Source of the DNA: Candidatus Cloacimonadales bacterium
GTDB taxonomy: Bacteria > Cloacimonadota > Cloacimonadia > Cloacimonadales > JAFGVF01
DNA length: 64,000 nucleotides
Assembly: GCA_963677495.2 (NCBI GenBank)
Contig: CAXXOU010000004.1
Coordinates: 608,001-672,000 of the forward strand
Direction of reading: 5' to 3'
Below are positions 1 to 64,000 of this stretch, one piece after another. Positions within the stretch are counted from its first letter, which is position 1, and each line of letters opens with the position of its first letter. Position numbers and translations under genes: made by a program. The notes below the pieces were generated by a model. That model worked only from the letters and a program-made list of their open reading frames with translations, was not told the origin of the DNA and searched no databases.

Positions 1-135
1 CCGGAAGATATTCTCTTTGCCCATAAAGAGATGAATATTACAATCCCAATGACAGACAACATCCGTTCAATAAATCTAGCCAACAGCGTTGGTATTATTC
101 TCTACGAAGCTTGGAGACAGGTAGGATTTAAGTAG
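1..135 (+). CDS. trmL: tRNA (cytidine(34)-2'-O)-methyltransferase TrmL/SpoU family, 3' end (partial)
   Basis: Own translation of frame 1: [44 protein letters not shown], the SPOUT C-terminal motif IPM..RS.NLANSV...YEAWRQ. Confidence 0.85.
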
Positions 136-318
136 TTCTCAATAGTTCCCTTTTTTAACCTGTATGGGTAATTTATCGATCAATAGCTTATGCTCTAGCT
201 ACAGCCATTGTAAAGACTGAAGGTGTTCCTTCTAAACGAGCTTTCCCCATAGCCGAATTGAGCCTACTGCTTCCCTTCCAGTCCCGTGCCTACGACAAGT
301 TTTCCATAAATCTTTAAG

Positions 319-339
319 TTATCCACATGATGTGGATAA
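319..339. promoter_or_regulatory. Two inverted DnaA-box consensus 9-mers
   Basis: TTATCCACA (319-327), tga, TGTGGATAA (331-339). Confidence 0.35.
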
Positions 340-352
340 ATCGAGCCTTTCA

Positions 353-440
353 ACGAGAGGGTCACGAGAGGGTCACCTGTGGGAGACCTATGAAACACCT
401 TTCTTAGTCACGGGACCGGAAGGGATGATGAAGGGCAAAT
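353..440. repeat. 11-bp-period degenerate array P1
   Basis: acgagagggtc/acgagagggtc/acctgtgggag/acctatgaaac/acctttcttag/tcacgggaccg/gaagggatgat/gaagggcaaat. Confidence 0.65.
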
Positions 441-492
441 TTGAGTGCAAATTTGAGAAAATTGTTAGTGGAGAATTGTTAGCTGGAGTCAA

Positions 493-522
493 AGCGACCG
501 AATGGGAGTTGGACTCATAGCG
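493..522 (+). repeat. Dispersed intergenic module M6, copy 1
   Basis: agcgaccgaatgggagttggactcatagcg matches 53757-53786 agcgaccgaatgggagtcgggtcaatagcg without gaps. Confidence 0.8.
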
Positions 523-700
523 AAATATGGCAATATTCTACCTTTCGAATGTACTGTAGACCTTCGAAATGGTGCTCTTGTAAATTCTCCTCTAAGAGGA
601 GTGTTTCTCTTTATGAAATGGGGTTCTCGTAATATATCGTCTACTCCCTCAAATTGAACTATTCGCAAGGTCTGCGACCATTTTTGAAGGTATGGGTTTC

Positions 701-736
701 GTGACAAGACGCACCTACATAGTTGGTGCACTCCAT
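701..736 (+). repeat. Dispersed hairpin module M7, copy 1
   Basis: gtgacaagacgcacctacatagttggtgcactccata matches 53981-54016. Confidence 0.8.
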
Positions 737-738
737 AG

Positions 739-763
739 AAAAAGCCTGCATGTAGCAGGCTTT
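739..763 (-). terminator. Intrinsic terminator of satP
   Basis: aaaaagcctgc-atgta-gcaggcttt. Confidence 0.75.
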
Positions 764-783
764 AAACATATAAAACTAATAAC

Positions 784-1347
784 CTATTTAATCCAAGGTT
801 TTCCCATTGGCATAACAGTTTTACCAGCCAAGTCATTTGTGATAGTTGCAATCATCATATACATAGCTAGACCGGAGCAAACCATAAGTTCATAACCTGC
901 TACTACATTCCATATTGGGTTTCCAAAGTGTCCGAGAACAAGAAGAAGGAAACCAATGAAAAGTGTGAGGAATGTCAGAGCCATAGCTGTGTGAACTCTC
1001 CAAGAAGCTGTCCACATGATGAATGTATAGATCATCCATGCGAAAAGGTACCAGCCGACATCAGTAGTTGAAGATTCATAGATTCCGAAATGCTTCATAA
1101 GGAAGATGAGCCCAAGCCCAATCCAGAAACTTCCATAAGATACGAAAGCACTATAGCCGAAGTTGTTTCCCATTTTCTGTTCCTGGAAGCCAGCAATCAT
1201 TTGTGCTAAACCACCGAAGAAAAGTCCAAGTACTACTACTGGACCGATTCCACACCAACCCACATTATGAAACTGTAAAACCAACGTTGTTATTGAGAAT
1301 CCGGCGAGACCAACAACAGCCGGATTTGCATTCTTTCTTTCACTCAT
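784..1347 (-). CDS. satP: Acetate/succinate uptake transporter, GPR1/FUN34/YaaH (SatP) family
   Basis: N-terminal ANPAVVGLAGFSITT motif, GGLAQMIAG, GN.FG..AF.SYG.FW, six TM segments. Confidence 0.9.
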   Translation of the reverse strand: MSERKNANPAVVGLAGFSITTLVLQFHNVGWCGIGPVVVLGLFFGGLAQMIAGFQEQKMGNNFGYSAFVSYGSFWIGLGLIFLMKHFGIYESSTTDVGWYLFAWMIYTFIMWTASWRVHTAMALTFLTLFIGFLLLVLGHFGNPIWNVVAGYELMVCSGLAMYMMIATITNDLAGKTVMPMGKPWIK

Positions 1348-1561
1348 TCTATTACTCCTAAGTATATTAAATATTTAACTTGATTATGTAGTGAGGTTTA
1401 GGGACTTTCAGCAAGCAATTCTGTCAATTATAATCTCATCCTTTTTGTGTAGGGGTTGTTAAGGTAAATTCAAATTGACATAAACACCACCTCAGATATG
1501 TTGTTTTTCTCTATTAATGTGATTATAAATTTATAAATAAATATACGGGAGTGTGATAAGG

Positions 1562-2935
1562 ATGTGCGGAATACTCGGCATTTTTAATCATGATAAAGCA
1601 GCTGAATTAGCAGCTTTAGGAATGTTTGCAGAACAGCATCGTGGCCAAGAAAGCTGCGGTATGGCAGTGACAGATGGAAAAGGTTTCAAACTTAGAAAGA
1701 TGATGGGACTTGTTAAACAGGTTTTCCCACCGGAAGTATTAGCTGAACTACCTGGCAAGATTGCCGTTGGACATGTTAGATACCCTACTAAAGGCTCTGC
1801 AACTGCTTACAATTCACAACCGCACATTGTTGCGACTCTTTCAGGACCAGGATACTCTCTTGCTAGTAACGGTGATATAACAAACTATCGTTCTATTAGA
1901 CAAGAGCTTGAGAATAAAGGTGTTTATTTCAATAGTGAGAATGATGGAGAACTAATTCTTAAGTACATTATCTATGCTGTTGAGAAAGAACATCTCGCTA
2001 TTCCGGATGCAATCAAGAAGTTTATGGCAAATGTACAAGGTGCCTATTCTACTGTGCTTGCTACAAATAAAACAATGTATATGTTCCGTGACCCACATGC
2101 TATCAGACCTATGGTTTGGGGTAAAAGAGATGATGGAACTGTTGTAGTAGCTTCAGAAAGCTGTGCTTTAGATATACTTTGTGTTGATGACAGACAGGAG
2201 ATGAAACCGGGTGGTATCATCAAAGTAACATTCGACGGGATTGAAGTTATTGAGAATAACCCACAAGACTATCGTGTTAGTGAAGATGATAAGCATTGTA
2301 TCTTTGAACATATCTATTTCTCACGTCCTGATAGTCATCACTTTGGTGAAGACGTTTATGAAATCAGAGAAAGAATCGGTGCTAAGATGGCTCAATCAGA
2401 TGCTGATTTAAATCCTGATTGCGTTGTTCCTGTTCCCGACTCCTCAAACTTCATGGCTACCGGTTATGCAAAAGAGAAAGGTATTGAGTTTAACTTTGGC
2501 TTAATCAGAAACCATTATGTTGGAAGAACTTTCATTAAACCTGAACAGACAATTAGAGATGAAAGCGTTAGTCAGAAGTTCAACACACTTCCTAACTACT
2601 TTAAAGATAAGAAAGTGATTCTAGTGGATGACTCGATTGTGCGTGGTACTACTATCCGCAAGATTGTGACTATGCTTAGAAGAGCCGGAGCAAAAGAGAT
2701 TCATCTTAGAATCGGCTCACCACAGGTTAAGAACTCATGCTTCTACGGCATCGACACACCAACAAGTGAAGAGCTTATTGCTAATAGAAAGAGTCTTGAA
2801 GAGATCACTAAGCACTGTGGTGCTGATAGCTTGAAGCATATCCCAATTGAAGATTTAAGAGAATGTGTTACAGGACCAAACAACTATTGTTATGCCTGTT
2901 TCAATGGAGCCTATCCAATACCGATTGAGGACTAA
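1562..2935 (+). CDS. purF: Amidophosphoribosyltransferase
   Basis: MCGI start with N-terminal nucleophile Cys (ATG 1562), QHRGQES, GHVRY, PRPP-binding VDDSIVRGTT, CYACF Fe-S motif. Confidence 0.95.
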   Translation: MCGILGIFNHDKAAELAALGMFAEQHRGQESCGMAVTDGKGFKLRKMMGLVKQVFPPEVLAELPGKIAVGHVRYPTKGSATAYNSQPHIVATLSGPGYSLASNGDITNYRSIRQELENKGVYFNSENDGELILKYIIYAVEKEHLAIPDAIKKFMANVQGAYSTVLATNKTMYMFRDPHAIRPMVWGKRDDGTVVVASESCALDILCVDDRQEMKPGGIIKVTFDGIEVIENNPQDYRVSEDDKHCIFEHIYFSRPDSHHFGEDVYEIRERIGAKMAQSDADLNPDCVVPVPDSSNFMATGYAKEKGIEFNFGLIRNHYVGRTFIKPEQTIRDESVSQKFNTLPNYFKDKKVILVDDSIVRGTTIRKIVTMLRRAGAKEIHLRIGSPQVKNSCFYGIDTPTSEELIANRKSLEEITKHCGADSLKHIPIEDLRECVTGPNNYCYACFNGAYPIPIED

Positions 2936-2936
2936 T

Positions 2937-3923
2937 ATGAACAAAGTGAACTTGGAAAATACACTTCAAAACATGACCGGTAAACGTATTATCGTTGTAG
3001 GTGATGTTATGATTGATCATTATATTCATGGTAAAGTTAATCGAATCTCCCCGGAAGCACCGGTACCACTTCTTGATATGAAGAATGAAGAATATCGTTT
3101 AGGTGGAGCTGCTAATGTTGCTCTGAATATCAAGACTATGGGGAGTACACCTATCCTTATTGGTGTTTATGGAGAAGATGATGGTCAAATTATCATGAAT
3201 GATCTGTTAAACGCTGAAGATATCTGTTCAGGATACTTGGTTATTGATGAACAGCGTATGACAACGCTTAAGACAAGAATCGTTGCAGGCCAACAGCAGA
3301 TTGTTAGGATTGATAGAGAGCAGAGAAACGATATCAATACTGAAGTCGAATATAAAGTGATTTCCAAGTTCCAAGAGTGCATTACAGATTGTGATGCAGT
3401 TATCATAGAAGATTATAACAAGGGTTTATTGACTGAAAGCGTTATTAAAGCTGTTTTAGAGATAGCTAAGGAGAATAACAAGCCTGTCACTGTTGACCCT
3501 AAGTATAAAAACTTCTTTCTTTATAAAGATGCTACAGTTTTCAAACCAAACCTGGTTGAACTAAAAAATAATATGAACCTCACTGCGGGAACTGATGATG
3601 AGTTCCTGCAGGCCGGTTCTGAATTGCGAGAAAGACTAAACGCTGAGAATGTTATGGTTACTCGGGGAGAAAAAGGGCTCACTGTCTTTAAATCTGATAG
3701 CAGTACACACTCTATTCCCTCATATGCTAGAGATGTTTTTGATGTCTCCGGTGCCGGTGATACTGTTATTAGTTCATTGACCTTAGCGCTTGCAGGTGGT
3801 GCTACTATTGAGGTAGCTGCTGAGATAGCAAATTATGCTGCCGGTGTTGTTTGTGGTAAAATCGGAACTTCTTCTACTAAACCTTCTGAGATTCTGGAGT
3901 ATATAAGACGCTATGAACATTAA
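2937..3923 (+). CDS. hldA: D-glycero-beta-D-manno-heptose-7-phosphate kinase (RfaE domain I)
   Basis: GDVMIDHY, RISPEAPVP, GGAANVA, DVSGAGDT; ATG 2937 after GAGG. Confidence 0.92.
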   Translation: MNKVNLENTLQNMTGKRIIVVGDVMIDHYIHGKVNRISPEAPVPLLDMKNEEYRLGGAANVALNIKTMGSTPILIGVYGEDDGQIIMNDLLNAEDICSGYLVIDEQRMTTLKTRIVAGQQQIVRIDREQRNDINTEVEYKVISKFQECITDCDAVIIEDYNKGLLTESVIKAVLEIAKENNKPVTVDPKYKNFFLYKDATVFKPNLVELKNNMNLTAGTDDEFLQAGSELRERLNAENVMVTRGEKGLTVFKSDSSTHSIPSYARDVFDVSGAGDTVISSLTLALAGGATIEVAAEIANYAAGVVCGKIGTSSTKPSEILEYIRRYEH

Positions 3924-4389
3924 TCAGAAGATAATTCGCTTCAACGACATTGCTGAAGTCATTAGCAAAGAGAAAGAAGCAGGCAAGAAAGTTGTTTTTA
4001 CGAACGGTTGCTTTGATATTCTTCATAGAGGGCATGTTGCTTATCTGAATCAAGCTAGCGAGTTAGCAGATATTTTGGTAATAGGTTTAAACAGTGATGC
4101 GTCAGTAAAGCGTTTGAAAGGTGAGGAGCGACCAATCAATACAGAAATGGATAGAGCTTTCTTGCTCTCTGCAATGGGGTTTGTTAGTTATGTTGTTATA
4201 TTTGAAGAGGACACTCCTTTCAATCTTATTAAGCAGGTCATGCCTGACATCCTTGTTAAAGGTGGAGACTGGAAACCTGAGCAGATTGTAGGTTCAGATA
4301 TTGTCCTTGCAAATGGTGGAGAAGTGAAAAGCCTGCGTTTTGAAACAGGCTATTCATCAACAAATATTATTGATAAGATTAGGGATTAG
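3913..4389 (+). CDS. hldC: D-glycero-beta-D-manno-heptose 1-phosphate adenylyltransferase (RfaE domain II)
   Basis: FTNGCFDILHRGH, GLNSDASV, LVKGGD. Confidence 0.93.
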   Translation: MNINQKIIRFNDIAEVISKEKEAGKKVVFTNGCFDILHRGHVAYLNQASELADILVIGLNSDASVKRLKGEERPINTEMDRAFLLSAMGFVSYVVIFEEDTPFNLIKQVMPDILVKGGDWKPEQIVGSDIVLANGGEVKSLRFETGYSSTNIIDKIRD

Positions 4390-5280
4390 ACATTTAGGGC
4401 TTTACTTATTTTTTGATAGCCACTGAAAGCATTTATCTGTACGTCGAACACGTAGGATATGTTGAGCTAGCTATTTCCCTTTCGTAGAGGGGTGCCGTTT
4501 TAACAGTGAGGTGTTTATTCCTTCGAGGTCACCATTTGCAAGGTTTTCAACCATTCCAAAGGTACATATTATAGTGCTTCAACGGAGTTCTTCAGACTGA
4601 TAAGAACTTAAATCCTATGAACAGTTCCAGCTCTAAAGGAGCGATAGTTTAATAGCTCCATGTGACAACTTGACGCTTTGGGTTAAAGCCCTCAGACATT
4701 GTTTTAGCCCTGAATGGGCGTAAGAGTTCTAAAGTTTCAATCTTTCGCCCCTATAGGGTTGCAATCTTCTTTTATTACATTACCACATGCCCAAGCATGT
4801 GGCTATTGAACAGACGCCTCTTCAAGGCAAAAGAACGCTCTTCGAGCTTTGGGCAGGCAAGTTGCATGCCTTAAGTAGGACATGTTGCCAGCCTGTCCGC
4901 TTAGCACAGCTAAGCTTTTCCACTGACGTCAATTAGTATGAATTACTAAAGCTCTTTAGTATTTCCCGATAGGGAAACATAATATTAGCCATGGGGCCAC
5001 GAACCATGGACATGAAACAATAAATCCTCAATCCGATTAGGATTGCACTAATCCAATTTCCAAACAGTGGTATAATACGATCCATGTAGGATTGAAACAA
5101 TAAAATATCCAGCCCATGGGTCGGTTGCCCCATGGCTAGCATTATGCTTTCCTTCGGAAAGAGATTACAACTATATAGCTCCTTTGGACGAGAGCTACGT
5201 TTATCGTCCTTGCCCCACACTAACGTTGCGGTGCAAGTCCGAGGGTTGTAGTTAAGAAATTGTTACAAAATCAAAGATAT
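4390..5280. repeat. Intergenic island of REP-like hairpin modules
   Basis: Shares modules with 50790-51290: 87 bp 4875-4961 vs 50825-50911; 4837-4876 vs 50943-50983; 4473-4515 vs 51160-51233; agccctgaatgggc. Module M3 at 5204-5243. Confidence 0.8.
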
Positions 5281-5381
5281 TCATTGACAAACGGCTGTGA
5301 TTTCATAAGTTCTAAATCTCTTTTTTAGAAAATTGAGATTTTGTGATTATAGATGTAAAAAACATTGAATCAGGAGGAATA

Positions 5382-7112
5382 ATGGCAAGTCGTTCCACGT
5401 CTGAATATTACAAGGAACTGAGGGATGTATCACCTGTCAGAGCGATGGCAGAGACATTACTAAACAATTCTAATGTTCGTAAAGTAACTATAGCCGAGGC
5501 TTACGAAATGGGCAGAACTCAACCGGGAGTTTCTGAAACAGATTTAGAAATTTATCCACCGTTTGTTGAGAAAATGGGATTACCTAAGGGAGCCAAAGTA
5601 CTTAATGACTGTCACGGACAGATCATAGGTAGAACAGCAAAAGCTAGAAGATTCTTTAACAGATTAGAAGAACGAGAGCAACTCAAAGTAGGTAAAGATA
5701 TTAGAGAAGCTCTATGGCAGATGCAACATCAGAAGCTGATTAAAGCTGAAGCAGTATTGGGTCGTGATAAAGATCTGATGATTAAAGCAACGTATATTAC
5801 TACAGAATCCGATGCTGTTAATGTGTTTAACTGGCTAAGTAATTTTACCCCGTTTGAATTACTTGAAGATGAGTACAAGGATTCCAAGCCATTACCTATT
5901 CAAGACATAATAATTGTAGCTTTCAATGAGTGGACAATTGACGACAAATTCTACCACAATGTTGGAGCACCTCAGTTAGCTCTAGTTGACGAGAAACAGA
6001 ATGTTATCTTCAACTTCGGTATGAGATACTTCGGAGAAAGAAAGAAAGGTACTCTCACTCTTGCCTGGACATCCGGTATGCGTCTTGGCATGGCTGCTTG
6101 TCATGGTGGAATTAAAGAGATGGACTTCACAAAGTGTGAAGCTCCTGAGCATAAAGCCTTGGGCAAACGTTCAATAGCATTCTACGGCTTATCCGGTACA
6201 GGTAAATCCTCTCATACTAACAGCATTAATAATGGTAAGACATTACCTGAAGGTGTTACAAAAGTTGTACTTCATGATGATGCGTTCCAGATTGACCCGA
6301 TGGAGAGAATCTGTCGTGTTTGGGAACCTTCACTATTCGACAAAACCGATAGTAGAGAACCTGATCATCCGGATTGGAAGTATGTGCTCTCATTAATGAA
6401 TCATGCCCAGATTACAATAAACGGTAAGAACCTACCTGTTGGTCTTGACCTCAGAAACAGTAATGGTAGAGCATTGCTTGATCGTGATCTTCTTGGTGCT
6501 TGGGTTAACAGATGTTCATTCCCAAAAGCTCTTTGCTGGTTAATGAAAGATGCTATCCTTCCTCCAATAATGAAGTTTACAGATAAATATCTTGCAGTTG
6601 CAATGGGCGCAGCTCTTGCTACAATGCGTAACAGAGCTGAGAACGTTCGTGAAGAAGAATTAAACAAACTCGTTTTCGAACCGTTTGCAAATCCATTCCG
6701 TGTTTATGAGCTTTATAAAGATGTCGAAGCATTCCTTTCACTTATCGAAAGTGGTGCTGATGTTTACTGCTTCAATTCACGTGGTTACTGGAAGTCTTCA
6801 GATTCTAAACTTGAAGCTATTCCGCTTCAAACTTCTCTTACATTGCAAACAGGTATCTTAATGGATTCAATTGAATGGGAAGCCTGGGAAACATTACCTG
6901 GTGCGATGATTCCAACTAAAGAATCAATTGATAAGATTTTACCCGGTTATTATGAGAAGTATAATCCTTACAAACGTGAGCATTATAATGACTATCTTAC
7001 TTTCGTTGAAGAAAGATTCAGTCAAAGAAGAGAGTTCTTGGATACCTCTGATTTAAGAGAGAAACCAGCTCTTCTTCTCAAACTGTTAACTTCATTGAAC
7101 ATACACAGATAG
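5382..7112 (+). CDS. pckA: Phosphoenolpyruvate carboxykinase (ATP) family protein
   Basis: YFGERKKG, ACHGG, P-loop GLSGTGKS, LHDDAF, NGRA; ATG 5382 after AGGAGG. Confidence 0.85.
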   Translation: MASRSTSEYYKELRDVSPVRAMAETLLNNSNVRKVTIAEAYEMGRTQPGVSETDLEIYPPFVEKMGLPKGAKVLNDCHGQIIGRTAKARRFFNRLEEREQLKVGKDIREALWQMQHQKLIKAEAVLGRDKDLMIKATYITTESDAVNVFNWLSNFTPFELLEDEYKDSKPLPIQDIIIVAFNEWTIDDKFYHNVGAPQLALVDEKQNVIFNFGMRYFGERKKGTLTLAWTSGMRLGMAACHGGIKEMDFTKCEAPEHKALGKRSIAFYGLSGTGKSSHTNSINNGKTLPEGVTKVVLHDDAFQIDPMERICRVWEPSLFDKTDSREPDHPDWKYVLSLMNHAQITINGKNLPVGLDLRNSNGRALLDRDLLGAWVNRCSFPKALCWLMKDAILPPIMKFTDKYLAVAMGAALATMRNRAENVREEELNKLVFEPFANPFRVYELYKDVEAFLSLIESGADVYCFNSRGYWKSSDSKLEAIPLQTSLTLQTGILMDSIEWEAWETLPGAMIPTKESIDKILPGYYEKYNPYKREHYNDYLTFVEERFSQRREFLDTSDLREKPALLLKLLTSLNIHR

Positions 7113-7128
7113 ATAATTTAAACGATTG

Positions 7129-7155
7129 AAAGACCGGATTGTCCGGTCTTTTTTT
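7129..7155 (+). terminator. Intrinsic terminator
   Basis: aaagaccgga-ttg-tccggtcttt followed by a T tract. Confidence 0.8.
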
Positions 7156-7248
7156 CTGTTAACTCTCTGTTTAGTGATGTTTAATAGTGATAATATACTT
7201 TACAAAATAGAATAAATATATTTTTTAGACCAAATTTAGTCAAAAGGA

Positions 7249-9702
7249 GTGGATATGTCTACAATTCCTGCAATATGGTATATTGCCCCCGCAGGAGCAA
7301 TTATCTCTTTAATTTTCGCCTGGATATTCTTTAAAGAGGTAAAAAACAGTGACCCCGGTACAAAAGAGATGCAAACTATTGCTGCTCATGTTCGAGAAGG
7401 GGCTTTCGCTTATTTAAGGCAGCAATACAAAGGTGTTAGCATCTTCTTTATAGTAGCCTTTATTATTTTCAATGTTATGGCGCATGTTTTACATGTGCTT
7501 CACCCACTTGTTCCAGTTGCATTTTTAACAGGTGGTTTCTTCTCTGGTTTGGCAGGATTCATTGGAATGAACACTGCGACTATGGCATCTAATAGAACTG
7601 CTCAAGCATGTACGAAGAGCCTCAATCAAGGTCTTAAAGTTGCTTTCAGAGCCGGCAGTGTAATGGGGCTTATCGTTGTAGGACTAGCACTTATCGATAT
7701 TACTTTATGGTTCTACTTACTCAATTTCTTTAAAGTAGACCTTGCAACTATCACAGTTATTATGCTTAGTTTTGGTATGGGTGCATCTACTCAAGCTCTT
7801 TTCGCCAGACTTGGTGGTGGTATCTTCACAAAAGCTGCGGATGTAGGTGCTGATCTTGTGGGTAAAGTAGAAGCAGGTATTCCGGAAGATGACCCTCGTA
7901 ACCCGGCTACAATCGCTGATAATGTAGGTGATAATGTAGGTGACGTTGCTGGTATGGGTGCTGACCTTTATGAATCATATGCAGGTTCAATTCTTGCTAC
8001 AGCTGCTCTTGGTATGGCTGCTGTTACACAGAATCCAACTTGGGCAGATTATGCAGTTAAATTTGTTACAGCTCCAATGGTTCTAGCCGGTATCGGAGCA
8101 TTCTTATCAATAATTGGTATTTTCCTTGTATCATCTAAAGAATCTGCAGGAACTAAAGAGCTTATGTTCGCTTTAAACAAAAGTGTTTATGGTAGTTCTG
8201 TTCTTATCGCAATTGCTTCTTTCTTTGTTACAAAACATATGCTTCCTAAAGAACTAGCATTTGGTGTATTTATCTCATCAGTAGTTGGATTGATTGCCGG
8301 TATTCTGATTGGATACTTCACGGAACGCTTCACATCAGACAGTTATAAACCAACTCGAGGTATCTCGAAACAGGGTCAATACGGTCCTGCAACAGTTATT
8401 ATTGATGGACTTGCTGTTGGTATGAAATCTACATTTGCACCTGTAGTAATTATCGGTATCGCTATTCTTATTGCTTTCAGTGTTAGTGGTGGTTGGAATA
8501 GTATCGAAAGTGGTCTCTATGGTATCGGTTTTGGTGCTGTTGGAATGCTTGCAACTCTTGGTGTTACTCTAGCAATGGATGCATTTGGCCCTATCGCTGA
8601 TAATGCCGGTGGTAATGCTGAAATGTGTCATCTTCCTAAAGATGTAAGAAAGAAAACAGATGCTCTTGACTCTGTTGGAAACACTACAGCTGCTACAGGT
8701 AAAGGTTTCGCTATCGGTTCTGCAGCACTTACTGCAATGGCTCTTCTTGCTGCTTATCTCGAAGAGGTTAGAGCAGGATTCGTACATTTAGGTCGTGAAG
8801 CAATTGATGGTGCTCCAATTGCACTAGCATCGGTAGAGAACTTCATTAATCATTACAATGTGCATCTAATGAATCCTAAATTCCTTATCGGTATCTTCCT
8901 TGGTGCTATGACAGCATATCTTTTCTCAGCATACACAATGAAAGCTGTTGGTAATGCAGCCGGTGATATGGTTGCTGAAGTGAGAAGACAGTTCAAAGAG
9001 ATTAAAGGTATTTTAGAAGGGAAAGCTACTCCTGATTATAAACGTTGTGTAATGATATCGACTAAGAGTGCACAGCGTGAGATGCTTCTCCCTGCACTTA
9101 TCGGTATTATAACTCCTATCATTGTAGGTCTTATCCTTGGTGTTGCAGGTGTTCTCGGACTTCTTGCAGGTTCACTTGCAAGTGGGTTAGTGCTTGCTAT
9201 TATGATGAACAACTCAGGTGGTGCTTGGGATAACGCTAAGAAGTTCGTTGAAGCTGGAAACTTTGGTGGTAAAGGCTCTGAAGTTCATAAAGCTACTGTT
9301 GTTGGTGACACTGTGGGTGATCCTTTCAAAGATACAGCCGGTCCATCAATCAACATTCTTATCAAACTTATGAGTATGGTAAGTATTGTTTTTGCAGGGC
9401 TTATTGTGGCGTATTCTCCGGTAATTGAAGCTACTTACTCACCAATCAACGATAACTATTCAATTTCAAAAGAGTGGCAGGCAGCACACCCTACTCAGAG
9501 TGAATGTACACTTCAAACAACAGGCGAAATGTGTGATGATTGTGTAGCTAAAGGTGGTTGTGATTCTGAATGCTTAGAAGATGCATCACATGTTCATGAA
9601 CATGAAGAGCATGAGTGCACAATGGAAACAACCGGAGAGATGTGTGATGATTGCAAAGCTAAAGGCGGATGTGATGAGTCATGTCTTGAAGGCTCACATT
9701 AA
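7249..9702 (+). CDS. hppA: K+-dependent membrane pyrophosphatase (probably Na+-translocating) with a Cys/His-rich C-terminal extension
   Basis: [34 protein letters not shown] (K+-dependent), ADLYESY (Glu at the Na+-PPase position), [10 protein letters not shown]. Confidence 0.93.
9502..9699 (+). repeat. In-frame duplication of a 5-Cys module separated by a His/Glu linker
   Basis: [26 protein letters not shown] / [26 protein letters not shown]. Confidence 0.9.
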
Positions 9703-9729
9703 TTAATAAACATATCCTATTATATACAG

Positions 9730-9764
9730 CAGGTTGTTGTGGGTTCACAACAACCTGTATTTTT
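9730..9764 (+). terminator. Intrinsic terminator
   Basis: caggttgttgtg-ggtt-cacaacaacctg-tattttt. Confidence 0.8.
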
Positions 9765-9810
9765 ATTCTCTATTTTATCAACAGTTCTTTACAAAGACAA
9801 TAAATTTATC

Positions 9811-9980
9811 TACACAGCGTCTTTTGCAATAACTTAGCTACATCTCATGTCCTTTTTACTCTCTTTAACTGCTCTATCCATCAACGCACTGTGTTAGCAC
9901 TGTGCACGCACTGTGAAGGCACTGTCAACCCACTGTTTCACTGGGTGCACAGTGCGTGCACAGTGGGAAAACAGTGCGTT
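9811..9980 (+). repeat. ~170-bp element M1 (CACTGTG/CACAGTG 11-bp-period fold-back), copy 1
   Basis: Ungapped similarity to 36284-36453 and 56821-56990; perfect 18-bp inverted repeat 9898-9915 / 9948-9965. Confidence 0.92.
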
Positions 9981-10201
9981 AATAGGGTTTTGGTTGATAG
10001 ATTGATGCAAGAGAAAAGAAACACACTATTACGGGTATGGACTTGAATAATTCTTTATGTAAAAATGCACTAGTTTCTAAACTACATTAGTTTGTCTTCA
10101 TTCATAGCATAACAGAAATTGTTTAATTATTCTAGTAAATTGTGCTTGACACCATCAGCAAATCCATCCAAGACATTTCGGATATACTAAATAGGATAAT
10201 T

Positions 10202-11011
10202 ATGAGTTTATTAGAGATATTTTCACAGATTAACAGCTATGATTATGACCCGATCAATATTAATGGTACAGTGATAAAACCTGATGGTTATCACATCATT
10301 GCCGGTCCATGTACAATTGAGTCAAAAACTGACCTTGAGTTTATTGCGGGTGAGTTGAATCGAATAGGAGTACACTTTATTCGTGGCGGAGCTTTTAAGC
10401 TTAGAACTAATGCAAATGCTTTTTGCGGACTTGGTACTGAAGCCTTAGGCTGGCTTAAAGAGATAGGGGAGAAGTACAACCTGATAACTGTGAGTGAACT
10501 GACTGATATCTCCCATCTTGATGAGATGACAGATAAAGTTGATATTCTGCTAGTTGGAACACGCAATATGCTTAATTATCCGCTACTAACAGCAGTAGGA
10601 AAATCTGGTAAACCTGTAATCCTCAAAAGAGGAATGAGCAGTACTGTGGGGGAATGGTTACAGGCTGCAGAATATATTCTTAAAGAGGGAAACTCAAAAC
10701 TTATTTTATGTGAACGTGGTATTAGAACTTTTGATTCTATAACAAGGAATACATACGATATAACTGCAATCCCATTGCTAAGACAGAATCTTAAGTTCCC
10801 AATTATCGGTGATCCATCACATGCTACCGGACTAAGAGAGTTGATAAAATCTGTTAGCCTAGCTACAGTATCTATTGGTGCAAGTGGACTTATGGTTGAA
10901 GCTCATAATGAGCCCGAATCAGTAAAAGTAGATGCCAGACAGACAATAGATTTAGTCACACTGGAAGAGATTGTAAAACAGTCTCGAAAAATAGTTAAAC
11001 TTCTTAATTGA
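10202..11011 (+). CDS. aroF: 3-deoxy-7-phosphoheptulonate (DAHP) synthase, class I-beta, no regulatory domain
   Basis: IAGPCTIES, RGGAFK, LKRGM, LCERGIRTF, DPSH; ATG 10202 preferred as start. Confidence 0.8.
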   Translation: MSLLEIFSQINSYDYDPININGTVIKPDGYHIIAGPCTIESKTDLEFIAGELNRIGVHFIRGGAFKLRTNANAFCGLGTEALGWLKEIGEKYNLITVSELTDISHLDEMTDKVDILLVGTRNMLNYPLLTAVGKSGKPVILKRGMSSTVGEWLQAAEYILKEGNSKLILCERGIRTFDSITRNTYDITAIPLLRQNLKFPIIGDPSHATGLRELIKSVSLATVSIGASGLMVEAHNEPESVKVDARQTIDLVTLEEIVKQSRKIVKLLN

Positions 11012-11111
11012 CGCAAATTATTGAAATTAATTATTGCCATCTGATATAAATAACCTTGACTTTATGAAATAATCAGAAATATAAGGTAATAAGTAATATA
11101 TAGAGGAAGTA

Positions 11112-11744
11112 ATGGTTAATATAATATTGATTGGAAAACAAGGAAGCGGTAAGGGCACACAAGCCAAGCTTTTAGCGAAGAAGTTCAATCTTGAACACAT
11201 TAATACCGGTGCTTTGTTCCGCAAACACATAGAAAATGAGACTGATATTGGTTTGATTGCAGATGCATACATTCAAATGGGTGCACTGGTTCCGGATAAG
11301 TTCGTTTTCCAGCTGATAGAAGAGAGTATTGAGCCGGATATTAAAGGCTTAGTGTTTGACGGTTTCCCAAGAACTCTTGAGCAGGCTGCTTATGTAGTAG
11401 ATCGATATCATATTGATAAAGTTATCTATTTAAGTTTACCAGTTGAAGTAGCAAAAGAACGCATTACTTCCAGAGTTGAATGTAAAGATTGTGGTAAAAC
11501 TTACAACTTACTTACTTCACCACCTGTGAAGGAGAAGGTATGTGATATTTGTGGTGGAGTTGTGGGCCCACGTGCAGACGATAAACCTGAAGCTATCGAG
11601 AAACGTATTTCTGAGTTCTTAGAGAAAACAAAAGTTCAGTTAGACTATTTTTCTAAATATGGAATCGTTGAAACAATCGATGCAAATGACTCTGTTGAAA
11701 ACGTTAGTATTAAAATCTCGGAGATAGTAGAGAAACTCTTTTAA
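11112..11744 (+). CDS. adk: Adenylate kinase with Zn-binding LID
   Basis: GKQGSGKGTQA, DGFPRT, CKDC...CDIC. Confidence 0.92.
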   Translation: MVNIILIGKQGSGKGTQAKLLAKKFNLEHINTGALFRKHIENETDIGLIADAYIQMGALVPDKFVFQLIEESIEPDIKGLVFDGFPRTLEQAAYVVDRYHIDKVIYLSLPVEVAKERITSRVECKDCGKTYNLLTSPPVKEKVCDICGGVVGPRADDKPEAIEKRISEFLEKTKVQLDYFSKYGIVETIDANDSVENVSIKISEIVEKLF

Positions 11745-11747
11745 TAT

Positions 11748-13487
11748 ATGGAAAATAATTCCCGGCTGAGACTTGTAAAAGTAATTCAGGCTTTACTCGG
11801 TACTGCCGGGATTATTAACTTTCTAATTCTATTCTTCTCGCCAGTTTTACAGCATATCTTTGGTTCTATCCAGTTCCTTTACCCCTATTCTACAACTTTA
11901 ATGGGTATTTTCAGTATCTATTATGCTCTACGGTTTGTAGATTGGTTGAACTCAAAAGAACGAACCTTTTTATTAGCATCAAATAGCTTGATTTTATTAA
12001 TATCAGGAATAACTCTTTTTATTAAACCTATGTTATTCCTATTGGTTATCCTGATTCGTGAGATATATGTTCTCATAAAGACTATCAGCTCTTCATTTCA
12101 GTCAAGACTAGCTAGGACAAATAATAAGCGATCAGAAGTATATCAGAATACTTTTTTCTCAAGGTTAAGTCGTAATCCCGCGATAGCTTTAATGTTTAGT
12201 TTCTTTGTAACCATTATCTTAGGAACTTTTTTGTTGATGCATCCACAGAGTAGTGCAAGTGGTGAGATAACACCATTTGTAGATGCTCTATTCACTTCAA
12301 CATCTGCCACATGTGTGACAGGGCTTATTGTCTATGATACAGGAACTTATTGGTCTCAGGTAGGGCAGATAATAATCTTGATACTGATTCAGATTGGTGG
12401 ACTTGGAATCATGACTATTTCAACTGCATTTGCTATAATACTGGGTCAAAAATTAACAATATCTACTCAGCAAGTAATGCAAAATGTTGTGGGTGAATCC
12501 AATAGGATTGATTTCTATACGCTGCTAAAGTCGATCTTGTCGTTGACCTTTATCTTTGAATTAGTAGGGGCTGTAATACTACTATTCCAGTTTCGAGACC
12601 ATCTCCCGACTTTAGGTGATGCGATTTATCATTCTGTATTTCATTCGATATCGGCATTTTGCAACGCAGGTTTTGCTTTGTATCCTGATAGTTTTGTATC
12701 TTACCAGACTAATCCAACGGTGGTGATGACTTTAAGTTTCCTTATCATTTTTGGTGGTATTGGATTTGCAGTAATTAATGATATTAGGTTTAATTTTCTT
12801 AAAAAGTTTGCTTTTAGTAGGCTGACTTTACATTCAAAAATAGTGCTCATCACAACCGGTTGCTTGTTGGTAGGTGGCACTGCATTATTCTTCCTATCTG
12901 AGTTCAGAAACACAATGGTAGATTTCAGGTTTGGTACAAGGATATTGAATTCCTGGTTCCAATCAGTAACCTGTAGAACTGCCGGATTTAATACAATTGA
13001 TCAAGGAAATCTTACTAATGGCTCAACCTTGGTAAGTTTAGTACTTATGTTTATTGGTGCCTCTCCGGGATCAACCGGTGGTGGTTTAAAGACAACAACA
13101 ATAGCCTTACTTATGATAGCTATGTTTGCCAATCTGAAAGGTACAACAGATATAAACGCGTTTAAAAGGAAGATTTCAACGAAATCCTTCCGTGAAGTGA
13201 TGACTCTTATGGCAATAGCTGTATCTGCGTTAGTAGCATTGACGTTTGTGCTAATGCTTACTGAGAGTTTAGGGTTTAAAGAGTTGTGCTTTGAAGCAGT
13301 TTCAGCGTTTGCCACTGTTGGACTCTCAATGGGCATTACTGCTGACCTAAGCTCTTGGGGAAAAGTGATTGTTGTTCTTCTCATGTATCTTGGACGTATA
13401 GGTCCGATGACTTTGATTTATGCTACTACACTGCACATAGTAAAGGTGCGTGTTCAGTATAATCAAGAAAATGTTTCAATAGGATAA
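11748..13487 (+). CDS. ktrB: Ktr/Trk K+ uptake membrane subunit
   Basis: SATCVTGL, SAFCNAGF, RTAGF, SPGSTGGG, FATVGLS pore loops. Confidence 0.92.
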   Translation: MENNSRLRLVKVIQALLGTAGIINFLILFFSPVLQHIFGSIQFLYPYSTTLMGIFSIYYALRFVDWLNSKERTFLLASNSLILLISGITLFIKPMLFLLVILIREIYVLIKTISSSFQSRLARTNNKRSEVYQNTFFSRLSRNPAIALMFSFFVTIILGTFLLMHPQSSASGEITPFVDALFTSTSATCVTGLIVYDTGTYWSQVGQIIILILIQIGGLGIMTISTAFAIILGQKLTISTQQVMQNVVGESNRIDFYTLLKSILSLTFIFELVGAVILLFQFRDHLPTLGDAIYHSVFHSISAFCNAGFALYPDSFVSYQTNPTVVMTLSFLIIFGGIGFAVINDIRFNFLKKFAFSRLTLHSKIVLITTGCLLVGGTALFFLSEFRNTMVDFRFGTRILNSWFQSVTCRTAGFNTIDQGNLTNGSTLVSLVLMFIGASPGSTGGGLKTTTIALLMIAMFANLKGTTDINAFKRKISTKSFREVMTLMAIAVSALVALTFVLMLTESLGFKELCFEAVSAFATVGLSMGITADLSSWGKVIVVLLMYLGRIGPMTLIYATTLHIVKVRVQYNQENVSIG

Positions 13488-13496
13488 GAGGTATTT

Positions 13497-14192
13497 ATGG
13501 CAAAATTTGCAGTAATAGGATTGGGTAGATTTGGTTCTACCGTCGCAAAGACATTGTTTGAAAACGGAAACGAAGTAATTGCAATAGATGTAAATGCAGA
13601 TAAAGTTGAAGATATAAACAAGTTTGCAACTCAACCGTTAGTACTTGATTCAACTAATGAAAGAGCTCTCAAAACAGTTGGTTTAGAGTACATGGATGCT
13701 GTGATACTTGGTATTGGTAGCCATATTGAAGAGAGTATTCTTACAGCAGCCATTCTTAAGAAGCTAGGCGTGAACAATATTTACGCAAAAGTTGATAATG
13801 AGTTGCATGCTAGAATCCTTAAGCTCATCGGTGTGAAACAGATTTATCTCCCTGAGCAGATGGTTGGTCTGCAACTTGCAAGAAGTCTATCAACAAAGAA
13901 TATATTTGAATTTGTAAATCTTTCTTCAGGTCATGTACTTGTCGAGATGAACTCACCTAAAGAGTTTATCGGTCAGACTTTACAAGAAATTGCTTTACCT
14001 ACCACTTACGGTATTCATGTAGTTGCAATTAAATATAATGAGTTAAAGGTTACTGATTCAGGAGACAATATAGTTGATCAGAAGATTAATGACTTACCGG
14101 GTGCTACAGATATTATCCACGAAGATGATATATTAGTATTATTAGGTGCCAGAAATTCCGTTAATGAGCTCTTGAAGAAATACTCGAAATAG
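13497..14192 (+). CDS. ktrA: Ktr/Trk K+ uptake regulatory RCK subunit
   Basis: VIGLGRFG Rossmann motif, TrkA-C domain, follows ktrB. Confidence 0.92.
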   Translation: MAKFAVIGLGRFGSTVAKTLFENGNEVIAIDVNADKVEDINKFATQPLVLDSTNERALKTVGLEYMDAVILGIGSHIEESILTAAILKKLGVNNIYAKVDNELHARILKLIGVKQIYLPEQMVGLQLARSLSTKNIFEFVNLSSGHVLVEMNSPKEFIGQTLQEIALPTTYGIHVVAIKYNELKVTDSGDNIVDQKINDLPGATDIIHEDDILVLLGARNSVNELLKKYSK

Positions 14193-14194
14193 AG

Positions 14195-14431
14195 ATGCCA
14201 AGAAGAAAACCTTGGAAAGTTCTTTTGTGGTTTACACCCTTTTTGGTGTTGATTGCGTTGCAACCTGTAATCATACGAATACCTAAAAGAACGTTTCAAC
14301 TTGTAATCTTACTTGAATTAATACTCTTGACAATTGTTATTGTCTGTGTGGGTATCATCTACAAATATTTTAAAAAGAAATTTAGAGAGATAAATGAACT
14401 ATCCGGAGAAATTGAGGTTTTAGATGAATAA
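14195..14431 (+). CDS. Small two-TM hypothetical membrane protein
   Basis: Fills the gap between ktrA and the next gene, two hydrophobic segments. Confidence 0.6.
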   Translation: MPRRKPWKVLLWFTPFLVLIALQPVIIRIPKRTFQLVILLELILLTIVIVCVGIIYKYFKKKFREINELSGEIEVLDE

Positions 14432-15200
14432 AAGATCATTTACAGCAATCCTGAGAGTTTCGTTAGTGATTGTATTTATGTTGCTTACGATTCAAAGTGC
14501 ATTGATGATTAGAACGATAGATGCAGGTATAAAATGGGAACAAAAAGCTATAGATTTACAGAACATAATCTATATCTTTGTCTTTATACAATTCACATTA
14601 CTTCTTGTAGTGTTTTTCTATGTCCCTTTCAGAATCAAAACAACGTTGCAATCGCTTGAGCGTGTTATTAAGAGCATATCAGAATGGGCTCCAACCCTTG
14701 ATATGATTGAAACACAGATGGCTTCTGAGAAAGAGATGGCTCCGATTGTGGAAGTTATTGATAAAATGTATAATAACATCCATAAGTTTGATCAGCAGAA
14801 GAAGCTTAAGATTTATGAACAACATAGTCGTATTCAGAGCATTCTAAAACTTGCAGATAAAGAATTTATAGTTCTGACTATGCAGGGAGTTATTGCTTAT
14901 TGTTCTGAATCATTAACTGATAGATATCCCTCTATGCATGTTGATGTGAATATTCATGAAACAACTTTCGCTCCTGAAATTGAGAAGACAGTGATTGCAT
15001 ATTATAAAGAGGTAGTAAACTCTGGTCATACAATTGAGGAGAAGGAGAACTATCTCGAGAAGTTGCAGAAGAAGATTTCTATTCAAAATCAGATAGTTAG
15101 AGATTCTGAATCTATGCCTATCGGTGTAATTATTGCAATCAAAGAGGAAATTAAAGAGAAGAAACAGCAGGTTAATAATCAAACAAATGACAGCAAATAG
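14424..15200 (+). CDS. Membrane protein with two TMs and HAMP-like/PAS-like regions, no kinase domain
   Basis: Two TMs, coiled-coil linker, PAS-like 'FIVLTMQGVIAYCS...IVRDSESMPIGVII'. Confidence 0.65.
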   Translation: MNKRSFTAILRVSLVIVFMLLTIQSALMIRTIDAGIKWEQKAIDLQNIIYIFVFIQFTLLLVVFFYVPFRIKTTLQSLERVIKSISEWAPTLDMIETQMASEKEMAPIVEVIDKMYNNIHKFDQQKKLKIYEQHSRIQSILKLADKEFIVLTMQGVIAYCSESLTDRYPSMHVDVNIHETTFAPEIEKTVIAYYKEVVNSGHTIEEKENYLEKLQKKISIQNQIVRDSESMPIGVIIAIKEEIKEKKQQVNNQTNDSK

Positions 15201-16185
15201 AAGAGAAACAACCATTGCTTTCGAGGGCTCTAATAACCCAAGAATCGATAAATACTTGGCAACATTGAAACATGATGAACTCTACTCACGTTCACAAATT
15301 GAGAAACTAATAAAAGATGGATCAGTAACTGTTAACGGTTCTCTTGTGAAGAAGAACTATAAGCTTGAGCAAAATGATTCAATACATATTGTATTTCCTA
15401 TCCCTGAACCAACAGAAGTGATTCCACAAGATATTCCTCTTAATATTATCTATGAAGATGATTATCTGGCTGTTATCAATAAACCGATTGGGCTTGTAGT
15501 GCATCCGGGGACAGGCAACAGAGAGAACACGCTGGTACATGGTTTAGTTCACCACTTCAAAGAGAATTTATCTAATGGCTCAGATAAGTTAAGACCGGGT
15601 ATTGTACATCGTCTGGATAAAGATACTTCAGGTGTACTCATTGTAGCGAAAGAGGATAGAACTCATTCTTTATTGCAAACTATGTTTATGAACAAAGAGA
15701 TTAAGAAGACCTATAGAGCAATTTGTGTTGGAACTCCTAAACAAAGTAGTGGTACAATTGAAACATTTTTAGAGCGTGACCCCGGTAATCCGATTAAGAT
15801 TAGAACTGCTGAATCAGGAAAATGGTCAGTTACGCATTATGAGATACTAAAGTATTTTCATTACTTCACCTATTTGGATATTGATTTAGAAACCGGTAGA
15901 ACCCATCAAATTAGAGTTCACTTAAGCAGCCTTAATCTTCCAATACTTGGAGATAGACTCTATAATTCTGCAGAAGTTACATCCACTCGAATTCAACCAA
16001 ATTACAGAAAGAAACTCAAGAATCTTTTAGAAAAACACCTTCCGGTACAAGCTCTACATGCTTATAAAATTGCTTTTAAACATCCAATTACCGGAGATGA
16101 TATGGAGTTTAAAGCTCCTTTACCTAAACACTTCGAGTATGCACTTAAGTGGCTCGAAGAGAACTTTGCTCTTGATGAGCAATAA
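15187..16185 (+). CDS. rluD: RluA/RluD family 23S rRNA pseudouridine synthase
   Basis: S4 domain RIDKYL..SRSQI, NKPIGLVVHPG, HRLDKDTSG, TGRTHQIRVH. Confidence 0.93.
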   Translation: MTANRRETTIAFEGSNNPRIDKYLATLKHDELYSRSQIEKLIKDGSVTVNGSLVKKNYKLEQNDSIHIVFPIPEPTEVIPQDIPLNIIYEDDYLAVINKPIGLVVHPGTGNRENTLVHGLVHHFKENLSNGSDKLRPGIVHRLDKDTSGVLIVAKEDRTHSLLQTMFMNKEIKKTYRAICVGTPKQSSGTIETFLERDPGNPIKIRTAESGKWSVTHYEILKYFHYFTYLDIDLETGRTHQIRVHLSSLNLPILGDRLYNSAEVTSTRIQPNYRKKLKNLLEKHLPVQALHAYKIAFKHPITGDDMEFKAPLPKHFEYALKWLEENFALDEQ

Positions 16186-16237
16186 GTTTCTATTGACATG
16201 CACAATAATACAAGTTTGGTAGAAGAAAGGTACAATT

Positions 16238-16969
16238 ATGAATAGAAAGATATTATATACATTATTAAGTTTACTTATATTTATAACAGCCCTCAGTGCT
16301 GTTGATTTCCCTAAACCGTATGGTTGGATTAATGATTACGTAAATGCGATTAATGCAACTGATGAAGCAAAAATGAAGGATCTAATTTCTGAAGTAAAGC
16401 AGAAAACAGGGGTTGAGATTGCTGTTGGAGTTGTTCCCGATTTACAGGGTATGGATTACGAAGATTATGCTAATCAATTATACCGTTTTTGGGGAGTTGG
16501 GAATAAAAAAAACGAGGGTGTACTAATCCTTATTGCTATTAAAGAAAGAAAGATTAAGATTGAGACCGGTTATGGTTCGGAAGGTTATCTCACCGACTAT
16601 AAAACATCTCAGATATACAATAATATGAAAACATATCTAAATAGGGGTATGGAAGATTACTCCCGGGCTGTTGGCTATGCTGTCAGTATGTGTGCAAACG
16701 AGATAGCAAGAGAGCATCTTGTGAAACTTACTGGTCAATATTCAACACGAAGGAAACAGAGAAGAACAGGTATAAGTGCATCGACCATTATTTTTATCAT
16801 TCTAATTATCGTTACCAGAGGTAGAATCCTCTTATGGGCAATGCTCTTTGGGGGCGGAGGAAGTTTCGGTGGAATGGGTAGTGGACGCTCAGGTGGCGGA
16901 GGCTTTGGTGGTTTCGGTGGCTTTGGAGGTGGCAGCTCCGGTGGTGGAGGTGCAGGAGGTAGTTTCTGA
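16238..16969 (+). CDS. TPM domain-containing protein (YgcG-like)
   Basis: Signal peptide, W.ND, WGVG, IETGYG.EG, Gly-rich tail GGGSSGGGGAGGSF. Confidence 0.9.
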   Translation: MNRKILYTLLSLLIFITALSAVDFPKPYGWINDYVNAINATDEAKMKDLISEVKQKTGVEIAVGVVPDLQGMDYEDYANQLYRFWGVGNKKNEGVLILIAIKERKIKIETGYGSEGYLTDYKTSQIYNNMKTYLNRGMEDYSRAVGYAVSMCANEIAREHLVKLTGQYSTRRKQRRTGISASTIIFIILIIVTRGRILLWAMLFGGGGSFGGMGSGRSGGGGFGGFGGFGGGSSGGGGAGGSF

Positions 16970-17559
16970 TGGATTTTCTCATAGTATTTATCAAAGTTTT
17001 AATTGTTCTTGCTGTCAATATAGGGTTCGGACTCTTTCTCGCAGAAATACTGCGTTTTTTCTTAATTAATCAATGGAAGCGTAAAATTGTTATTGGAAAC
17101 TTCAATCTTACTCCGGGTTTCATTATTCAGAAACGACAGTGGGTCTTAGATAAAGCTTATGACCTTCTCAGTGACTATCTCGACCAAGCTGACGGCAAAT
17201 CTGAAGGATACTTAGCTAAATGGGAACAAAAGGTCTATGATTTCATATATGAAAATATGGAGTTTGTAGAAAAAGCTAAACTTCTACCTGAATCGTTCAG
17301 AGTAAAGATTAGACACATGTCCGGTAGCTTTGCCAGAATGCTGGCAGCAAAACTTCTCCGTGAGTTTGTCCCATTTGTTATCGATAAATACAAAATCAAA
17401 AACAAGATTGATCTGGTCGCCTCTAAGATAGAAGTTGAAACTATAGTGGAATTCTATAATAAGTATGTACATGAATACCTAACCAAGTTCAACTTATTCT
17501 TCTTTGGATTAATCGGTATTATAAACGTTATTACATTCCTACTCTTGTTATTATTCTAA
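16969..17559 (+). CDS. Hypothetical membrane protein (DUF445-like layout)
   Basis: N- and C-terminal TMs around a helical core; start overlaps the upstream stop. Confidence 0.65.
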   Translation: MDFLIVFIKVLIVLAVNIGFGLFLAEILRFFLINQWKRKIVIGNFNLTPGFIIQKRQWVLDKAYDLLSDYLDQADGKSEGYLAKWEQKVYDFIYENMEFVEKAKLLPESFRVKIRHMSGSFARMLAAKLLREFVPFVIDKYKIKNKIDLVASKIEVETIVEFYNKYVHEYLTKFNLFFFGLIGIINVITFLLLLLF

Positions 17560-17577
17560 TATTGCTCCCTTTTAAAA

Positions 17578-17687
17578 CACGGGGATCTCTCGGGACTCTC
17601 ACGGGACTTACACGGGAGTCACGCGGGACTTTGCCCGAACAATCTCCGTCAAATTACCACTCAATACCCCAATAATTCCCGAGAGTT
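17578..17687. repeat. 11-bp-period fold-back array P2
   Basis: cacggggatct/ctcgggactct/cacgggactta/cacgggagtca/cgcgggacttt/gcccgaacaat/ctccgtcaaat/taccactcaat/accccaataat/tcccgagagtt; ctctcggga pairs with tcccgagag. Confidence 0.85.
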
Positions 17688-17736
17688 AGAGGAGAATACT
17701 TAAGCTAAGAGATAGCAGGATTAAACATAAGCAATT

Positions 17737-17766
17737 AAAAAAGACTGCTTACTCAGAAGCAGTCTT
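17737..17766 (-). terminator. Intrinsic terminator between convergent genes
   Basis: aaaaaagactgctt-actcag-aagcagtctt. Confidence 0.75.
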
Positions 17767-17786
17767 ATGAAATAGCTGTTTAGTTG

Positions 17787-20258
17787 CTATTTGATTAGTA
17801 CCATGCGTCTTGTATCAGTCTTAGTTTCAGTTACCCAACGTACGAAATATATTCCACTTGAGAAACCATCGAAAGAGATAGGTAAAGTTATCTTTGTATT
17901 GTCATCGACTACACCCTCGAACACGTTCATCACTACTTCACCCTTGATATTATATATATTAACAGCTACTTCTTCCTGATTGGCAATATAGAATGAGATA
18001 GTAGTGGAAGGATTAAACGGATTAGGATAGACTCCCAGTAGGGCAGATCGCTCTATATTCGGATTGTTTTCTCCACCATTATCCTCATTAAAAACAACTT
18101 CAATAGGTCCGAATAATTCTAACTCTCCATCTAAAGAAACACTCTCGAGCCAATAGAAGTAAGTAGTGGCATTAATCTCATTGTCCTTGAAGCTATAATC
18201 AGCACCATTTGCCAGATTAGAAGCTAATATTGTTGCACCATTGATTCTATACGATTCAGAAGATTCAGGGTTCTCATTTCTAAAAATGTTAAAACCTACT
18301 AATGAACTTTCTGACTCAGTTTTCCAAGTTAAGGTAACATCTGAGTCTGTAAAACATACTGCTTCGAAATATGAGAGAACAACAGGAAGTGTATCATTAA
18401 CATACTCTATCCCATCGCTATCTGAGACAGTTGGTGAGCTCTGAGCATCAACATAGAGAGCATCATTCCCATCATCAGCATAATTGTCTTCTGCTGTTAC
18501 AGAAACTATCTCAGGGGAAGAGTTCTCTAAATAAAATCCTCCACCTGTATTATTAGGTGAAATACCATCAGCATTACCTTTTGTCACGATTATCCCATCT
18601 ATACGAGTAAGGGGTGATAAATTTGCTAGATAGAAAACATGATAGCTGTTATCATCAAAGTTACCCGGTTGTCCAATATCTCCACTGGTGTAGACAAAGT
18701 ATGAATCACTATTTCTGCTACTCAAATGCGCATTATCAATATCATTGGCATCTTCAGGGAAACCACCATAGATGATGATATCACTATCAACATAAAAAGC
18801 TTTGGCTCGAGGATCTGATGCCATACCGGGTATATACTGAGTCGGATAATATGTCCCTTCAGCAATCCAGACCTCTGAAGCTCCTGAGTCCAGAGCGCCT
18901 TGTAACCAGGAAGTAGCATTTTCCCATGAACTGCCGTCAGCTAAACCGGAGGAAGCACTCTTTACATAGATGATTCCATTTGCATCAGGATTAAGAACGA
19001 TATATCCATGCTCATAGACGCCCATGTCGACAGTTGTATCAAGGACACGGGGATTACCGTCAATATCTGTTGAAATTACTGGTAGTAAGCTGTCACTACC
19101 ATCAATATAACTGTTGTTACCGGTATTCAGACATGGTGAAGAGGATTCAAGTCTCCAGTCACCATCAACCGGATTAAAGAAATTGGGACCGGTTTCATTT
19201 GTTTCACTTAGATTAATGTTTCCTGTACCTGTATATCCACCTTCAATAGCGCAATAGCTGAAGGTCATGCTTGTTCCGCCAAATTGAATTCTATTGTTAT
19301 CTTGATAATTTCCCCAAAGAATTGTGTTGAAAGCTTTGGTTCGGGAAGTGTTTGTTCCATAGTTACCTATTCCACCTCCTGTTCCATTTGTCCTATTGTT
19401 GGCAATAACACAGTTTACAATTCGATGTCCTGTTGACCAACTACAACAGACACCTCCACCTCTGGCACTACCATTAGAGGAATAGTTATCTGTGATAATA
19501 CAATTGATAAGGTTCCCGCCATTATGCAGCTTAACTGCTCCACCGTCACCTGTATCTCCACATTCTCCTGTTGCTAAATTATAACTGAAAACACAATCGA
19601 TAAGAGTTCCACCACTGAAAGTAATAGCTCCACCTGCATTATTGCCTCGATTATAGATTAATCTGCAATTTCTTAAGAAAGCTTTGTTGTTTGTGAGATG
19701 AGCCCCACCTCCATCATGATATGGGCGACTTACTTTACGGTTGGCATTGCCACCACTAATAGTGAAACCATCTAGCACAGTTTCTGTGTAAACATTATAA
19801 TAGTATACTACATTATAACTGTTATTAGCGTTATTGACAGAGTTTGAACTATATGTATCCCATTGAGTGTAGTCATCATTCTGGTCAAGGTCACCGCTTA
19901 GAATCGTTTCATTGATCTGACCTATCCAGTAATTCGTTCTTTCCTCTAATGAAGTCTCATCTCCACTAAAACCTCCATAAACATCTATACCATTTCTAAT
20001 TATGAAGGTATAGGTTCTTGCAAGAACAGCACCGTTAGTACCTAAAGGATTAGGACTTGTTGGATAATAAGTACCTTTGGCAACCCATACTTCGTCACCC
20101 GATGATGCTGCATCAATAGCATCCTGAACCTGATTAAAAGCATTATTCCAAGTTAGTCCATCGGTATTAGCACCATCCTGAGAGACATAATAGGTAGTTG
20201 ATAATAACTGAAAAGCTAAGAAAGTGAAAAGCAAGGCAAATACTAGCTTCGTTCTCAT
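17787..20258 (-). CDS. Secreted beta-helix (choice-of-anchor Q-like) protein with T9SS/FlgD-like C-terminal domain
   Basis: Signal peptide, duplicated YV...DG.TW..A...Q.A.D...EVW.A.GTYYPT module, GGG beta-helix repeats, LPVVLSYF domain, YPNPFNPST CTD. Confidence 0.85.
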   Translation of the reverse strand: MRTKLVFALLFTFLAFQLLSTTYYVSQDGANTDGLTWNNAFNQVQDAIDAASSGDEVWVAKGTYYPTSPNPLGTNGAVLARTYTFIIRNGIDVYGGFSGDETSLEERTNYWIGQINETILSGDLDQNDDYTQWDTYSSNSVNNANNSYNVVYYYNVYTETVLDGFTISGGNANRKVSRPYHDGGGAHLTNNKAFLRNCRLIYNRGNNAGGAITFSGGTLIDCVFSYNLATGECGDTGDGGAVKLHNGGNLINCIITDNYSSNGSARGGGVCCSWSTGHRIVNCVIANNRTNGTGGGIGNYGTNTSRTKAFNTILWGNYQDNNRIQFGGTSMTFSYCAIEGGYTGTGNINLSETNETGPNFFNPVDGDWRLESSSPCLNTGNNSYIDGSDSLLPVISTDIDGNPRVLDTTVDMGVYEHGYIVLNPDANGIIYVKSASSGLADGSSWENATSWLQGALDSGASEVWIAEGTYYPTQYIPGMASDPRAKAFYVDSDIIIYGGFPEDANDIDNAHLSSRNSDSYFVYTSGDIGQPGNFDDNSYHVFYLANLSPLTRIDGIIVTKGNADGISPNNTGGGFYLENSSPEIVSVTAEDNYADDGNDALYVDAQSSPTVSDSDGIEYVNDTLPVVLSYFEAVCFTDSDVTLTWKTESESSLVGFNIFRNENPESSESYRINGATILASNLANGADYSFKDNEINATTYFYWLESVSLDGELELFGPIEVVFNEDNGGENNPNIERSALLGVYPNPFNPSTTISFYIANQEEVAVNIYNIKGEVVMNVFEGVVDDNTKITLPISFDGFSSGIYFVRWVTETKTDTRRMVLIK

Positions 20259-20464
20259 AATAATTCCTCCTGAATTGTTTTAGAATTTTGAATAAATTGA
20301 TTAATTTTCCCATATATGTTCAGAGGAAACATGGTGTTCTTAATAGATCCGTCTTGCAAAGTTAGTGTGAGGTAGCAATAAACCTTACCTGCATAGATTT
20401 TACCAACTGTTCTTGACGCATCAATCAGTTTTGTCATTTCCTCTAAGTTATACATTTTTTTCAT
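20255..20464 (-). CDS. 69-aa hypothetical protein, first gene of the sigma-54 unit
   Basis: ATGA overlap with the downstream gene; starts directly after a -24/-12 promoter. Confidence 0.65.
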   Translation of the reverse strand: MKKMYNLEEMTKLIDASRTVGKIYAGKVYCYLTLTLQDGSIKNTMFPLNIYGKINQFIQNSKTIQEELL

Positions 20465-20476
20465 AACCTATATTAT

Positions 20477-20492
20477 TGCATTGAAGATTCCA
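20477..20492 (-). promoter_or_regulatory. Sigma-54 (-24/-12) promoter
   Basis: Minus strand TGGAATCTTCAATGCA = GG-N10-GC, next to a divergent bEBP gene. Confidence 0.75.
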
Positions 20493-20577
20493 AAATTGGA
20501 TTGATATGATAAGTAGCTGTTTCGCAATATATTAGCAGGAGTATGAAAGGATTTTACGTGTAGATTAACACCCCCTG

Positions 20578-20618
20578 TTTCCCGAAATCGGGATATGATT
20601 AATCACGATTTCGGGAAA
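20578..20618. promoter_or_regulatory. Upstream activator site (enhancer) candidate
   Basis: Perfect 13-bp inverted repeat tttcccgaaatcg-N15-cgatttcgggaaa; each half is itself a TC(C/A)CG-W4-CGGGA dyad. Confidence 0.75.
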
Positions 20619-20721
20619 GAAGTATGTATATCTGTGAAAGACCAACAGAAAGTTTCACAATAACAGAAGCAAAAACTTGACAGCATTACTATAAATAGCT
20701 GTATCAATTTAGGAGATTAGA

Positions 20722-22956
20722 ATGGGCTTAAAAACAGATTTATCAGATAAGATTATCGATTGTTATCAAGAGATATTAAACAATGAAAAGATAACCGATT
20801 ATGAAGAGCTTTGTAGAATAACTCTGAAAGCTTATCGAAGGCTTTTGGACGCAGGTTATACTCCATCAGAAAACTCAACGAATGCATTTCTAAAAGTTCT
20901 AGAGCACTGTTCAGAAGATAATTCAATGGGATTAACAGAATTAGATGCAAAGGTTATTTTGAAAGCAGGAAGTTTAAGTAATCGTTATGATTTAATTACA
21001 ACAATATTTACAAACCTTCTCCATGTTTCTATCTCTAACAATTTTTCGATATGCCCTATATTAGTAAACTACATAGATTCTTCGATTACAGAACAATGTC
21101 CATATCTTATTGTAGCAAAAGCTTACTATCAGATAATTCAATACTATTCAGGTAAGAAAGAATTTGAGAAGTGCTCTCCCTATTTTGATAAGTTGGAGTC
21201 CATTGTAACTGTTGTGGACGACCCCAAAATAATTTATTACTACTACTTGAGTTATGGCTGTTTTCATTATACACAAGGTGAGTTGTTTAAAGCCATCCAT
21301 TTCTTGAATAGGGTTGTTAGTTACAAGGATAATCCTCCTGATTCTTCACAATATTATAGAGCACATTTTCTACTAGCCTTATCTTATGCTTCAAACTCAA
21401 TTATGGATAAAGCAATTGAACATATTGATGTTCTTTTAAATGAGAATAGTGGATTTAACAAATTGAAGCTATCAACTTACAAAGCAAGGATGTTTAGTCA
21501 GAGAAAAGATTTTGTGTCTGCTGAACGTATTTTATCTGATTTGTTAGCTAAGAACAAAGACAATGAACAAGTATCTAAACTGGTAAATGCTGACCTTTTT
21601 ATGATATCTTTAATGCAAGATAATTCCGAAAAGATTCAGAAGTATTATGAACTAATTGATGATAAAAGCTTATCTAATATTCCCAAACTTTTTCGAGATT
21701 ACTATTACCTGCATACAGGAGAGCTAGACCAAATAAAGTTGGAGAGCATATATAGGGACTATGAGAAGGCCTCTAGAGATAAGAACCCTTATTCAAAACA
21801 GTACTTAAACTTTCTTGTTGAATATTATATTAGAAAGCAGGATTACCAAAATGCATATGATCAGTTTCAAGAACTTCTCAAGAAGAACCGGGAGATTGAG
21901 ACACAGTACAAAATACTGGAACTGGAATCCTATTTGAATCTCTTAGAGAAGTACGAAGAATTCAAGAGTGATGAGATGTCTAAACGGGATTTGGTTTCAT
22001 CAATAGAAAAGAGTAAGTTGGAAAAGAGTATAGTTGGAAAATCACTTGAACTTAGAAAAGTATTAGGTGATAGTAAGATTGTTGCTAATGCTCATTTCTC
22101 GAATGTCCTGTTAACAGGAGAGACAGGAACCGGTAAAGAGTTGATTGCGAAGTTGATTCATTACAACAGTAATAGAAGGAACAAAAATTTCTGTGAGATA
22201 AATCTTTCTGCTCTCTCTCCAACTTTAATTGAAAGTGAACTGTTTGGGTACAAGAAAGGAGCATTTACCGGTGCTCTTCAAGATAAAAAGGGTTTATTGG
22301 AAATTGTACATAATGGAACTTTATTCTTAGATGAAATCTCAGAGATACCCACAGAGATTCAAACTAAGCTTCTCAAAGTTATTGAAGAAAAGAGCTTTTA
22401 TCCTATTGGGGCAACTAAGCCTATGCAATCTAATTTCAGATTAATTTGTGCTACAAACAAAGATTTAAAGAGTTTAGCTGAACAAGATAAATTTAGAATT
22501 GATTTATATTATCGATTATCAAGTTATGAAATTGTAATACCTGCTCTGCGAAAACGTAAGAGTGATATCCCTCTTCTAGTTAAGTACTTCATCAAAATAT
22601 TTTCCGATGAACTGAAGAGACCTGAGTTCTCTCTAACTGATAATCAAATGGACTTACTTTTACAATATGATTTCCCTGGAAATGTGAGAGAACTAAAAAA
22701 TCTAGCACAAAGAATCGTAATTTGCTATCATAACGGACAAGCAGTTGACAATGTTATCAACAGTTTTATCACTTCTAGAGAAATGAATACAGAATTAAGC
22801 ACTTTTAATCTTGAAAAGATTGAGAAGGATACAATAATCAGAGCTTTGAAGAGGTGTAAAGGAGTTCAATCACAGGCAGCTAAGCTACTAGGAATTAGTA
22901 ATAATGCAATCGCTAGAAAGATAAGTAAGCATGGATTAAGAGACATCTGTAAATAA
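20722..22956 (+). CDS. Sigma-54-dependent enhancer-binding protein with TPR-like N-terminus and Fis-type HTH
   Basis: GETGTGKEL, ESELFG..KGAFTGA, FLDEI, FPGNVREL, C-terminal QAAKLLGIS HTH; Tyr-rich helical N-terminus with no receiver domain. Confidence 0.92.
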   Translation: MGLKTDLSDKIIDCYQEILNNEKITDYEELCRITLKAYRRLLDAGYTPSENSTNAFLKVLEHCSEDNSMGLTELDAKVILKAGSLSNRYDLITTIFTNLLHVSISNNFSICPILVNYIDSSITEQCPYLIVAKAYYQIIQYYSGKKEFEKCSPYFDKLESIVTVVDDPKIIYYYYLSYGCFHYTQGELFKAIHFLNRVVSYKDNPPDSSQYYRAHFLLALSYASNSIMDKAIEHIDVLLNENSGFNKLKLSTYKARMFSQRKDFVSAERILSDLLAKNKDNEQVSKLVNADLFMISLMQDNSEKIQKYYELIDDKSLSNIPKLFRDYYYLHTGELDQIKLESIYRDYEKASRDKNPYSKQYLNFLVEYYIRKQDYQNAYDQFQELLKKNREIETQYKILELESYLNLLEKYEEFKSDEMSKRDLVSSIEKSKLEKSIVGKSLELRKVLGDSKIVANAHFSNVLLTGETGTGKELIAKLIHYNSNRRNKNFCEINLSALSPTLIESELFGYKKGAFTGALQDKKGLLEIVHNGTLFLDEISEIPTEIQTKLLKVIEEKSFYPIGATKPMQSNFRLICATNKDLKSLAEQDKFRIDLYYRLSSYEIVIPALRKRKSDIPLLVKYFIKIFSDELKRPEFSLTDNQMDLLLQYDFPGNVRELKNLAQRIVICYHNGQAVDNVINSFITSREMNTELSTFNLEKIEKDTIIRALKRCKGVQSQAAKLLGISNNAIARKISKHGLRDICK

Positions 22957-23266
22957 GGAAATAAATCACAATATCGTCATAATTAACATAAACTTAAGAA
23001 TCTATACTATTATAGTATGAAAAGCTGAATATAGCATAGCTTTACACTATTCATTATTGCAATTAACTTAAATCTAAATTTCATTTAGCGATATGTAAAA
23101 GCTTAAATCGTTATTTTTGTCACAATTTTATTTATCGGCATAAGTGTATGTGTAGTAGACGATAGTAGAATTTAGCTTAGTAAATATAAATGCAAGAGCC
23201 GATTTATGTTGACAATCATAAGTGCAATAGTAAAAGGTGCTCAAAATTAAAATCTTGGAGGATTTA

Positions 23267-24607
23267 ATGACTATTAATGATTTTATGGCACAAGTCGAAG
23301 TGAAGAATCCGGCTCAGCCCGAATTCATTCAGGCAGTAAGAGAAGTTGTGGAGTCAGTTTGGGAGTATTACCATGCACACCCACGCTACGTAAAAGCTAA
23401 AGTATTAGACAGAATCGTAGAGCCTGAAAGAGTCATTATGTTCCGCGTTCCTTGGATGGATGACAAAGGTGAAGTTCAAGTGAACCGTGGATACCGTGTT
23501 GAATTCAACAGTGCTATTGGACCTTACAAAGGTGGATTACGTTTCCATCCTTCTGTAACTTTATCAATCCTTAAGTTCCTCGGTTTCGAGCAGATCTTCA
23601 AAAACAGTCTTACAACACTCCCAATGGGTGGCGGTAAGGGTGGATCTGACTTTGACGCTAAAGGCAAATCAGATGCTGAAATCATGCGTTTCTGCCAATC
23701 ATTCATGATGGAACTTTTCCGTCATATCGGACCTAACACAGACGTTCCTGCTGGTGACATCGGTGTTGGTGGACGTGAGATTGGTTACATGTTCGGTATG
23801 TATAAGAAACTTCGTAATGAGTTCACTGGTGTTCTTACAGGTAAAGGCCTTAACTGGGGTGGTTCACTTATCAGACCTGAAGCTACAGGTTTTGGTGCTA
23901 CTTACTTTGCTAAAGAGATGCTTAAAACAAAAGATATGACTTTTGAAGGCAAGAAAGTTGCTCTTTCAGGTTTCGGTAACGTTGCTTGGGGCGCTGCTCA
24001 GAAAGTTACTATGCTTGGTGGAACAGTTATCACTATTTCAGGTCCTGACGGATACGTTCTCGATGAAGAAGGTATTAACACACCTGAAAAATTCGATTAC
24101 CTTCTTGAACTTCGTGCATCAAACAACGACCGCGTAAGCGATTACGTTGAAGCATTCCCTAATGCTAAATTCTTCCCTGGCAAACGCCCTTGGGAAGTTA
24201 AAGTTGATGTTGCTATGCCATGTGCTACTCAGAACGAACTTAATGAAGATGATGCTAAAGCACTCGTTGCAAATGGTGTTATTGCTATCTCTGAAGGTGC
24301 TAACATGCCTTGTACTCCTGGTGCAGTTCATGTATTCCTTGAGAACAAAATTCTCTTTGCTCCTGGTAAAGCTGCTAACGCCGGTGGTGTTGCAACTTCA
24401 GGTCTTGAGATGTCACAGAACAGCTTACGTTTCAACTGGACTGCTGAAGAAGTTGATGAAAAACTTCACAGAATCATGTGCGACATTCACGATGCATGTG
24501 TTAAGTTCGGTAAAGACGAAGATGGTTTCGTTGATTACGTTAAAGGTGCAAACATTGCAGGTTTCGTAAAAGTTGCTGATGCTATGCTTGACCAGGGTGT
24601 TGTATAA
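23267..24607 (+). CDS. gdhA: NAD(P)-specific glutamate dehydrogenase
   Basis: GPYKGGLRFHP, MGGGKGG, DVPAGD, RPEATG, GFGNVA; ATG 23267 after GGAGG; strong codon bias. Confidence 0.96.
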   Translation: MTINDFMAQVEVKNPAQPEFIQAVREVVESVWEYYHAHPRYVKAKVLDRIVEPERVIMFRVPWMDDKGEVQVNRGYRVEFNSAIGPYKGGLRFHPSVTLSILKFLGFEQIFKNSLTTLPMGGGKGGSDFDAKGKSDAEIMRFCQSFMMELFRHIGPNTDVPAGDIGVGGREIGYMFGMYKKLRNEFTGVLTGKGLNWGGSLIRPEATGFGATYFAKEMLKTKDMTFEGKKVALSGFGNVAWGAAQKVTMLGGTVITISGPDGYVLDEEGINTPEKFDYLLELRASNNDRVSDYVEAFPNAKFFPGKRPWEVKVDVAMPCATQNELNEDDAKALVANGVIAISEGANMPCTPGAVHVFLENKILFAPGKAANAGGVATSGLEMSQNSLRFNWTAEEVDEKLHRIMCDIHDACVKFGKDEDGFVDYVKGANIAGFVKVADAMLDQGVV

Positions 24608-24632
24608 ACTACCCCTTTAACTAGTATATATT

Positions 24633-24668
24633 AAAAGGCTCCCAATCGGGAGCCTTTCTTTGTTTTTT
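24633..24668 (+). terminator. Intrinsic terminator
   Basis: aaaaggctccc-aatc-gggagccttt followed by T-rich sequence. Confidence 0.8.
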
Positions 24669-24794
24669 TACTAAAAGCATCAATTATGGAGGAAGATTGG
24701 GTTGCAATTTATAGTTTCCTATCTATAATATATACAAAGCATTACAAGTATTGCTGATTGTAAATAAGTTTTGTAACTATAGAAGGAGTGCATT

Positions 24795-26150
24795 ATGAAG
24801 AAAGTATCAATCTTGATATCGATGATGTTTGTTTGGATTATATTGAGTGGGCAAACTCTTAACTATCCGGAAAGTATAGCTTATGACTATAATACCGGTT
24901 GGCGCTATATAAGTAATAATGGTAATGGATCAATAATCAGGGATCAAAATGATAATCAATATACATATTTTTCTCAAGGGTTGGGAGGTGTAAGAGGGTT
25001 ACTGGTTCAAGAGCAGAAGCTCTTTGCTGCTACTAATTTGGGATTAGCAGTTTTTGATTTAGTGACTGACCAGCTTGCATCAACTATACCTATTCCAAAC
25101 TCTATTTTTTTAAATGATGTCGTTGCTGATAATTCAGGGAACATCTACATATCGGATAGCCAAGCTTTCAAGATCTTCAAATATTCAATCATTTCAGAAG
25201 TTGTAACTACTTTTGTTGATACTGGAATACAAAATCCTAATGGAATGGTTTTTGATAGTTCGAATGATAGATTGCTTATCGTTTCAGCAAGAGCAAATGC
25301 ACCAATTCAAGCTATAGATCTATCTGATGGTTCAATAAGCACTGTTCTAACTACAAATGTCGGGAGTTTAGATGGGTTAGGTGTTGATAGAAATGGTGCA
25401 ATATACTTTTCTAGTTGGGCAACCAGCTCAATATACCGACTGACAACCCTTAATAGCACTCCGCTACAGATATGGACAGGTATTTCGGGTCCTGCAGATT
25501 TCTATATTTACTATACCGAAACTTCAACTGATAGTTCTGTAAGCATAGAAAGTCAAATATGGATACCTAGTATGCTGAACCAAAGCGTTATAACATATGA
25601 TCTACCAAACACAGTAAATCACTTTAGTCCAAACATAGACAGTCAAAATCAGGATTTATATGGTTGGCGATCTAATTATGAGTATCTACTTCAAGGATAT
25701 AATATTTATCAAAGTAATAATAATAATTTTGGACAAGCAGTATTGGTAACTTCAAGTATTATCCAACCGCAAAACACAGAGAATGCAGTCTATTTTCTTA
25801 ACAATTACTACAATGGTGATGGTTTTATTTGGATAGAATCAATAGAAGTAGATGGAACTCAGCATCTATATGGTCCATATAATGTTAGTGGAACAAACAC
25901 GTTAGAAACTCCTCAAGTAACTGATATTACTATTGATAACGAAGATATAGAAATACAATGGGAACCTGTTACAGGCGCTACATCCTATAAAGTATATGTT
26001 CAAGTGGATGCAGATGGAGATTTTACTGATAATAGTGACTTAGGAATGTTTAGTAGTACAGAATCGATGGTTACTTGGTCAACATCTGGCAATCCTGATT
26101 TTGTGATTTGGGATAGAGCATTCTTTTTCGTAAAAGCTGTAGCTGAATAA
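24795..26150 (+). CDS. Secreted SMP-30/gluconolactonase-like beta-propeller protein with FN3-like C-terminal domain
   Basis: Signal peptide, PES, LNDV..D..GNIYISD, PNG, DGL; C-terminal W..V.GA.SYKVY...FF.VKA. Confidence 0.75.
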   Translation: MKKVSILISMMFVWIILSGQTLNYPESIAYDYNTGWRYISNNGNGSIIRDQNDNQYTYFSQGLGGVRGLLVQEQKLFAATNLGLAVFDLVTDQLASTIPIPNSIFLNDVVADNSGNIYISDSQAFKIFKYSIISEVVTTFVDTGIQNPNGMVFDSSNDRLLIVSARANAPIQAIDLSDGSISTVLTTNVGSLDGLGVDRNGAIYFSSWATSSIYRLTTLNSTPLQIWTGISGPADFYIYYTETSTDSSVSIESQIWIPSMLNQSVITYDLPNTVNHFSPNIDSQNQDLYGWRSNYEYLLQGYNIYQSNNNNFGQAVLVTSSIIQPQNTENAVYFLNNYYNGDGFIWIESIEVDGTQHLYGPYNVSGTNTLETPQVTDITIDNEDIEIQWEPVTGATSYKVYVQVDADGDFTDNSDLGMFSSTESMVTWSTSGNPDFVIWDRAFFFVKAVAE

Positions 26151-26276
26151 GCATCTATTTCTGAAGTAGACTTATCGTTAGGTGAGTTATATTTAGAGTT
26201 GTAATATATTGAACTTAGTTTACACTTTGTCAACTAGTTCAATTCTTTTCCACGATTTTCTCCATAATTAATAAAC

Positions 26277-26364
26277 CTCCCCTGGGTTTCCCTTACCTCT
26301 CTCTTGAGTCTCTCTTGCAAAGGCTAGAGAAAGGCAACGGAGTGGCTAGGGAGAGGCAGGCGAG
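26277..26364. repeat. 11-bp-period array P3 (pyrimidine half, then purine half)
   Basis: ctcccctgggt/ttcccttacct/ctctcttgagt/ctctcttgcaa/aggctagagaa/aggcaacggag/tggctagggag/aggcaggcgag. Confidence 0.8.
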
Positions 26365-26460
26365 ATTTCACCATTTATACCAGACTTTTGTCAGGCTAAT
26401 TCTACTCACGTCTATCATTCTTCACTCAGCAGTAATTAGTGATTCCAAGCTAGTTTTAAC

Positions 26461-26556
26461 TTGGTGATATGTTGGCCAGATCTTGGCAATTAGGCCAGGA
26501 ATAGGCCAAGGGTTTACCAAGTGTTTACCAAGTGTTGCTCAAGAATTACTGCAGGG
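26461..26556. repeat. 11-bp-period fold-back array P4 (TTGG units, then CCAR units)
   Basis: ttggtgatatg/ttggccagatc/ttggcaat // taggccaggaa/taggccaaggg/tttaccaagtg/tttaccaagtg/ttgctcaagaa/ttactgcaggg. Confidence 0.8.
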
Positions 26557-26645
26557 AGTAGAGGGTGTACTTATAGTAGTTTTGTGTAAAATAATCTATT
26601 TGACAAATATGAATCTATTATGCTTCTATGTTAATAGGAGGAATA

Positions 26646-29618
26646 ATGAAACATATTATTGCGCTTATTCTTATAGCATTACCTTTAATGCTTTTTGGGT
26701 TTACTACAGTTTCCGGTGATGTTTCAGGTCAGACTTGGAGTACGGGAACTTACTTTGTTGAAAACTATATTTATGTAGAGGCTAATAGCACTTTAACAAT
26801 CGATGAAGGTGTTGTTGTCAAATTTAAAAACAATGAACTTTTAATTATTCGCGGTACACTTATCGCAACAGGTACAGAAATTAATCCGATTTACTTTACT
26901 TCGATTGATGATGATTCTGTTGGTGAGATAATATCAATTGAAAATGGTTCAGATGGAATGCCCGTACCCGGTGATTGGGATGGCATCGACTTGAACGGAT
27001 ACCAAGATGAACATCAAGGTATTGGAGAATTCGACTGGGTAATTGTTAGGTATGGCGGTAAACACTGGGGTAATGCAGATGCTAATGTACACTTTAATCA
27101 CTCAACTTCAGGGCATTTTATCAATAGTGTTAGTGAACACTGCGTTGATCAAGCAATAAAGATAAGTTCTTGCTCACCTGATATCACAGATAGCATTATG
27201 AGATTTAGTGAAAATCAAGGTATCTATGCCAATAACTTTTCAGGTACGCTTAACGGAAATACAGTTTATGACAATGGAAGTCATGGTATTGAAATAGATG
27301 GTCAATCATATCCGGTGGTTGATTATAATCAGTGTGAAGATAATGATGGCTATGGTATTTTACTGGATTACATAAAATTAACAAGTGTGGTTGGCAATAT
27401 AGGTTCTTCAAACACTATGAACGCAATTGCTCTCTCAGGAGAAATTGAAGCAGACTTTGAGTTATCTCCTTCTCCGGATTACCCTTTTGTTATTAACGAT
27501 CTCATTATAGTACATGAAGATGTAGTCTTTACTATTTATCCCGGTTCGATTCTTAAGGTTGAAGACGATAAATGCATTGAAGTCCATGGAACCTTATTTG
27601 CTAATGGTACAGAAGAGAATAGAGTTGTTTTCACATCTATCAAGGATGATTCATATATCGGTGACACCAATGGTGATGGAGATGCCACTTTACCTGAAGC
27701 AGCTGATTGGAGTGGAATCTATTTAGATGGTATGAATGACACTTATCAAGGTATTGGTGAGTTTGATTGGGTTATTGTAAGATATGGTGGTCGACATTGG
27801 AGTGGGGCAGAAGCGAATGTAGCTTTCTTCTTTTCTGAATCAGGACACTTCAATAATTCAATTAGTGAGTACTCTGTTGATCCTGCACTTAGAACCCATG
27901 AGTGCTCAATAGATATTACAAACAGTGTTTTTAGATACAGCGATAATGAAGGTATTAGATGTAACAACTTTAATGGTCTGATTAGTGGTAATCTTGTAAC
28001 AGATAATGGAAGTCACGGTATCAAAGTCGGACAGTATTGCACCCCTACTTTAAATAATAATACTTGCAATTACAATGATGGTTATGGAATCTACTTGGAT
28101 TATATCATTATAACTTCTATGTTTGGGAATACCGGATATGGCAACTCTATGAATGGCATTGCGATGTCAGGTATTATTGAAGAACATACTATTCTTCCTA
28201 ACAATGGTGATTACCCATACATCTTTAATAGCAATGTTACTGTTACGAGTGGGAACAATTTACTTATCCAACATGGTGCTGTAGTTAAGATCGATACTGG
28301 TAATGGTTTGATTGTAGATGGTTCAGTGATTATAGATGGTACAGCTTCGCAACCTGTAATCTTTACCTCTATTATGGATGATTCCTACTGTGGAGACACA
28401 AATAACGACGGAGACGCTACTACTCCCACTCCGGGTTGTTGGAAAGGTATTCATGTCGATGGTCGGATGCCTGATGATGAAGGTATAGGTGAGTTTGATT
28501 GGGCTATAATACGCTATGGTGGTCAACATTGGGGTGAAGTAGAAGCAGGAATCAAATTCAACGAAGCAGAATCAGGATATGTCAATAACTGCATCTTTGA
28601 GTACATAGAGGATGCAGCACTGAAAGTACAGAGCTGCTCTATTGAAGTAAACAACAGTACATTTAGATATAGTCAAGATCGAGGCATCCACTTCATAGAA
28701 TCAAACTCTCTAGTCAGAGGTTGTACCGTAGAAAGCAATGCCGGAGTTGGTATCGATATTGACGGGATTAGTGATGTTAACCTTGGTAACAATGACCTGT
28801 TAGATATGGGATTAAATACTATCAGAGGTAACGATGAAACTGATGGCTTGCAAATTAGAAATGATAATCAAAATCAAATAAATGCTTATTATAATATATG
28901 GGACTATTCTACAGTATCTGAAATTGATGCAGTTATCTATGATGATGAAGAGGATAGTTGGAGAGGTCAAGTAATGTTCGATCCTTGGTTTATCGGAACC
29001 ATAGCAGTTGATTTAGTAACTGATAGCAGCTTAGACTTTGAAACTGTTTCCGGTACTGATGAGATAACATTACCTGTTACAATTCAGAACATTGGTAATG
29101 CTCCTCTTGAAATATGGGAAGTAACAGTAAATGATGATGCCTTTGAATTTGAGTACGATGATACAGAGCTGCCTCCAACAGAACAACTTACTATCAATGT
29201 TACTTTTGACCCAAGTATTGATGGTGATTATTCAGCACAGCTAAGTATCTATAACAACTCTAATAACAATCCTCAAATTGATATTGAGCTAATAGGTACA
29301 GGACTAAATGTTGGCAATGACGATATAGTTAATCCTAATCAATTGACTTTCGCTGCATCTAACTACCCTAACCCTTTCAATCCTACAACATGTATCAAGT
29401 ACACAATCAAAGAGAGAGCTAAGACTACTTTGAAAGTGTATAACATAAAAGGCAGACTCGTGAATACACTTGTTAATGATATGAAAGATGCCGGAAAGCA
29501 TGAAGTTATTTGGAATGGCATTGATCATAACAATAAGCATGTAGCATCAGGAGTTTACTTCTATCGTTTGCAGAGTTCCAATGACTGCTTAACTAAGAAG
29601 ATGATACTTATGAAATAG
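26646..29618 (+). CDS. Secreted right-handed beta-helix repeat protein with Ig-like and FlgD/T9SS-like C-terminal domains
   Basis: ATG after GGAGG, three repeats containing FTSI.DD..GD...P..GDW.GI...GIGEFDW.I.RYGG.HW, NYPNPFNP CTD. Confidence 0.88.
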   Translation: MKHIIALILIALPLMLFGFTTVSGDVSGQTWSTGTYFVENYIYVEANSTLTIDEGVVVKFKNNELLIIRGTLIATGTEINPIYFTSIDDDSVGEIISIENGSDGMPVPGDWDGIDLNGYQDEHQGIGEFDWVIVRYGGKHWGNADANVHFNHSTSGHFINSVSEHCVDQAIKISSCSPDITDSIMRFSENQGIYANNFSGTLNGNTVYDNGSHGIEIDGQSYPVVDYNQCEDNDGYGILLDYIKLTSVVGNIGSSNTMNAIALSGEIEADFELSPSPDYPFVINDLIIVHEDVVFTIYPGSILKVEDDKCIEVHGTLFANGTEENRVVFTSIKDDSYIGDTNGDGDATLPEAADWSGIYLDGMNDTYQGIGEFDWVIVRYGGRHWSGAEANVAFFFSESGHFNNSISEYSVDPALRTHECSIDITNSVFRYSDNEGIRCNNFNGLISGNLVTDNGSHGIKVGQYCTPTLNNNTCNYNDGYGIYLDYIIITSMFGNTGYGNSMNGIAMSGIIEEHTILPNNGDYPYIFNSNVTVTSGNNLLIQHGAVVKIDTGNGLIVDGSVIIDGTASQPVIFTSIMDDSYCGDTNNDGDATTPTPGCWKGIHVDGRMPDDEGIGEFDWAIIRYGGQHWGEVEAGIKFNEAESGYVNNCIFEYIEDAALKVQSCSIEVNNSTFRYSQDRGIHFIESNSLVRGCTVESNAGVGIDIDGISDVNLGNNDLLDMGLNTIRGNDETDGLQIRNDNQNQINAYYNIWDYSTVSEIDAVIYDDEEDSWRGQVMFDPWFIGTIAVDLVTDSSLDFETVSGTDEITLPVTIQNIGNAPLEIWEVTVNDDAFEFEYDDTELPPTEQLTINVTFDPSIDGDYSAQLSIYNNSNNNPQIDIELIGTGLNVGNDDIVNPNQLTFAASNYPNPFNPTTCIKYTIKERAKTTLKVYNIKGRLVNTLVNDMKDAGKHEVIWNGIDHNNKHVASGVYFYRLQSSNDCLTKKMILMK

Positions 29619-29629
29619 CTCAAACATTT

Positions 29630-29655
29630 AAGGGTAGGTGTTCCTACCCTTTTTT
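29630..29655 (+). terminator. Intrinsic terminator
   Basis: aagggtagg-tgtt-cctaccctt followed by a T tract. Confidence 0.75.
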
Positions 29656-29786
29656 ACATCATTCTGCTTCTTTATCACTGAATTACCCATTTTAAAATAC
29701 AACAAATCGAAGTTGGAAGCAACAATAAATTGACAATCAATTCCTTTTCCTGTATGGTATAAAATATCAAGAGATAAGGAGATGTT

Positions 29787-30650
29787 GTGCAGGAATATTG
29801 GTTCAACAGAACGATTGGCTACATTGAACAAAGGCTGACAAGCAACTTAGAGATGGAGTTGATTGCAGATCATGCAGGTTATAGCTTAACTCACTTTCAT
29901 AGGTTATTCTTTCAAGCGACCGGTCATACTTTGAAAGGATACATAAGACGAAGACGATTAGCTCTAGCACAGCATGAGTTAACTATAACCAATAGTAGTA
30001 TTGCAAAGATAGCCGGTAAGTATGGTTACAAATCCCACGAAGCTCTGACGAGAGCTTTCAAGAAAGAGTTTGGCATAACACCAACTGATTATCGTAAGCA
30101 TCCCCATAAACTTGATATTGTTAAGAATCTTTCGAAAGAGACATTTAGAACATCAGATGAGACCAGTACCTTTTTAGATCCACAATTGGTTAAATTTGAA
30201 GGTTTCAATCTGGTAGGACTTAAACGTAGGATTAAGCCCAATGATCCCGTAATAAAGGATCTGGTCATTGAACTTCACAATCGTTTCCCTGAGATCGCTA
30301 CACGAGTGAAGAAGGAAAAATGTTATTGGCTCTGCAAGAATGCTGAACCGGATGACGAAGGAAACTTGCTGATGTTTGATACTTATCCCTCATTTGAACT
30401 GCTACCAAAATACAAATGTCCGAAAGGCTGGTATTTGAATGAAGTAAAAGCAGGGGAGTACCTTTGCTTTACTCATCGTGGTTCCACTGATAAGCTGAAA
30501 GATAGCTATGTGTACATCTATAGGGATTGGTTTCCAAACAGTAAGTATATTCCATCCATGGATGAGGATTTTGAAGTTTATGACAGTCGATTTAAACCTG
30601 AATCAGAGGATTCTGAATTGTATATTATGATTCGTATAAAGCAGAAGTAG
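29787..30650 (+). CDS. AraC family regulator with GyrI-like effector domain
   Basis: N-terminal AraC HTH (YIRRRRL, S.EALTRAFKK.FG.TP..YR), C-terminal GyrI-like (H.GS...L..SY.YIY..W). Confidence 0.9.
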   Translation: MQEYWFNRTIGYIEQRLTSNLEMELIADHAGYSLTHFHRLFFQATGHTLKGYIRRRRLALAQHELTITNSSIAKIAGKYGYKSHEALTRAFKKEFGITPTDYRKHPHKLDIVKNLSKETFRTSDETSTFLDPQLVKFEGFNLVGLKRRIKPNDPVIKDLVIELHNRFPEIATRVKKEKCYWLCKNAEPDDEGNLLMFDTYPSFELLPKYKCPKGWYLNEVKAGEYLCFTHRGSTDKLKDSYVYIYRDWFPNSKYIPSMDEDFEVYDSRFKPESEDSELYIMIRIKQK

Positions 30651-30658
30651 GAGAAAGA

Positions 30659-31126
30659 ATGAAAATCGAAGCAATAGGCTATATAAAAAGAGATGAACAG
30701 GGAATTTATGTTCAATTGGAGAAGGATTATAAAAGTGCATTAACAGCAGTAGAAGGGTTCAGTTACTTAACACTAGTCTGGTGGGCTCATCTATATGCAA
30801 CTGATGATGCAAGAAAGATTAGAGTAATTGATAAACCATATAAGAAAGGACCTGACAAGATTGGTGTATTTGCCACTCGTTCGCAAGTACGCCCTAATCC
30901 CATCTGTATATCTCCAATGCCGGTTCAAAGCATTGATATGGAGAAAGGAATAATCAGAACCTGGTGGGTTGATTGTGAAGTAGATACACCGATTCTGGAC
31001 ATAAAACCTTACCATCCATGTTCTGATAGGGTGATGAGTGCAAAAGTGCCTGATTGGTGCTCTCATTGGCCTCAGAACTATGAGGAATCAGCTGAGTTCC
31101 CATGGGATCAAGAGTTTAACTTTTAA
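30659..31126 (+). CDS. TsaA/TrmO-like SAM-binding protein
   Basis: GVFATRS..RPNPI and TPILDIKPY motifs. Confidence 0.85.
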   Translation: MKIEAIGYIKRDEQGIYVQLEKDYKSALTAVEGFSYLTLVWWAHLYATDDARKIRVIDKPYKKGPDKIGVFATRSQVRPNPICISPMPVQSIDMEKGIIRTWWVDCEVDTPILDIKPYHPCSDRVMSAKVPDWCSHWPQNYEESAEFPWDQEFNF

Positions 31127-31132
31127 GAAATG

Positions 31133-31162
31133 AAAAAAGGAGTTCCAATCGGAACTCCCTTT
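31133..31162. terminator. Bidirectional terminator
   Basis: aaaaaaggagttcc-aatc-ggaactcccttt between convergent genes. Confidence 0.8.
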
Positions 31163-31175
31163 CATTTATCTATTA

Positions 31176-33865
31176 TTACTTTAAATCAGCTTTATACTGC
31201 TCTAAGTTCTTCTTGTCCTGTTCAAGTTGAAGCATAAATGGATTGATGTTAATATTATCTGCTTCAGCTTTGAGAGCATTAAGAAGTGCTTTTCCTTCTT
31301 CGAAATAACCATTCTGCCTTGTAAGGTTAAAGATGAACTTAGCCATTGCATTGTTAGGCTGAACCATCTTTATCATAGAGAGAGCATATCTGCTACCGAT
31401 TTCAGGTTGTCCACTATTCATGAAGATAATACAAGCATTTTGATAAGTATCTACATCTCTTGGACGCATCTTAAGCTCTTTTTCTACGTATTCAACCGCT
31501 TCTTTAAGCATACCGGCATCAGCATACATCTGAGCAAGACTCATATTGAACTGTTCCTTATCTTTGATAAAGTCCAATGCTCTTTCGAGATAGCCAATAG
31601 CTTTGTCTGCTTGATCTCTGTTATGATAGTATTGTGAGATGCGCATGAATGCAGCTCCATAGTTATTGATAAGTCTGGAAGCATTTTCATCTTTATAAAC
31701 ACTATCATCGAAGATTGAACGATATGAATAGACTTTATCAACATTCTCTACAATAGTTTCAAGATCAATTCGGTCTTTCCCCGGAGTAGGTACAACTCTA
31801 TCTACCATACCAACGTTTACAAGATTGTTCTCGAATCCTGAAACATCAGAGCATGTTACTGCAAAGTAGATAGGTCTTTTACCAAAGTTATCTTTCACTA
31901 TCTGTAAAACAGCTAAGTCTTTTATCTGGAGTCCACCTTTCTCTTTAGGGATCTTAATCTCAAAGCTAAACTCAGGGGACGGTCCGTTAATCTTCACATA
32001 AGCGTCTTGGTCCAGTCTCATTGGATAGAGTTTATCTAATGATGCATCCGGGATAGTGAAGTGTACACCCTCTTTGTCTCTAAGCTGTCTGATATACCAA
32101 GGTGTATTGAGCAGACTAAGGTTAGCTACTGTTACATCCTTTCTGATACCAAAACAATGCTTATCCTTGTATTCTTTAGCCTTATTAATCGCGTCCCAGG
32201 TAGCTTTGTCCGGTTTAACCATCGTCATCGGACGTATAAACTCTTTTGCATAAGGCTCTTCAACAGCTTGTGCATACCAAAGAGGGAATGTATCGTTATC
32301 TCCATTTGTAAATATAATAGCATTCTCTTCTAAAGAGTTTAGAAAGTTCTGACCATAATCAAGAGCTACAAACTCTTTTGATCTGTCATGTATCTTGTAT
32401 TGTGATGCCATGTTTAGAATAGGAAGAGCAACAACAATCGCAATAAGTGCAGTTCGTATAGCTTTATTCTTACCGAAGTTGGCAATAAGAGCAACTGAAC
32501 CCCAAGCCATCCAGAATGTCCAGAAGTTGTAAGCTGTTACAAAGAAATAATCTCTATCTCTAACCTCTGCATCAGAAAGGTTCATAATGAAGACCATAGC
32601 AAGTGAACCCATGAAGAAGAGCATGAAATAGTTTATGAATGAGTGTTTATTCTTTCTGAACTGGTCGTACATGCCGTAGACAGCAAGACCAAGAACTACA
32701 AATACATTAAAGAATGAATGAATGAGATTAGCAGGAATCTTTGTCCACGCAGAAAGTGTCTCAGCATTAAAGAACTGCCAACCGAAATATCTGGTGAAAT
32801 GATGTGTTAACTGATACCAGAAAGTAGCCCTTCTCACCATGAATGATGTGTTACCATACTGTCTACGAAGAACGTAATTAGTGAATAACTCAAGGTTATG
32901 TGGGTATCCTTCATTGATAAAAGGTCTGTCACCTGCTCTAACCATAATATAAATATGTGGTGTTAACGCTACGAGGATTAACCCAATTGTCAAAGCCACA
33001 AATCTCCAATCGAACTTCTTACGAAGTGATAGATAAAGAGCGAAAGTGAAGAGTATGAAGAACACATACTTACCAAGATCAGGGATGTGGACTTGCTGTC
33101 CAACCCCATTAAAGATATAATACGCTATTAATATGACTGCAGTACTAATTCCGGCAATAGTCCAGAATCTGGAACTCTTAACTCCGGTTCTAATATCCTT
33201 ATAAACACACATAATCAGCACAGCAGGTGCGATCTGAAGTGATGTTTGATGGATACAGAATCCCAGGAAGAAGAGATAGATAATCAAAAGTATGATATTC
33301 TGATTCTCATAGTCATCAGATCGTTCTATCCAAATCAATGTAAGCCAGACAATTATATTGATAAAGAAAGCAAGACCTGCATATACCTCAGCTTCGATTG
33401 AGTTCATCCAGAAAGTGAATGAGAAAGCTGTGTATAAAGCTGCAAGTGTTCCACCTAGGATGTTATGGAACTTGTTCTTATCAAACATACTTATAAACTT
33501 AACACTGAAAAGGTAGGTAAACATCACAGCTAGAGCTGAGAAAAGACCTGAGTACATGCTGGCAATTCTGGCTTGTGATAACGCAACCCCGAAGACTGCC
33601 GACATGAAACGTCCTAGGACAATATAAAATGGTTTCCGGGTGGATGTGGAACACCCAAAATTCTTATGCATGTTGCATATTCACCTGAATCCCAGAATGA
33701 CATTGTCTTTGCACCTGTTAAGATGTAGACAATAAAAGTTACGAGGAATATACTCAAAGCAACAATAGTATTCGTTTTAACGTCAACTATACGCTGAGGT
33801 ATATTCGCTGTGAAACTCTCAACTTTTTGAGTAGACTCAATAAATGAGTTAGCTTTTTTCTTCAT
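31176..33865 (-). pseudogene. DUF2723 / TMEM260-like membrane glycosyltransferase with C-terminal TPRs, split by a 1-bp deletion near 33632 (possibly a sequencing error)
   Basis: FWDSGEY, GVPHPPG, EAEVY, R.RDYFF, FTNGDNDTFPLWY motifs; adding one C restores HPPGNPFYIVLGR. Confidence 0.85.
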
Positions 33866-33883
33866 TATATCTCCCGAAAATTA

Positions 33884-34944
33884 TTAACCTTTAAGACCAC
33901 TGGAAGCGTAACTGGCAATAATGTTCTTTTGTGCAATCAAGAATAGTATAAGTAGTGGTAAAACACTAAATGTTGAAGCTGCCATCAACAAGGATGTTTG
34001 TGAGGAAGCTTCTTGTGAAAAGTAACTAAGACCAACCTGAAGCACACGAAGCTGTGGACTATTAGTCATCACAAGTGGCCACATGAAACTATTCCAACTA
34101 CCGATAACCGAAATATGGAAGCAGTTGCAATTACAGGCTTACTTAGTGGTAAGACGATTCTCCAGAGCATTCCGAATCTACTGCAACCATCGATTGAAGC
34201 AGCATCAAAGAGATCTTTCGGTAATGTTTTGAAGTGTTGTCTAAAGAGGAAAATTGTAAATATATTTGCCATCCAAGGCACAATCAATGCATAGTATGTA
34301 TCAATCCAACCCAGATAGTTAAGTATAAGGTAGGAAGGAATAAGATATATGGGTTGTGGAACCATCATCATACTAATGAACAGATAGAAGATGAAATCTT
34401 TGCCATAGAACTCCATTCTTGCAAAGGCATAAGCAGCAAGTGCTGAAGTGATAAGTACACCAATAAGTGTACAGAATGCTATGATAATTGTATTTAGGAA
34501 GTATCTGGCAAAAGGTACTTTCTGGAAGGCTGTCTTGTAGTTATCCCAATGAACTCTAAACTTCTTCACTGTTTTAACACTCTCAGGCTCAACTTTCAAG
34601 TACTCATTACTCTTGAAAGTAAAAGGCACATCTTTGCCACCTTCTTTAACTTGAACTGTAATCTCATGTTCATCTTGAAGGATGATGTTACCTGACTTAT
34701 CGAATAACGCTACAACTGTGCCATCTGCATCCTCTTTCACAACATTAGCAGCAAACTTCTTACCATCAGGTGCAGTGTATTCGGTATAATGGTCTAAAGC
34801 AAAAAAGCCAACGTTACCTTTATTCACTTCCTGTTGAGATTTAATTGATGTAGTCATCATCCAAAGGAATGGTACTACCATAAGGAAGCCACAGATAGCG
34901 AGAATAGTATACTTAATGATTGATCTTATTTTCTGTTCCATCAT
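33884..34944 (-). pseudogene. Carbohydrate ABC permease (MalG/UgpE type), split by a 1-bp deletion near 34112 (possibly a sequencing error)
   Basis: EAA-like DAASIDGC; adding one T restores IFSVIGSWNSFMWPL and joins the 291-aa and 66-aa ORFs. Confidence 0.88.
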
Positions 34945-34951
34945 TCCTCCT

Positions 34952-35887
34952 TTAATAGTGAACCTTTTTCTCAGTACGCTTCTGGAATAGAGTCAGACCA
35001 AGAATTATGAGGAACAGAACGAGTGCTACAGCACTTGCATAACTAAAGTCATTTTTATCAATACCTTGCTCAAATATATAGTAAACAATCAATTTTGTTG
35101 TTCCCTGAGGACCACCGATAGGAGGACCTGTCATCAGGTAAACCTGTGAGAAAGTTTGGAAAGTTGTAATAGTAGTCATCATCAACACATAAAATGTTGT
35201 TGGAGAGACCAGAGGGAGTGTAATGTTAAAGAACTGACGTCTTTTACTAGCTCCATCAATCTCTGCAGCTTCATAATATACATTGGAGATGTTCTGTAAA
35301 CCGGCTAAGTAGATAATTGTGTTGTATCCAAGGCTTTTCCAGATAGAAACCATAATAATACAGAAGAGTGCAAGTGAAGGTCCACCTGCCCAAGCCGGTA
35401 AATCAATACCAAAGTTCTGCATGAAAAGAGTGTTGATTCCTGTCGGTTCTGCAAGCCATTTCAAAGGTTCTAATCCAACCATACGGAATAAGTAATTAGC
35501 TAATCCACTCTGTTGGTTAAAGATAATCTTCCAGATGATGGAAACCGCAACTAACGAAGTTACAAATGGAATAAAATAAAGGGTACGGAAAAAAGATACA
35601 AACTTCTTAATACCATTTAACAATGTTGCAAAGGTGAGTGATAGTATAATACTCAATGGCACTACATAGATAACAACATAGAAAGTGTTTAGTAGTGATT
35701 GCCAGAAATATTTATCTGTAATAAGTCTCGAATAGTTTTGAATCCCAATAAATTCACCGGGTCCGGTAATCGACCAGTTAAAGAAACTCAAAATAAACGA
35801 AAGAATAATTGGTACAAACCTGAACGCTAATATTATTATAAAAGCCGGTAAGACATAAAGATAAGGCTTGAAGCTTTTTTTATTCAT
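34952..35887 (-). CDS. Carbohydrate ABC transporter permease (MalF/UgpA type)
   Basis: FIGIQNY, YEAAEIDGA EAA loop, ITLPL.SPT. Confidence 0.92.
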   Translation of the reverse strand: MNKKSFKPYLYVLPAFIIILAFRFVPIILSFILSFFNWSITGPGEFIGIQNYSRLITDKYFWQSLLNTFYVVIYVVPLSIILSLTFATLLNGIKKFVSFFRTLYFIPFVTSLVAVSIIWKIIFNQQSGLANYLFRMVGLEPLKWLAEPTGINTLFMQNFGIDLPAWAGGPSLALFCIIMVSIWKSLGYNTIIYLAGLQNISNVYYEAAEIDGASKRRQFFNITLPLVSPTTFYVLMMTTITTFQTFSQVYLMTGPPIGGPQGTTKLIVYYIFEQGIDKNDFSYASAVALVLFLIILGLTLFQKRTEKKVHY

Positions 35888-36143
35888 CTGATTTTTCCTG
35901 CATACTTTATTTAGTCTAACAAAAAATATGCCTGTTTCAAGGTGTCAAATTATATTTGTGTAAAGGTGGGAAGAAGAGATTAAAAGATAAGTCAATACTT
36001 CAACAGAAATCAACTAAAGCCACCCGAGAGACCCGGAAGTTGTGCGCCTTTCGGCTTACGAGCTCCTCCCGATGATCGTCGGTTCGACTTTGTCCATTCC
36101 ATTTCTCTTCATTCACTCCGCTCAGGGAGACATACACAGTGCA

Positions 36144-36224
36144 ATTTGCAATAACTTACCGCATTTCAGGGAGTTTATCGGCCTGATAAGGCTACGGACT
36201 TCCTAAAATGCACTCCGAAGTCGC
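36144..36224 (+). repeat. Dispersed hairpin module M2, copy 1
   Basis: 81-bp ungapped match to 56691-56771. Confidence 0.9.
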
Positions 36225-36236
36225 ATGTACCTGATT

Positions 36237-36277
36237 TCTTTCTCGCGTCACGCTATCGCTGCAACGCAAGTCCGAAA
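36237..36277 (+). repeat. Dispersed hairpin module M3
   Basis: ttctcgcgtcacgctatcgctgcaacgcaagtccga resembles 5204-5243 and 54030-54070. Confidence 0.75.
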
Positions 36278-36283
36278 GAGACA

Positions 36284-36453
36284 TACACAGTGCCTTTTTC
36301 AATAACTTAGCTATATTTATTGCCCTTTGTACTCGCTTTTACTGCACTATCTATCAACGCACTGTGTCTGCACTGCGCACGCACTGTGAAGGCACTGCTA
36401 ACCCACTGTTTCACTGGGTGCACAGTGCGTGCACAGTGGGAAAACAGTGGGAA
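36284..36453 (+). repeat. Element M1, copy 2
   Basis: Ungapped match to 9811-9980 and 56821-56990. Confidence 0.92.
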
Positions 36454-36681
36454 GACTTCGATTTGGTAAAGAGCTTACTCAAAGTTTGCGATATCGCAAA
36501 AGAGATACAACTGTAAGATGACCCAGGAAGAAGTGATTCACAACGAAGTGGGAATCGCTAATTCCGATTACTCTAAGTCAGGCTGTCAATGGCAGTGAGA
36601 AATGGTACACGATGGCAGTGAAAAGTGGTACAAAACTGCCAACCTTTAAAAATGACTACTTCAAGACAGTTTGGAGTAGGT

Positions 36682-38157
36682 ATGATTGGAGTAGAAGTGT
36701 ATCATTCAATAAAAACTATGCATAAGCAAGGGCATAGTCAGCGTAAGATCGCAGAGGAGTTGTCTCTATCAAAGACAACAGTAGGTAAATACATAAATAT
36801 GACACTTGATGAGTTCATGGAACTAATAAACAATAGCATTCGTGAAAGCAGTTTTGCCATATGTGAGCAATATGTCCGCGAAAGGCTTAGCAAATATCCA
36901 CGATTAAGAGCTAGTGTACTATATTTAGAAGTTAAGAAAAAGTTCCCTGAGATAAAAGCAAAAGACAGAGCTTTCCGAGATTTTGTTCGTAAGCTAAAGC
37001 AGACTTATCCTGTCGATAAATACCGTAATTATGCAGTAATCGAGACGGCTCCCGGTGTTCAGGTTCAAGTTGATCCAGGTGAGATGAAAGTAGTTTTGGG
37101 TAATAAACGTCAAAGAGTTTATTTTATAGTTTTTGTGCTTTCCCACTCGCGTCAAAGCTATGTCCATTGGAGCACAACACCATATAACACATCAAGGTTT
37201 ATTGAAGCTCATCGTGAAGCTTTTATCTATTTTGAAGGTATCCCTTCAGAGTGTGTTTACGACCAGACAAAGCTTGTAGTAATACAGGAACGCTATCGGG
37301 AAGTAATCTTAAATAATCAGTTCCATCAGTTTGCAGCAAAAACGGGCTTTCATCCTCATGTATGCGAAGGCTATGATCCACAAAGCAAGGGTAAAGTAGA
37401 GCGTAATGTCTCAGAAGTAAAGCATGGCTTTATGTATGGCAAAGAGTTCAAAGACCTGGCAGACCTGCGTTCACGCGGACTTGAGTGGCTTTTACACTTT
37501 AACGGCAGAACCCATGGCACAACCCGTAAAGTACCATCAGAAGTATGGCAAGAAGAGAGGTTAAAGCTAAAAGATATTCCAGAGTTTATCTTCACTTTAG
37601 AAGTTCGTAATGCAGATAAAACAGGCTTAATCTCGTATGAGGGTAATAAGTACTCTGTTCCATTAGAGTATCAGCGAAAACAGGTATATGTGCAAAAAGA
37701 AAAGAGCACTTTAGTGGTGATGGATATTTATACAAGAAAGGAAATCTGCCAACATGAGCTATGCACAGAAAAAGGCAAAATCATCAAAAACACTAATCAT
37801 TATCGGGATTTTACGGTAGTGCTACAAGAGCTTATTGAGCGAGTAAAGGATGAGATGAGTGAATATATCCAAGGAGAAGAACTAATCCAGAGGCTTGTTA
37901 ATGATAACCCTAAAATAGCAAGGGATCAGTTGAGAGCCTTAAGCAAGTTTAAGCGTAACTATGAAACAGATGTATGGGAGTCAGTGCTTCCTGAGGTAAT
38001 GACTCTTTCGCATGTAAAGGCAACAGCCATAGAGAAGCTTCTGAATGCAAAAGTAAGACAAATGAAGCTAAATGAATTATCAGAATCAGAACCACAACAA
38101 GACTCAGAGAGTTCATTAATAGAGCGCTCATTAGATGACTACATGAAGGTGTTATAA
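36682..38157 (+). CDS. istA: IS21 transposase IstA
   Basis: N-terminal HTH, PG.Q.QVD, YDQ, PQSKGKVER (DDE); ATG 36682 after GGAG. Confidence 0.95.
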   Translation: MIGVEVYHSIKTMHKQGHSQRKIAEELSLSKTTVGKYINMTLDEFMELINNSIRESSFAICEQYVRERLSKYPRLRASVLYLEVKKKFPEIKAKDRAFRDFVRKLKQTYPVDKYRNYAVIETAPGVQVQVDPGEMKVVLGNKRQRVYFIVFVLSHSRQSYVHWSTTPYNTSRFIEAHREAFIYFEGIPSECVYDQTKLVVIQERYREVILNNQFHQFAAKTGFHPHVCEGYDPQSKGKVERNVSEVKHGFMYGKEFKDLADLRSRGLEWLLHFNGRTHGTTRKVPSEVWQEERLKLKDIPEFIFTLEVRNADKTGLISYEGNKYSVPLEYQRKQVYVQKEKSTLVVMDIYTRKEICQHELCTEKGKIIKNTNHYRDFTVVLQELIERVKDEMSEYIQGEELIQRLVNDNPKIARDQLRALSKFKRNYETDVWESVLPEVMTLSHVKATAIEKLLNAKVRQMKLNELSESEPQQDSESSLIERSLDDYMKVL

Positions 38158-38158
38158 G

Positions 38159-38890
38159 ATGATAGAGATAACTAAAACATACATCAAAAGGGCTCGTTGT
38201 ACTCATATTTTGAATACTCTTGAAAGTGCAGTTTTAGAAGCAGAGAAACAGAATATGACTTATCTGGAGTTCGTACATTATCTATTTGAAAAAGAGAACT
38301 CAGGAAGGAATCAAACCAATATCAACAGAAGACTTAAACAGGCTCACATCCCGGTAATAAAGACCTTTGATGAGTTCGACTATGCTTATCAACAAGTAAT
38401 AACCAAAAGACAAGTAAAGGAGTGGAAGAACTTTGTCTGGCTGGAGCAGAGGAGGAATATAATTTTAATGGGACCTCCGGGAGTAGGTAAGACTCATGTT
38501 GCAACAGCACTCAGTTATGAAGCAATAAAGGCAGGCTATAAGGTGGTGTTTTATAATCTGAACAACCTTATCGAAGAACTTGTACTAGCTGAAGCAGATA
38601 ACAACATAGATAAATATCTAAGCAATATAGCCAAGAATGATCTGATAGTTATAGATGAGATGGGGTATCTTCCTCTCCAGACAAAGGCAGCTAATCTGTT
38701 CTTTAGACTCATCCATCTCTTATACGAATTTAGATCAGTAATCATAACATCGAATAGGTTGTTTAATGAATGGGGAGCTATTTTTAACGACAATGTGATA
38801 GCAACTGCTATTCTTGATAGATTACTCCATCACTCACAACCAATTACAATGCTCGGAGATAGCTTTAGACTAAGGAATTTTCAAAAATGA
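38159..38890 (+). CDS. istB: IS21 helper ATPase IstB
   Basis: GPPGVGKTH, IDEMGY, ITSN, AILDRLLHH. Confidence 0.96.
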   Translation: MIEITKTYIKRARCTHILNTLESAVLEAEKQNMTYLEFVHYLFEKENSGRNQTNINRRLKQAHIPVIKTFDEFDYAYQQVITKRQVKEWKNFVWLEQRRNIILMGPPGVGKTHVATALSYEAIKAGYKVVFYNLNNLIEELVLAEADNNIDKYLSNIAKNDLIVIDEMGYLPLQTKAANLFFRLIHLLYEFRSVIITSNRLFNEWGAIFNDNVIATAILDRLLHHSQPITMLGDSFRLRNFQK

Positions 38891-39083
38891 AGACTGTACC
38901 ATTTTTAAATGCCAAACTGTACCAATTTAAAATGCCATTGACAGTCAGGCTCGTTCTCGTCACAAGAAACTTCACTTATCAGCTATGTGTTCAAAGGTAC
39001 TTAGTTATAACGCAAATTCGAAAAAAGATTTGACACTTACAAGTACTAATTGATGTTTAGAAACACCCTATGTATAGAGGGTT

Positions 39084-39099
39084 TGGAACGCGAATTGCA
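39084..39099 (+). promoter_or_regulatory. Sigma-54 (-24/-12) promoter candidate
   Basis: TGGAACGCGAATTGCA = GG-N10-GC, 35 bp before ATG 39134. Confidence 0.7.
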
Positions 39100-39133
39100 T
39101 ATAATTGAAAATATATAGTAAGTTGGAGGAATA

Positions 39134-40213
39134 ATGCGTAAATTGCTTTATTTATTAATTGTCTCATTGTTATTGGTTGCATGTGCGGAAGCTGGTGATC
39201 CTGTAACTACAGAACCGAATCCTGATAACGAAGTACTGCTTTGGAATCAGAACATTGCTATCAACGGATATGCAGAGGATATCAAAGCTTATGATGACTA
39301 CGTTTTAGTTGCTGAGGATAGAGCCGGTGTATCTGTAATTGATACTGAAACTCTTGATAGAACTTGGATAACATCACTCGCTAATGATACCGGTTCACAA
39401 GAACTTATAGATAATAATAATATCGCTCTAGTTCCTGAAAGAAATATCTTTGCCTTCTCAGAGTCTGATGAAGCTGATCAAGTCATATTTGCAAACATTG
39501 AAGATCTTAACAACCCATATTATGTTGGTTACACTCTGGGTGGTGTTTCAGCAGTTAGTGAGTTAACTGTAAAGTATGTAGAGGAAGTTATTCCTGATCA
39601 GATGGGACAAGCTGTACCGATATTTGAATATACTTTATCTTCAGGTAACTATATCAAAAAAGGTGAATATGGTTATTATTATATTGAAGGTATGGAACCG
39701 GATTATTTGAATCTTGGATTTAGTGTTGATATTAATGTTGAGAACAAGATTAATGGTTTTGATGAAGATGAAGACTATTACTATGTAGCATCAGGTCAAA
39801 GAGGTTTTAAGATTGTAGAAAAAACAGCAACATCCGGTAATGTAATTGCTGATGTTGATACACCCGGTGATACTCAGAAGTTAACTATTGTTGGTAATTA
39901 TCTGTATGTTGCATGTAGGCAGGAAGGTCTTTATGTGTATGATGTAACAGACAGAACAAATCCTGTTGCTGAACCTATTTATACTAAAAGCATTTCCGGT
40001 ATAGCAGTTGATATAGATTACGATGGCAATCATTTAGCTCTTGCTTGTTCAAGTGGTGGTGTATATCTCTTTGATGTTGAAGATCCTGCTAACCCATCTT
40101 ATATAGAAAAAGATTCATCTCACTACTCACATGCATACTGTGTTGCTGTTAAGGACAACAAAGTGTATGTTGGTGGTAGAGATATAGTAGCTGTTTACGC
40201 AATAGAACAATAG
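39134..40213 (+). CDS. LVIVD-repeat beta-propeller lipoprotein
   Basis: Lipobox LVAC; repeats such as YLYVAC..EGLYVYDVTD..NP. Confidence 0.85.
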   Translation: MRKLLYLLIVSLLLVACAEAGDPVTTEPNPDNEVLLWNQNIAINGYAEDIKAYDDYVLVAEDRAGVSVIDTETLDRTWITSLANDTGSQELIDNNNIALVPERNIFAFSESDEADQVIFANIEDLNNPYYVGYTLGGVSAVSELTVKYVEEVIPDQMGQAVPIFEYTLSSGNYIKKGEYGYYYIEGMEPDYLNLGFSVDINVENKINGFDEDEDYYYVASGQRGFKIVEKTATSGNVIADVDTPGDTQKLTIVGNYLYVACRQEGLYVYDVTDRTNPVAEPIYTKSISGIAVDIDYDGNHLALACSSGGVYLFDVEDPANPSYIEKDSSHYSHAYCVAVKDNKVYVGGRDIVAVYAIEQ

Positions 40214-40230
40214 AGAATAGATTGATTTTC

Positions 40231-40268
40231 AAATGGAGCTGTCGTGTATTCGGCAGACTCCATTTTTT
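40231..40268 (+). terminator. Intrinsic terminator
   Basis: aaatggag-ctgtcg...cggcag-a-ctccattttt. Confidence 0.65.
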
Positions 40269-40292
40269 ATATTAAAACAAACGGGAGTGACC

Positions 40293-43200
40293 ATGATACG
40301 TAGAGGACTATTACTCATTTTATGCCTAGTCTTATCAACAATCGCTATTGCTGATAATAATCAGATTGCCAGGATTTTTAATACTGATGAAGTCGATAAT
40401 GATTACATTGATATGACTTTAACACTGCCTTGTTATTCAATTGATACAATTGAAGAAGCAGGAACCACTTTTAAGCAGATTAGATTCGATAATTCTGCAT
40501 ACTTTTTAGATTTAGGTAAACCGGAACTACCATACTTTTCATCGTTCATTGCAGTACCTGATGGGAGTTCAATTAACAGTATTGAAATACTATCTTACGA
40601 TGCTAAACAACTTAATGGTGTCATCGCTTATCCGGCACAGGATTATGAGAAACCTGAAGAGACAGAATTCCACTTTGATAGCGAATTCTACAATAGCAAT
40701 AAAAGCTATCCTTATCAAGAATCCATGATTGGAGAGTCTGCAACTTTGAGAGACCTTTATCTTTGCAATTTCTCAGTAGCTCCAATATTTTACGATCCTT
40801 TGAAAGAGGAGCTTGAAATTAGAGACAACATGAAGATAAGAGTACATCTAAACAATTCCAGAGAGTTGCTGAGTGATGGGAATACCTATTCAAGCAGCTT
40901 TGAAAAGATATATGAAGCCTATGTTGATAATTTCGATATGATTAGACATGATCTTGAACGAATCGTATCAAAAAGGATACTAATTATACATAAACAAGTT
41001 CTTGATGCATCGTTTAACGATAAGGTTACCGAGTTTGCAGAGTGGAAGATGAAACGTGGATTTCAAGTTGATACATTTGACACATCAGTTACAGGCACAG
41101 GAAATACAAGTATCAAGAACTTTATTCAAGGTCGTTATGATAACATTGATACAAGACCTGACTATTTAATAATCATTGGTGATGTTGGTGGAACATTGGG
41201 TGTACCGACATTTACAGAAAGCATCTCCGGATATGGTGGTTGTGGTGATCACCCTTATACACACTTAGAAGGTATAGATACGATTGGAGATATCTTTGTA
41301 GGCCGAATGAGTGCGGAGAATACAAACCAGTTTCTCACATTAGCCAATAAGGTTTTCTACTATGAAAGAGATATGCCACTAGCAGTAACTGATTGGTATG
41401 ATAAAATGCTGTTAGTTGGAGATACTGAGCCTTCAGGTCAGTCATGTGTATACGTTAATGAATATATTCAAGCAAATTCCAGAAGAGTAAACCCTAACTA
41501 CTCATATACTGAGTTATATGGTGGTAATCCATCACCATCTTCAATGAATACTGCGATTTCACAAGGTGTTGGTGTTTATAATTATAGAGGGTATATTGGT
41601 ATGAGTAACTGGCACCCTAATGCAAGTTCGCTTAACAATGGTGATAGATTATGTCATAGTACTATATTAACATGTTCAACAGGAACTTTTTCAAGTACAT
41701 CAACAACAGAGGAATTTATCAGATTAGGTTCTCCGACTTTGCCAAAAGGTGCATTAACAGCGATAGGAATGGCTACACCGGGGACACATACACACTTTAA
41801 CAATGCTTTAGCTTCAGGAATCTGGAACGGAATACTGAACTTTGGTATGAGAGATTTAGGCTCAGGATTGCTTGCAGGTGAACTTAATCTTTATAATCAA
41901 TACAATAATAGTAACCCTTCGCAAGTAGAATACTTTAGTCATTGGTGTAATCTTATGGGTGACCCAACAGTCACAATGTACTTAACTGTTCCAAAGCAGT
42001 TTGATGTTACTATACCATCAATAATTCCTAGTAATACAGCACTTGTACCAGTACATGTTCACGATGAGATGCTAAGTCCTATGGAGGATGCAATTGTAAC
42101 AGCATATCAGTCAGGAACTCTACATTACATAACAAGAACTGATGCTAATGGTGTTGCTTATATTGATTTACCAATAGACATGACTGGTACTGTAGAAGTA
42201 ACTGTTAGTGCAGATAACTATAAGTCCAGTATGCATGATTTAATAATCGATAGTGCAGGTGGTATTATTTATGCAAGAAGTGTGTTATCTGAAACAGTTG
42301 GGAATGATAATGGTTTAGCCAATGCTGGAGAAACTCTGGATGTTTCTGTTGCATTATATAATAGTTCTGCTTCACCTATTAATAATGTAACTGCAACTTT
42401 AACATCTACAACTGATTATATCACTGTTAATCAGAATAGTGTAGATTATGGAACAATTGTTAATGGTAATAACTCAACAGGCAATGCTGCGTTTAATATA
42501 AGTATAAATAATGCCTGCCCAGATGCATTTGTAGCATACTTAAATCTTTCAATAAACTCAGATAATGGTTCAACATACACTATTTTTGCAGTTCCGGTAC
42601 AAAATGGAGACTTAGATTTCACGTCTGTCAGTGTAATTGATTCTGCAAACGGGATTTTAGATCCGGGAGACACTGCTGAACTTCTTATTTCTATTACTAA
42701 TGATGGAGAACAGGATATTTCTAGTGTTGAAGTAGAATTAACTTCATTAAATGCTCTTGTTGTTGTAGAGGATATGAATGCTTCAATTGGTGATATCCCG
42801 GTTGGAACGACAATGTCCAATGCAAATGACCAGTTAGTAATCCGTGCAAGGTCAAACCTACTTCCCGGAATGGTAATACCATTTCAACTTAACTGCTTTA
42901 ATGCAGATGGTTACCAAGAGAATATACGATTCGATGTAGAAGTAGGTTCAGTTACTGAAAGTGATCCATTCGGACCGGATGAATATGGCTATTTTATCTA
43001 TCATAGTGATGATGTAACCTATCCTGATTGTCCTTCTTATGAATGGATTGAAATATCACCTGAATATGGTGGTTCTGGTACATCTTTGGGGTTAGATGAT
43101 CCAAGTAGCTGGACTGAGGGAGATGCTGTAGGTGCTGTTTCTATCCTTCCATATGATTTACCTTTTGATTTTACCTTCTATGGTGAGACTTACGATAGAA

Positions 43201-45683
43201 TTTGGATAAGTTCAAATGGATTTATCTCTTTCCTTGAAACTGAATGTGCAGATTGGAGAAATAATGTACTATTCGGAGCGATGACTCAGAATGGTATTGT
43301 AGCGCCATTCTGGGATGATTTAGCTACAACTGATAACAACTCTGTTACAACTTATTATGATGCTAATTTAAGTGCGCTAATCATTGAATGGGATGTTGAA
43401 CATGGATCTTCTTCATTACCGCAAAGATTCCAGGTGTTAATGTATCATCCAGATGCAAACCCTACATCTACCGGTGATGGAATGATTAAAATACAATACC
43501 ACACATTTAGTAACAATAATGATACAAACAATTGTACAGTAGGGATTAAAGATCATACCGGAACTAAAGGTTTACAATATTCATTTGATAATCAGTATCC
43601 TAATGGAGCTAATCAAATCAATGCTGGAGACGCATTGCTGATAACCGGTTCTCCTATTTCTTTAGAAGAACCTTTCCTCGTTCTAGGTGACACAGTAATA
43701 CATGATCAGAACAATAATCATATAGTTGAACCTGGAGAGGAAATTAACCTTGGTGTAAACATTGTTAATATGGGTTCTGCTCCAGCAGAGAATGTTGAGA
43801 TTAGTGTAACATGTGAAAGCCCATATGTTTCTGTAACTCAAAATAGTTCAACTTATGATATAATACCCGGTGAGGGGAATATGTTTGGTGATCAATATAT
43901 TACTCTGTCAATTGCAGAGAGTGCACCGGACAATCATGAAATCATTTTAACAGTTAATATAAATTCACCTTCGAACGAATGGACAAGAGTAACCTCCTTG
44001 AGTGTTGTTTCTAACAAACTTAGATACTTAAATGCTCAATTTAACGATCAAGTTTTTGGTAATGGAGACAAAGTAGTTCAGGCAGGAGAAACATTCTTCT
44101 TATGTGTAAATCTTGAAAATCCGGAAGTAGTAGCTACAAGAGATGTGCAAGTAGGTTTAAGTAGTTCATATCCGGGAGTTGTTATTGTGGAAGATCAACT
44201 TAGCATCGGTGATATAGCTCCTGAAAGTGCATTACAGTGCTACTTCGAGATAACTATGCCTGATGGAATAGCTGATATGACGTTTGTTCCATTTGAGATA
44301 ACATATTTCGCAACCGGTATAGATATCGGAACTGCAGGTATGACAATTGGTATTGGACTTGCTGACTTTGATTTAGATTTTGAACAATCTAATGGTGGTC
44401 TTACCCAGCAGGGAGGTTGGCAATGGGGATTCGATACAATCATGGGAGCACACTCAGGAACAAGAGTATGGGGTACATATTTAAGTGGTAACTATCCGGT
44501 TAACCATGATGCGTATTTGTATACTCCAATATTACCTTTAAGTGATAATGCTGAACTGAGATTCTGGCACAAATATGAGTATGATAATCACTACGATGGA
44601 GGTAATATCCAAATCTCAACAGACTCAGGAGCTACTTGGCAAATAATAACTCCAGTTTCAGGATATGATGATGGAGCAGTTGTATCATTAGATAATCAAC
44701 CTGGATTCACGGGAATAAGTGGAGCTTGGGAAGAAGTAGTAATCGATCTTTCTGATTATGCAAATATGAATGTTCAATTCCAATGGTATTCTGCAAGTGA
44801 TTATCATGTAAATGACAATGGATGGTATATTGATGATGTAACAATAGTTGGATTCATTGGTGGTACAGGTTATATAAGTGGTAACATAGCTTTATCTGGA
44901 GATGAAGATATAACTGATGTGTGTGTCTCGAATGGGGAAGTGGCAGTACATCCGGATGAGAACGGTGATTACTATATCTTCCAAAAGGATGGTAATTACG
45001 ATATACATGCTTATACAAACCATTATTCAGAGGGTTTTGCAAATAGAATCATGCTTAATGAAACGAATCAAAGTAATGATGATATTGATTTTGCATTGCA
45101 GCGTTTAAATGAACCAACTGATTTAAGTTGCGTTCAGGATGACTACAATCTCAATCTTACTTGGAATGCACCGGATATGACAGATTTAACGTTTTTAAAC
45201 TACAATATCTATAAGAGTATTGATTCAGCTCCTTATGCATTGATTGGAAGTTCTGAACAACTTGCTTATGCTGATACATTAAGCTACTCAGGAACTTACA
45301 AGTACTATGTTACAGCAATGTATTCTGAGGGAGAAGGATTTGAGTCAGACATAATCTCATTTATTCCTGATATGACTGATATTGATGATGAATCAGTTCC
45401 TGTTTTTGAAACCGAACTGATTGGAAACTATCCTAATCCTTTTAATCCAACTACTACTATCTGTTTCGCTTTAAAACAACCACAACAAACATCTATTAAG
45501 GTTTATAACATTAAGGGACAGCTAGTGAAAACACTATTTAATGATAATCTAAGTACTGGTAATCATACTATTGTATGGGATGGAACTGATAGTGATGGAA
45601 GAGGAATGGCAACAGGTATTTACTTCTTTAGGATGGAATGCGAAGATTATTGTAAGACAATAAAATCATTATTGATAAAGTAA
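40293..45683 (+). CDS. Peptidase C25 (gingipain-like) family secreted protein with Ig-like, immune-inhibitor-A-like, FN3 and FlgD/T9SS-like domains
   Basis: Propeptide G.PELP, YLIIIGD, DIFVGRMS, LMGDP, NYPNPFNP CTD; ATG 40293 after GGGAG. Confidence 0.88.
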   Translation: MIRRGLLLILCLVLSTIAIADNNQIARIFNTDEVDNDYIDMTLTLPCYSIDTIEEAGTTFKQIRFDNSAYFLDLGKPELPYFSSFIAVPDGSSINSIEILSYDAKQLNGVIAYPAQDYEKPEETEFHFDSEFYNSNKSYPYQESMIGESATLRDLYLCNFSVAPIFYDPLKEELEIRDNMKIRVHLNNSRELLSDGNTYSSSFEKIYEAYVDNFDMIRHDLERIVSKRILIIHKQVLDASFNDKVTEFAEWKMKRGFQVDTFDTSVTGTGNTSIKNFIQGRYDNIDTRPDYLIIIGDVGGTLGVPTFTESISGYGGCGDHPYTHLEGIDTIGDIFVGRMSAENTNQFLTLANKVFYYERDMPLAVTDWYDKMLLVGDTEPSGQSCVYVNEYIQANSRRVNPNYSYTELYGGNPSPSSMNTAISQGVGVYNYRGYIGMSNWHPNASSLNNGDRLCHSTILTCSTGTFSSTSTTEEFIRLGSPTLPKGALTAIGMATPGTHTHFNNALASGIWNGILNFGMRDLGSGLLAGELNLYNQYNNSNPSQVEYFSHWCNLMGDPTVTMYLTVPKQFDVTIPSIIPSNTALVPVHVHDEMLSPMEDAIVTAYQSGTLHYITRTDANGVAYIDLPIDMTGTVEVTVSADNYKSSMHDLIIDSAGGIIYARSVLSETVGNDNGLANAGETLDVSVALYNSSASPINNVTATLTSTTDYITVNQNSVDYGTIVNGNNSTGNAAFNISINNACPDAFVAYLNLSINSDNGSTYTIFAVPVQNGDLDFTSVSVIDSANGILDPGDTAELLISITNDGEQDISSVEVELTSLNALVVVEDMNASIGDIPVGTTMSNANDQLVIRARSNLLPGMVIPFQLNCFNADGYQENIRFDVEVGSVTESDPFGPDEYGYFIYHSDDVTYPDCPSYEWIEISPEYGGSGTSLGLDDPSSWTEGDAVGAVSILPYDLPFDFTFYGETYDRIWISSNGFISFLETECADWRNNVLFGAMTQNGIVAPFWDDLATTDNNSVTTYYDANLSALIIEWDVEHGSSSLPQRFQVLMYHPDANPTSTGDGMIKIQYHTFSNNNDTNNCTVGIKDHTGTKGLQYSFDNQYPNGANQINAGDALLITGSPISLEEPFLVLGDTVIHDQNNNHIVEPGEEINLGVNIVNMGSAPAENVEISVTCESPYVSVTQNSSTYDIIPGEGNMFGDQYITLSIAESAPDNHEIILTVNINSPSNEWTRVTSLSVVSNKLRYLNAQFNDQVFGNGDKVVQAGETFFLCVNLENPEVVATRDVQVGLSSSYPGVVIVEDQLSIGDIAPESALQCYFEITMPDGIADMTFVPFEITYFATGIDIGTAGMTIGIGLADFDLDFEQSNGGLTQQGGWQWGFDTIMGAHSGTRVWGTYLSGNYPVNHDAYLYTPILPLSDNAELRFWHKYEYDNHYDGGNIQISTDSGATWQIITPVSGYDDGAVVSLDNQPGFTGISGAWEEVVIDLSDYANMNVQFQWYSASDYHVNDNGWYIDDVTIVGFIGGTGYISGNIALSGDEDITDVCVSNGEVAVHPDENGDYYIFQKDGNYDIHAYTNHYSEGFANRIMLNETNQSNDDIDFALQRLNEPTDLSCVQDDYNLNLTWNAPDMTDLTFLNYNIYKSIDSAPYALIGSSEQLAYADTLSYSGTYKYYVTAMYSEGEGFESDIISFIPDMTDIDDESVPVFETELIGNYPNPFNPTTTICFALKQPQQTSIKVYNIKGQLVKTLFNDNLSTGNHTIVWDGTDSDGRGMATGIYFFRMECEDYCKTIKSLLIK

Positions 45684-45699
45684 TCCTTTAGTTATCATT

Positions 45700-45729
45700 A
45701 AGCCCTTTCGTATGAAAGGGCTTTATTTT
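45700..45729 (+). terminator. Intrinsic terminator
   Basis: aagccctttc-gtat-gaaagggcttt-attttt. Confidence 0.8.
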
Positions 45730-45947
45730 ATGAGAAGGATTCATCGTTCTAACTGATTTATCTATAATAAAATAAAAAAATGTTGACCTTAAAGAAGATT
45801 GCAGTAATATTTGTGACATTGAATCCAGTATGAATAAACAATGAATAAATGGTGGCTATATGTTAATCAAATATTTAATCTTTAAACGCTGCTTGATAAA
45901 GGCGTATTTACAGTTTCGACGAAAGTATCTGTGGAGGATATATATGT

Positions 45948-45980
45948 CAGAGGGTGGTTAATAAAACCACCCTTCTTTCT
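45948..45980. terminator. Hairpin terminator (T-rich on + strand, abuts the bcp stop)
   Basis: agggtggtt-aataa-aaccaccct-tctttct. Confidence 0.7.
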
Positions 45981-46448
45981 TTATACTAGTTTTTTGATAA
46001 TCTTCAATATTCGCTCAGCATGCCCTTTTGCACGCACGTTGTAAAGACACTCCACCAATTCTCCGTCAGGGTTAATGATGAAAGTACTTCTAATAACTCC
46101 CATCTTCTTTTTACCATACATCATTTTCTCTCCCCAAGTACCGAATAAGTTGTGAACAATCATATCAGGATCACTTAAAAGCTCAATCTTTAAGTCTTGC
46201 TTAGATATGAAGTTGCTATGACTTTTAATTGAGTCTTTACTCACTCCGATTATCTGCACTCCCAAGTCACTAAACTCATTCAATAAACATGTGAAATCTT
46301 TAGCTTCAACAGTACAACCCGGGGTGTTATCTTTCGGATAAAAGTATAATACTGTCCACTTGCCTAAGATATCCTTATCACTAATTTTCACATCTTTACT
46401 ATTCTTGATTTCAAAGCTAGGAATTTTAGCCCCTTTCTCTAAACGCAT
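45981..46448 (-). CDS. bcp: Peroxiredoxin BCP/PrxQ
   Basis: LYFYPKDNTPGCTVEA, RSTFII. Confidence 0.93.
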   Translation of the reverse strand: MRLEKGAKIPSFEIKNSKDVKISDKDILGKWTVLYFYPKDNTPGCTVEAKDFTCLLNEFSDLGVQIIGVSKDSIKSHSNFISKQDLKIELLSDPDMIVHNLFGTWGEKMMYGKKKMGVIRSTFIINPDGELVECLYNVRAKGHAERILKIIKKLV

Positions 46449-46486
46449 AAATCCTCCATTTTTTTATTATAAACTAAGCCAGGATT

Positions 46487-46516
46487 AAAAAAAAGGCTAC
46501 AACAAGTGTAGCCTTT
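46487..46516 (-). terminator. Intrinsic terminator of the C10 peptidase gene
   Basis: aaaaaaaaggctaca-acaag-tgtagccttt. Confidence 0.75.
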
Positions 46517-46533
46517 CATCTATAATATTGCAA

Positions 46534-49278
46534 TTATTTCATTAGTAATGATTTCTTTACTTTAGAGTCACCATTAGCATCTAACTTGAAGAAGTAGACA
46601 CCAGAGCCAACTGTTGAACCATTCTTATCTGTTCCATCCCACATTATTGTGTGTTCACCTTTGTTCATTGTTTTATTAATCAGAGTGTTAACTTTACGTC
46701 CTCTAATATCATAAACTGAAAGTGTTGCATGACCACTAGCCGGCATACTAAACTGAACATTAGTTGTAGGGTTGAAAGGATTAGGATAGTTGTTAAGAGT
46801 GAGTTGTTTCTCGATAACCTGATTCTGATCATTATTGTCAGTCGTTGTGCTAAGCACAGAAGTTATCATCAAGTTACCATCAGCATAATTTTCCCAGGCA
46901 GAGCTGTTACTTACTTTGACGATTGTATTACCATTCTGACTTGTATCAACACCAATTGCTGAGCTATTCACGGTAAATACAACGGCAATGTAATAATTGC
47001 CATCAACAACTAAGTCTTCACCTGATAAATCAGCTGTGTGCCAACCATCAGTTATATTGTTTCTAAATACCTGCTGTGAGAGCATATTGCCTGGTTCTCC
47101 ATCAACTTCATCAAAAACACGTAGGATAACCGGATTAGTATCAGCTGTCTCGATATTAAAGCGGATGAAGTCGATATTAGCTTCTTCACTATTTTCGAAA
47201 TGTACAGCTGCCATTCCACCTGCATTATAAACTATTCCTGATTCTGCTGAGTTATCTACATATCCAAAGTTTTCGTAGTCGTTTCCAAAGACGAAAGCTT
47301 CCGCATTTTGGGTGTGGTCAGATTCTCCTGCTAAATAACCTGCAGTAACAGTATAATGATGTAAACCCGGAGTTGGATTAGCATTTGAGTAAGTAGTTAA
47401 ATATCTATCATAAATGGTATCAACAAGTACACCATTATCGAAAACATTATAGCCTAAAAGAGATGAATTAGCAAGTCCCGGATGTGTCCAGCTAAGAGTA
47501 ATCTGTTCGTTCTCATCAACAGCTGATTCTAAACTCATGGCAGGATAAATTGTTGTATCATCAGCAAAGAAATCAAGTATGTTTTGAATGAACTGTGCTT
47601 TGTTAGCATTGTCTCCAAATCTACTCATTGAGTATGACATTACAACACTTTTCTGACCATAAATACCAACGTTCTGAACAGCAACAACACCATATCCATC
47701 TTCTGTAAAGACCGGTTGTCCGTCACCAACTTCATAATGGTCTATTGTCTCAAGATTAGTTTGGTAAGTTTGGTCGAACGATAAGTTCATACCTACTGAG
47801 AAAGGATGACCTTGTAAATCATTAATATCGTTGTAAGCACCATCATTAACACCATCAATACCTAATAGAGTCATTAAGGCACTATTTGAGCTTTGATCAA
47901 CACCTAGTACGTCAGCACCCTCAATGTATACGTTCCCACCATCTTCAAGATAGTTTCTGATTACGGCAGCCATTGGATCTGTAAGTTCTGAGTACTCAGC
48001 TTGTGAGTTACCAAAGTTTAAGAATACAGCATCATAACCCTGGAAAGAATATGGGAATTCATCCGTATTATTTGCTTCGATACCTTCAGAACTAACAGCA
48101 ACGTAGAATTCACTACCGCTGCAATCCGCTGAATTCATTCCATCCCAGATAAGAACACCTTCATTTGGCTGATAGCCTTGAGGTACAATACCAATTACAG
48201 CTGCTTGGCCTGCATTAAAGTTTCCTTGTGGATTTAAATTGGTTACTAAATAATATCCATTCCCGGAACCTGACCAACCAAAGTCAAAGTGAAAATAATC
48301 ATCATCCTGATATCCATCAAGAACAAAGGCATGACCGCCACCACCATCATCTCCACTACCTGAATAATATATTACTCGATCATTATCAAGTTCATTCCTT
48401 AACAGGTTATTCCATGCAGCAACTGAGTAATCACTTCTTGATACATATGTAGTTGTATTAGCATAACCGAAATAATTTCTCATTGCAGCTGGTACATCAT
48501 AGGAATATGCACCGGAGCCATCTGCTGCATACATCATATCAACAGAGACACCACAATCATATATAAGTTTTGCAATTTGATCATACTCTGAACCTGCTTG
48601 GAAAGGCATCTGCCACCAGTCATATTCAGAGTCGTCAAAGTTCACGCTTTGATATCCATACCCATAGGCATAATAGCCATGATTACCGGTTCCTCCTGCT
48701 GGATAGTTCCAATATCTCATGCATTGAGCCATTGCAGTAGCAACACAACCTGCATATACTCTACCACCCGGTCCGGCTGAGTCTTCAGGGCACAAGGCAT
48801 TGTATGGCCAGTCCTGATTCCATCTACATGGAAGAAGAGGAGAAACTTCTCTGTCTGTTCTATTGTAACTATGATTGTCAATGTCTTGCCACATTTGCCT
48901 TGTTTCAGTTGCAGATAAATCATTTTCTATAACTGAAAGAGCTTCATTGCTATAGGTGTTTAACCAATATTGCAAACCCGGATTATCGCTGTCAGGGCTG
49001 ATATTACCCTCATCTGACCAAGCTAACACAGGTTGGCATCTGTCGTCAGAAGTAGCAATGACAAAGCCGTTATTCTGGTAATTAATTAAGTATAGAGTTA
49101 ATGTATTGTTATTGTACACTTTGTGTACACTTTCTAGAGAGGATGTATCTACACGGTTTGATGTCTGCAAATCCATCCATTTCCCGGCAACTGAAACAAC
49201 TTTTGATTCAGGTACAGAGATTGCACTTATAATGCTGAGAGACAGCATTATACTCATCAAGATTAAAAATCTCTTCAT
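46534..49278 (-). CDS. Peptidase C10 (streptopain/SpeB-like) with I69 prodomain and FlgD/T9SS-like CTD
   Basis: W.Q..PYN..CP, catalytic AGCVATAMAQ, GHAFVLDGY, HFDFGW.G, NYPNPFNP. Confidence 0.92.
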   Translation of the reverse strand: MKRFLILMSIMLSLSIISAISVPESKVVSVAGKWMDLQTSNRVDTSSLESVHKVYNNNTLTLYLINYQNNGFVIATSDDRCQPVLAWSDEGNISPDSDNPGLQYWLNTYSNEALSVIENDLSATETRQMWQDIDNHSYNRTDREVSPLLPCRWNQDWPYNALCPEDSAGPGGRVYAGCVATAMAQCMRYWNYPAGGTGNHGYYAYGYGYQSVNFDDSEYDWWQMPFQAGSEYDQIAKLIYDCGVSVDMMYAADGSGAYSYDVPAAMRNYFGYANTTTYVSRSDYSVAAWNNLLRNELDNDRVIYYSGSGDDGGGGHAFVLDGYQDDDYFHFDFGWSGSGNGYYLVTNLNPQGNFNAGQAAVIGIVPQGYQPNEGVLIWDGMNSADCSGSEFYVAVSSEGIEANNTDEFPYSFQGYDAVFLNFGNSQAEYSELTDPMAAVIRNYLEDGGNVYIEGADVLGVDQSSNSALMTLLGIDGVNDGAYNDINDLQGHPFSVGMNLSFDQTYQTNLETIDHYEVGDGQPVFTEDGYGVVAVQNVGIYGQKSVVMSYSMSRFGDNANKAQFIQNILDFFADDTTIYPAMSLESAVDENEQITLSWTHPGLANSSLLGYNVFDNGVLVDTIYDRYLTTYSNANPTPGLHHYTVTAGYLAGESDHTQNAEAFVFGNDYENFGYVDNSAESGIVYNAGGMAAVHFENSEEANIDFIRFNIETADTNPVILRVFDEVDGEPGNMLSQQVFRNNITDGWHTADLSGEDLVVDGNYYIAVVFTVNSSAIGVDTSQNGNTIVKVSNSSAWENYADGNLMITSVLSTTTDNNDQNQVIEKQLTLNNYPNPFNPTTNVQFSMPASGHATLSVYDIRGRKVNTLINKTMNKGEHTIMWDGTDKNGSTVGSGVYFFKLDANGDSKVKKSLLMK

Positions 49279-49411
49279 TTGTTACCTCTCATTTTTTATC
49301 CAATTTTCGCATAATCTTTTTTGTCTTATCTGTATTTTTAAGTAATTTTTCTTCCAAAGAGGACGAAAATTTCTCAATTACATAATAAAAATATATATTG
49401 GAGATGCAAAA

Positions 49412-49909
49412 ATGGCTAAAATTACATTACAAGGAAACCCTTTCAACACAATTAACGAACTACCAAAAGAAAATACTAAAGCACCCGACTTTAAACTTGT
49501 AGCAGGTGATTTAAGTGAAAAGACATTAGCAGATTTTATGGGTAAGAAAGTTATCTTGAACATCTTCCCAAGTATAGACACACCAGTCTGTGCAAACTCA
49601 GTAAGAAGATTCAATCAAGAAGCTTCTAAACTTGAAGATACAGTAGTACTATGTATCTCTAGAGATCTTCCATTTGCTCAAGCTAGATTCTGTGGAGCTG
49701 AAGGACTCGAAAATGTTATTACACTCTCCAGCATGAAGAACGAAGAGTTTGGAAATTCCTATGGTGTAAAGATTATCGATGGACCAATGGAATCGCTCTT
49801 AGCACGTTCAGTTGTTGTTATTGATGAAGAAGGAAAGGTTAAATATACTCAGTTAGTACCTGAAATAGTCGATGAACCTAACTATGAAGATGTTTTAAAA
49901 AATATCTAA
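49412..49909 (+). CDS. tpx: Thiol peroxidase
   Basis: FPSIDTPVC, S.DLPFAQ.RFC. Confidence 0.95.
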   Translation: MAKITLQGNPFNTINELPKENTKAPDFKLVAGDLSEKTLADFMGKKVILNIFPSIDTPVCANSVRRFNQEASKLEDTVVLCISRDLPFAQARFCGAEGLENVITLSSMKNEEFGNSYGVKIIDGPMESLLARSVVVIDEEGKVKYTQLVPEIVDEPNYEDVLKNI

Positions 49910-49929
49910 AGCTTTTTATTCTCATAACG

Positions 49930-49960
49930 ACCGGACTATATTTATGTAGTCCGGTTTTCT
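49930..49960 (+). terminator. Intrinsic terminator
   Basis: accggactata-ttta-tgtagtccggt-tttct. Confidence 0.75.
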
Positions 49961-50109
49961 GTATAATAGCAAATAGGATATGCATTAAGTATCTGCTGAT
50001 GTGATTCAAAGTCGATATTGTTCCGTAAGGACAGAACAACTTGTGCCCTAGTTAGCTGATTATGGCTCCTGAAAATGCTTAATTAAACGTATGTTGTGGA
50101 TACACCTGA

Positions 50110-50133
50110 GGGCTTAAGATGTTAAGCCCCTAC
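50110..50133 (-). repeat. GTAG-type REP-like palindrome
   Basis: Reverse complement GTAGGGGCTTAACATCTTAAGCCC. Confidence 0.6.
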
Positions 50134-50398
50134 ATGTACTACGACTCTCCAGATCGGAAATTGCTACAGCTATTTCGCTCCCATTCCTCTGCTATAATTG
50201 CTATACATTAGATATCTTAATCTTATCAAATTCGAGTCTAAAACCTGTTAAAGAATAACTACATTTCAATAGGGTTTCAATAGGTGTCTCCTATCTGAGT
50301 GTTAAAGATTGTAACAGAGCAGTGACAGTTTCATGATGTTGAGATTCCCTTAAAAGTTTTCTCATTTTATTCTGACGGATCTCTGCAAAAAGTCAGAA

Positions 50399-50497
50399 AT
50401 CCACCCCTACTTTGCTCCCGCCCCTCTCGGGGCTCTCTCGGGGGTAGGCGGGGTAGGTCCCCGAGTGGTCCCGGAGAGGAGCAGGGGTGGATACTTC
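50399..50497. repeat. 11-bp-period fold-back array P6
   Basis: atccaccccta/ctttgctcccg/cccctctcggg/gctctctcggg/ggtaggcgggg/taggtccccga/gtggtcccgga/gaggagcaggg/gtggatacttc; terminal IR atccacccct...aggggtggat. Confidence 0.8.
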
Positions 50498-50570
50498 ACT
50501 TTCGGTTGACCTTGAGCAGACTTATTTCTGCCGATTTGCCCTTGAGCAATAAAAACAGAGCGGAAATATA

Positions 50571-50662
50571 TCACTCATAATCAGCTTACTAAATTCTCAC
50601 TTCTCAAGTGGGTATTATGTGAGTGTTGAGTGGGGATTGAGTGAGTGATGAGTGAGAATTGC
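50571..50662. repeat. 11-bp-period fold-back array P7 (CTCA / GTGAG)
   Basis: tcactcataat/cagcttactaa/attctcacttc // gtgggtattat/gtgagtgttga/gtggggattga/gtgagtgatga/gtgagaattgc; IR aattctcact...agtgagaatt. Confidence 0.8.
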
Positions 50663-50789
50663 TCATGGGCGTAACTTGGGAATAAAGAGAATATGCCACA
50701 GATTTCTCAGATTATAAAGACTTGAAAACTATGATTTGGTATAGATCAATTTACACACTTTTTAGAATACTCCCCAGATTATCTCAGAT

Positions 50790-51290
50790 ATATGTATTTC
50801 GACATCGACGGTGCACGTCGAAACGTAGGACACGCTGCTAGCTTGTCCGCTTAGCAGAGCTAAGCCCCGCCACTGAAGTTAATTAGTATGATTTACTGAA
50901 GCTCTTTAGTAATTATCTTCAGGTTCAGTCTCGTAAAATACAGCTCTGTCGAGCTGTGGGCAAGCAGGCTGCATGCCCTACGTGACAGCCCTGAATGGGC
51001 TGAATATGAATAGCCCCGGGTTTTATGAACCCGGGGTCAAGTATCTCAAAAAACATTTAGAACCCTGAAGGGGTTCAACGATTCCTTGACAAAGAAAATG
51101 ATGCTTCTTAAATAAAGACATAACCAAAGGGTAGACCTACGGGTTTGCCCTTTTTCCTAATTTCCCTTTTGGCCTATCGGGGCGAAGCCTTTGGCGAAGA
51201 CCGAAGGGGTGCCATTGTAAACGGCGGGGTGGTAAAGTAACCCCTCACCTTAATCCTCTCCCCAAAGGGGCGAGGAGACAAAATAAAGCA
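50790..51290. repeat. Intergenic island of REP-like hairpin modules
   Basis: GTAGGACA..TGTCC, GGGCA..TGCCCTAC, ccccgggtt..aacccgggg, agggtagacc..ggtttgccct; modules shared with 4390-5280. Confidence 0.8.
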
Positions 51291-51296
51291 GGTACT

Positions 51297-53720
51297 ATGC
51301 ATCGAGTAAACTTAGTATTATTAATACTTCTATCTTTCTCAGGTTTGACAGCGAATACTCATGAAGTCTCTTTAGATGGAACTCTACCTTACCTATCAAT
51401 CCAAGATGCAATTAATTCTTCTTCAAATAGTGATACGATTCTTGTGCATCCGGGTAGATACTTTGAGAACATAGATTTTGTTGGAAAGAGCATTACAGTT
51501 TGCAGTGAATATGTAAGTAACCCTAACTGGGATATTGTAGAATCTACCATTATTGATGGTAATGAGCAATCAAGCTGTGTAGTAGTAATTAATGGTGAGC
51601 TGAATGCAGTTCTAAATGGTTTCACAGTTACAAATGGGATTGGATATGGTAATTCAAGATATGGTGGAGGAGTTTATGTAAACTTTGATAGTAATCTAAA
51701 TCTTGAAAACTGCCTTGTTGAAGATAATCATGCTATCAATTGTGGTGGTGTATTGACAGGACAAAACAGTTTAACTTCAATAACTGGTTGTGTTATTAGG
51801 AATAACTCAAGTGTTTATATCGGTGGAGGTGTTGGAGTTTACACAGGTACTCTAAATTTAAGCCTAACCAATCTGAATAGAATTTACAATAATTATGGTG
51901 ATGTGCAAGATATTTTCATTTATAATTCTCAATCTACTAACATTGTTCTTGATACACTCAGTGTTAATCTTACTGAACCTGACGGTTTCTTTGTTTCCTA
52001 TTTTCATGAAGATGGATTACCTGCTCCAGAAATATCAGTTCAAAATAACTATTTCGATCAGTTTGATTCAGACCTATATGTATCACCAACCGGTGATGAC
52101 AGTAATAACGGTCTTACACCGGAAACACCATTACAAACAATTGCGTATGCTAACAGAATAATCCAGCCTGATAGTTTGAATCCTAATACTGTTTATCTAT
52201 TACCGGGAACATATAGTTCGGAGTTAAACAATCAGTTTTTCCCAATAGCTTTGCAATCTCATACAAAGATGTTGGGTGGTGGAGATTTACCTGATGAAGT
52301 TATTATTGGGAGCGTTGGAGAAGAGAGTAAAATAGGAATTTCAAATGCAACCAATGTTGAAGTCGGAAATTTTACTATCAGTCATGCTAATGAAAACGTT
52401 GAAGCTGTTTTACTTGTGAGTAGGAGTTGTAATGTATTTATTCATGATGTAGAATCTATCAATAATTACTCTGAATATCCAGGTTTACTAATTTTGTATA
52501 GTAATAACATAATTTTTAATAATATATCGATAAATAGTGTCGATCATGATTTACATAGGATATCTTGTATCAAAACATACGAGTGTGAAAATACGATTTT
52601 TAATAATACTATCATTAATAGTATTTCCAACATTATTGAAGATGGCTCTACTGTGTTAGTAAGATTCTCGAGGAGTAAAGTGTCCATAAATAACATGCTA
52701 ATAACAAATGTGATAATTGAAGATACTGGAGTTGTTTTTTCATATGGGAACTCTGTTGAAAGCAATGTAGTGGGTAATCTTGAACTATATAATTTCTTAG
52801 CATATAACAATACATCTTTGTCAAACTCAATGCCGATGTTTAACTTCTCTACCTACCATGAAGAGTGCTATATTAATAATATGACAATTGCTCATAATAC
52901 CGGACCGACAGCCATAACAAGATTCGGTGGGGATTATACTATAAGAAACAGTATCATATATAATCCTAACAGTGCATATGAGATGGGTGTATGGGTACCA
53001 GCTGATGGAGACCCAACACCTAATTGGTCGAATATTGATATTGACTATAGTCTTGTAAGAAATGGGTTAGCTTCTATACCTGGTGCAGATAATCCTAATA
53101 ATAATGTATTGTGGGGAGTAAATAATATTGATGTGAATCCATTGTTCCGAGGAGATATGGAAGGTGATATCCCTGTTGGAGACCCGAGATGGGTGCAACT
53201 GACAGAGAACTCACCATGCGTGAATGCAGGAACACCTGATACACTTGGTATGAACTTACCTTCCATAGATATTACAGGTAATCCTAGAGTATGGGACAAT
53301 ATTATTGATATGGGAGCACATGAGTATAACCCTACAGTTGATAATAGTTATGAAACAGCACCAACCCCACCTGCGACAATACAAGTATCTCATTTCCCTA
53401 ATCCGGTGACACCGAATGGCAGTAATGATAAGGTAGCATTTATTGAGTTCACACTTCCAAAGAAACCGATAGAAAAACCAACACTTGAGATATACAATAT
53501 CAAAGGTCAGAAGGTTAGGGATTTGAAGATAACTCAGAGTTTCTCACAGCTTGTTAGAAGTGCAGGCCTTTCCACTGAAGAGAAGCAGTCGGGTGAGAAG
53601 TATTCGCAAATGTGGGATTGTAGGGATAATAATCGGAAGACTGTGGCGACAGGGATCTACTTCTATAAGGTTAGTAGTGAGGGGGAAGAAGCAATAGGGA
53701 AGATGATGATTATGAAGTAG
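51297..53720 (+). CDS. Secreted beta-helix protein (DUF1565-like module) with FlgD/T9SS-like CTD
   Basis: Signal peptide, SIQDAIN...DTILVHPG.Y.ENI, YVSPTGDDSNNGL..ETP..TI..A, DMGAHEY, HFPNP...IYNIKGQ. Confidence 0.85.
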   Translation: MHRVNLVLLILLSFSGLTANTHEVSLDGTLPYLSIQDAINSSSNSDTILVHPGRYFENIDFVGKSITVCSEYVSNPNWDIVESTIIDGNEQSSCVVVINGELNAVLNGFTVTNGIGYGNSRYGGGVYVNFDSNLNLENCLVEDNHAINCGGVLTGQNSLTSITGCVIRNNSSVYIGGGVGVYTGTLNLSLTNLNRIYNNYGDVQDIFIYNSQSTNIVLDTLSVNLTEPDGFFVSYFHEDGLPAPEISVQNNYFDQFDSDLYVSPTGDDSNNGLTPETPLQTIAYANRIIQPDSLNPNTVYLLPGTYSSELNNQFFPIALQSHTKMLGGGDLPDEVIIGSVGEESKIGISNATNVEVGNFTISHANENVEAVLLVSRSCNVFIHDVESINNYSEYPGLLILYSNNIIFNNISINSVDHDLHRISCIKTYECENTIFNNTIINSISNIIEDGSTVLVRFSRSKVSINNMLITNVIIEDTGVVFSYGNSVESNVVGNLELYNFLAYNNTSLSNSMPMFNFSTYHEECYINNMTIAHNTGPTAITRFGGDYTIRNSIIYNPNSAYEMGVWVPADGDPTPNWSNIDIDYSLVRNGLASIPGADNPNNNVLWGVNNIDVNPLFRGDMEGDIPVGDPRWVQLTENSPCVNAGTPDTLGMNLPSIDITGNPRVWDNIIDMGAHEYNPTVDNSYETAPTPPATIQVSHFPNPVTPNGSNDKVAFIEFTLPKKPIEKPTLEIYNIKGQKVRDLKITQSFSQLVRSAGLSTEEKQSGEKYSQMWDCRDNNRKTVATGIYFYKVSSEGEEAIGKMMIMK

Positions 53721-54070
53721 CTTATAGCCTATAGCCTATAGTTAAGCTGTCACCATAGCGACCGAATGGGAGTCGGGTCAATAGCGGACATGTGGCATAA
53801 TTCATAACTATGAGTCCAACTTGTTTCAGATTTAGAAAAGAAGTCCGTTTTCGCTCGTAAACTTCGTTCTGACAAACTCCTTTTCTAAACCTGAAACTCG
53901 CTATGACTCCAATGATAAGGTGTGATTCGCTAATTCCGTCATTCGAAGCAGTTTTCGTTCTCGTGTAAGTCTGAAGTTGTGTGACAAGACAAACCTACAT
54001 AGTAGGTTAAATCCATAATATTGCATATTTCGTTCTCGCACCACACTTCGCTGCGGTGCAAGTCCGAAGG
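53718..54070. repeat. Intergenic island: 7-mer tandem, M6, long hairpin, M4, M7, M3
   Basis: tagctta/tagccta/tagccta 53718-53742; M6 53757-53786; gtttcagatttagaaaag...cttttctaaacctgaaac; M7 53981-54016; M3 54030-54070. Confidence 0.8.
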
Positions 54071-54401
54071 CTATATCTCGGGCGATTCCAAAAAATCAAT
54101 TCGTGTAACCACTTTTAGTCCAAAATGACAGTACTATATAATAGAGGATGTCAAAACAGAAGAGATCGTCATCCGGGTTTCTATTCACTTTACATGAAGA
54201 TGTGGTGGAATGTGCACAAAGATGGAGATGAAGAAATTCATCGCCTTCTTAATACTAGTTTCCCAAATCTCCATATAATGGATAAACCAAAGAAACTCTC
54301 TGCTCTCAAGCTCTCAACAACTAAAATCAGATAATATAAATTGACACATTGAATTGACATTATAATATCAACTGTTGTTGATTAGAGTTTGTGAGGAGTA
54401 G

Positions 54402-56648
54402 ATGAAAATGATAAAAAAGGGTTCCATTTTAGCTTTTATTGCAATTGCATTAATTGTTTGGATTGCTGATGCCTTAGTAGATTCTTTTATCTTTAATCTG
54501 GATATTCTACGTATGCTCTCATTCAATATTTCTACACCAGTTTTACTAAAACGACTTGTCTTGATAATTTTACTGAATATACTTAACTTATTAGCATCAA
54601 AGTTGCGTCTTCGCGTTGAACAAGCACAAATACTAAAAGAAACCCCCTTCGGAATCATAATCAGTAACCTGAAGAGTGAATTTCAATATTTTAATGACTA
54701 TTTTACCGAGTTAACCGGATACACACTCAATGACTTGAAAACAATCGATGACTGGTTCGAAATAGTGTATGATGATACAGATTATCGCAAGCAGATACGC
54801 CTATTGTGGAATAGAGATGTTCAAGCATTGATTAGTGGCGAGAAGAAATTTGTTTCTGCATGTGTCTTGTTTAAATGTAAAGATGGGAATAAAAAGAGTC
54901 TCAATATGTCAGCATCATATGTAGATAGTCGTTTAGTCATAACAACTGAAGATGTTACTGATCTGATTAATGCAAAAGAGAGCTTAGCTGAAAAAGAGAA
55001 TCAACTCCGTCAAATCATTGATACTATTCCGGCATTTATATATGTAAAAGATGCACAAAGGAATTTCCATATTCTAAATAACTCAGTTGCTGATTTTTGT
55101 GATGTGGGTATTGAAGATATTGTGAATAAACAAATTTCTAATGAACCGGTTGCTGCCAAAGATGCAGAACGCTTTTACGAAACTGACATGCAGATTATTA
55201 ACGGTGATAGTGATAAACTTGAATATTTCGAAACCATCAATATGAAAAATGGAGAGACTTTACATTTTAAAACTATCAAAGTACCCTTTTATATTAACAA
55301 AAGTACAGATCGATTTGCTCTTGGAATCTCTATGGATGTTTCTGAGCTTTTTGACAAAGAAACAGAGCTAAAAGAGACAAGTGCTCATCTTAAACGTGAG
55401 ATTGATGCCAGGAGTATTTCCGATAAGAAACTAACAGAAACTCAAGAAACATTGAAATATATCGTTGATTATAGTCACAATATCTTCTATTCAGTAAAAC
55501 CTGATATGACACTAAATTTCATGAGTAAGCAGATTGAAAGAGTGTTAGGATTTAGTAGAGATGAAGCATTAGTTAACATTAATCAGATTTTTGTAAATCC
55601 TATGGATTTTGATCTAGTAGTATCAAGCATTAAAAAAACTTTTAAGTCAGGTACTGAATTGCCTAATACAAAAGCTCAGATAAGAAAAAAGAGTAATGAA
55701 GTTATTTGGGCTGAAATCAAGCATACTCCAATAATTGAAAATGGAGATGTGATTGCTGTAATTGGAATTGTCACAGACGTTACTTTAAATATAACTGCTG
55801 AATCAGAGATTAAAGACTATCAGAATAACCTTGAGAATATTATTACAGAGAGAACTAAAGTTCTTAATGATAAGACCAAGAAACTTAGTGACTCTCAGAA
55901 AGCTTTAACATATCTTCTAGAAGATGTTAATGTTGCCCAAAGAGAGCTTATGCAATCTAATGATGCACTTAAATCTGCTAATAAAGAGCTCGAAGCTTTT
56001 TCGTATTCCATTTCACATGATCTAAGAACTCCATTGAGAGCTATTAATAGTTACACTAAACTTCTTGCAGATGAATATTCTCACCTGTTTGATGAGGAAG
56101 CCTTCAGACTGTTCAATATTATTAGAGAAAACTCTATTATGATGAGTAATCTAATTAATGATTTGTTAGCTTTTTCTAAACTTGGATTAGATAAAGTTGC
56201 CAAAAAGCAAGTGGATATGGAAAAGCTGTTGAGGCAGGAATTTGAGAATGCATTGAATTTCATTGATCGCGAAGTAAAACTTGAAGTTGGTATTATTCAT
56301 CCAATTGTTGGTGATGAACATCTACTTAAACAGGTTTGGGCGAATTTGTTAACAAATGCTATTAAATACAGTAAAAATTCTAATCCATCCATTGTTAGAG
56401 TTTCTTCTACTGAAGAAGGAGATAACATTAATTACTTTGTGACAGACAATGGAGTTGGTTTCGATGAACGTTACAAAGATAAGCTATTTGGTGTTTTCCA
56501 ACGTTTGCATTCGATGCATGAGTTTGAAGGAACCGGAGTAGGATTAGCAATAGTCCAGAGAATTATCGAAAAACACGATGGTTTTGTCGATGCTGAGTCT
56601 GATGGACAAAACGGAGCTACATTTAAGTTTTCTCTACCCAAAATATAG
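54402..56648 (+). CDS. Multi-PAS sensor histidine kinase
   Basis: Two TMs, three PAS-like domains, H-box SHDLRTPL, N-box NLLTNAIKY, DNGVG, GTGVGLA. Confidence 0.93.
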   Translation: MKMIKKGSILAFIAIALIVWIADALVDSFIFNLDILRMLSFNISTPVLLKRLVLIILLNILNLLASKLRLRVEQAQILKETPFGIIISNLKSEFQYFNDYFTELTGYTLNDLKTIDDWFEIVYDDTDYRKQIRLLWNRDVQALISGEKKFVSACVLFKCKDGNKKSLNMSASYVDSRLVITTEDVTDLINAKESLAEKENQLRQIIDTIPAFIYVKDAQRNFHILNNSVADFCDVGIEDIVNKQISNEPVAAKDAERFYETDMQIINGDSDKLEYFETINMKNGETLHFKTIKVPFYINKSTDRFALGISMDVSELFDKETELKETSAHLKREIDARSISDKKLTETQETLKYIVDYSHNIFYSVKPDMTLNFMSKQIERVLGFSRDEALVNINQIFVNPMDFDLVVSSIKKTFKSGTELPNTKAQIRKKSNEVIWAEIKHTPIIENGDVIAVIGIVTDVTLNITAESEIKDYQNNLENIITERTKVLNDKTKKLSDSQKALTYLLEDVNVAQRELMQSNDALKSANKELEAFSYSISHDLRTPLRAINSYTKLLADEYSHLFDEEAFRLFNIIRENSIMMSNLINDLLAFSKLGLDKVAKKQVDMEKLLRQEFENALNFIDREVKLEVGIIHPIVGDEHLLKQVWANLLTNAIKYSKNSNPSIVRVSSTEEGDNINYFVTDNGVGFDERYKDKLFGVFQRLHSMHEFEGTGVGLAIVQRIIEKHDGFVDAESDGQNGATFKFSLPKI

Positions 56649-56690
56649 ATATTACCAAGTTTACTCCTAGCATATAAGCTATTCAGTGGG

Positions 56691-56771
56691 ATTTGCAATA
56701 ACTTACTGCATTTCAGGGAGTTTGCCGGTCTGATAAGGCAACGGACTTCCTAAAGTGCACTCCGAAGTTGC
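56691..56771 (+). repeat. Module M2, copy 2
   Basis: Ungapped match to 36144-36224. Confidence 0.9.
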
Positions 56772-56820
56772 TATTCGCCCATCTCCCTTTGGTCGCTATA
56801 GCTCCAGCTTCCGATTTAGT

Positions 56821-56990
56821 TACACAGTGCCTTTTACAATAACTTAGCTATCTTTATTGCCCTTTTTACTCTCTTTTACTGCTCTATGCAGCAACGCGCT
56901 GTGTCTGCACTGTGCACCCACTGTGAAGGCACTGCCAACCCACTGTTTCACTGGGTGTACAGTGCGTGCACAGTGGGAAAACAGTGGGAT
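56821..56990 (+). repeat. Element M1, copy 3
   Basis: Ungapped match to 9811-9980 and 36284-36453. Confidence 0.92.
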
Positions 56991-57212
56991 GATTGCGTTT
57001 TGTCTTATGGCTTGTATCAACTGCATAGATATTTTGTTATATTGGAAGAAATGAGTCGTAATGAAATGTAATCGCCAACTCCGGAACACGAAGGTTGATT
57101 TGTTCTAGCGATAAATTATTGTTATGACGACTGTCCATAGTTCTCGCATCAAGAACCTTTTCTCAAAGCTTCTCCATGATAAGACACTTTAAAATGCAAT
57201 TGGTTATCTCAT

Positions 57213-57242
57213 AAAAAAGGCTTGCATCAATAGATACAAGCC
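57213..57242 (-). terminator. Intrinsic terminator
   Basis: aaaaaaggcttgcatc-aata-gatacaagcc. Confidence 0.7.
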
Positions 57243-57264
57243 ATTAATTATATAAATTACTTAA

Positions 57265-58062
57265 CTATTTTACAGCTTTAAGAATCTCAGCAGTTAAACC
57301 TTCAAGTTCATTGATTTGATCTTTACTGTATTTTGTATCTTCAGATTTGTAGATAATGGATTTAATCTGTCCTAAATTTGTAGAACTGATCTTGTAATAG
57401 TTAGTTTCAGTAATCTTTTTGTTCTCAATTAGTTGCATGTTTTGAATTAGGGAGTTAAGGATACCTTTCTGTTCAACAATAACAGTGTAGTCCTTTTGAT
57501 AGTTATTAACTAAGAGATAAGAAACTCTATTCAAACCTTCAATCCAACCTCCAAGTTGCATAAGAGTGAAAACATCGTATCTTTTAGCTTGGTAGAGAGT
57601 TGCTTTGACCCTTTTCTGATACTTATCAAGTGAAAGCTCAAGTTCTGTCCACTTCTCAGCTTCGATATATCCTTTCAGTTCATCAGCCAGTTTAAGTACT
57701 TGGTCATCAATTCCAACCAAATTAGAATACTCTATCATGTTTTGAGAAATCTCAATCAAACTAGTTTTGTTTCTAGCTTTAACACTAAGAATTGCATCAG
57801 CAGTAAGTACACCAAGAGCAAATGATGCCTGATATACAGTTTCATCAACAGTATAAGCTTCCTTAGGAACTGATTTTGAAAAATCTGTATTCTTCAAATA
57901 ATCAAGCTTAGCAAGCATATCTCTAAATGGTGGTAATGGAAAGTTTCTAAACTCAACCTTAGCAGTTGGAGCTTTCTGTGGTTTCTCCTGTTTCTTTGTA
58001 CAGCCAATGACAGATATAGCTAGGAGTGCAATTAAGACAACCCAGATAATTGTTCTTTTCAT
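57265..58062 (-). CDS. Alpha-helical lipoprotein of unknown function
   Basis: Lipobox VIGC; ALGVL.AD and GGWIEGL motifs; follows the ABC gene. Confidence 0.8.
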   Translation of the reverse strand: MKRTIIWVVLIALLAISVIGCTKKQEKPQKAPTAKVEFRNFPLPPFRDMLAKLDYLKNTDFSKSVPKEAYTVDETVYQASFALGVLTADAILSVKARNKTSLIEISQNMIEYSNLVGIDDQVLKLADELKGYIEAEKWTELELSLDKYQKRVKATLYQAKRYDVFTLMQLGGWIEGLNRVSYLLVNNYQKDYTVIVEQKGILNSLIQNMQLIENKKITETNYYKISSTNLGQIKSIIYKSEDTKYSKDQINELEGLTAEILKAVK

Positions 58063-58081
58063 CAGTTTCCCCTTTTCTTTT

Positions 58082-61000
58082 TTATTTATAATATTTCAAT
58101 TTAATTAAGGTTAACAAATTAACCAACCCAATATACAACATAATAACTATTAAGTTGAAATTAAATGTCCTGCATGTCAAGTTAAATAACTTTTTGTATG
58201 ATGCAAGAAATACATTCTTGTTTGTGTTCATGAATCTGCCGTCCATAAGGCTAACTGACAGTTCAAGCGAACGATTCGTAAACTTACCTCTAGGGTATTT
58301 TTTTGCAATCAGTGCTTTCTCATCATAGTTGTCGTACAATCTTTCTTTATATGTTGAATCAGTTATATAACCGGTTTTGTACTCATTTAATAATTCTTTG
58401 CTTTCAGATTTCAGACGTTCCATATTTTTGTTATAACTATTTTTCTTCACTATTCCACTAACCAAACCTTCAAACAACCATCTTGAAGGCATAATCTGTA
58501 CAATTTCCGGAATCGGATTATGCTTTGAAATTGTTAAGTTACGATTCATCTTATCATACTCGATTATCGCACCTGCAAAAATAATCTGTGGTATCAGTAT
58601 TAGTGGAAGTATGTTTATGATAGACTTACTGTCATTAAGAAAACATGATATAAACAGTCCGATTGAGAAACCGCTTGCACCAGCAAAAATAAGATACAAT
58701 AGAGATATACCGGTTACACCTCGTATATTTAGTATGAATATAGAAATAAAAAGATAAAGAATCGCTTGAATAGCTGTGAAAATGCCTAATGTTAATACTT
58801 TAGATACAGTATAATAACTGACTTTCATATTTAAGCTTTTCTCTCGCTGGAACATACGCCTTTCTGAGGCAATATCTTCCAGACTATTAGATAACCCAAA
58901 GAAGATAAACACTATAATTGAGACAAAATAGAAGATACCTATATTGACATTGCTATAGTAAGAATATGTTTCCCCTGTTGGGGCAAGTCTAAGAATAAAG
59001 CTGATTATTAATGCAAGTATAGGTGCTTGCAGGAAAGTTATCATGAGATTGGTTTTATTCCTTAGTTTAAGAGTCAGATTTCTTCTGAATATATTTACTG
59101 TCTGCTTTATATGTTGTTGAAGATCCATCTTTATTCGATAAGATGTGTCTGTAACCGAATCATTTCTTCCTGCTTGCTCATTCTTATTAAAGAATGCACC
59201 CAATTGCTTCCGTTTATATTTATTACGCCAGTATTCAGGCGGGAACTTACGTTTTATTGTAACACTTTTATTAGTTTGCTCATATACAACCCTATTATCG
59301 GAGCTGTATTCCGGATATGCAATAATATCGTATGGAAAGTCAGCTTGACGATCATCCTTTTTAAGAGTAATCTCATTCTTGTTTACAGTCAATTTTTTGA
59401 GCTCAGAATTGAAGTAAGTAAATGAGTTGTCAGGTTTTCCGAAAAAGACTTCTACACCACCGATATCCATTAACAACACTTTATCGAACTTCTTATAAAT
59501 ACGAGAGTTAGGTTGGTGAATAGTTAGGATAACTATCTTTCCCTGTTCGGTTAAGGACTTAAGGATAGTAATAATTTGGTCAGCATCACTGAACGATAGG
59601 CCGGAAGTTGGTTCATCACAGATGATTAATGAGGGCTCAGAGAGCAATTCAAGCCCCAAATTAAGACGTTTTCTCTCTCCACCAGATAGAAGCTTAGTTT
59701 TAGGAGTACCTACTCGAGAATCGCGTTTATGGACGAGATTCACTTGCTGAAGTATGTTCTCAATCTTTTTATCTAGATGTTCTTTACTAATCTTAGGGAC
59801 TAAGAATGAACCTCGGTAGAACAGATTCTCATAAACAGTCAAATCCGGGAAGAGGAGTTCATCTTGTGGAACATATCCAATATGGGGTGAGAAGTAGTTA
59901 ACATTGTTATATAGCTTCTTGTTGTTTATAGTAACCATACCACCGGTTGGAATAATGTTAGCACTAAGAGCTTTCAGTAAGGTTGATTTGCCACAACCTG
60001 ACTGACCAAGTATACCTACTAACTCTCCCTCTTCAACATCAAATGATATACTATCTATACCTGTAGCTCCATCAGGGAATACATGCCTAATATCACGTAC
60101 AGAAACGTTCTTCATGTTGAAAGGTACTTCAATCAAATCGTAGAATGAGTTAATTCTAAAGTTACGTTTGTTGATTGTAATAATGTCTTTATTCAGCTTG
60201 AAATGAGTAATATGCTCAACCGGTCTACCATTAAGGAAAACCTTCCATCCCTTCTTTGGCTGGTACATTACTACATCATCTGCATCCACTTCGAAATAGA
60301 TTATTGATCTACTTGTCTCAGATTGAGATAAGTAGAAATAATTGTCATTGAAGTTTAGATAAAGTTCCTTTACGTCAACAGATTCAATGCCAATAGATTC
60401 TCGTTCTCTGACAACATCTAGTAAAGTAAAACTCTCTAATCCTTTGATTCTCAAGGAATCATCAAAATATAGGTCTTGTTCCTTTTTAGGTGATAACTGG
60501 TGTCCATTATGATAAACAGTGCCTTTGTTTAACTCAACTGCAAAGTTCATTCTATTAATAGTTAATACAAAATCTGCATCATTGCGTTTGAATGAGATTA
60601 CGTCATTAACCTCTTTGATTTCATACAATTTATCTATTGTTTCGTGATTAATAAACTGATCATTAACAGTGACACCCTGATTATTTGGAAGCATTAAAAG
60701 CTTACCGGGTTCAACCGGTTGCCCATTCATAGATACATGACTATTGTTGCCACACACAGCAAAAATCTGCTCATCAATATACAGAAACGCAATCTCAATA
60801 GCACTATATTTCTCTTTATTTCTAAACCGTACATTCGACTGAGTACCGGAACCTAGTGTCACATAATCAGTGAAAAGTGAGTATTTTAATTCATACTCAG
60901 GATTGATTGATTGAATATCTACGCATGAGTTGTCATTAGCTATTGCTCGATCAATAAATCTACCAATACCATCTTCTTCCAATCCCAACTGTGCGCTATA

Positions 61001-61354
61001 TGCTAGAAGAATCTCTTTGTTCTGATCATTTTCTGCTAAATCCTGGTTCAACATGAGGATTAAGTTACCCATTATCCTCACTTTATCAATAAGGTTAAGG
61101 TTTCTACGCAGGTATTTTACGATAGGTCGTAAGTCGTAATCCTTCTCAATAATCTCTCCAACGAATAGTTCCCAGGAAAAATCAACTTGAGTGAAAAGAC
61201 TTTCAAGCAGTTTGTATAGCAGTTTAATATCGTTATCAGTTATGTTACCGCTATTCTTAAAAATGAAAACGAAGAAACGTGTAATCATTTCTATTGCATT
61301 ACGTTTCTCCTGTTCCGGGAAGTGGTTTTCGGGGATGACTTTTCGTTTAAGCAT
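58082..61354 (-). CDS. Fused ABCG-type transporter: TerB-like N-terminus, FHA-like domains, ATPase and ABC-2 membrane domain
   Basis: GQSGCGKST, YVPQD, LSGGERKR, CDEPTSGL, TIHQP; six C-terminal TMs; ATG 61354 lies 2 nt after the upstream stop. Confidence 0.88.
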   Translation of the reverse strand: MLKRKVIPENHFPEQEKRNAIEMITRFFVFIFKNSGNITDNDIKLLYKLLESLFTQVDFSWELFVGEIIEKDYDLRPIVKYLRRNLNLIDKVRIMGNLILMLNQDLAENDQNKEILLAYSAQLGLEEDGIGRFIDRAIANDNSCVDIQSINPEYELKYSLFTDYVTLGSGTQSNVRFRNKEKYSAIEIAFLYIDEQIFAVCGNNSHVSMNGQPVEPGKLLMLPNNQGVTVNDQFINHETIDKLYEIKEVNDVISFKRNDADFVLTINRMNFAVELNKGTVYHNGHQLSPKKEQDLYFDDSLRIKGLESFTLLDVVRERESIGIESVDVKELYLNFNDNYFYLSQSETSRSIIYFEVDADDVVMYQPKKGWKVFLNGRPVEHITHFKLNKDIITINKRNFRINSFYDLIEVPFNMKNVSVRDIRHVFPDGATGIDSISFDVEEGELVGILGQSGCGKSTLLKALSANIIPTGGMVTINNKKLYNNVNYFSPHIGYVPQDELLFPDLTVYENLFYRGSFLVPKISKEHLDKKIENILQQVNLVHKRDSRVGTPKTKLLSGGERKRLNLGLELLSEPSLIICDEPTSGLSFSDADQIITILKSLTEQGKIVILTIHQPNSRIYKKFDKVLLMDIGGVEVFFGKPDNSFTYFNSELKKLTVNKNEITLKKDDRQADFPYDIIAYPEYSSDNRVVYEQTNKSVTIKRKFPPEYWRNKYKRKQLGAFFNKNEQAGRNDSVTDTSYRIKMDLQQHIKQTVNIFRRNLTLKLRNKTNLMITFLQAPILALIISFILRLAPTGETYSYYSNVNIGIFYFVSIIVFIFFGLSNSLEDIASERRMFQREKSLNMKVSYYTVSKVLTLGIFTAIQAILYLFISIFILNIRGVTGISLLYLIFAGASGFSIGLFISCFLNDSKSIINILPLILIPQIIFAGAIIEYDKMNRNLTISKHNPIPEIVQIMPSRWLFEGLVSGIVKKNSYNKNMERLKSESKELLNEYKTGYITDSTYKERLYDNYDEKALIAKKYPRGKFTNRSLELSVSLMDGRFMNTNKNVFLASYKKLFNLTCRTFNFNLIVIMLYIGLVNLLTLIKLKYYK

Positions 61355-61356
61355 AC

Positions 61357-62631
61357 TTACAACTCGAGTAAGAGAGACTCCTTTTGTTTTTCGCAAGCAT
61401 TACAAGTAAAATATTCACAGTTGTCAAAGTATATTTTCAGGACACCTTGTCGCATGATTTCAGTCTTTAAGTGTTTGTATTGATTGTCAGTCATAAAAAG
61501 CTTCATCTTATTGATAATATGGTTATCAGAAAGCTTTCGGAAGTCAGTAACTATTTCCCATAGTTTCTTAGTAATAATGTCGTTTCCTGTTTTTGTGTAA
61601 TAGAGTATTAGTATCGGCAAGATGGTGTTAAATAGTATGGTCCTTATCAGCATACTCCCCGGTTTGGTATATGTTTTGCCATGATAATCATATTCAGCAA
61701 ATGAGGATTTGATAATCTCTAAAAAAGCTTTATAAACAATTTTCGAGTTTTGATTATTGATATCTTCATTGCAGGTGAACTTAGTTATCAGGCCTTTGCT
61801 TAATGATGAAAAGAGCAAAGGAAATATTTGAATAACCCTTTTCAGTGGGTGGTTAGCAGGTCTAATCCTAAAGGTATTCCACTTTATTGGTGAGTCAGCT
61901 GCATTGTAGTCTTTATCGATAAACTGTATTAAACCAGAACGATTGAGTAATTCGGTTAAGGTCTCATCGAATGTATGGGTCTTGGAATAATCATTGAGCT
62001 CACGATAGGGAAGCAGTTCGCTTAATGTTATCATATTGACTTTGTTCTTAGAATAACCACAAGTTTCAAGAATTCCTTGGTACAGAACTTGATTAAAGTC
62101 AGAGAACAAGAGAAAGGAATCAAACCTTTTTATCTTAGCCTTAAACCGCTCTATTCCTAAACGCTGAAGCATAACAGTCATTTGATCAGGAACCAGTCCA
62201 TTAAAGAACAAGCAACTCTTCTCTTTCATAGCATTATCTACACTGTATCTTTCAAGAAGTTTACCAATTTCACTATCGAGGATCGGCTTTAGCTCAAGTA
62301 TCTCAAGTAGCTCTCCATTCTCTTTTATACTATATGAAAGTGCTGAATTATGTTTATATACAACATGCAGTACAACTTTATTGAAGTTACTGTCTAGGTA
62401 GTGGCTATGGTTAACCCAATCATAGGTATTGATATGAACTTCCACATCCCCACGCAAGAATTCACCATTCAATTTCAAGACTGCATTTTTAAAGTCAGGA
62501 CCTTTACCTGTATTAAAATGTCCAGTGAAGATAAGTTTAATGCGTTTACCTGAAACTGTTTTCAAGTTTCCTGTGATATGCCTTCCATCCCAGATATGGT
62601 AAAGAAGTTCCTCTTTAAAGCTTTGTTCCAT
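61357..62631 (-). CDS. DUF2851 family protein
   Basis: E.LL..IW, G.FN...GPDF.NA, GDVEVH..DW..H.H..D..F..V.LHVV, GY.KN, RPANHP. Confidence 0.88.
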   Translation of the reverse strand: MEQSFKEELLYHIWDGRHITGNLKTVSGKRIKLIFTGHFNTGKGPDFKNAVLKLNGEFLRGDVEVHINTYDWVNHSHYLDSNFNKVVLHVVYKHNSALSYSIKENGELLEILELKPILDSEIGKLLERYSVDNAMKEKSCLFFNGLVPDQMTVMLQRLGIERFKAKIKRFDSFLLFSDFNQVLYQGILETCGYSKNKVNMITLSELLPYRELNDYSKTHTFDETLTELLNRSGLIQFIDKDYNAADSPIKWNTFRIRPANHPLKRVIQIFPLLFSSLSKGLITKFTCNEDINNQNSKIVYKAFLEIIKSSFAEYDYHGKTYTKPGSMLIRTILFNTILPILILYYTKTGNDIITKKLWEIVTDFRKLSDNHIINKMKLFMTDNQYKHLKTEIMRQGVLKIYFDNCEYFTCNACEKQKESLLLEL

Positions 62632-62647
62632 TTTAGACTACATAGAA

Positions 62648-62681
62648 GAAAAGGTTCCCCCATCCGTGTAGACAGGGGAAC
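62648..62681 (-). terminator. Hairpin after the pmbA-like gene
   Basis: gttcccc...ggggaac with an A-rich run on the + strand. Confidence 0.5.
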
Positions 62682-62688
62682 TATATAT

Positions 62689-63978
62689 TTAGAATGTTGA
62701 TTTATCTACAAAGCAGAAATCGTTGATTAGCATAGTAGGGAGAATAGTATTTACATCTCTCTGCTCCTCTTTACCAAGAGCAAGTATTCTACGAGTTGCA
62801 TCGTGTGGAATCTCATTAAAGCGGAAATTGTTAACAGCATACTGAATCTTTCCATCTTTGAAGTAGAGGACACCATCACGAGTCATACCGGTGATTTCGC
62901 CTTTTTTGCCATCTATCATGCGGAGATACCAGAAGTTGTTTATTATGAGTCCTTCAGGAACCATCTTCATCATCTCCTCTTCTGTAACTCCATCTCCTGC
63001 AATTATGTAGTTTGCGGGATATGTTACATACTCAATATTCTGCTTCTGGGCCCAATAGCGTGAAACAGGCATGTTCTCGATTACACCGTCTTTAATATAA
63101 CTTGTAGATTTAAATGGAGCCATTTCTCCAATTGAAGATGGAGTCATTAGTCCTTCAACTTGGTCAGTAGAGTAGAGATTGAACTTCTCTCCAAAGAACT
63201 GTGTTCCTACTTGACCTGTATATGGAGTAAACCCTTCATCTGCCTGACGACGGTCCATCATCCATGTTAACCAGCCAAAGAAGTTAGCAACTGCCTGTGG
63301 TCTTAGGATCACTGGAAGTGTCTTTGCATCCATATCTTTCGGTTCAGTAAGGTCATTCAACTGACTAACAATCTGCTCAAGTTCAGCTTCTAAATTAAAC
63401 TGCTCCATTCTAAGAACAGATATTGCCAACTTAGTCTCAGAGTTACCACGTTTCATAGTCATTGAGTGACCAAAAGAAGCATATTCCTGATAATCTTCAA
63501 ATCCATTCTTTCCTGATGTATAGTAGCGTTCTATCTCTTTCTCAGTCATTCCTGAGATCTGTGCATCCTCTTTCTCAGCTCTTTTGATACAAACAGCTAC
63601 AATATCAACCATCTCTTCATTAGTAAGATTAATAACAGAATCATAACAATTCTTTCTCGCAATAAGCTTTGTCTTAGGTTGAGTAGGTATATATTCCTGA
63701 TCCGGTTGAGTTAGCAAAGCCATATCCTTAGCACGTTTTAAGAGATCAGGTAACCTTTCAAGACTGAAATCATTAGTTTGAACTGAACCTTTCTTGTTAT
63801 CATAAACAACAGAGATATAGCCTGTTAAGTGTACTTTACCCATATGTTGAGTAATTCTGTTTTGAGCAAACCTTGTTTCCAAAGTCTCAGATTCACCAAT
63901 ATGGAACGTGAAGTCATCAGCATCACAAAGCTTTCTGATTTCAGCATCTACTTGTTTTGCATATTCTTTCAATATCAT
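62689..63978 (-). CDS. TldD/PmbA family protein (PmbA/TldE-like)
   Basis: RFAQN.I.Q, VIL.P.AV, WYLR, TGMTRDG, NFRFNE. Confidence 0.88.
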   Translation of the reverse strand: MILKEYAKQVDAEIRKLCDADDFTFHIGESETLETRFAQNRITQHMGKVHLTGYISVVYDNKKGSVQTNDFSLERLPDLLKRAKDMALLTQPDQEYIPTQPKTKLIARKNCYDSVINLTNEEMVDIVAVCIKRAEKEDAQISGMTEKEIERYYTSGKNGFEDYQEYASFGHSMTMKRGNSETKLAISVLRMEQFNLEAELEQIVSQLNDLTEPKDMDAKTLPVILRPQAVANFFGWLTWMMDRRQADEGFTPYTGQVGTQFFGEKFNLYSTDQVEGLMTPSSIGEMAPFKSTSYIKDGVIENMPVSRYWAQKQNIEYVTYPANYIIAGDGVTEEEMMKMVPEGLIINNFWYLRMIDGKKGEITGMTRDGVLYFKDGKIQYAVNNFRFNEIPHDATRRILALGKEEQRDVNTILPTMLINDFCFVDKSTF

Positions 63979-64000
63979 TTTGAACCTCCTACACGGATGT
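63975..64000 (-). CDS. 3' end of an upstream gene, probably tldD (partial)
   Basis: Minus strand ...IRVGGSK* overlaps the next start (ATGA); TldD proteins commonly end in VGG and pair with PmbA. Confidence 0.5.

Follow-up and report, generated by a model that had tools for sequence, protein, structure and literature searches.

The DNA analysed here, in the following called the window, is a stretch of 64,000 nt from the genome G000; the genomes G001 to G003 are its congeners. The window contains nine stretches in which short words recur every 11 bp, all of them between open reading frames, and the remnant of a gene family that encodes a protein of about 150 residues (Table 1). The lag-11 identity of the nine stretches was 0.49-0.65, compared with 0.11-0.39 at lags 9, 10, 12 and 13, and for each of the nine it was reached by none of 500 dinucleotide shuffles. 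Since these stretches were pre-selected, a genome-wide test is fairer. In the intergenic DNA of G000, the 4-mer matches per 1000 amounted to 18.6, 13.0 and 9.3 at the lags 11, 22 and 33, whereas the lags 9, 10, 12 and 13 gave 6.1-7.4; at lag 11, coding DNA gave 4.6 and shuffled intergenic DNA 5.4. A total of 290 intergenic lag-11 arrays was found in G000, compared with 1-10 at the lags 8-10, 12 and 13 and 1-4 after local shuffling. Both the intergenic arrays of 11-bp period, which the initial annotation had placed here, and the excess at lags 11 and 22 that it had proposed to look for are therefore real. A second, separate class of arrays with a lag of 7 was also observed in G000 (n=49).

Table 1. 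Repeat arrays and gene remnant in the window. A home is an array located upstream of a paralogue of the 150-residue gene family.
Feature	Position	Strand	Family and words	Copies	Home or relation
Palindrome TTATCCACA/TGTGGATAA	about 319-339				the P1 element reaches over it
P1 array	353..440	- (home orientation towards gene)	F4	28	upstream of G000 paralogues C2:33661 and C3:24324
M1 element	9804..10019 (core 9886-9980)	+	F0, CACTG	67	upstream of G000 C4:1447755 and its G001 orthologue L022
M1 copy two	36277..36492 (core 36359-36452)	+	F0
M1 copy three	56814..57029 (core 56898-56990)	+	F0
P2 array	17578..17687	+	F6, CGGGA	20	upstream of G000 C4:23771
P3 array	26277..26364	.	F13	6	related to CCCTTG/CAAGGG arrays upstream of two paralogues
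P4 array	26461..26556	-	F1, CTTGG/CCAAG	39	upstream of C4:946147, C4:1498355 and G001 L020
P6 array	50399..50497	.	F10	7	sole home directly before the 5'-truncated paralogue C4:469557
P7 array	50571..50662	.	F14	3	no home in G000
Gene remnant	54110..54283	+	150-aa gene family		upstream motif TATATAATAGAGG fused to an internal piece

It had been proposed that each array has its own core. The cores do differ, but they are not specific to a locus: the arrays of G000 group into about 15 multi-copy families, and each array of the window is one of 3 to 67 dispersed copies. The length, put at 90-110 bp before, is 100-220 bp with fuzzy ends. The spacing is exactly 11 and not 10.5, and for all 8 core words the spacings 10 and 12 were missing from the five commonest. 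The strict spacing, which had been explained by one helical turn, fits better with a spacing set by a protein or with the duplication of units than with the twist of relaxed B-DNA. Slippage had been doubted as the cause of the period. Indels between copies were most frequent at a length of 11 (31, versus 4-12 for the lengths 7-10, 12 and 13), indicating that units are gained and lost, so that slippage maintains the period, even if its origin is not explained in this way. In agreement with the initial annotation, the arrays matched no described repeat family: no Rfam family reached the gathering score within the window, and no publication on these elements was found in the literature searched, which includes few subscription journals. 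The M1 core was of high copy number in contigs from four runs of one sample, possibly the source sample itself.

The search for a cognate gene family beside the clustered arrays led to an unannotated family of about 150 amino acids with 22 intact copies in G000 and members in 96 of 151 sampled genomes of its phylum, the Cloacimonadota. The protein is basic, with a median pI of 9.0 and a net charge of +6 over the first 60 residues. When 140 members were scanned, no Pfam or PHROGs family was matched by more than one of them; in particular, neither Y1_Tnp (PF01797) nor a resolvase or serine-recombinase family was matched. A conserved His pair, a HUH motif or another known catalytic motif was not seen in the family. 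A sequence search of the PDB gave nothing below E 0.1. One member was modelled with AlphaFold2 at a pLDDT of 95.9, and no confident fold match was obtained in the PDB with Foldseek, in BFVD, in a VIA-wide search (best Z 3.9) or in a second VIA look (best Z 3.3); these searches span residues 39-141, and the lack of a match does not demonstrate a new fold. Weak ribbon-helix-helix rows (Z 2.8-3.8) cover only the helices of residues 42-107 and are within the range of a common arrangement, the TraM N-domain row having a Z of 3.8 and an rmsd of 2.5 over 49 aligned residues. The N-terminal part may resemble DUF6266. The DUF6266 profile (PF19781) matched in none of 41 genomes and none of 14 controls, and hence had no positive control; one Atlas row at 0.84 carried 11% DUF6266. 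Residues 1-63, with the N-terminal sheet, may be like integrase arm-binding domains. The spacing in helices 2-3 may be HMG-box-like, a likeness that has one weak Pfam row (1 of 140, E 0.006) and on which we do not rely.

With one paralogue as the query, no relatives were found in phages or viral contigs. At the 22 gene loci of G000 no recurrent neighbour family was present, the neighbours being clustered and not annotated individually. The TATA..AGAGG motif upstream of the genes is not dispersed, as the five best genomic matches were all at family genes with a search pattern that caught only 18 of 82 leaders. The gene remnant in the window covers about residues 80-122 and is 56% identical to C4:782536, a member of a clade without arrays.

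An array was located within 1.3 kb upstream of 14 of the 22 intact paralogues in G000 and downstream of none. These upstream arrays belong to 11 distinct families where 6.9 are expected (P 0.022), a difference that weakens to P 0.075 once conditioned on an array being present. Among the 15 multi-copy joint families present in G000, 12 have a home beside an intact paralogue of G000 or G001 and one more beside a remnant. For F5 (22 copies) and F11, neither G000 nor the fetched loci of G001 contained a home. P3 matched the upstream regions of C4:1070940 and C3:297206 weakly (35-42 bits), and P7 fell into one cluster with the arrays that precede G001 L025 and a G001 remnant, with no direct match to any paralogue upstream region. 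The paralogues C2:33661 and C3:24324 have 364 bp upstream in common at 95%, beginning at the array, and diverge directly after the stop. This shows a near-identical duplication of array, leader and gene that ends at the stop codon. Many dispersed F4 copies were found to start near the same point.

Throughout G000-G003, the array word follows the protein tree even at non-syntenic loci, and most orthologous family genes of G000 and G001 are non-syntenic. With an array in 31 of 82 upstream regions, and kin that are not independent, protein identity correlated with word match (Mantel rho 0.19, P 0.0008). The mean word match was 5.8 of 11 below 30% protein identity and 8-9 of 11 above 60%. Within the four congeners a family was abundant mostly where the matching paralogue was present. 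F4 and F2, with 28 and 37 matches in G000, had none in the whole of G001, which lacks their paralogues; F1, with its gene in both genomes, had 39 in G000 and 4 in G001. The L024 array had 28 matches in G001 and 9 in G003, where the gene is present, and 2 in G000 and 1 in G002. For the L116 array, 12 and 17 matches in G002 and G003, which have the gene clade, compare with 1 and 0. F6 had 7 copies in a 1.2-Mb sample of G001 and no home at the 11 genes that were fetched there out of 12-13 matches, and F3 and F0 were abundant in G003 (72% complete) with no cognate in the 3 of 4 matches fetched.

The comparison of filled and empty sites showed that the dispersed copies are lineage-specific and that the orthologous sites of a congener are empty. 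All 3 array-bearing orthologue pairs with an identity of 80% or more had kept the home array, whereas none of 7 ordinary gaps with an array, among 405 orthologous gaps between congeners, had it in common (P 0.008). The positions of the element ends vary over tens of bases. Neither terminal repeats nor target duplications could be defined, and the outer flanks of all 6 families inspected had no copy-specific direct or inverted match. By eye, one filled/empty pair hinted at a degenerate duplication of about 27 bp. All 6 copies of an IS3-like element adjoin an F1 array. Y1 transposases were matched at 14 loci of G000, all of them other than the family genes, and an array was within 1.3 kb of 5 of these, with no consistent family. 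RAYT as the partner of the arrays was rejected for this lack of consistent adjacency. Classical GTAG-type REPs and RAYTs are present separately in G000.

Outside the genus, in G013, G014 and G025, which belong to other families, arrays with other words preceded paralogues at a distance of 80-365 bp. The L032 word was present at 36 loci of G013, and none of 4 other genomes contained it. Samples of 120-140 kb contained 5 arrays in G013 and 6 in G014, 7 of these 11 matching a home in their own genome, and none in G024 and G031, which are both gene-less, or in G004 and G027. In the genome family f4 (not the array family F4), 7 of 19 genes scored at least 4 versus 6 of 67 control gaps (length-matched P 0.003), with a score that was devised after the result of a first one and that also gives 4 or more to 3 of 12 downstream gaps; the first score was significant at one of four threshold settings (P 0.037, 0.20, 0.35, 0.48). 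No such array was present at the 7 genes fetched from the genera g2 and g3, at all 5 fetched genes of G027 and in 8 of 9 members of one clade within the gene family, so the protein exists without arrays.

The arrays are dispersed members of short non-coding families, most of which have a home upstream of their own paralogue, and we consider it fairly probable that the protein binds its words and would drive or license the copying of the arrays. The best reading, by analogy, is a gene-repeat pairing like that of REPIN/RAYT, in which a new DNA-binding protein would read phased words like those of parC. The initial annotation had offered two alternatives, arrays each read by a different paralogous protein, or non-autonomous mobile elements. 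The paralogues do have different arrays upstream, which they may bind, and the dispersed copies are insertions specific to a lineage that may have been mobilised. Both possibilities seem to be aspects of a single system. Each paralogue would bind its own 11-bp-spaced words on double-stranded DNA, probably in a cooperative manner in which every 11 bp take up one subunit, similar to ParR on R1 parC. The home array may be the operator and also the cis end of a mobile unit, and the dispersed copies may be 5'-end derivatives of the array-leader-gene unit, copied to new intergenic sites when binding drives or licenses it. The chemistry is the least certain step and might be performed by the protein itself, with the invariant Tyr72 as the only candidate nucleophile, or by a recruited host recombinase or transposase. 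Tentatively, this could be a new class of bacterial mobile DNA, in which a protein of 150 residues, of unmatched fold and with none of the known transposase motifs, would recognise a private word repeated every 11 bp, move the unit of array, leader and gene, and give rise to tens of array copies that lack the gene. Up to 25 diverged gene-word pairs would then coexist in one genome.

We think it rather unlikely that the paralogues bind their cognate arrays without any mobility, as nucleoid-organising or regulatory proteins whose operator is copied by general recombination and selected as a chromosomal docking site. In its favour, the home arrays often abut a TTGACA-17-TAnAAT-like promoter, as judged by eye, ribbon-helix-helix regulators make up many of the weak fold rows (Z up to 3.8), and 47 of 60 F0 copies are oriented towards a gene start (P 0.0004). 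Against it, the remaining families showed no orientation bias (94 of 162, P 0.42) and 57 of the 290 arrays are located between converging genes. Docking sites would also not be expected to differ in position between congeners (0 of 7 in common) or to neighbour genes for which no common function was found in G000.

Also unlikely is that another enzyme, a RAYT or other transposase, spreads the arrays into the long, repeat-rich leaders of the family genes as a hot spot, where they are inherited along with the genes and are not read by the protein. This would agree with the upstream presence of arrays in G000, for which no enrichment was seen relative to genes that have long gaps (11 of 22 versus 230 of 487, length-matched P 0.26), and with the leaders of the family genes, which also contain 7-mer arrays, REP-like palindromes and long tandem repeats. 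Moreover, 2-3 arrays occur together in 34 of the 250 array-bearing gaps. Two of the 14 Y1 transposase matches are beside family genes, yet the few Y1 loci near an array point to no consistent family. Such spreading does not predict that abundance tracks the matching paralogue, that arrays are retained at the genes and not elsewhere, or that the samples of gene-less genomes contain none, and the compensatory pairing typical of REPINs is rare in these arrays.

The fold-back layout described in the initial annotation is common but not universal, since 3 of the 8 families tested lack a central flip of the core word. Predicted folding was well below shuffles in 5 of 6 families (about -30 to -38 versus -17 to -21 kcal/mol), F3 folded like shuffled sequence, and copies folded no better on their own than chimeras joined from two copies. 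Compensatory changes were few, with 7 versus 122 single breaks in F0 and 3 versus 99 in F2, and this rarity favours an array read as duplex DNA. That the arrays are hairpin RNAs or single-stranded hairpins with the 11-nt beat as an A-form turn would agree with the folding of the five families, but is very improbable.

The textbook example of dispersed repeat families in bacteria, each tied to a gene of its own, is REPIN/RAYT, and insertion sequences reportedly target REPs. The arrays would be an independent case that depends on a protein family not studied before. If the reading as a new class of mobile DNA is true, they would be a second, unrelated solution to this way of life, and the protein variants with their DNA words would form a natural code. 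The 31 gene-word pairs make the specificity directly testable, both the assignment of words to paralogues and the residues that determine it. The protein would be a very small new recombinase if it moves DNA, or a new sequence-specific scaffold with many natural specificities if it only binds.

Three known systems come closest to the arrays. The ends of the IS607 family (IS1535) have helically phased 9-bp motifs bound by TnpA (PMC6188088). Phased motifs mark an end of the mobile unit there and may do so here, and terminal inverted repeats and target duplication, which are lacking there, could not be defined for the arrays; the protein here has no serine-recombinase match, there is no tnpB and the arrays spread without the gene. 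In plasmid R1, parC consists of 11-bp direct repeats bound by the ribbon-helix-helix protein ParR, and the plasmids of Clostridium perfringens have cognate ParR/parC families (PMC9426499). Here, too, 11-bp direct repeats are upstream of the gene of a small basic protein and a paralogue is paired with its own repeat. In contrast to parC, no parM or parA partner was seen beside the 22 G000 loci with their clustered neighbours, the arrays are chromosomal with tens of dispersed copies and often an inverted half, and the ribbon-helix-helix rows of the protein are weak (Z 2.8-3.8). REP and REPIN elements go with RAYT transposases of the Y1 HUH type (PMC3116915; RAREFAN, bioRxiv 10.1101/2022.05.22.493013), and compensatory pairing is typical of REPINs (PMC3116915). 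In both systems, several dispersed extragenic families coexist in a genome, and each of them has a copy next to a divergent paralogue of its own; the positions turn over fast, and the repeats are targeted by insertion sequences, here the IS3-like element beside F1 arrays. Unlike in REPIN/RAYT, the gene here is not a Y1/HUH transposase, the repeats are word tracks at exactly 11 bp and not REP doublets, and compensatory changes do not maintain the base pairing; the array is upstream only, and the genes themselves move and duplicate.

All nine stretches of the window that the initial annotation had described as intergenic arrays with an 11-bp period proved to be both intergenic and periodic. The window corresponds to positions 608001-672000 of contig C4; the genome that holds it is 3.41 Mb long, and the unannotated proteins of the window fall into Candidatus Cloacimonadota clusters. 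When 4-mer matches were counted genome-wide, intergenic DNA gave 18.6 matches per 1000 at lag 11, 13.0 at lag 22 and 9.3 at lag 33 versus 6.1-7.4 at lags 9, 10, 12 and 13, and the peak was absent from coding and from shuffled DNA. A genome-wide window scan found 290 intergenic lag-11 arrays, with 1-10 at adjacent lags except 7 and 1-4 after shuffling. Lag 7 formed a second class of 49 intergenic arrays. The lag-11 arrays clustered into families of 60, 39, 37, 33, 23, 22, 21, 10, 6, 4, 4, 2, 2, 2 and 2 and into 23 singletons, part of which probably represent noise; the families of the window arrays have 3-67 copies each. The spacing between the words, the repeated cores of the 11-bp units, was strictly 11, and 11 was also the peak indel length among array copies. 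The proposed fold-back layout was common, but the central flip was missing in three of the eight families tested. The length had been put at 90-110 bp; the elements measured 100-220 bp and had ragged ends around a conserved core. The genome also contains 14 Y1 transposase matches and repeats distinct from the 11-bp arrays, which we take to be GTAG-type REP-like.

Adjacent gene families had been suggested earlier as a way to a cognate protein; clustering of the genes next to all arrays led to an unannotated family of about 150 amino acids with 22 intact paralogues in the source genome. An array was located at most 1.3 kb upstream of 14 of these 22 and downstream of none. The array family tracked the protein clade on the tree, also in the congeners G002 and G003. 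The homes, i.e. the arrays upstream of a family's own paralogue, were found 260-960 bp upstream of three related genes for F1 (P4), and upstream of an orthologue pair for F0 (M1), of two near-identical genes for F4 (P1) and of a four-gene clade for F3/F36. The orthologues are mostly in different gene neighbourhoods in the source genome and the congener G001. The two F4 genes have 364 bp from array to start in common at 95% and diverge directly past the stop, and many dispersed F4 copies start near the same point as this segment. A gene-private leader motif, roughly TTTTTCAC-N12-TTTTTCAC-ATATAATAGTAGAGG, is found throughout the order and shows no dispersal (e.g. at loci L009, L010, L035 and L052).

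Features related to the arrays and their genes (window, positions from its start; C1-C4, contigs of the source genome)
Feature	Position	Remark
P1, M1, P2, P4		clear home in source genome (4 of the window's seven arrays)
P3		related home in source genome
P6		home at a remnant gene (truncated paralogue), source genome
P7		related home only, in G001
IS3-like copies	C2:142625, C2:235206, C2:359505, C3:93495, C4:221018, C4:1237849	source genome
IS21-family element (istA/istB)	window 36583-38890	one of 16 copies; about 130 bp after second M1 copy
GTAG-type repeats (presumed)	window 4875-4964, 50825-50914, 696-737, 53976-54017	
Gene remnants	window 54110-54283; C4:469557; G001 L076:2493	upstream motif or array joined to an internal part of the gene or remaining in front of one, as if by internal deletion
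Back-to-back paralogue pairs (examples)	C1:774894/781894, C3:291415/297206, C4:777579/782536	4-8 kb apart, variable genes between
Palindrome after array	window 319-339	F3, F4, F7, L116-type

The gene-array link was tested here by tree, presence and abundance, retention and negative genomes. With kin non-independent in every cross-genome count, F4, F2 and the P6 family had no match in the whole of G001, where the paralogue is missing; with the paralogue present, F1 had 4 matches in G001 and F0 had 18 in the G001 sample. For the array of locus L024, the two gene-bearing genomes had 28 and 9 matches and the two that lack the gene had 2 and 1; for that of L116 the counts were 12 and 17 versus 1 and 0, so the reverse predictions of abundance where the gene is present held. 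Full-length copies of the L115 array occurred in the source genome and G002, in agreement with the prediction; those in G001 were all partial. The array was also abundant in G003, whose assembly is 72% complete and yielded no cognate gene. Paralogues in other taxonomic families had arrays with different words just upstream, and such home words were dispersed genome-wide (36 loci in G013, six strict matches in G025). Samples of 120-140 kb contained 5 arrays in G013, 6 in G014 and none in G024, G031, G004 and G027. Word similarity correlated weakly but significantly with protein identity. Of 151 genomes sampled from the phylum, 96 contained the protein family, at 1-25 matches each; the family has 360 representatives at 50% identity. 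Lag-8 and lag-9 arrays were observed in G014 and in genomes of the taxonomic family f4, in some cases ahead of members of the 150-residue gene family. Longer members of 171-211 residues occur in G027, which has 23-25 family copies, and G021 (L051-L054, L132-L134); 11-bp arrays were absent from these fetched leaders and from the 120-kb sample.

Several results speak against the pairing. In the source genome, an upstream array was equally common at any long-gap gene (230/487; length-matched P 0.26), a control confounded because arrays themselves lengthen gaps. In f4, a first enrichment score was significant at one of four settings; a second, devised after the first, gave P 0.003 and also fired on 3 of 12 downstream gaps. 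No home was found for F5 and F11. F6 (P2) is present in G001, and F0 and F3 in G003, with no known home there. The gene occurs without such arrays in eight of the nine members of one clade and in several lineages.

Among 405 orthologous gaps compared between the source genome and a 1.2-Mb sample (39%) of G001, an array was present in one genome only at 7 and in both at none. Inspection of filled and empty sites, as had been proposed, showed that two of the 7 were clean insertions of about 150-210 bp. In six of six families, the outer flanks lacked copy-specific matches, whether inverted or direct. Own-copy folding was no better than that of chimeras and compensatory changes were rare (7 vs 122 single breaks in F0, 3 vs 99 in F2); reading of the words on duplex DNA is therefore more probable than recognition of a conserved hairpin. 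Since 57 of the 290 arrays are between converging genes and F0 alone shows a bias towards the starts of genes, the arrays are not generally promoter elements. A palindrome (TTATCCACA..TGTGGATAA), presumably DnaA-box-like, follows the array in one home clade and its dispersed copies.

An element that we read as IS3-like from its ORF and ends lay beside an F1 array in all six copies, in the same orientation and with its left end no more than about 40 bp away; 3-bp duplications were seen by eye at three. It is a target-selecting IS, and its constant position points to recognition of the arrays as a structure in vivo. Several other IS21-family copies are also in or beside repeats.

The AlphaFold2 model of the 150-residue protein was confident (pLDDT 95.9) and predicted a small sheet at the N-terminus and, after it, long helices at 42-60, 63-79 and 89-103. 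Sequence-profile and fold searches found no confident match; the weak rows for ribbon-helix-helix proteins (Z at most 3.8) give only a hint of such a predicted fold. The N-terminus is basic, K2, G14, R33 and Y72 are 93-98% conserved, and no HUH motif was seen.

Most likely, each paralogue would bind its own word cooperatively at the 11-bp pitch. The home array would then serve as operator and as the cis end of a unit made up of array, leader and gene, and the dispersed copies would be 5' ends of this unit that lack the gene. Cognate binding, under this scheme or its regulatory rival, appears quite probable; that the cognate protein drives the spread of the arrays is somewhat favoured, and putative catalysis by the protein itself is rather doubtful. 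A literature search, with most subscription journals outside its reach, found no published description of these arrays. IS607 has no protein homology with the 150-residue protein; its ends, where phased motifs stand at a transposon terminus, provide a precedent (PMC6188088). The pairing logic is that of REPINs and RAYTs (PMC3116915; RAREFAN), but their defining enzyme and compensated hairpin are missing here, and the arrays are therefore not a member of that class. For cooperative binding by the paralogues, a model may be ParR, which binds parC of plasmid R1 cooperatively at an 11-bp pitch (PMC9426499).

Follow-up and report, generated by a model that had tools for sequence, protein, structure and literature searches.

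The repeats analyzed here most closely resemble the BIMEs of E. coli, the REP/RAYT systems and the BOX elements of streptococci. In those parts of the published work on which we draw, BIMEs are described as combinations of REP and iREP sequences with conserved linkers, of which the L linker often carries an IHF site, and their tandem copy number varies between loci as well as between strains (PMC3333891). In vitro, TnpA-REP cleaves at iREP and linker sites and recombines such sites; the authors of that work proposed that BIMEs vary and are amplified through this activity (PMC3333891). REP/RAYT systems are reported for E. coli, Pseudomonas and Stenotrophomonas (PMC3333891, PMC3116915, PMC3337134), and RAYT genes with long flanking terminal inverted repeats (TIRs) have been described together with moderately abundant repeat families derived from such TIRs (PMC3733652). 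BOX elements of pneumococci are assembled as boxA-(boxB)n-boxC, and in S. suis boxE and boxF serve as flanks with boxD as modules (PMC3049150).

Our starting point was a window of 64 kb (G000:C4:608001-672000; all coordinates without a contig name refer to positions in this window) from a Cloacimonadota genome of 3.41 Mb on four contigs. An original prediction had pointed to five ungapped copies of a 28-bp direct repeat in this window, and had proposed that modules are added or exchanged through it. A pattern search of the 64-kb window retrieved the 26-nt sequence TAYWCAGYGNNWTTTNCAATAACTTA, hereafter called the head, at 9811, 36133, 36284, 56680 and 56821, in every case on the plus strand, ungapped and with zero mismatches, exactly where it had been placed. 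In 100 dinucleotide-preserving shuffles of the window there was no match even at two mismatches (0 expected). The length of 28 bp is accounted for by the 26-nt motif plus about three conserved nucleotides upstream, ACA, conserved to 71-76% (A), 70-77% (C) and 79-85% (A). The distances stated between tandem copies, 151 nt from 36133 to 36284 and 141 nt from 56680 to 56821, were also correct, as was the order repeat, M2 hairpin, variable part, repeat, M1 at both tandem loci (sequence and repeat finder) and the presence of only repeat and M1 at 9811. All three loci are intergenic.

The array starting at 36133 is part of a larger mosaic cluster, all features of which are given here for the plus strand. 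As read from the sequence, it is preceded by a headless repeat module of the T3 type (35982..36132), which ends in GCTCAGGGAGACA. The first head (36133..36158, zero mismatches to the pattern) opens an M2 unit, in which a core with a predicted hairpin (36159..36224; 49 copies in the genome, 36 of them with a full head) is followed by the M3 tail (36225..36283; 42 genomic copies). The tail contains, in reversed orientation, a 34-nt repeat that also flanks a RAYT-like gene at G000:C2:350349-350978, and the tetranucleotide CGTC is present in it. The second head (36284..36309, pattern match) belongs to M1, the body of which (36310..36465, delimited by the 66-copy consensus) has inverted arms and, at 36360-36449, CACTG/CAGTG words in 11-nt phase. 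In the 66-copy consensus these words appear as five direct copies, one offset copy and three inverted copies, spaced by 11 nt. A derivation of M1 from the neighboring IS21-like element was considered, but the end repeats of the two are only loosely alike. Behind M1 stands one of several alternative modules (36466..36505), here with a perfect 16-bp palindrome, TTTGCGATATCGCAAA, at 36485-36500; according to a manual reading of the alignment, about 16 of the 66 aligned M1 rows continue in this way.

At the second tandem locus, also on the plus strand, the head (56680..56705, pattern match) and an M2 core hairpin (56706..56771; 90% identity to 36137-36224) are followed by a hairpin tail, T2 (56772..56820), before the second head (56821..56846, pattern match) and the M1 body (56847..57002; repeat finder, 66-copy consensus). 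The segment at 56772-56820, called an unrelated sequence in the original prediction, is not unique DNA: T2 is a second tail module, alternative to M3, with 44 genomic copies, and is common to M4 and M5 units. The solo element on the same strand comprises a head (9811..9836, pattern match) and an M1 body (9837..9992, repeat finder) downstream of a gene for an H+-pyrophosphatase.

When the search was extended to the whole 3.41-Mb genome, the head matched 35, 84, 121 and 129 times at zero, one, two and three mismatches, respectively, while the reversed pattern did not match at any of these settings (0/0/0/0). Chaining of same-strand heads at distances of up to 400 nt grouped the 129 heads into 73 loci, 25 with one, 41 with two, six with three and one with four heads. 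Heads are direct in every locus, and pairs on opposite strands within 400 nt do not occur genome-wide. Head-to-head distances fall mainly into two classes, 138-142 nt (27 intervals) and 150-152 nt (22 intervals), and the other seven range from 107 to 340 nt. Only six of the 129 heads fall inside crude ORF calls (at least 120 aa), 123 lie outside, and the inserts between heads (110-125 nt) are free of ORFs.

The 60 nt behind each head were classified by five 25-nt signatures at up to eight edits. M1 follows 66 of the 129 heads, M2 34, M4 14, M5 10 and M6 four; the one unclassified follower is an M1 that an IS interrupts after 13 nt. The genome thus holds the limited set of exchangeable modules and the longer arrays that had been anticipated, with five module types and up to four units (e.g., M5-M5-M5-M1, M2-M4-M1 and M4-M2-M1). 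The arrays obey the simple grammar (Mx)n-M1. The commonest arrangements are M2-M1 (25 loci), M1 alone (19), M4-M1 (eight), M5-M1 (four) and M6-M1 (three); two inner units precede M1 in M2-M2-M1, M5-M5-M1, M2-M4-M1, M4-M4-M1, M5-M2-M1 and M4-M2-M1 (one locus each), M5-M5-M5-M1 and M2-?? are likewise found once each, and M1 is lacking where M2 (three loci), M4 (two) or M6 (one) stands alone. M1 is last in 67 of the 73 loci and internal in none, and in three of the six loci otherwise without a terminal M1 the units are separated from an M1 by an IS21-like copy.

This variety bears on the idea that the head always precedes the same fixed sequence and that the arrays go back to one old internal duplication inside a single MITE. 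In the congeneric genome G002 several copies do share one order, with heads a, b and c followed by M1. The head of G000, on the other hand, is followed by five unrelated module types in 16 arrangements; a single fixed follower is therefore not what is found, and the duplication scenario, hardly credible overall, is refuted for this genome.

Each unit consists of a head, a core hairpin and a tail, and the units of one array share their orientation. The M3 tail is found on M2 cores, namely in the 22 units of 149-152 nt, while M2 units of 140-141 nt carry T2 or an M6 arm as the tail and those of 184-246 nt contain extra inserts. M4 and M5 cores mostly have T2. All three tail types present (R)ACA immediately before the following head. 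Hairpins are predicted for the M2 core and for the tails; the M2 stem pairs are nearly invariant, three fixed G-T pairs can form only on the array strand, and double changes occur in two of 16 stem pairs, which is too little variation to judge covariation. In a BLAST comparison, the flanks upstream of 40 of the 73 arrays match one another and represent further headless repeat modules, and alternative modules are met again downstream of M1.

Not all modules depend on the head to the same extent. BLAST at a coverage of at least 60% yielded 49 genomic copies of the M2 core, 42 of M3, 26 of the M4 core, 44 of T2, 41 of the M5 core and 21 M6-like copies. Judged by a position-weight score, a full head is present on 36/49 M2 cores, 14/26 M4 cores, 10/41 M5 cores and 3/21 M6-like copies. 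Hairpins that do carry a head are nearly always stacked upstream of M1. M1 bodies, in contrast to the optionally headed hairpins, possess the head in 65 of 66 cases, the exception being an IS-split copy, and a head is found no more than 350 nt away from 65 of the 67 phased-word cores, the other two cores being parts of IS-split copies. The head therefore belongs first of all to M1, of which it really is the obligatory 5' end.

The head consensus reads TACACAGTGC(C/A/G)(T/A)TTT(G/T)CAAT(A/G)ACTTA. Its 5' half contains CACAGTG, i.e., one inverted copy of the M1 word, and TACACAGTGC corresponds to the first word of M1, GCACTGTGT, in inverted form. CAANNNNTTR describes the final 10 nt of 122 of the 129 heads. 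IHF sites follow the consensus string WATCAANNNNTTR. The 13-nt window TTGCAATAACTTA of the head matches seven of the nine specified positions of this string, and two of the positions given there as 'N' are about 98% conserved in the head, which exceeds what an IHF site requires. One IHF-like (C4:176519-176785) and one HU-like protein are encoded in the genome, both scoring below the NCBIfam equivalog cut-offs. From these features we infer that the head is a candidate protein-docking site, the 3' half of which, a T-run plus CAATAACTTA, appears to resemble an IHF-type bending site comparable to the conserved L linker of BIME-1 in E. coli. The head has no dyad symmetry. It was also considered as being in helical phase with the words of M1, which was ruled out by an offset of 135 nt that is not a multiple of 11 (hand count on the consensus).

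Head variants follow the module type only weakly: at position 12, 65% of the M1 heads have T and 71% of the other heads have A. The average identity of heads is 0.875 within and 0.854 between arrays. The head is thus not a long target-site duplication, because heads of one array are no more alike than heads of different arrays. TTAC spans the junction in all head-bearing hairpin units, and by manual reading TA precedes eight of the 12 listed M2 cores without a full head (13 such cores exist in all); headless M4 and M5 copies have no TTAC- or TA-type context. That the end of the head, ...TTA, together with the following C might constitute an IS608-like TTAC insertion target is offered as a lead only.

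In the genome, PF01797 (Y1_Tnp) has 14 matches, of which 13 exceed the cut-off and one contains an internal stop, and nearly every Y1 gene has multi-copy sequence (5-85 copies) on one side or on both. For the six larger Y1 proteins (171-209 aa as submitted) the sole NCBIfam match is NF047646, 'REP-associated tyrosine transposase', with one score over the cut-off (92.7 vs. 80 bits) and five under it (37.7-75.9 bits); a representative of the 147-aa paralogs is just over the cut-off for IS200/IS605. The 34-nt core of M3 is found in five copies upstream of the gene at C2:350349-350978 and in one copy downstream of it (94-100% identity), in an orientation opposite to that of M3 in the arrays, and M3 looks like a REP of this gene. 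The 3' arm of M6 lies immediately upstream and its 5' arm immediately downstream of C3:76613-77188 (88-89% identity), which makes M6 look like a gene-less doublet of the terminal inverted repeats of that gene. The hairpin cores and tails are REP/REPIN-type palindromes, at least two of which belong to RAYT (Y1, HUH) genes. M6 in particular is comparable to RAYT-TIR and REPIN sequences in being a long hairpin whose arms bracket a RAYT-like gene and which has about 21 gene-less copies. Since only three of the 21 M6 copies carry the head, this comparison explains the module and not the head.

Cognate flanks of the head, the M1 body, the M2, M4 and M5 cores or the T2 tail were found at none of the 13 intact Y1 loci. 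An array with M2 core, M4 core, T2 tail and M1 body is located upstream of C4:1048444-1049124, and the flanking repeat of that gene itself is a different one. The system differs from REP/RAYT systems in that no RAYT gene is tied to the head. REP hairpins carry a conserved GTAG (or CGTC) tetranucleotide at one foot; inspection by eye showed no GTAG at the hairpin foot of M2, M4, M5 or M6.

With REP/BIME systems the arrays share high-copy intergenic palindromes arranged in mosaics with conserved non-palindromic linkers, Y1 genes flanked by their own repeats (here the case for M3 and M6), a variable number of tandem units, one linker type with an IHF-type site (here an IHF-like motif) and IS elements that insert into the repeats. 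They differ in that a single 26-nt linker heads hairpins of several families, in that all units are direct whereas BIMEs alternate REP and iREP, and in that 67 of 73 arrays end in a 180-nt phased-word element without a counterpart in BIMEs. The likeness to BOX lies in composite non-coding repeats with a small module vocabulary, fixed terminal and variable internal modules, and a size that varies by locus. BOX elements, however, are fixed at both ends, whereas our arrays are constant solely at their 3' end (M1) and may begin with any unit or consist of M1 alone. As described in the part of the literature considered here, BOX elements also lack a punctuation motif shared between modules, while the same head starts each of our units, and TIRs and TSDs are reported for BOX, of which none came to notice in the arrays read here. 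A search of the literature on Cloacimonadota repeats and transposases and on RAYT, REPIN and BIME elements, supplementary files being outside its scope, found no paper on the family. Our verdict is that the arrays represent an undescribed system of mosaic repeats akin to BIME and BOX, the units of which share a linker or end motif, and that they are not a system of gene cassettes.

A short direct repeat that alternates with variable inserts in one orientation is also reminiscent of integrons and CRISPR arrays. Integrons are defined by an IntI-type tyrosine recombinase with attI beside the array and by attC palindromes around ORF cassettes, and CRISPR by a cas-adjacent array of unique spacers. 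The inserts here lack ORFs and belong to a small repertoire that keeps recurring over 73 loci, and there is no integrase or cas gene adjacent to them. The only CRISPR array of the genome (C4:295810-296867, 17 repeats with a period of 66 nt) accompanies the only Cas1 gene (C4:297471-298148) and has a repeat unrelated to the head. We therefore regard it as very unlikely that a dedicated site-specific recombination or insertion system of the integron or shufflon kind operates at the head. The limited set of modules behind an identical site would suit such a system, as would the decoupled module histories and the unit-sized identical tract described below. Against it stand the inserts without ORFs, the non-dyadic head, the many hairpin modules that reside elsewhere without a head, and the scarcity of enzymes of the tyrosine class, which was the one searched: the genome has just two PF00589 genes, at C4:104792 and C4:1505021, and the nearest heads are at C4:98199/98350 (about 6 kb) and C4:1481751 (about 23 kb), respectively.

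The question of module exchange was approached through genealogies. A quick maximum-likelihood tree was calculated for 64 M1 bodies of 159 nt each, excluding the head and leaving out C1:461496 (another word family) and C4:1307397 (IS-interrupted). Mapping of the upstream partner (none, M2, M4, M5 or M6) required 29 changes as compared with 32.1 +/- 1.8 in 1000 label shuffles, 8.4% of which reached 29 changes or fewer. Among 20 M2-M1 arrays with M2 units of 148-152 nt, M2 and M1 distances were correlated with a Mantel r of 0.24 (p 0.08), and in none of the 20 were nearest neighbors concordant between M2 and M1. The power of these tests is limited, as they use short (125-159 nt) sequences of about 88% identity and a quick tree. 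They support decoupled histories of the modules on both sides of the head, as far as sequences of this length can tell, and the weak association between M1 and its partner could reflect low resolution or homogenization.

C2:75192 and C4:1280269 have an exact tract of 181 nt in common, which extends from -14 to +167 when counted from the head. It amounts to one M2 unit plus conserved bases at either side, and no other exact match between arrays exceeds 102 nt, IS and M1 core aside; the M1 bodies of the two arrays are about 90% alike and the upstream modules about 80%. Such a unit-sized tract fits an addition or exchange at the head. Adjacent units of the same type are closer to each other than the family average in five of six pairs: the identity of the four adjacent M5 pairs is 0.986, 0.92, 0.914 and 0.90 versus a mean of 0.871 for non-adjacent copies, that of the adjacent M2 pair is 0.928 versus 0.784, and only the adjacent M4-M4 pair (0.773) is below the non-adjacent mean (0.813). 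The module histories would fit a combination of local tandem duplication and unit-sized copying between loci, by gene conversion or transposition. Logan contigs of four DNA runs from one sample break at the repeats in the region 34900-39500, and the apparent joints are matches from other copies. The proposal that the repeat is a site of module exchange holds with respect to modularity, decoupled histories and one unit-sized tract, but not in the sense of a cassette system of the integron or CRISPR type.

The same data bear on another reading, in which the head is the left-end binding site of a transposase that moves M1, any one of several heads upstream can be used as that end so that the hairpins between heads are carried along, and new M1 copies land just 3' of hairpin tails, between ...ACA and TA. 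This would agree with the constant need of M1 for a head, the word that the head shares with the M1 platform, the last position of M1 in the array, tails that end in (R)ACA, and congeners in which a single M1 core is preceded by two or three head-like motifs. The ends of Tn7, Mu and IS21-type elements comprise dispersed end sites, packed sites and a bending site, a resemblance that we count in its favor. We consider it unlikely all the same: there is no autonomous copy, all 67 phased-word cores being short elements, target-site duplications were not seen, and heads within an array are not closer to each other than to those of other arrays. Moreover, M2 and M1 of one array do not share a genealogy, which argues against arrays moving as wholes.

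Of the 72 arrays for which neighbors were called, 28 reside in divergent gaps, which make up 11% of all gaps; in tandem gaps 25 arrays are co-oriented with the genes and nine are opposite, and ten arrays occupy convergent gaps. Altogether 53/72 are co-oriented with the downstream gene, while array-to-gene distances show no sharp preference. Heads could accordingly be promoters or RNA-processing signals, and the arrays tandem small-RNA genes or elements of untranslated regions, a reading that the co-orientation, the over-represented divergent gaps and the three M2 G-T pairs possible only on the array strand would favor. Neither a sigma-70-like promoter, a model that may not be the promoter type of the phylum, nor an intrinsic terminator was detected on the plus strand of 35850-36650, and Rfam families gave no match at gathering score on either strand of the 64-kb window. 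In addition, about two thirds of the arrays point with the leading strand as deduced from GC skew, as genes do, and transcription is not required for such a bias. As the arrays follow the leading strand too, their orientation cannot be assigned to transcription in preference to replication. Taken as a whole, we find the RNA reading quite improbable, even though co-orientation with the downstream gene could point to an RNA or promoter role.

The 321-nt array found matches in its own genome and in all three congeners (G001-G003), where only the head and the M1 part are matched, and none in 37 genomes of other genera from the same family and order. A relaxed head pattern matched 11, 12 and 13 times in G001, G002 and G003 (0, 0 and 1 in the reversed control) and not at all in G004 or G005. 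Judged from these searches, the repeat family is confined to one genus. Within the genus its architecture differs. In G001 an M1-type body directly follows most heads. In G002 several copies are composites of fixed order (head a, spacer, head b, spacer, head c, M1), and in G003 a head is followed by a segment of 85-110 nt, a second head-like motif and M1. The site 3' of the pyrophosphatase gene is occupied by head, about 85 nt, head-like motif and M1 in G003, by head and M1 in G000 and by no element in G001 and G002; the complete congener G001 does not preserve the synteny of the sequences around the 9811 and 56680 loci. A head scan of a collection of genome contigs returned 15 loci, nine of them in three Cloacimonadota MAG records, among which is the 'Candidatus Zophobacter franzmannii' MAG. 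The other six, each alone in an unrelated MAG and followed by 0-1 CACTG/CAGTG words, are taken as chance matches. Of 20 loci in metagenome contigs, three repeat sequences of the 'Candidatus Zophobacter franzmannii' MAG and the remaining 17 have no M1-like continuation.

Taking all this together, we favor, with a probability of roughly 0.55, the reading that the head is the 5' end of a genus-specific non-coding element, M1, and at the same time the common junction motif of BIME/BOX-like mosaic clusters. An array is a one-directional stack of head-core-tail units closed by one M1, itself a head plus a platform of 11-nt-phased CACTG words. Units would be added or swapped at the heads, with candidate unit junctions either between ACA and TACACAGTG or directly behind ...CAATAACTTA. 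One route might be local tandem duplication between neighboring heads. The other might be unit-precise copying between loci, through gene conversion primed by the homology of heads and tails or, alternatively, through RAYT-type single-strand cleavage and strand transfer at the linkers, by analogy with E. coli TnpA-REP in vitro. What speaks against this explanation is that the Y1 genes are not flanked by heads, that the heads are all direct, that there is a single long unit-sized tract, that the adjacent M4-M4 pair is less alike than average, that the IHF reading of the head fits incompletely, that the arrays tend to be co-oriented with downstream genes and that the multi-head composite of G002 looks fixed in its order. 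On the favored reading of the head as M1 end and junction motif, the arrays most likely represent selfish or structural DNA that is tolerated in intergenic regions, and not a gene-carrying device.

A further and distinctly doubtful possibility is that the head acts as a common docking and attachment site that loads hairpins of different RAYT families, in one orientation, upstream of the M1 platform, giving a genome-wide 'rack'. Were this true, the racks would have been built by several domesticated single-strand transposases together with one DNA-binding and DNA-bending complex, and the 73 racks would be nucleoprotein or regulatory landmarks before genes instead of junk.

To our knowledge, work on REP/BIME and BOX mosaics has been confined almost entirely to Proteobacteria and streptococci. 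How tandem arrays of these repeats grow is still argued. An uncultured member of the Cloacimonadota now offers about a dozen RAYT loci, several hairpin families, one junction motif and, in one genome, a strict grammar of direct units with a phased-word element at the end. For annotation, about 73 intergenic blocks of 0.2-0.8 kb are explained, and caution is advised against calling ORFs or sRNAs there. If units are truly added at the head, it would provide a defined site at which RAYT-type linker cleavage and strand transfer or head-to-head recombination can be tested, and it would show how the repeat families of different transposases assemble into common structures.

The genome (G000) contains a genuine CRISPR array of 17 repeats with a 66-nt period, which lies outside the window at G000:C4:295810-296867, adjoins a gene for Cas1 (G000:C4:297471-298148) and is unrelated to the head, i.e., the 26-nt direct repeat that bounds the units of the hairpin-module arrays. 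A head with three mismatches is located on the minus strand at G000:C1:461496, likewise outside the window. Here, the head is followed by CCAAG/CTTGG words at 11-nt spacing in place of the CACTG words of M1, the element that closes arrays, and these are in turn followed by short tandem repeats. This locus is a sister element that has the head type in common with M1 and uses a different word.

Elsewhere in the window, copies of the hairpin cores M4 and M5 and of the tail module T2 are also present without a head (478-540, about 700-741 on the minus strand, and 53745-53790). Several head-less M4 cores of the genome follow a different conserved motif in place of the head, ...GGGAAAATTGTTAGTGGAAAATT, which may represent a second type of head. 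On the 3' side of M1, one of the alternative modules contains a perfect 16-bp palindrome, TTTGCGATATCGCAAA (36485-36500), that looks like a putative operator; the same palindrome module accompanies about 16 other M1 copies of the genome.

The window contains further repeats. Members of another dispersed family, 84% identical, occupy 4875-4964 and 50825-50914, and an additional copy resides 3' of an IS200-type gene (G000:C1:910648-911109). In a 996-aa open reading frame (26628-29618), a 77-nt segment occurs three times at an exact spacing of 732 nt (within 27013-28553), a periodicity that points to a predicted repeated domain, about 244 aa long, inside the protein. The open reading frame for an H+-pyrophosphatase (7249-9702; Pfam match over residues 18-715 of 817) ends in a C-terminal extension that contains a cysteine-rich tandem repeat, the two copies of which (9501-9564 and 9612-9675) are 80% identical at the DNA level, and an alignment reveals this tail in the congeneric genomes as well.

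An IS21-family element (36584-38943) is bounded by the 7-bp direct repeat GTCAGGC (36577-36583 and 38944-38950) and comprises an IstA-like open reading frame with rve and Mu-transposase C-terminal domains (36625-38157) and an IstB-like one (38159-38890). All 17 copies of the element are flanked by a short duplication of about 6-8 bp, and six of them lie at most 300 bp from a head, including insertions within M1 and within an M2 hairpin unit. Since the 17 copies are at least 99.8% identical, the element has undergone a recent expansion.
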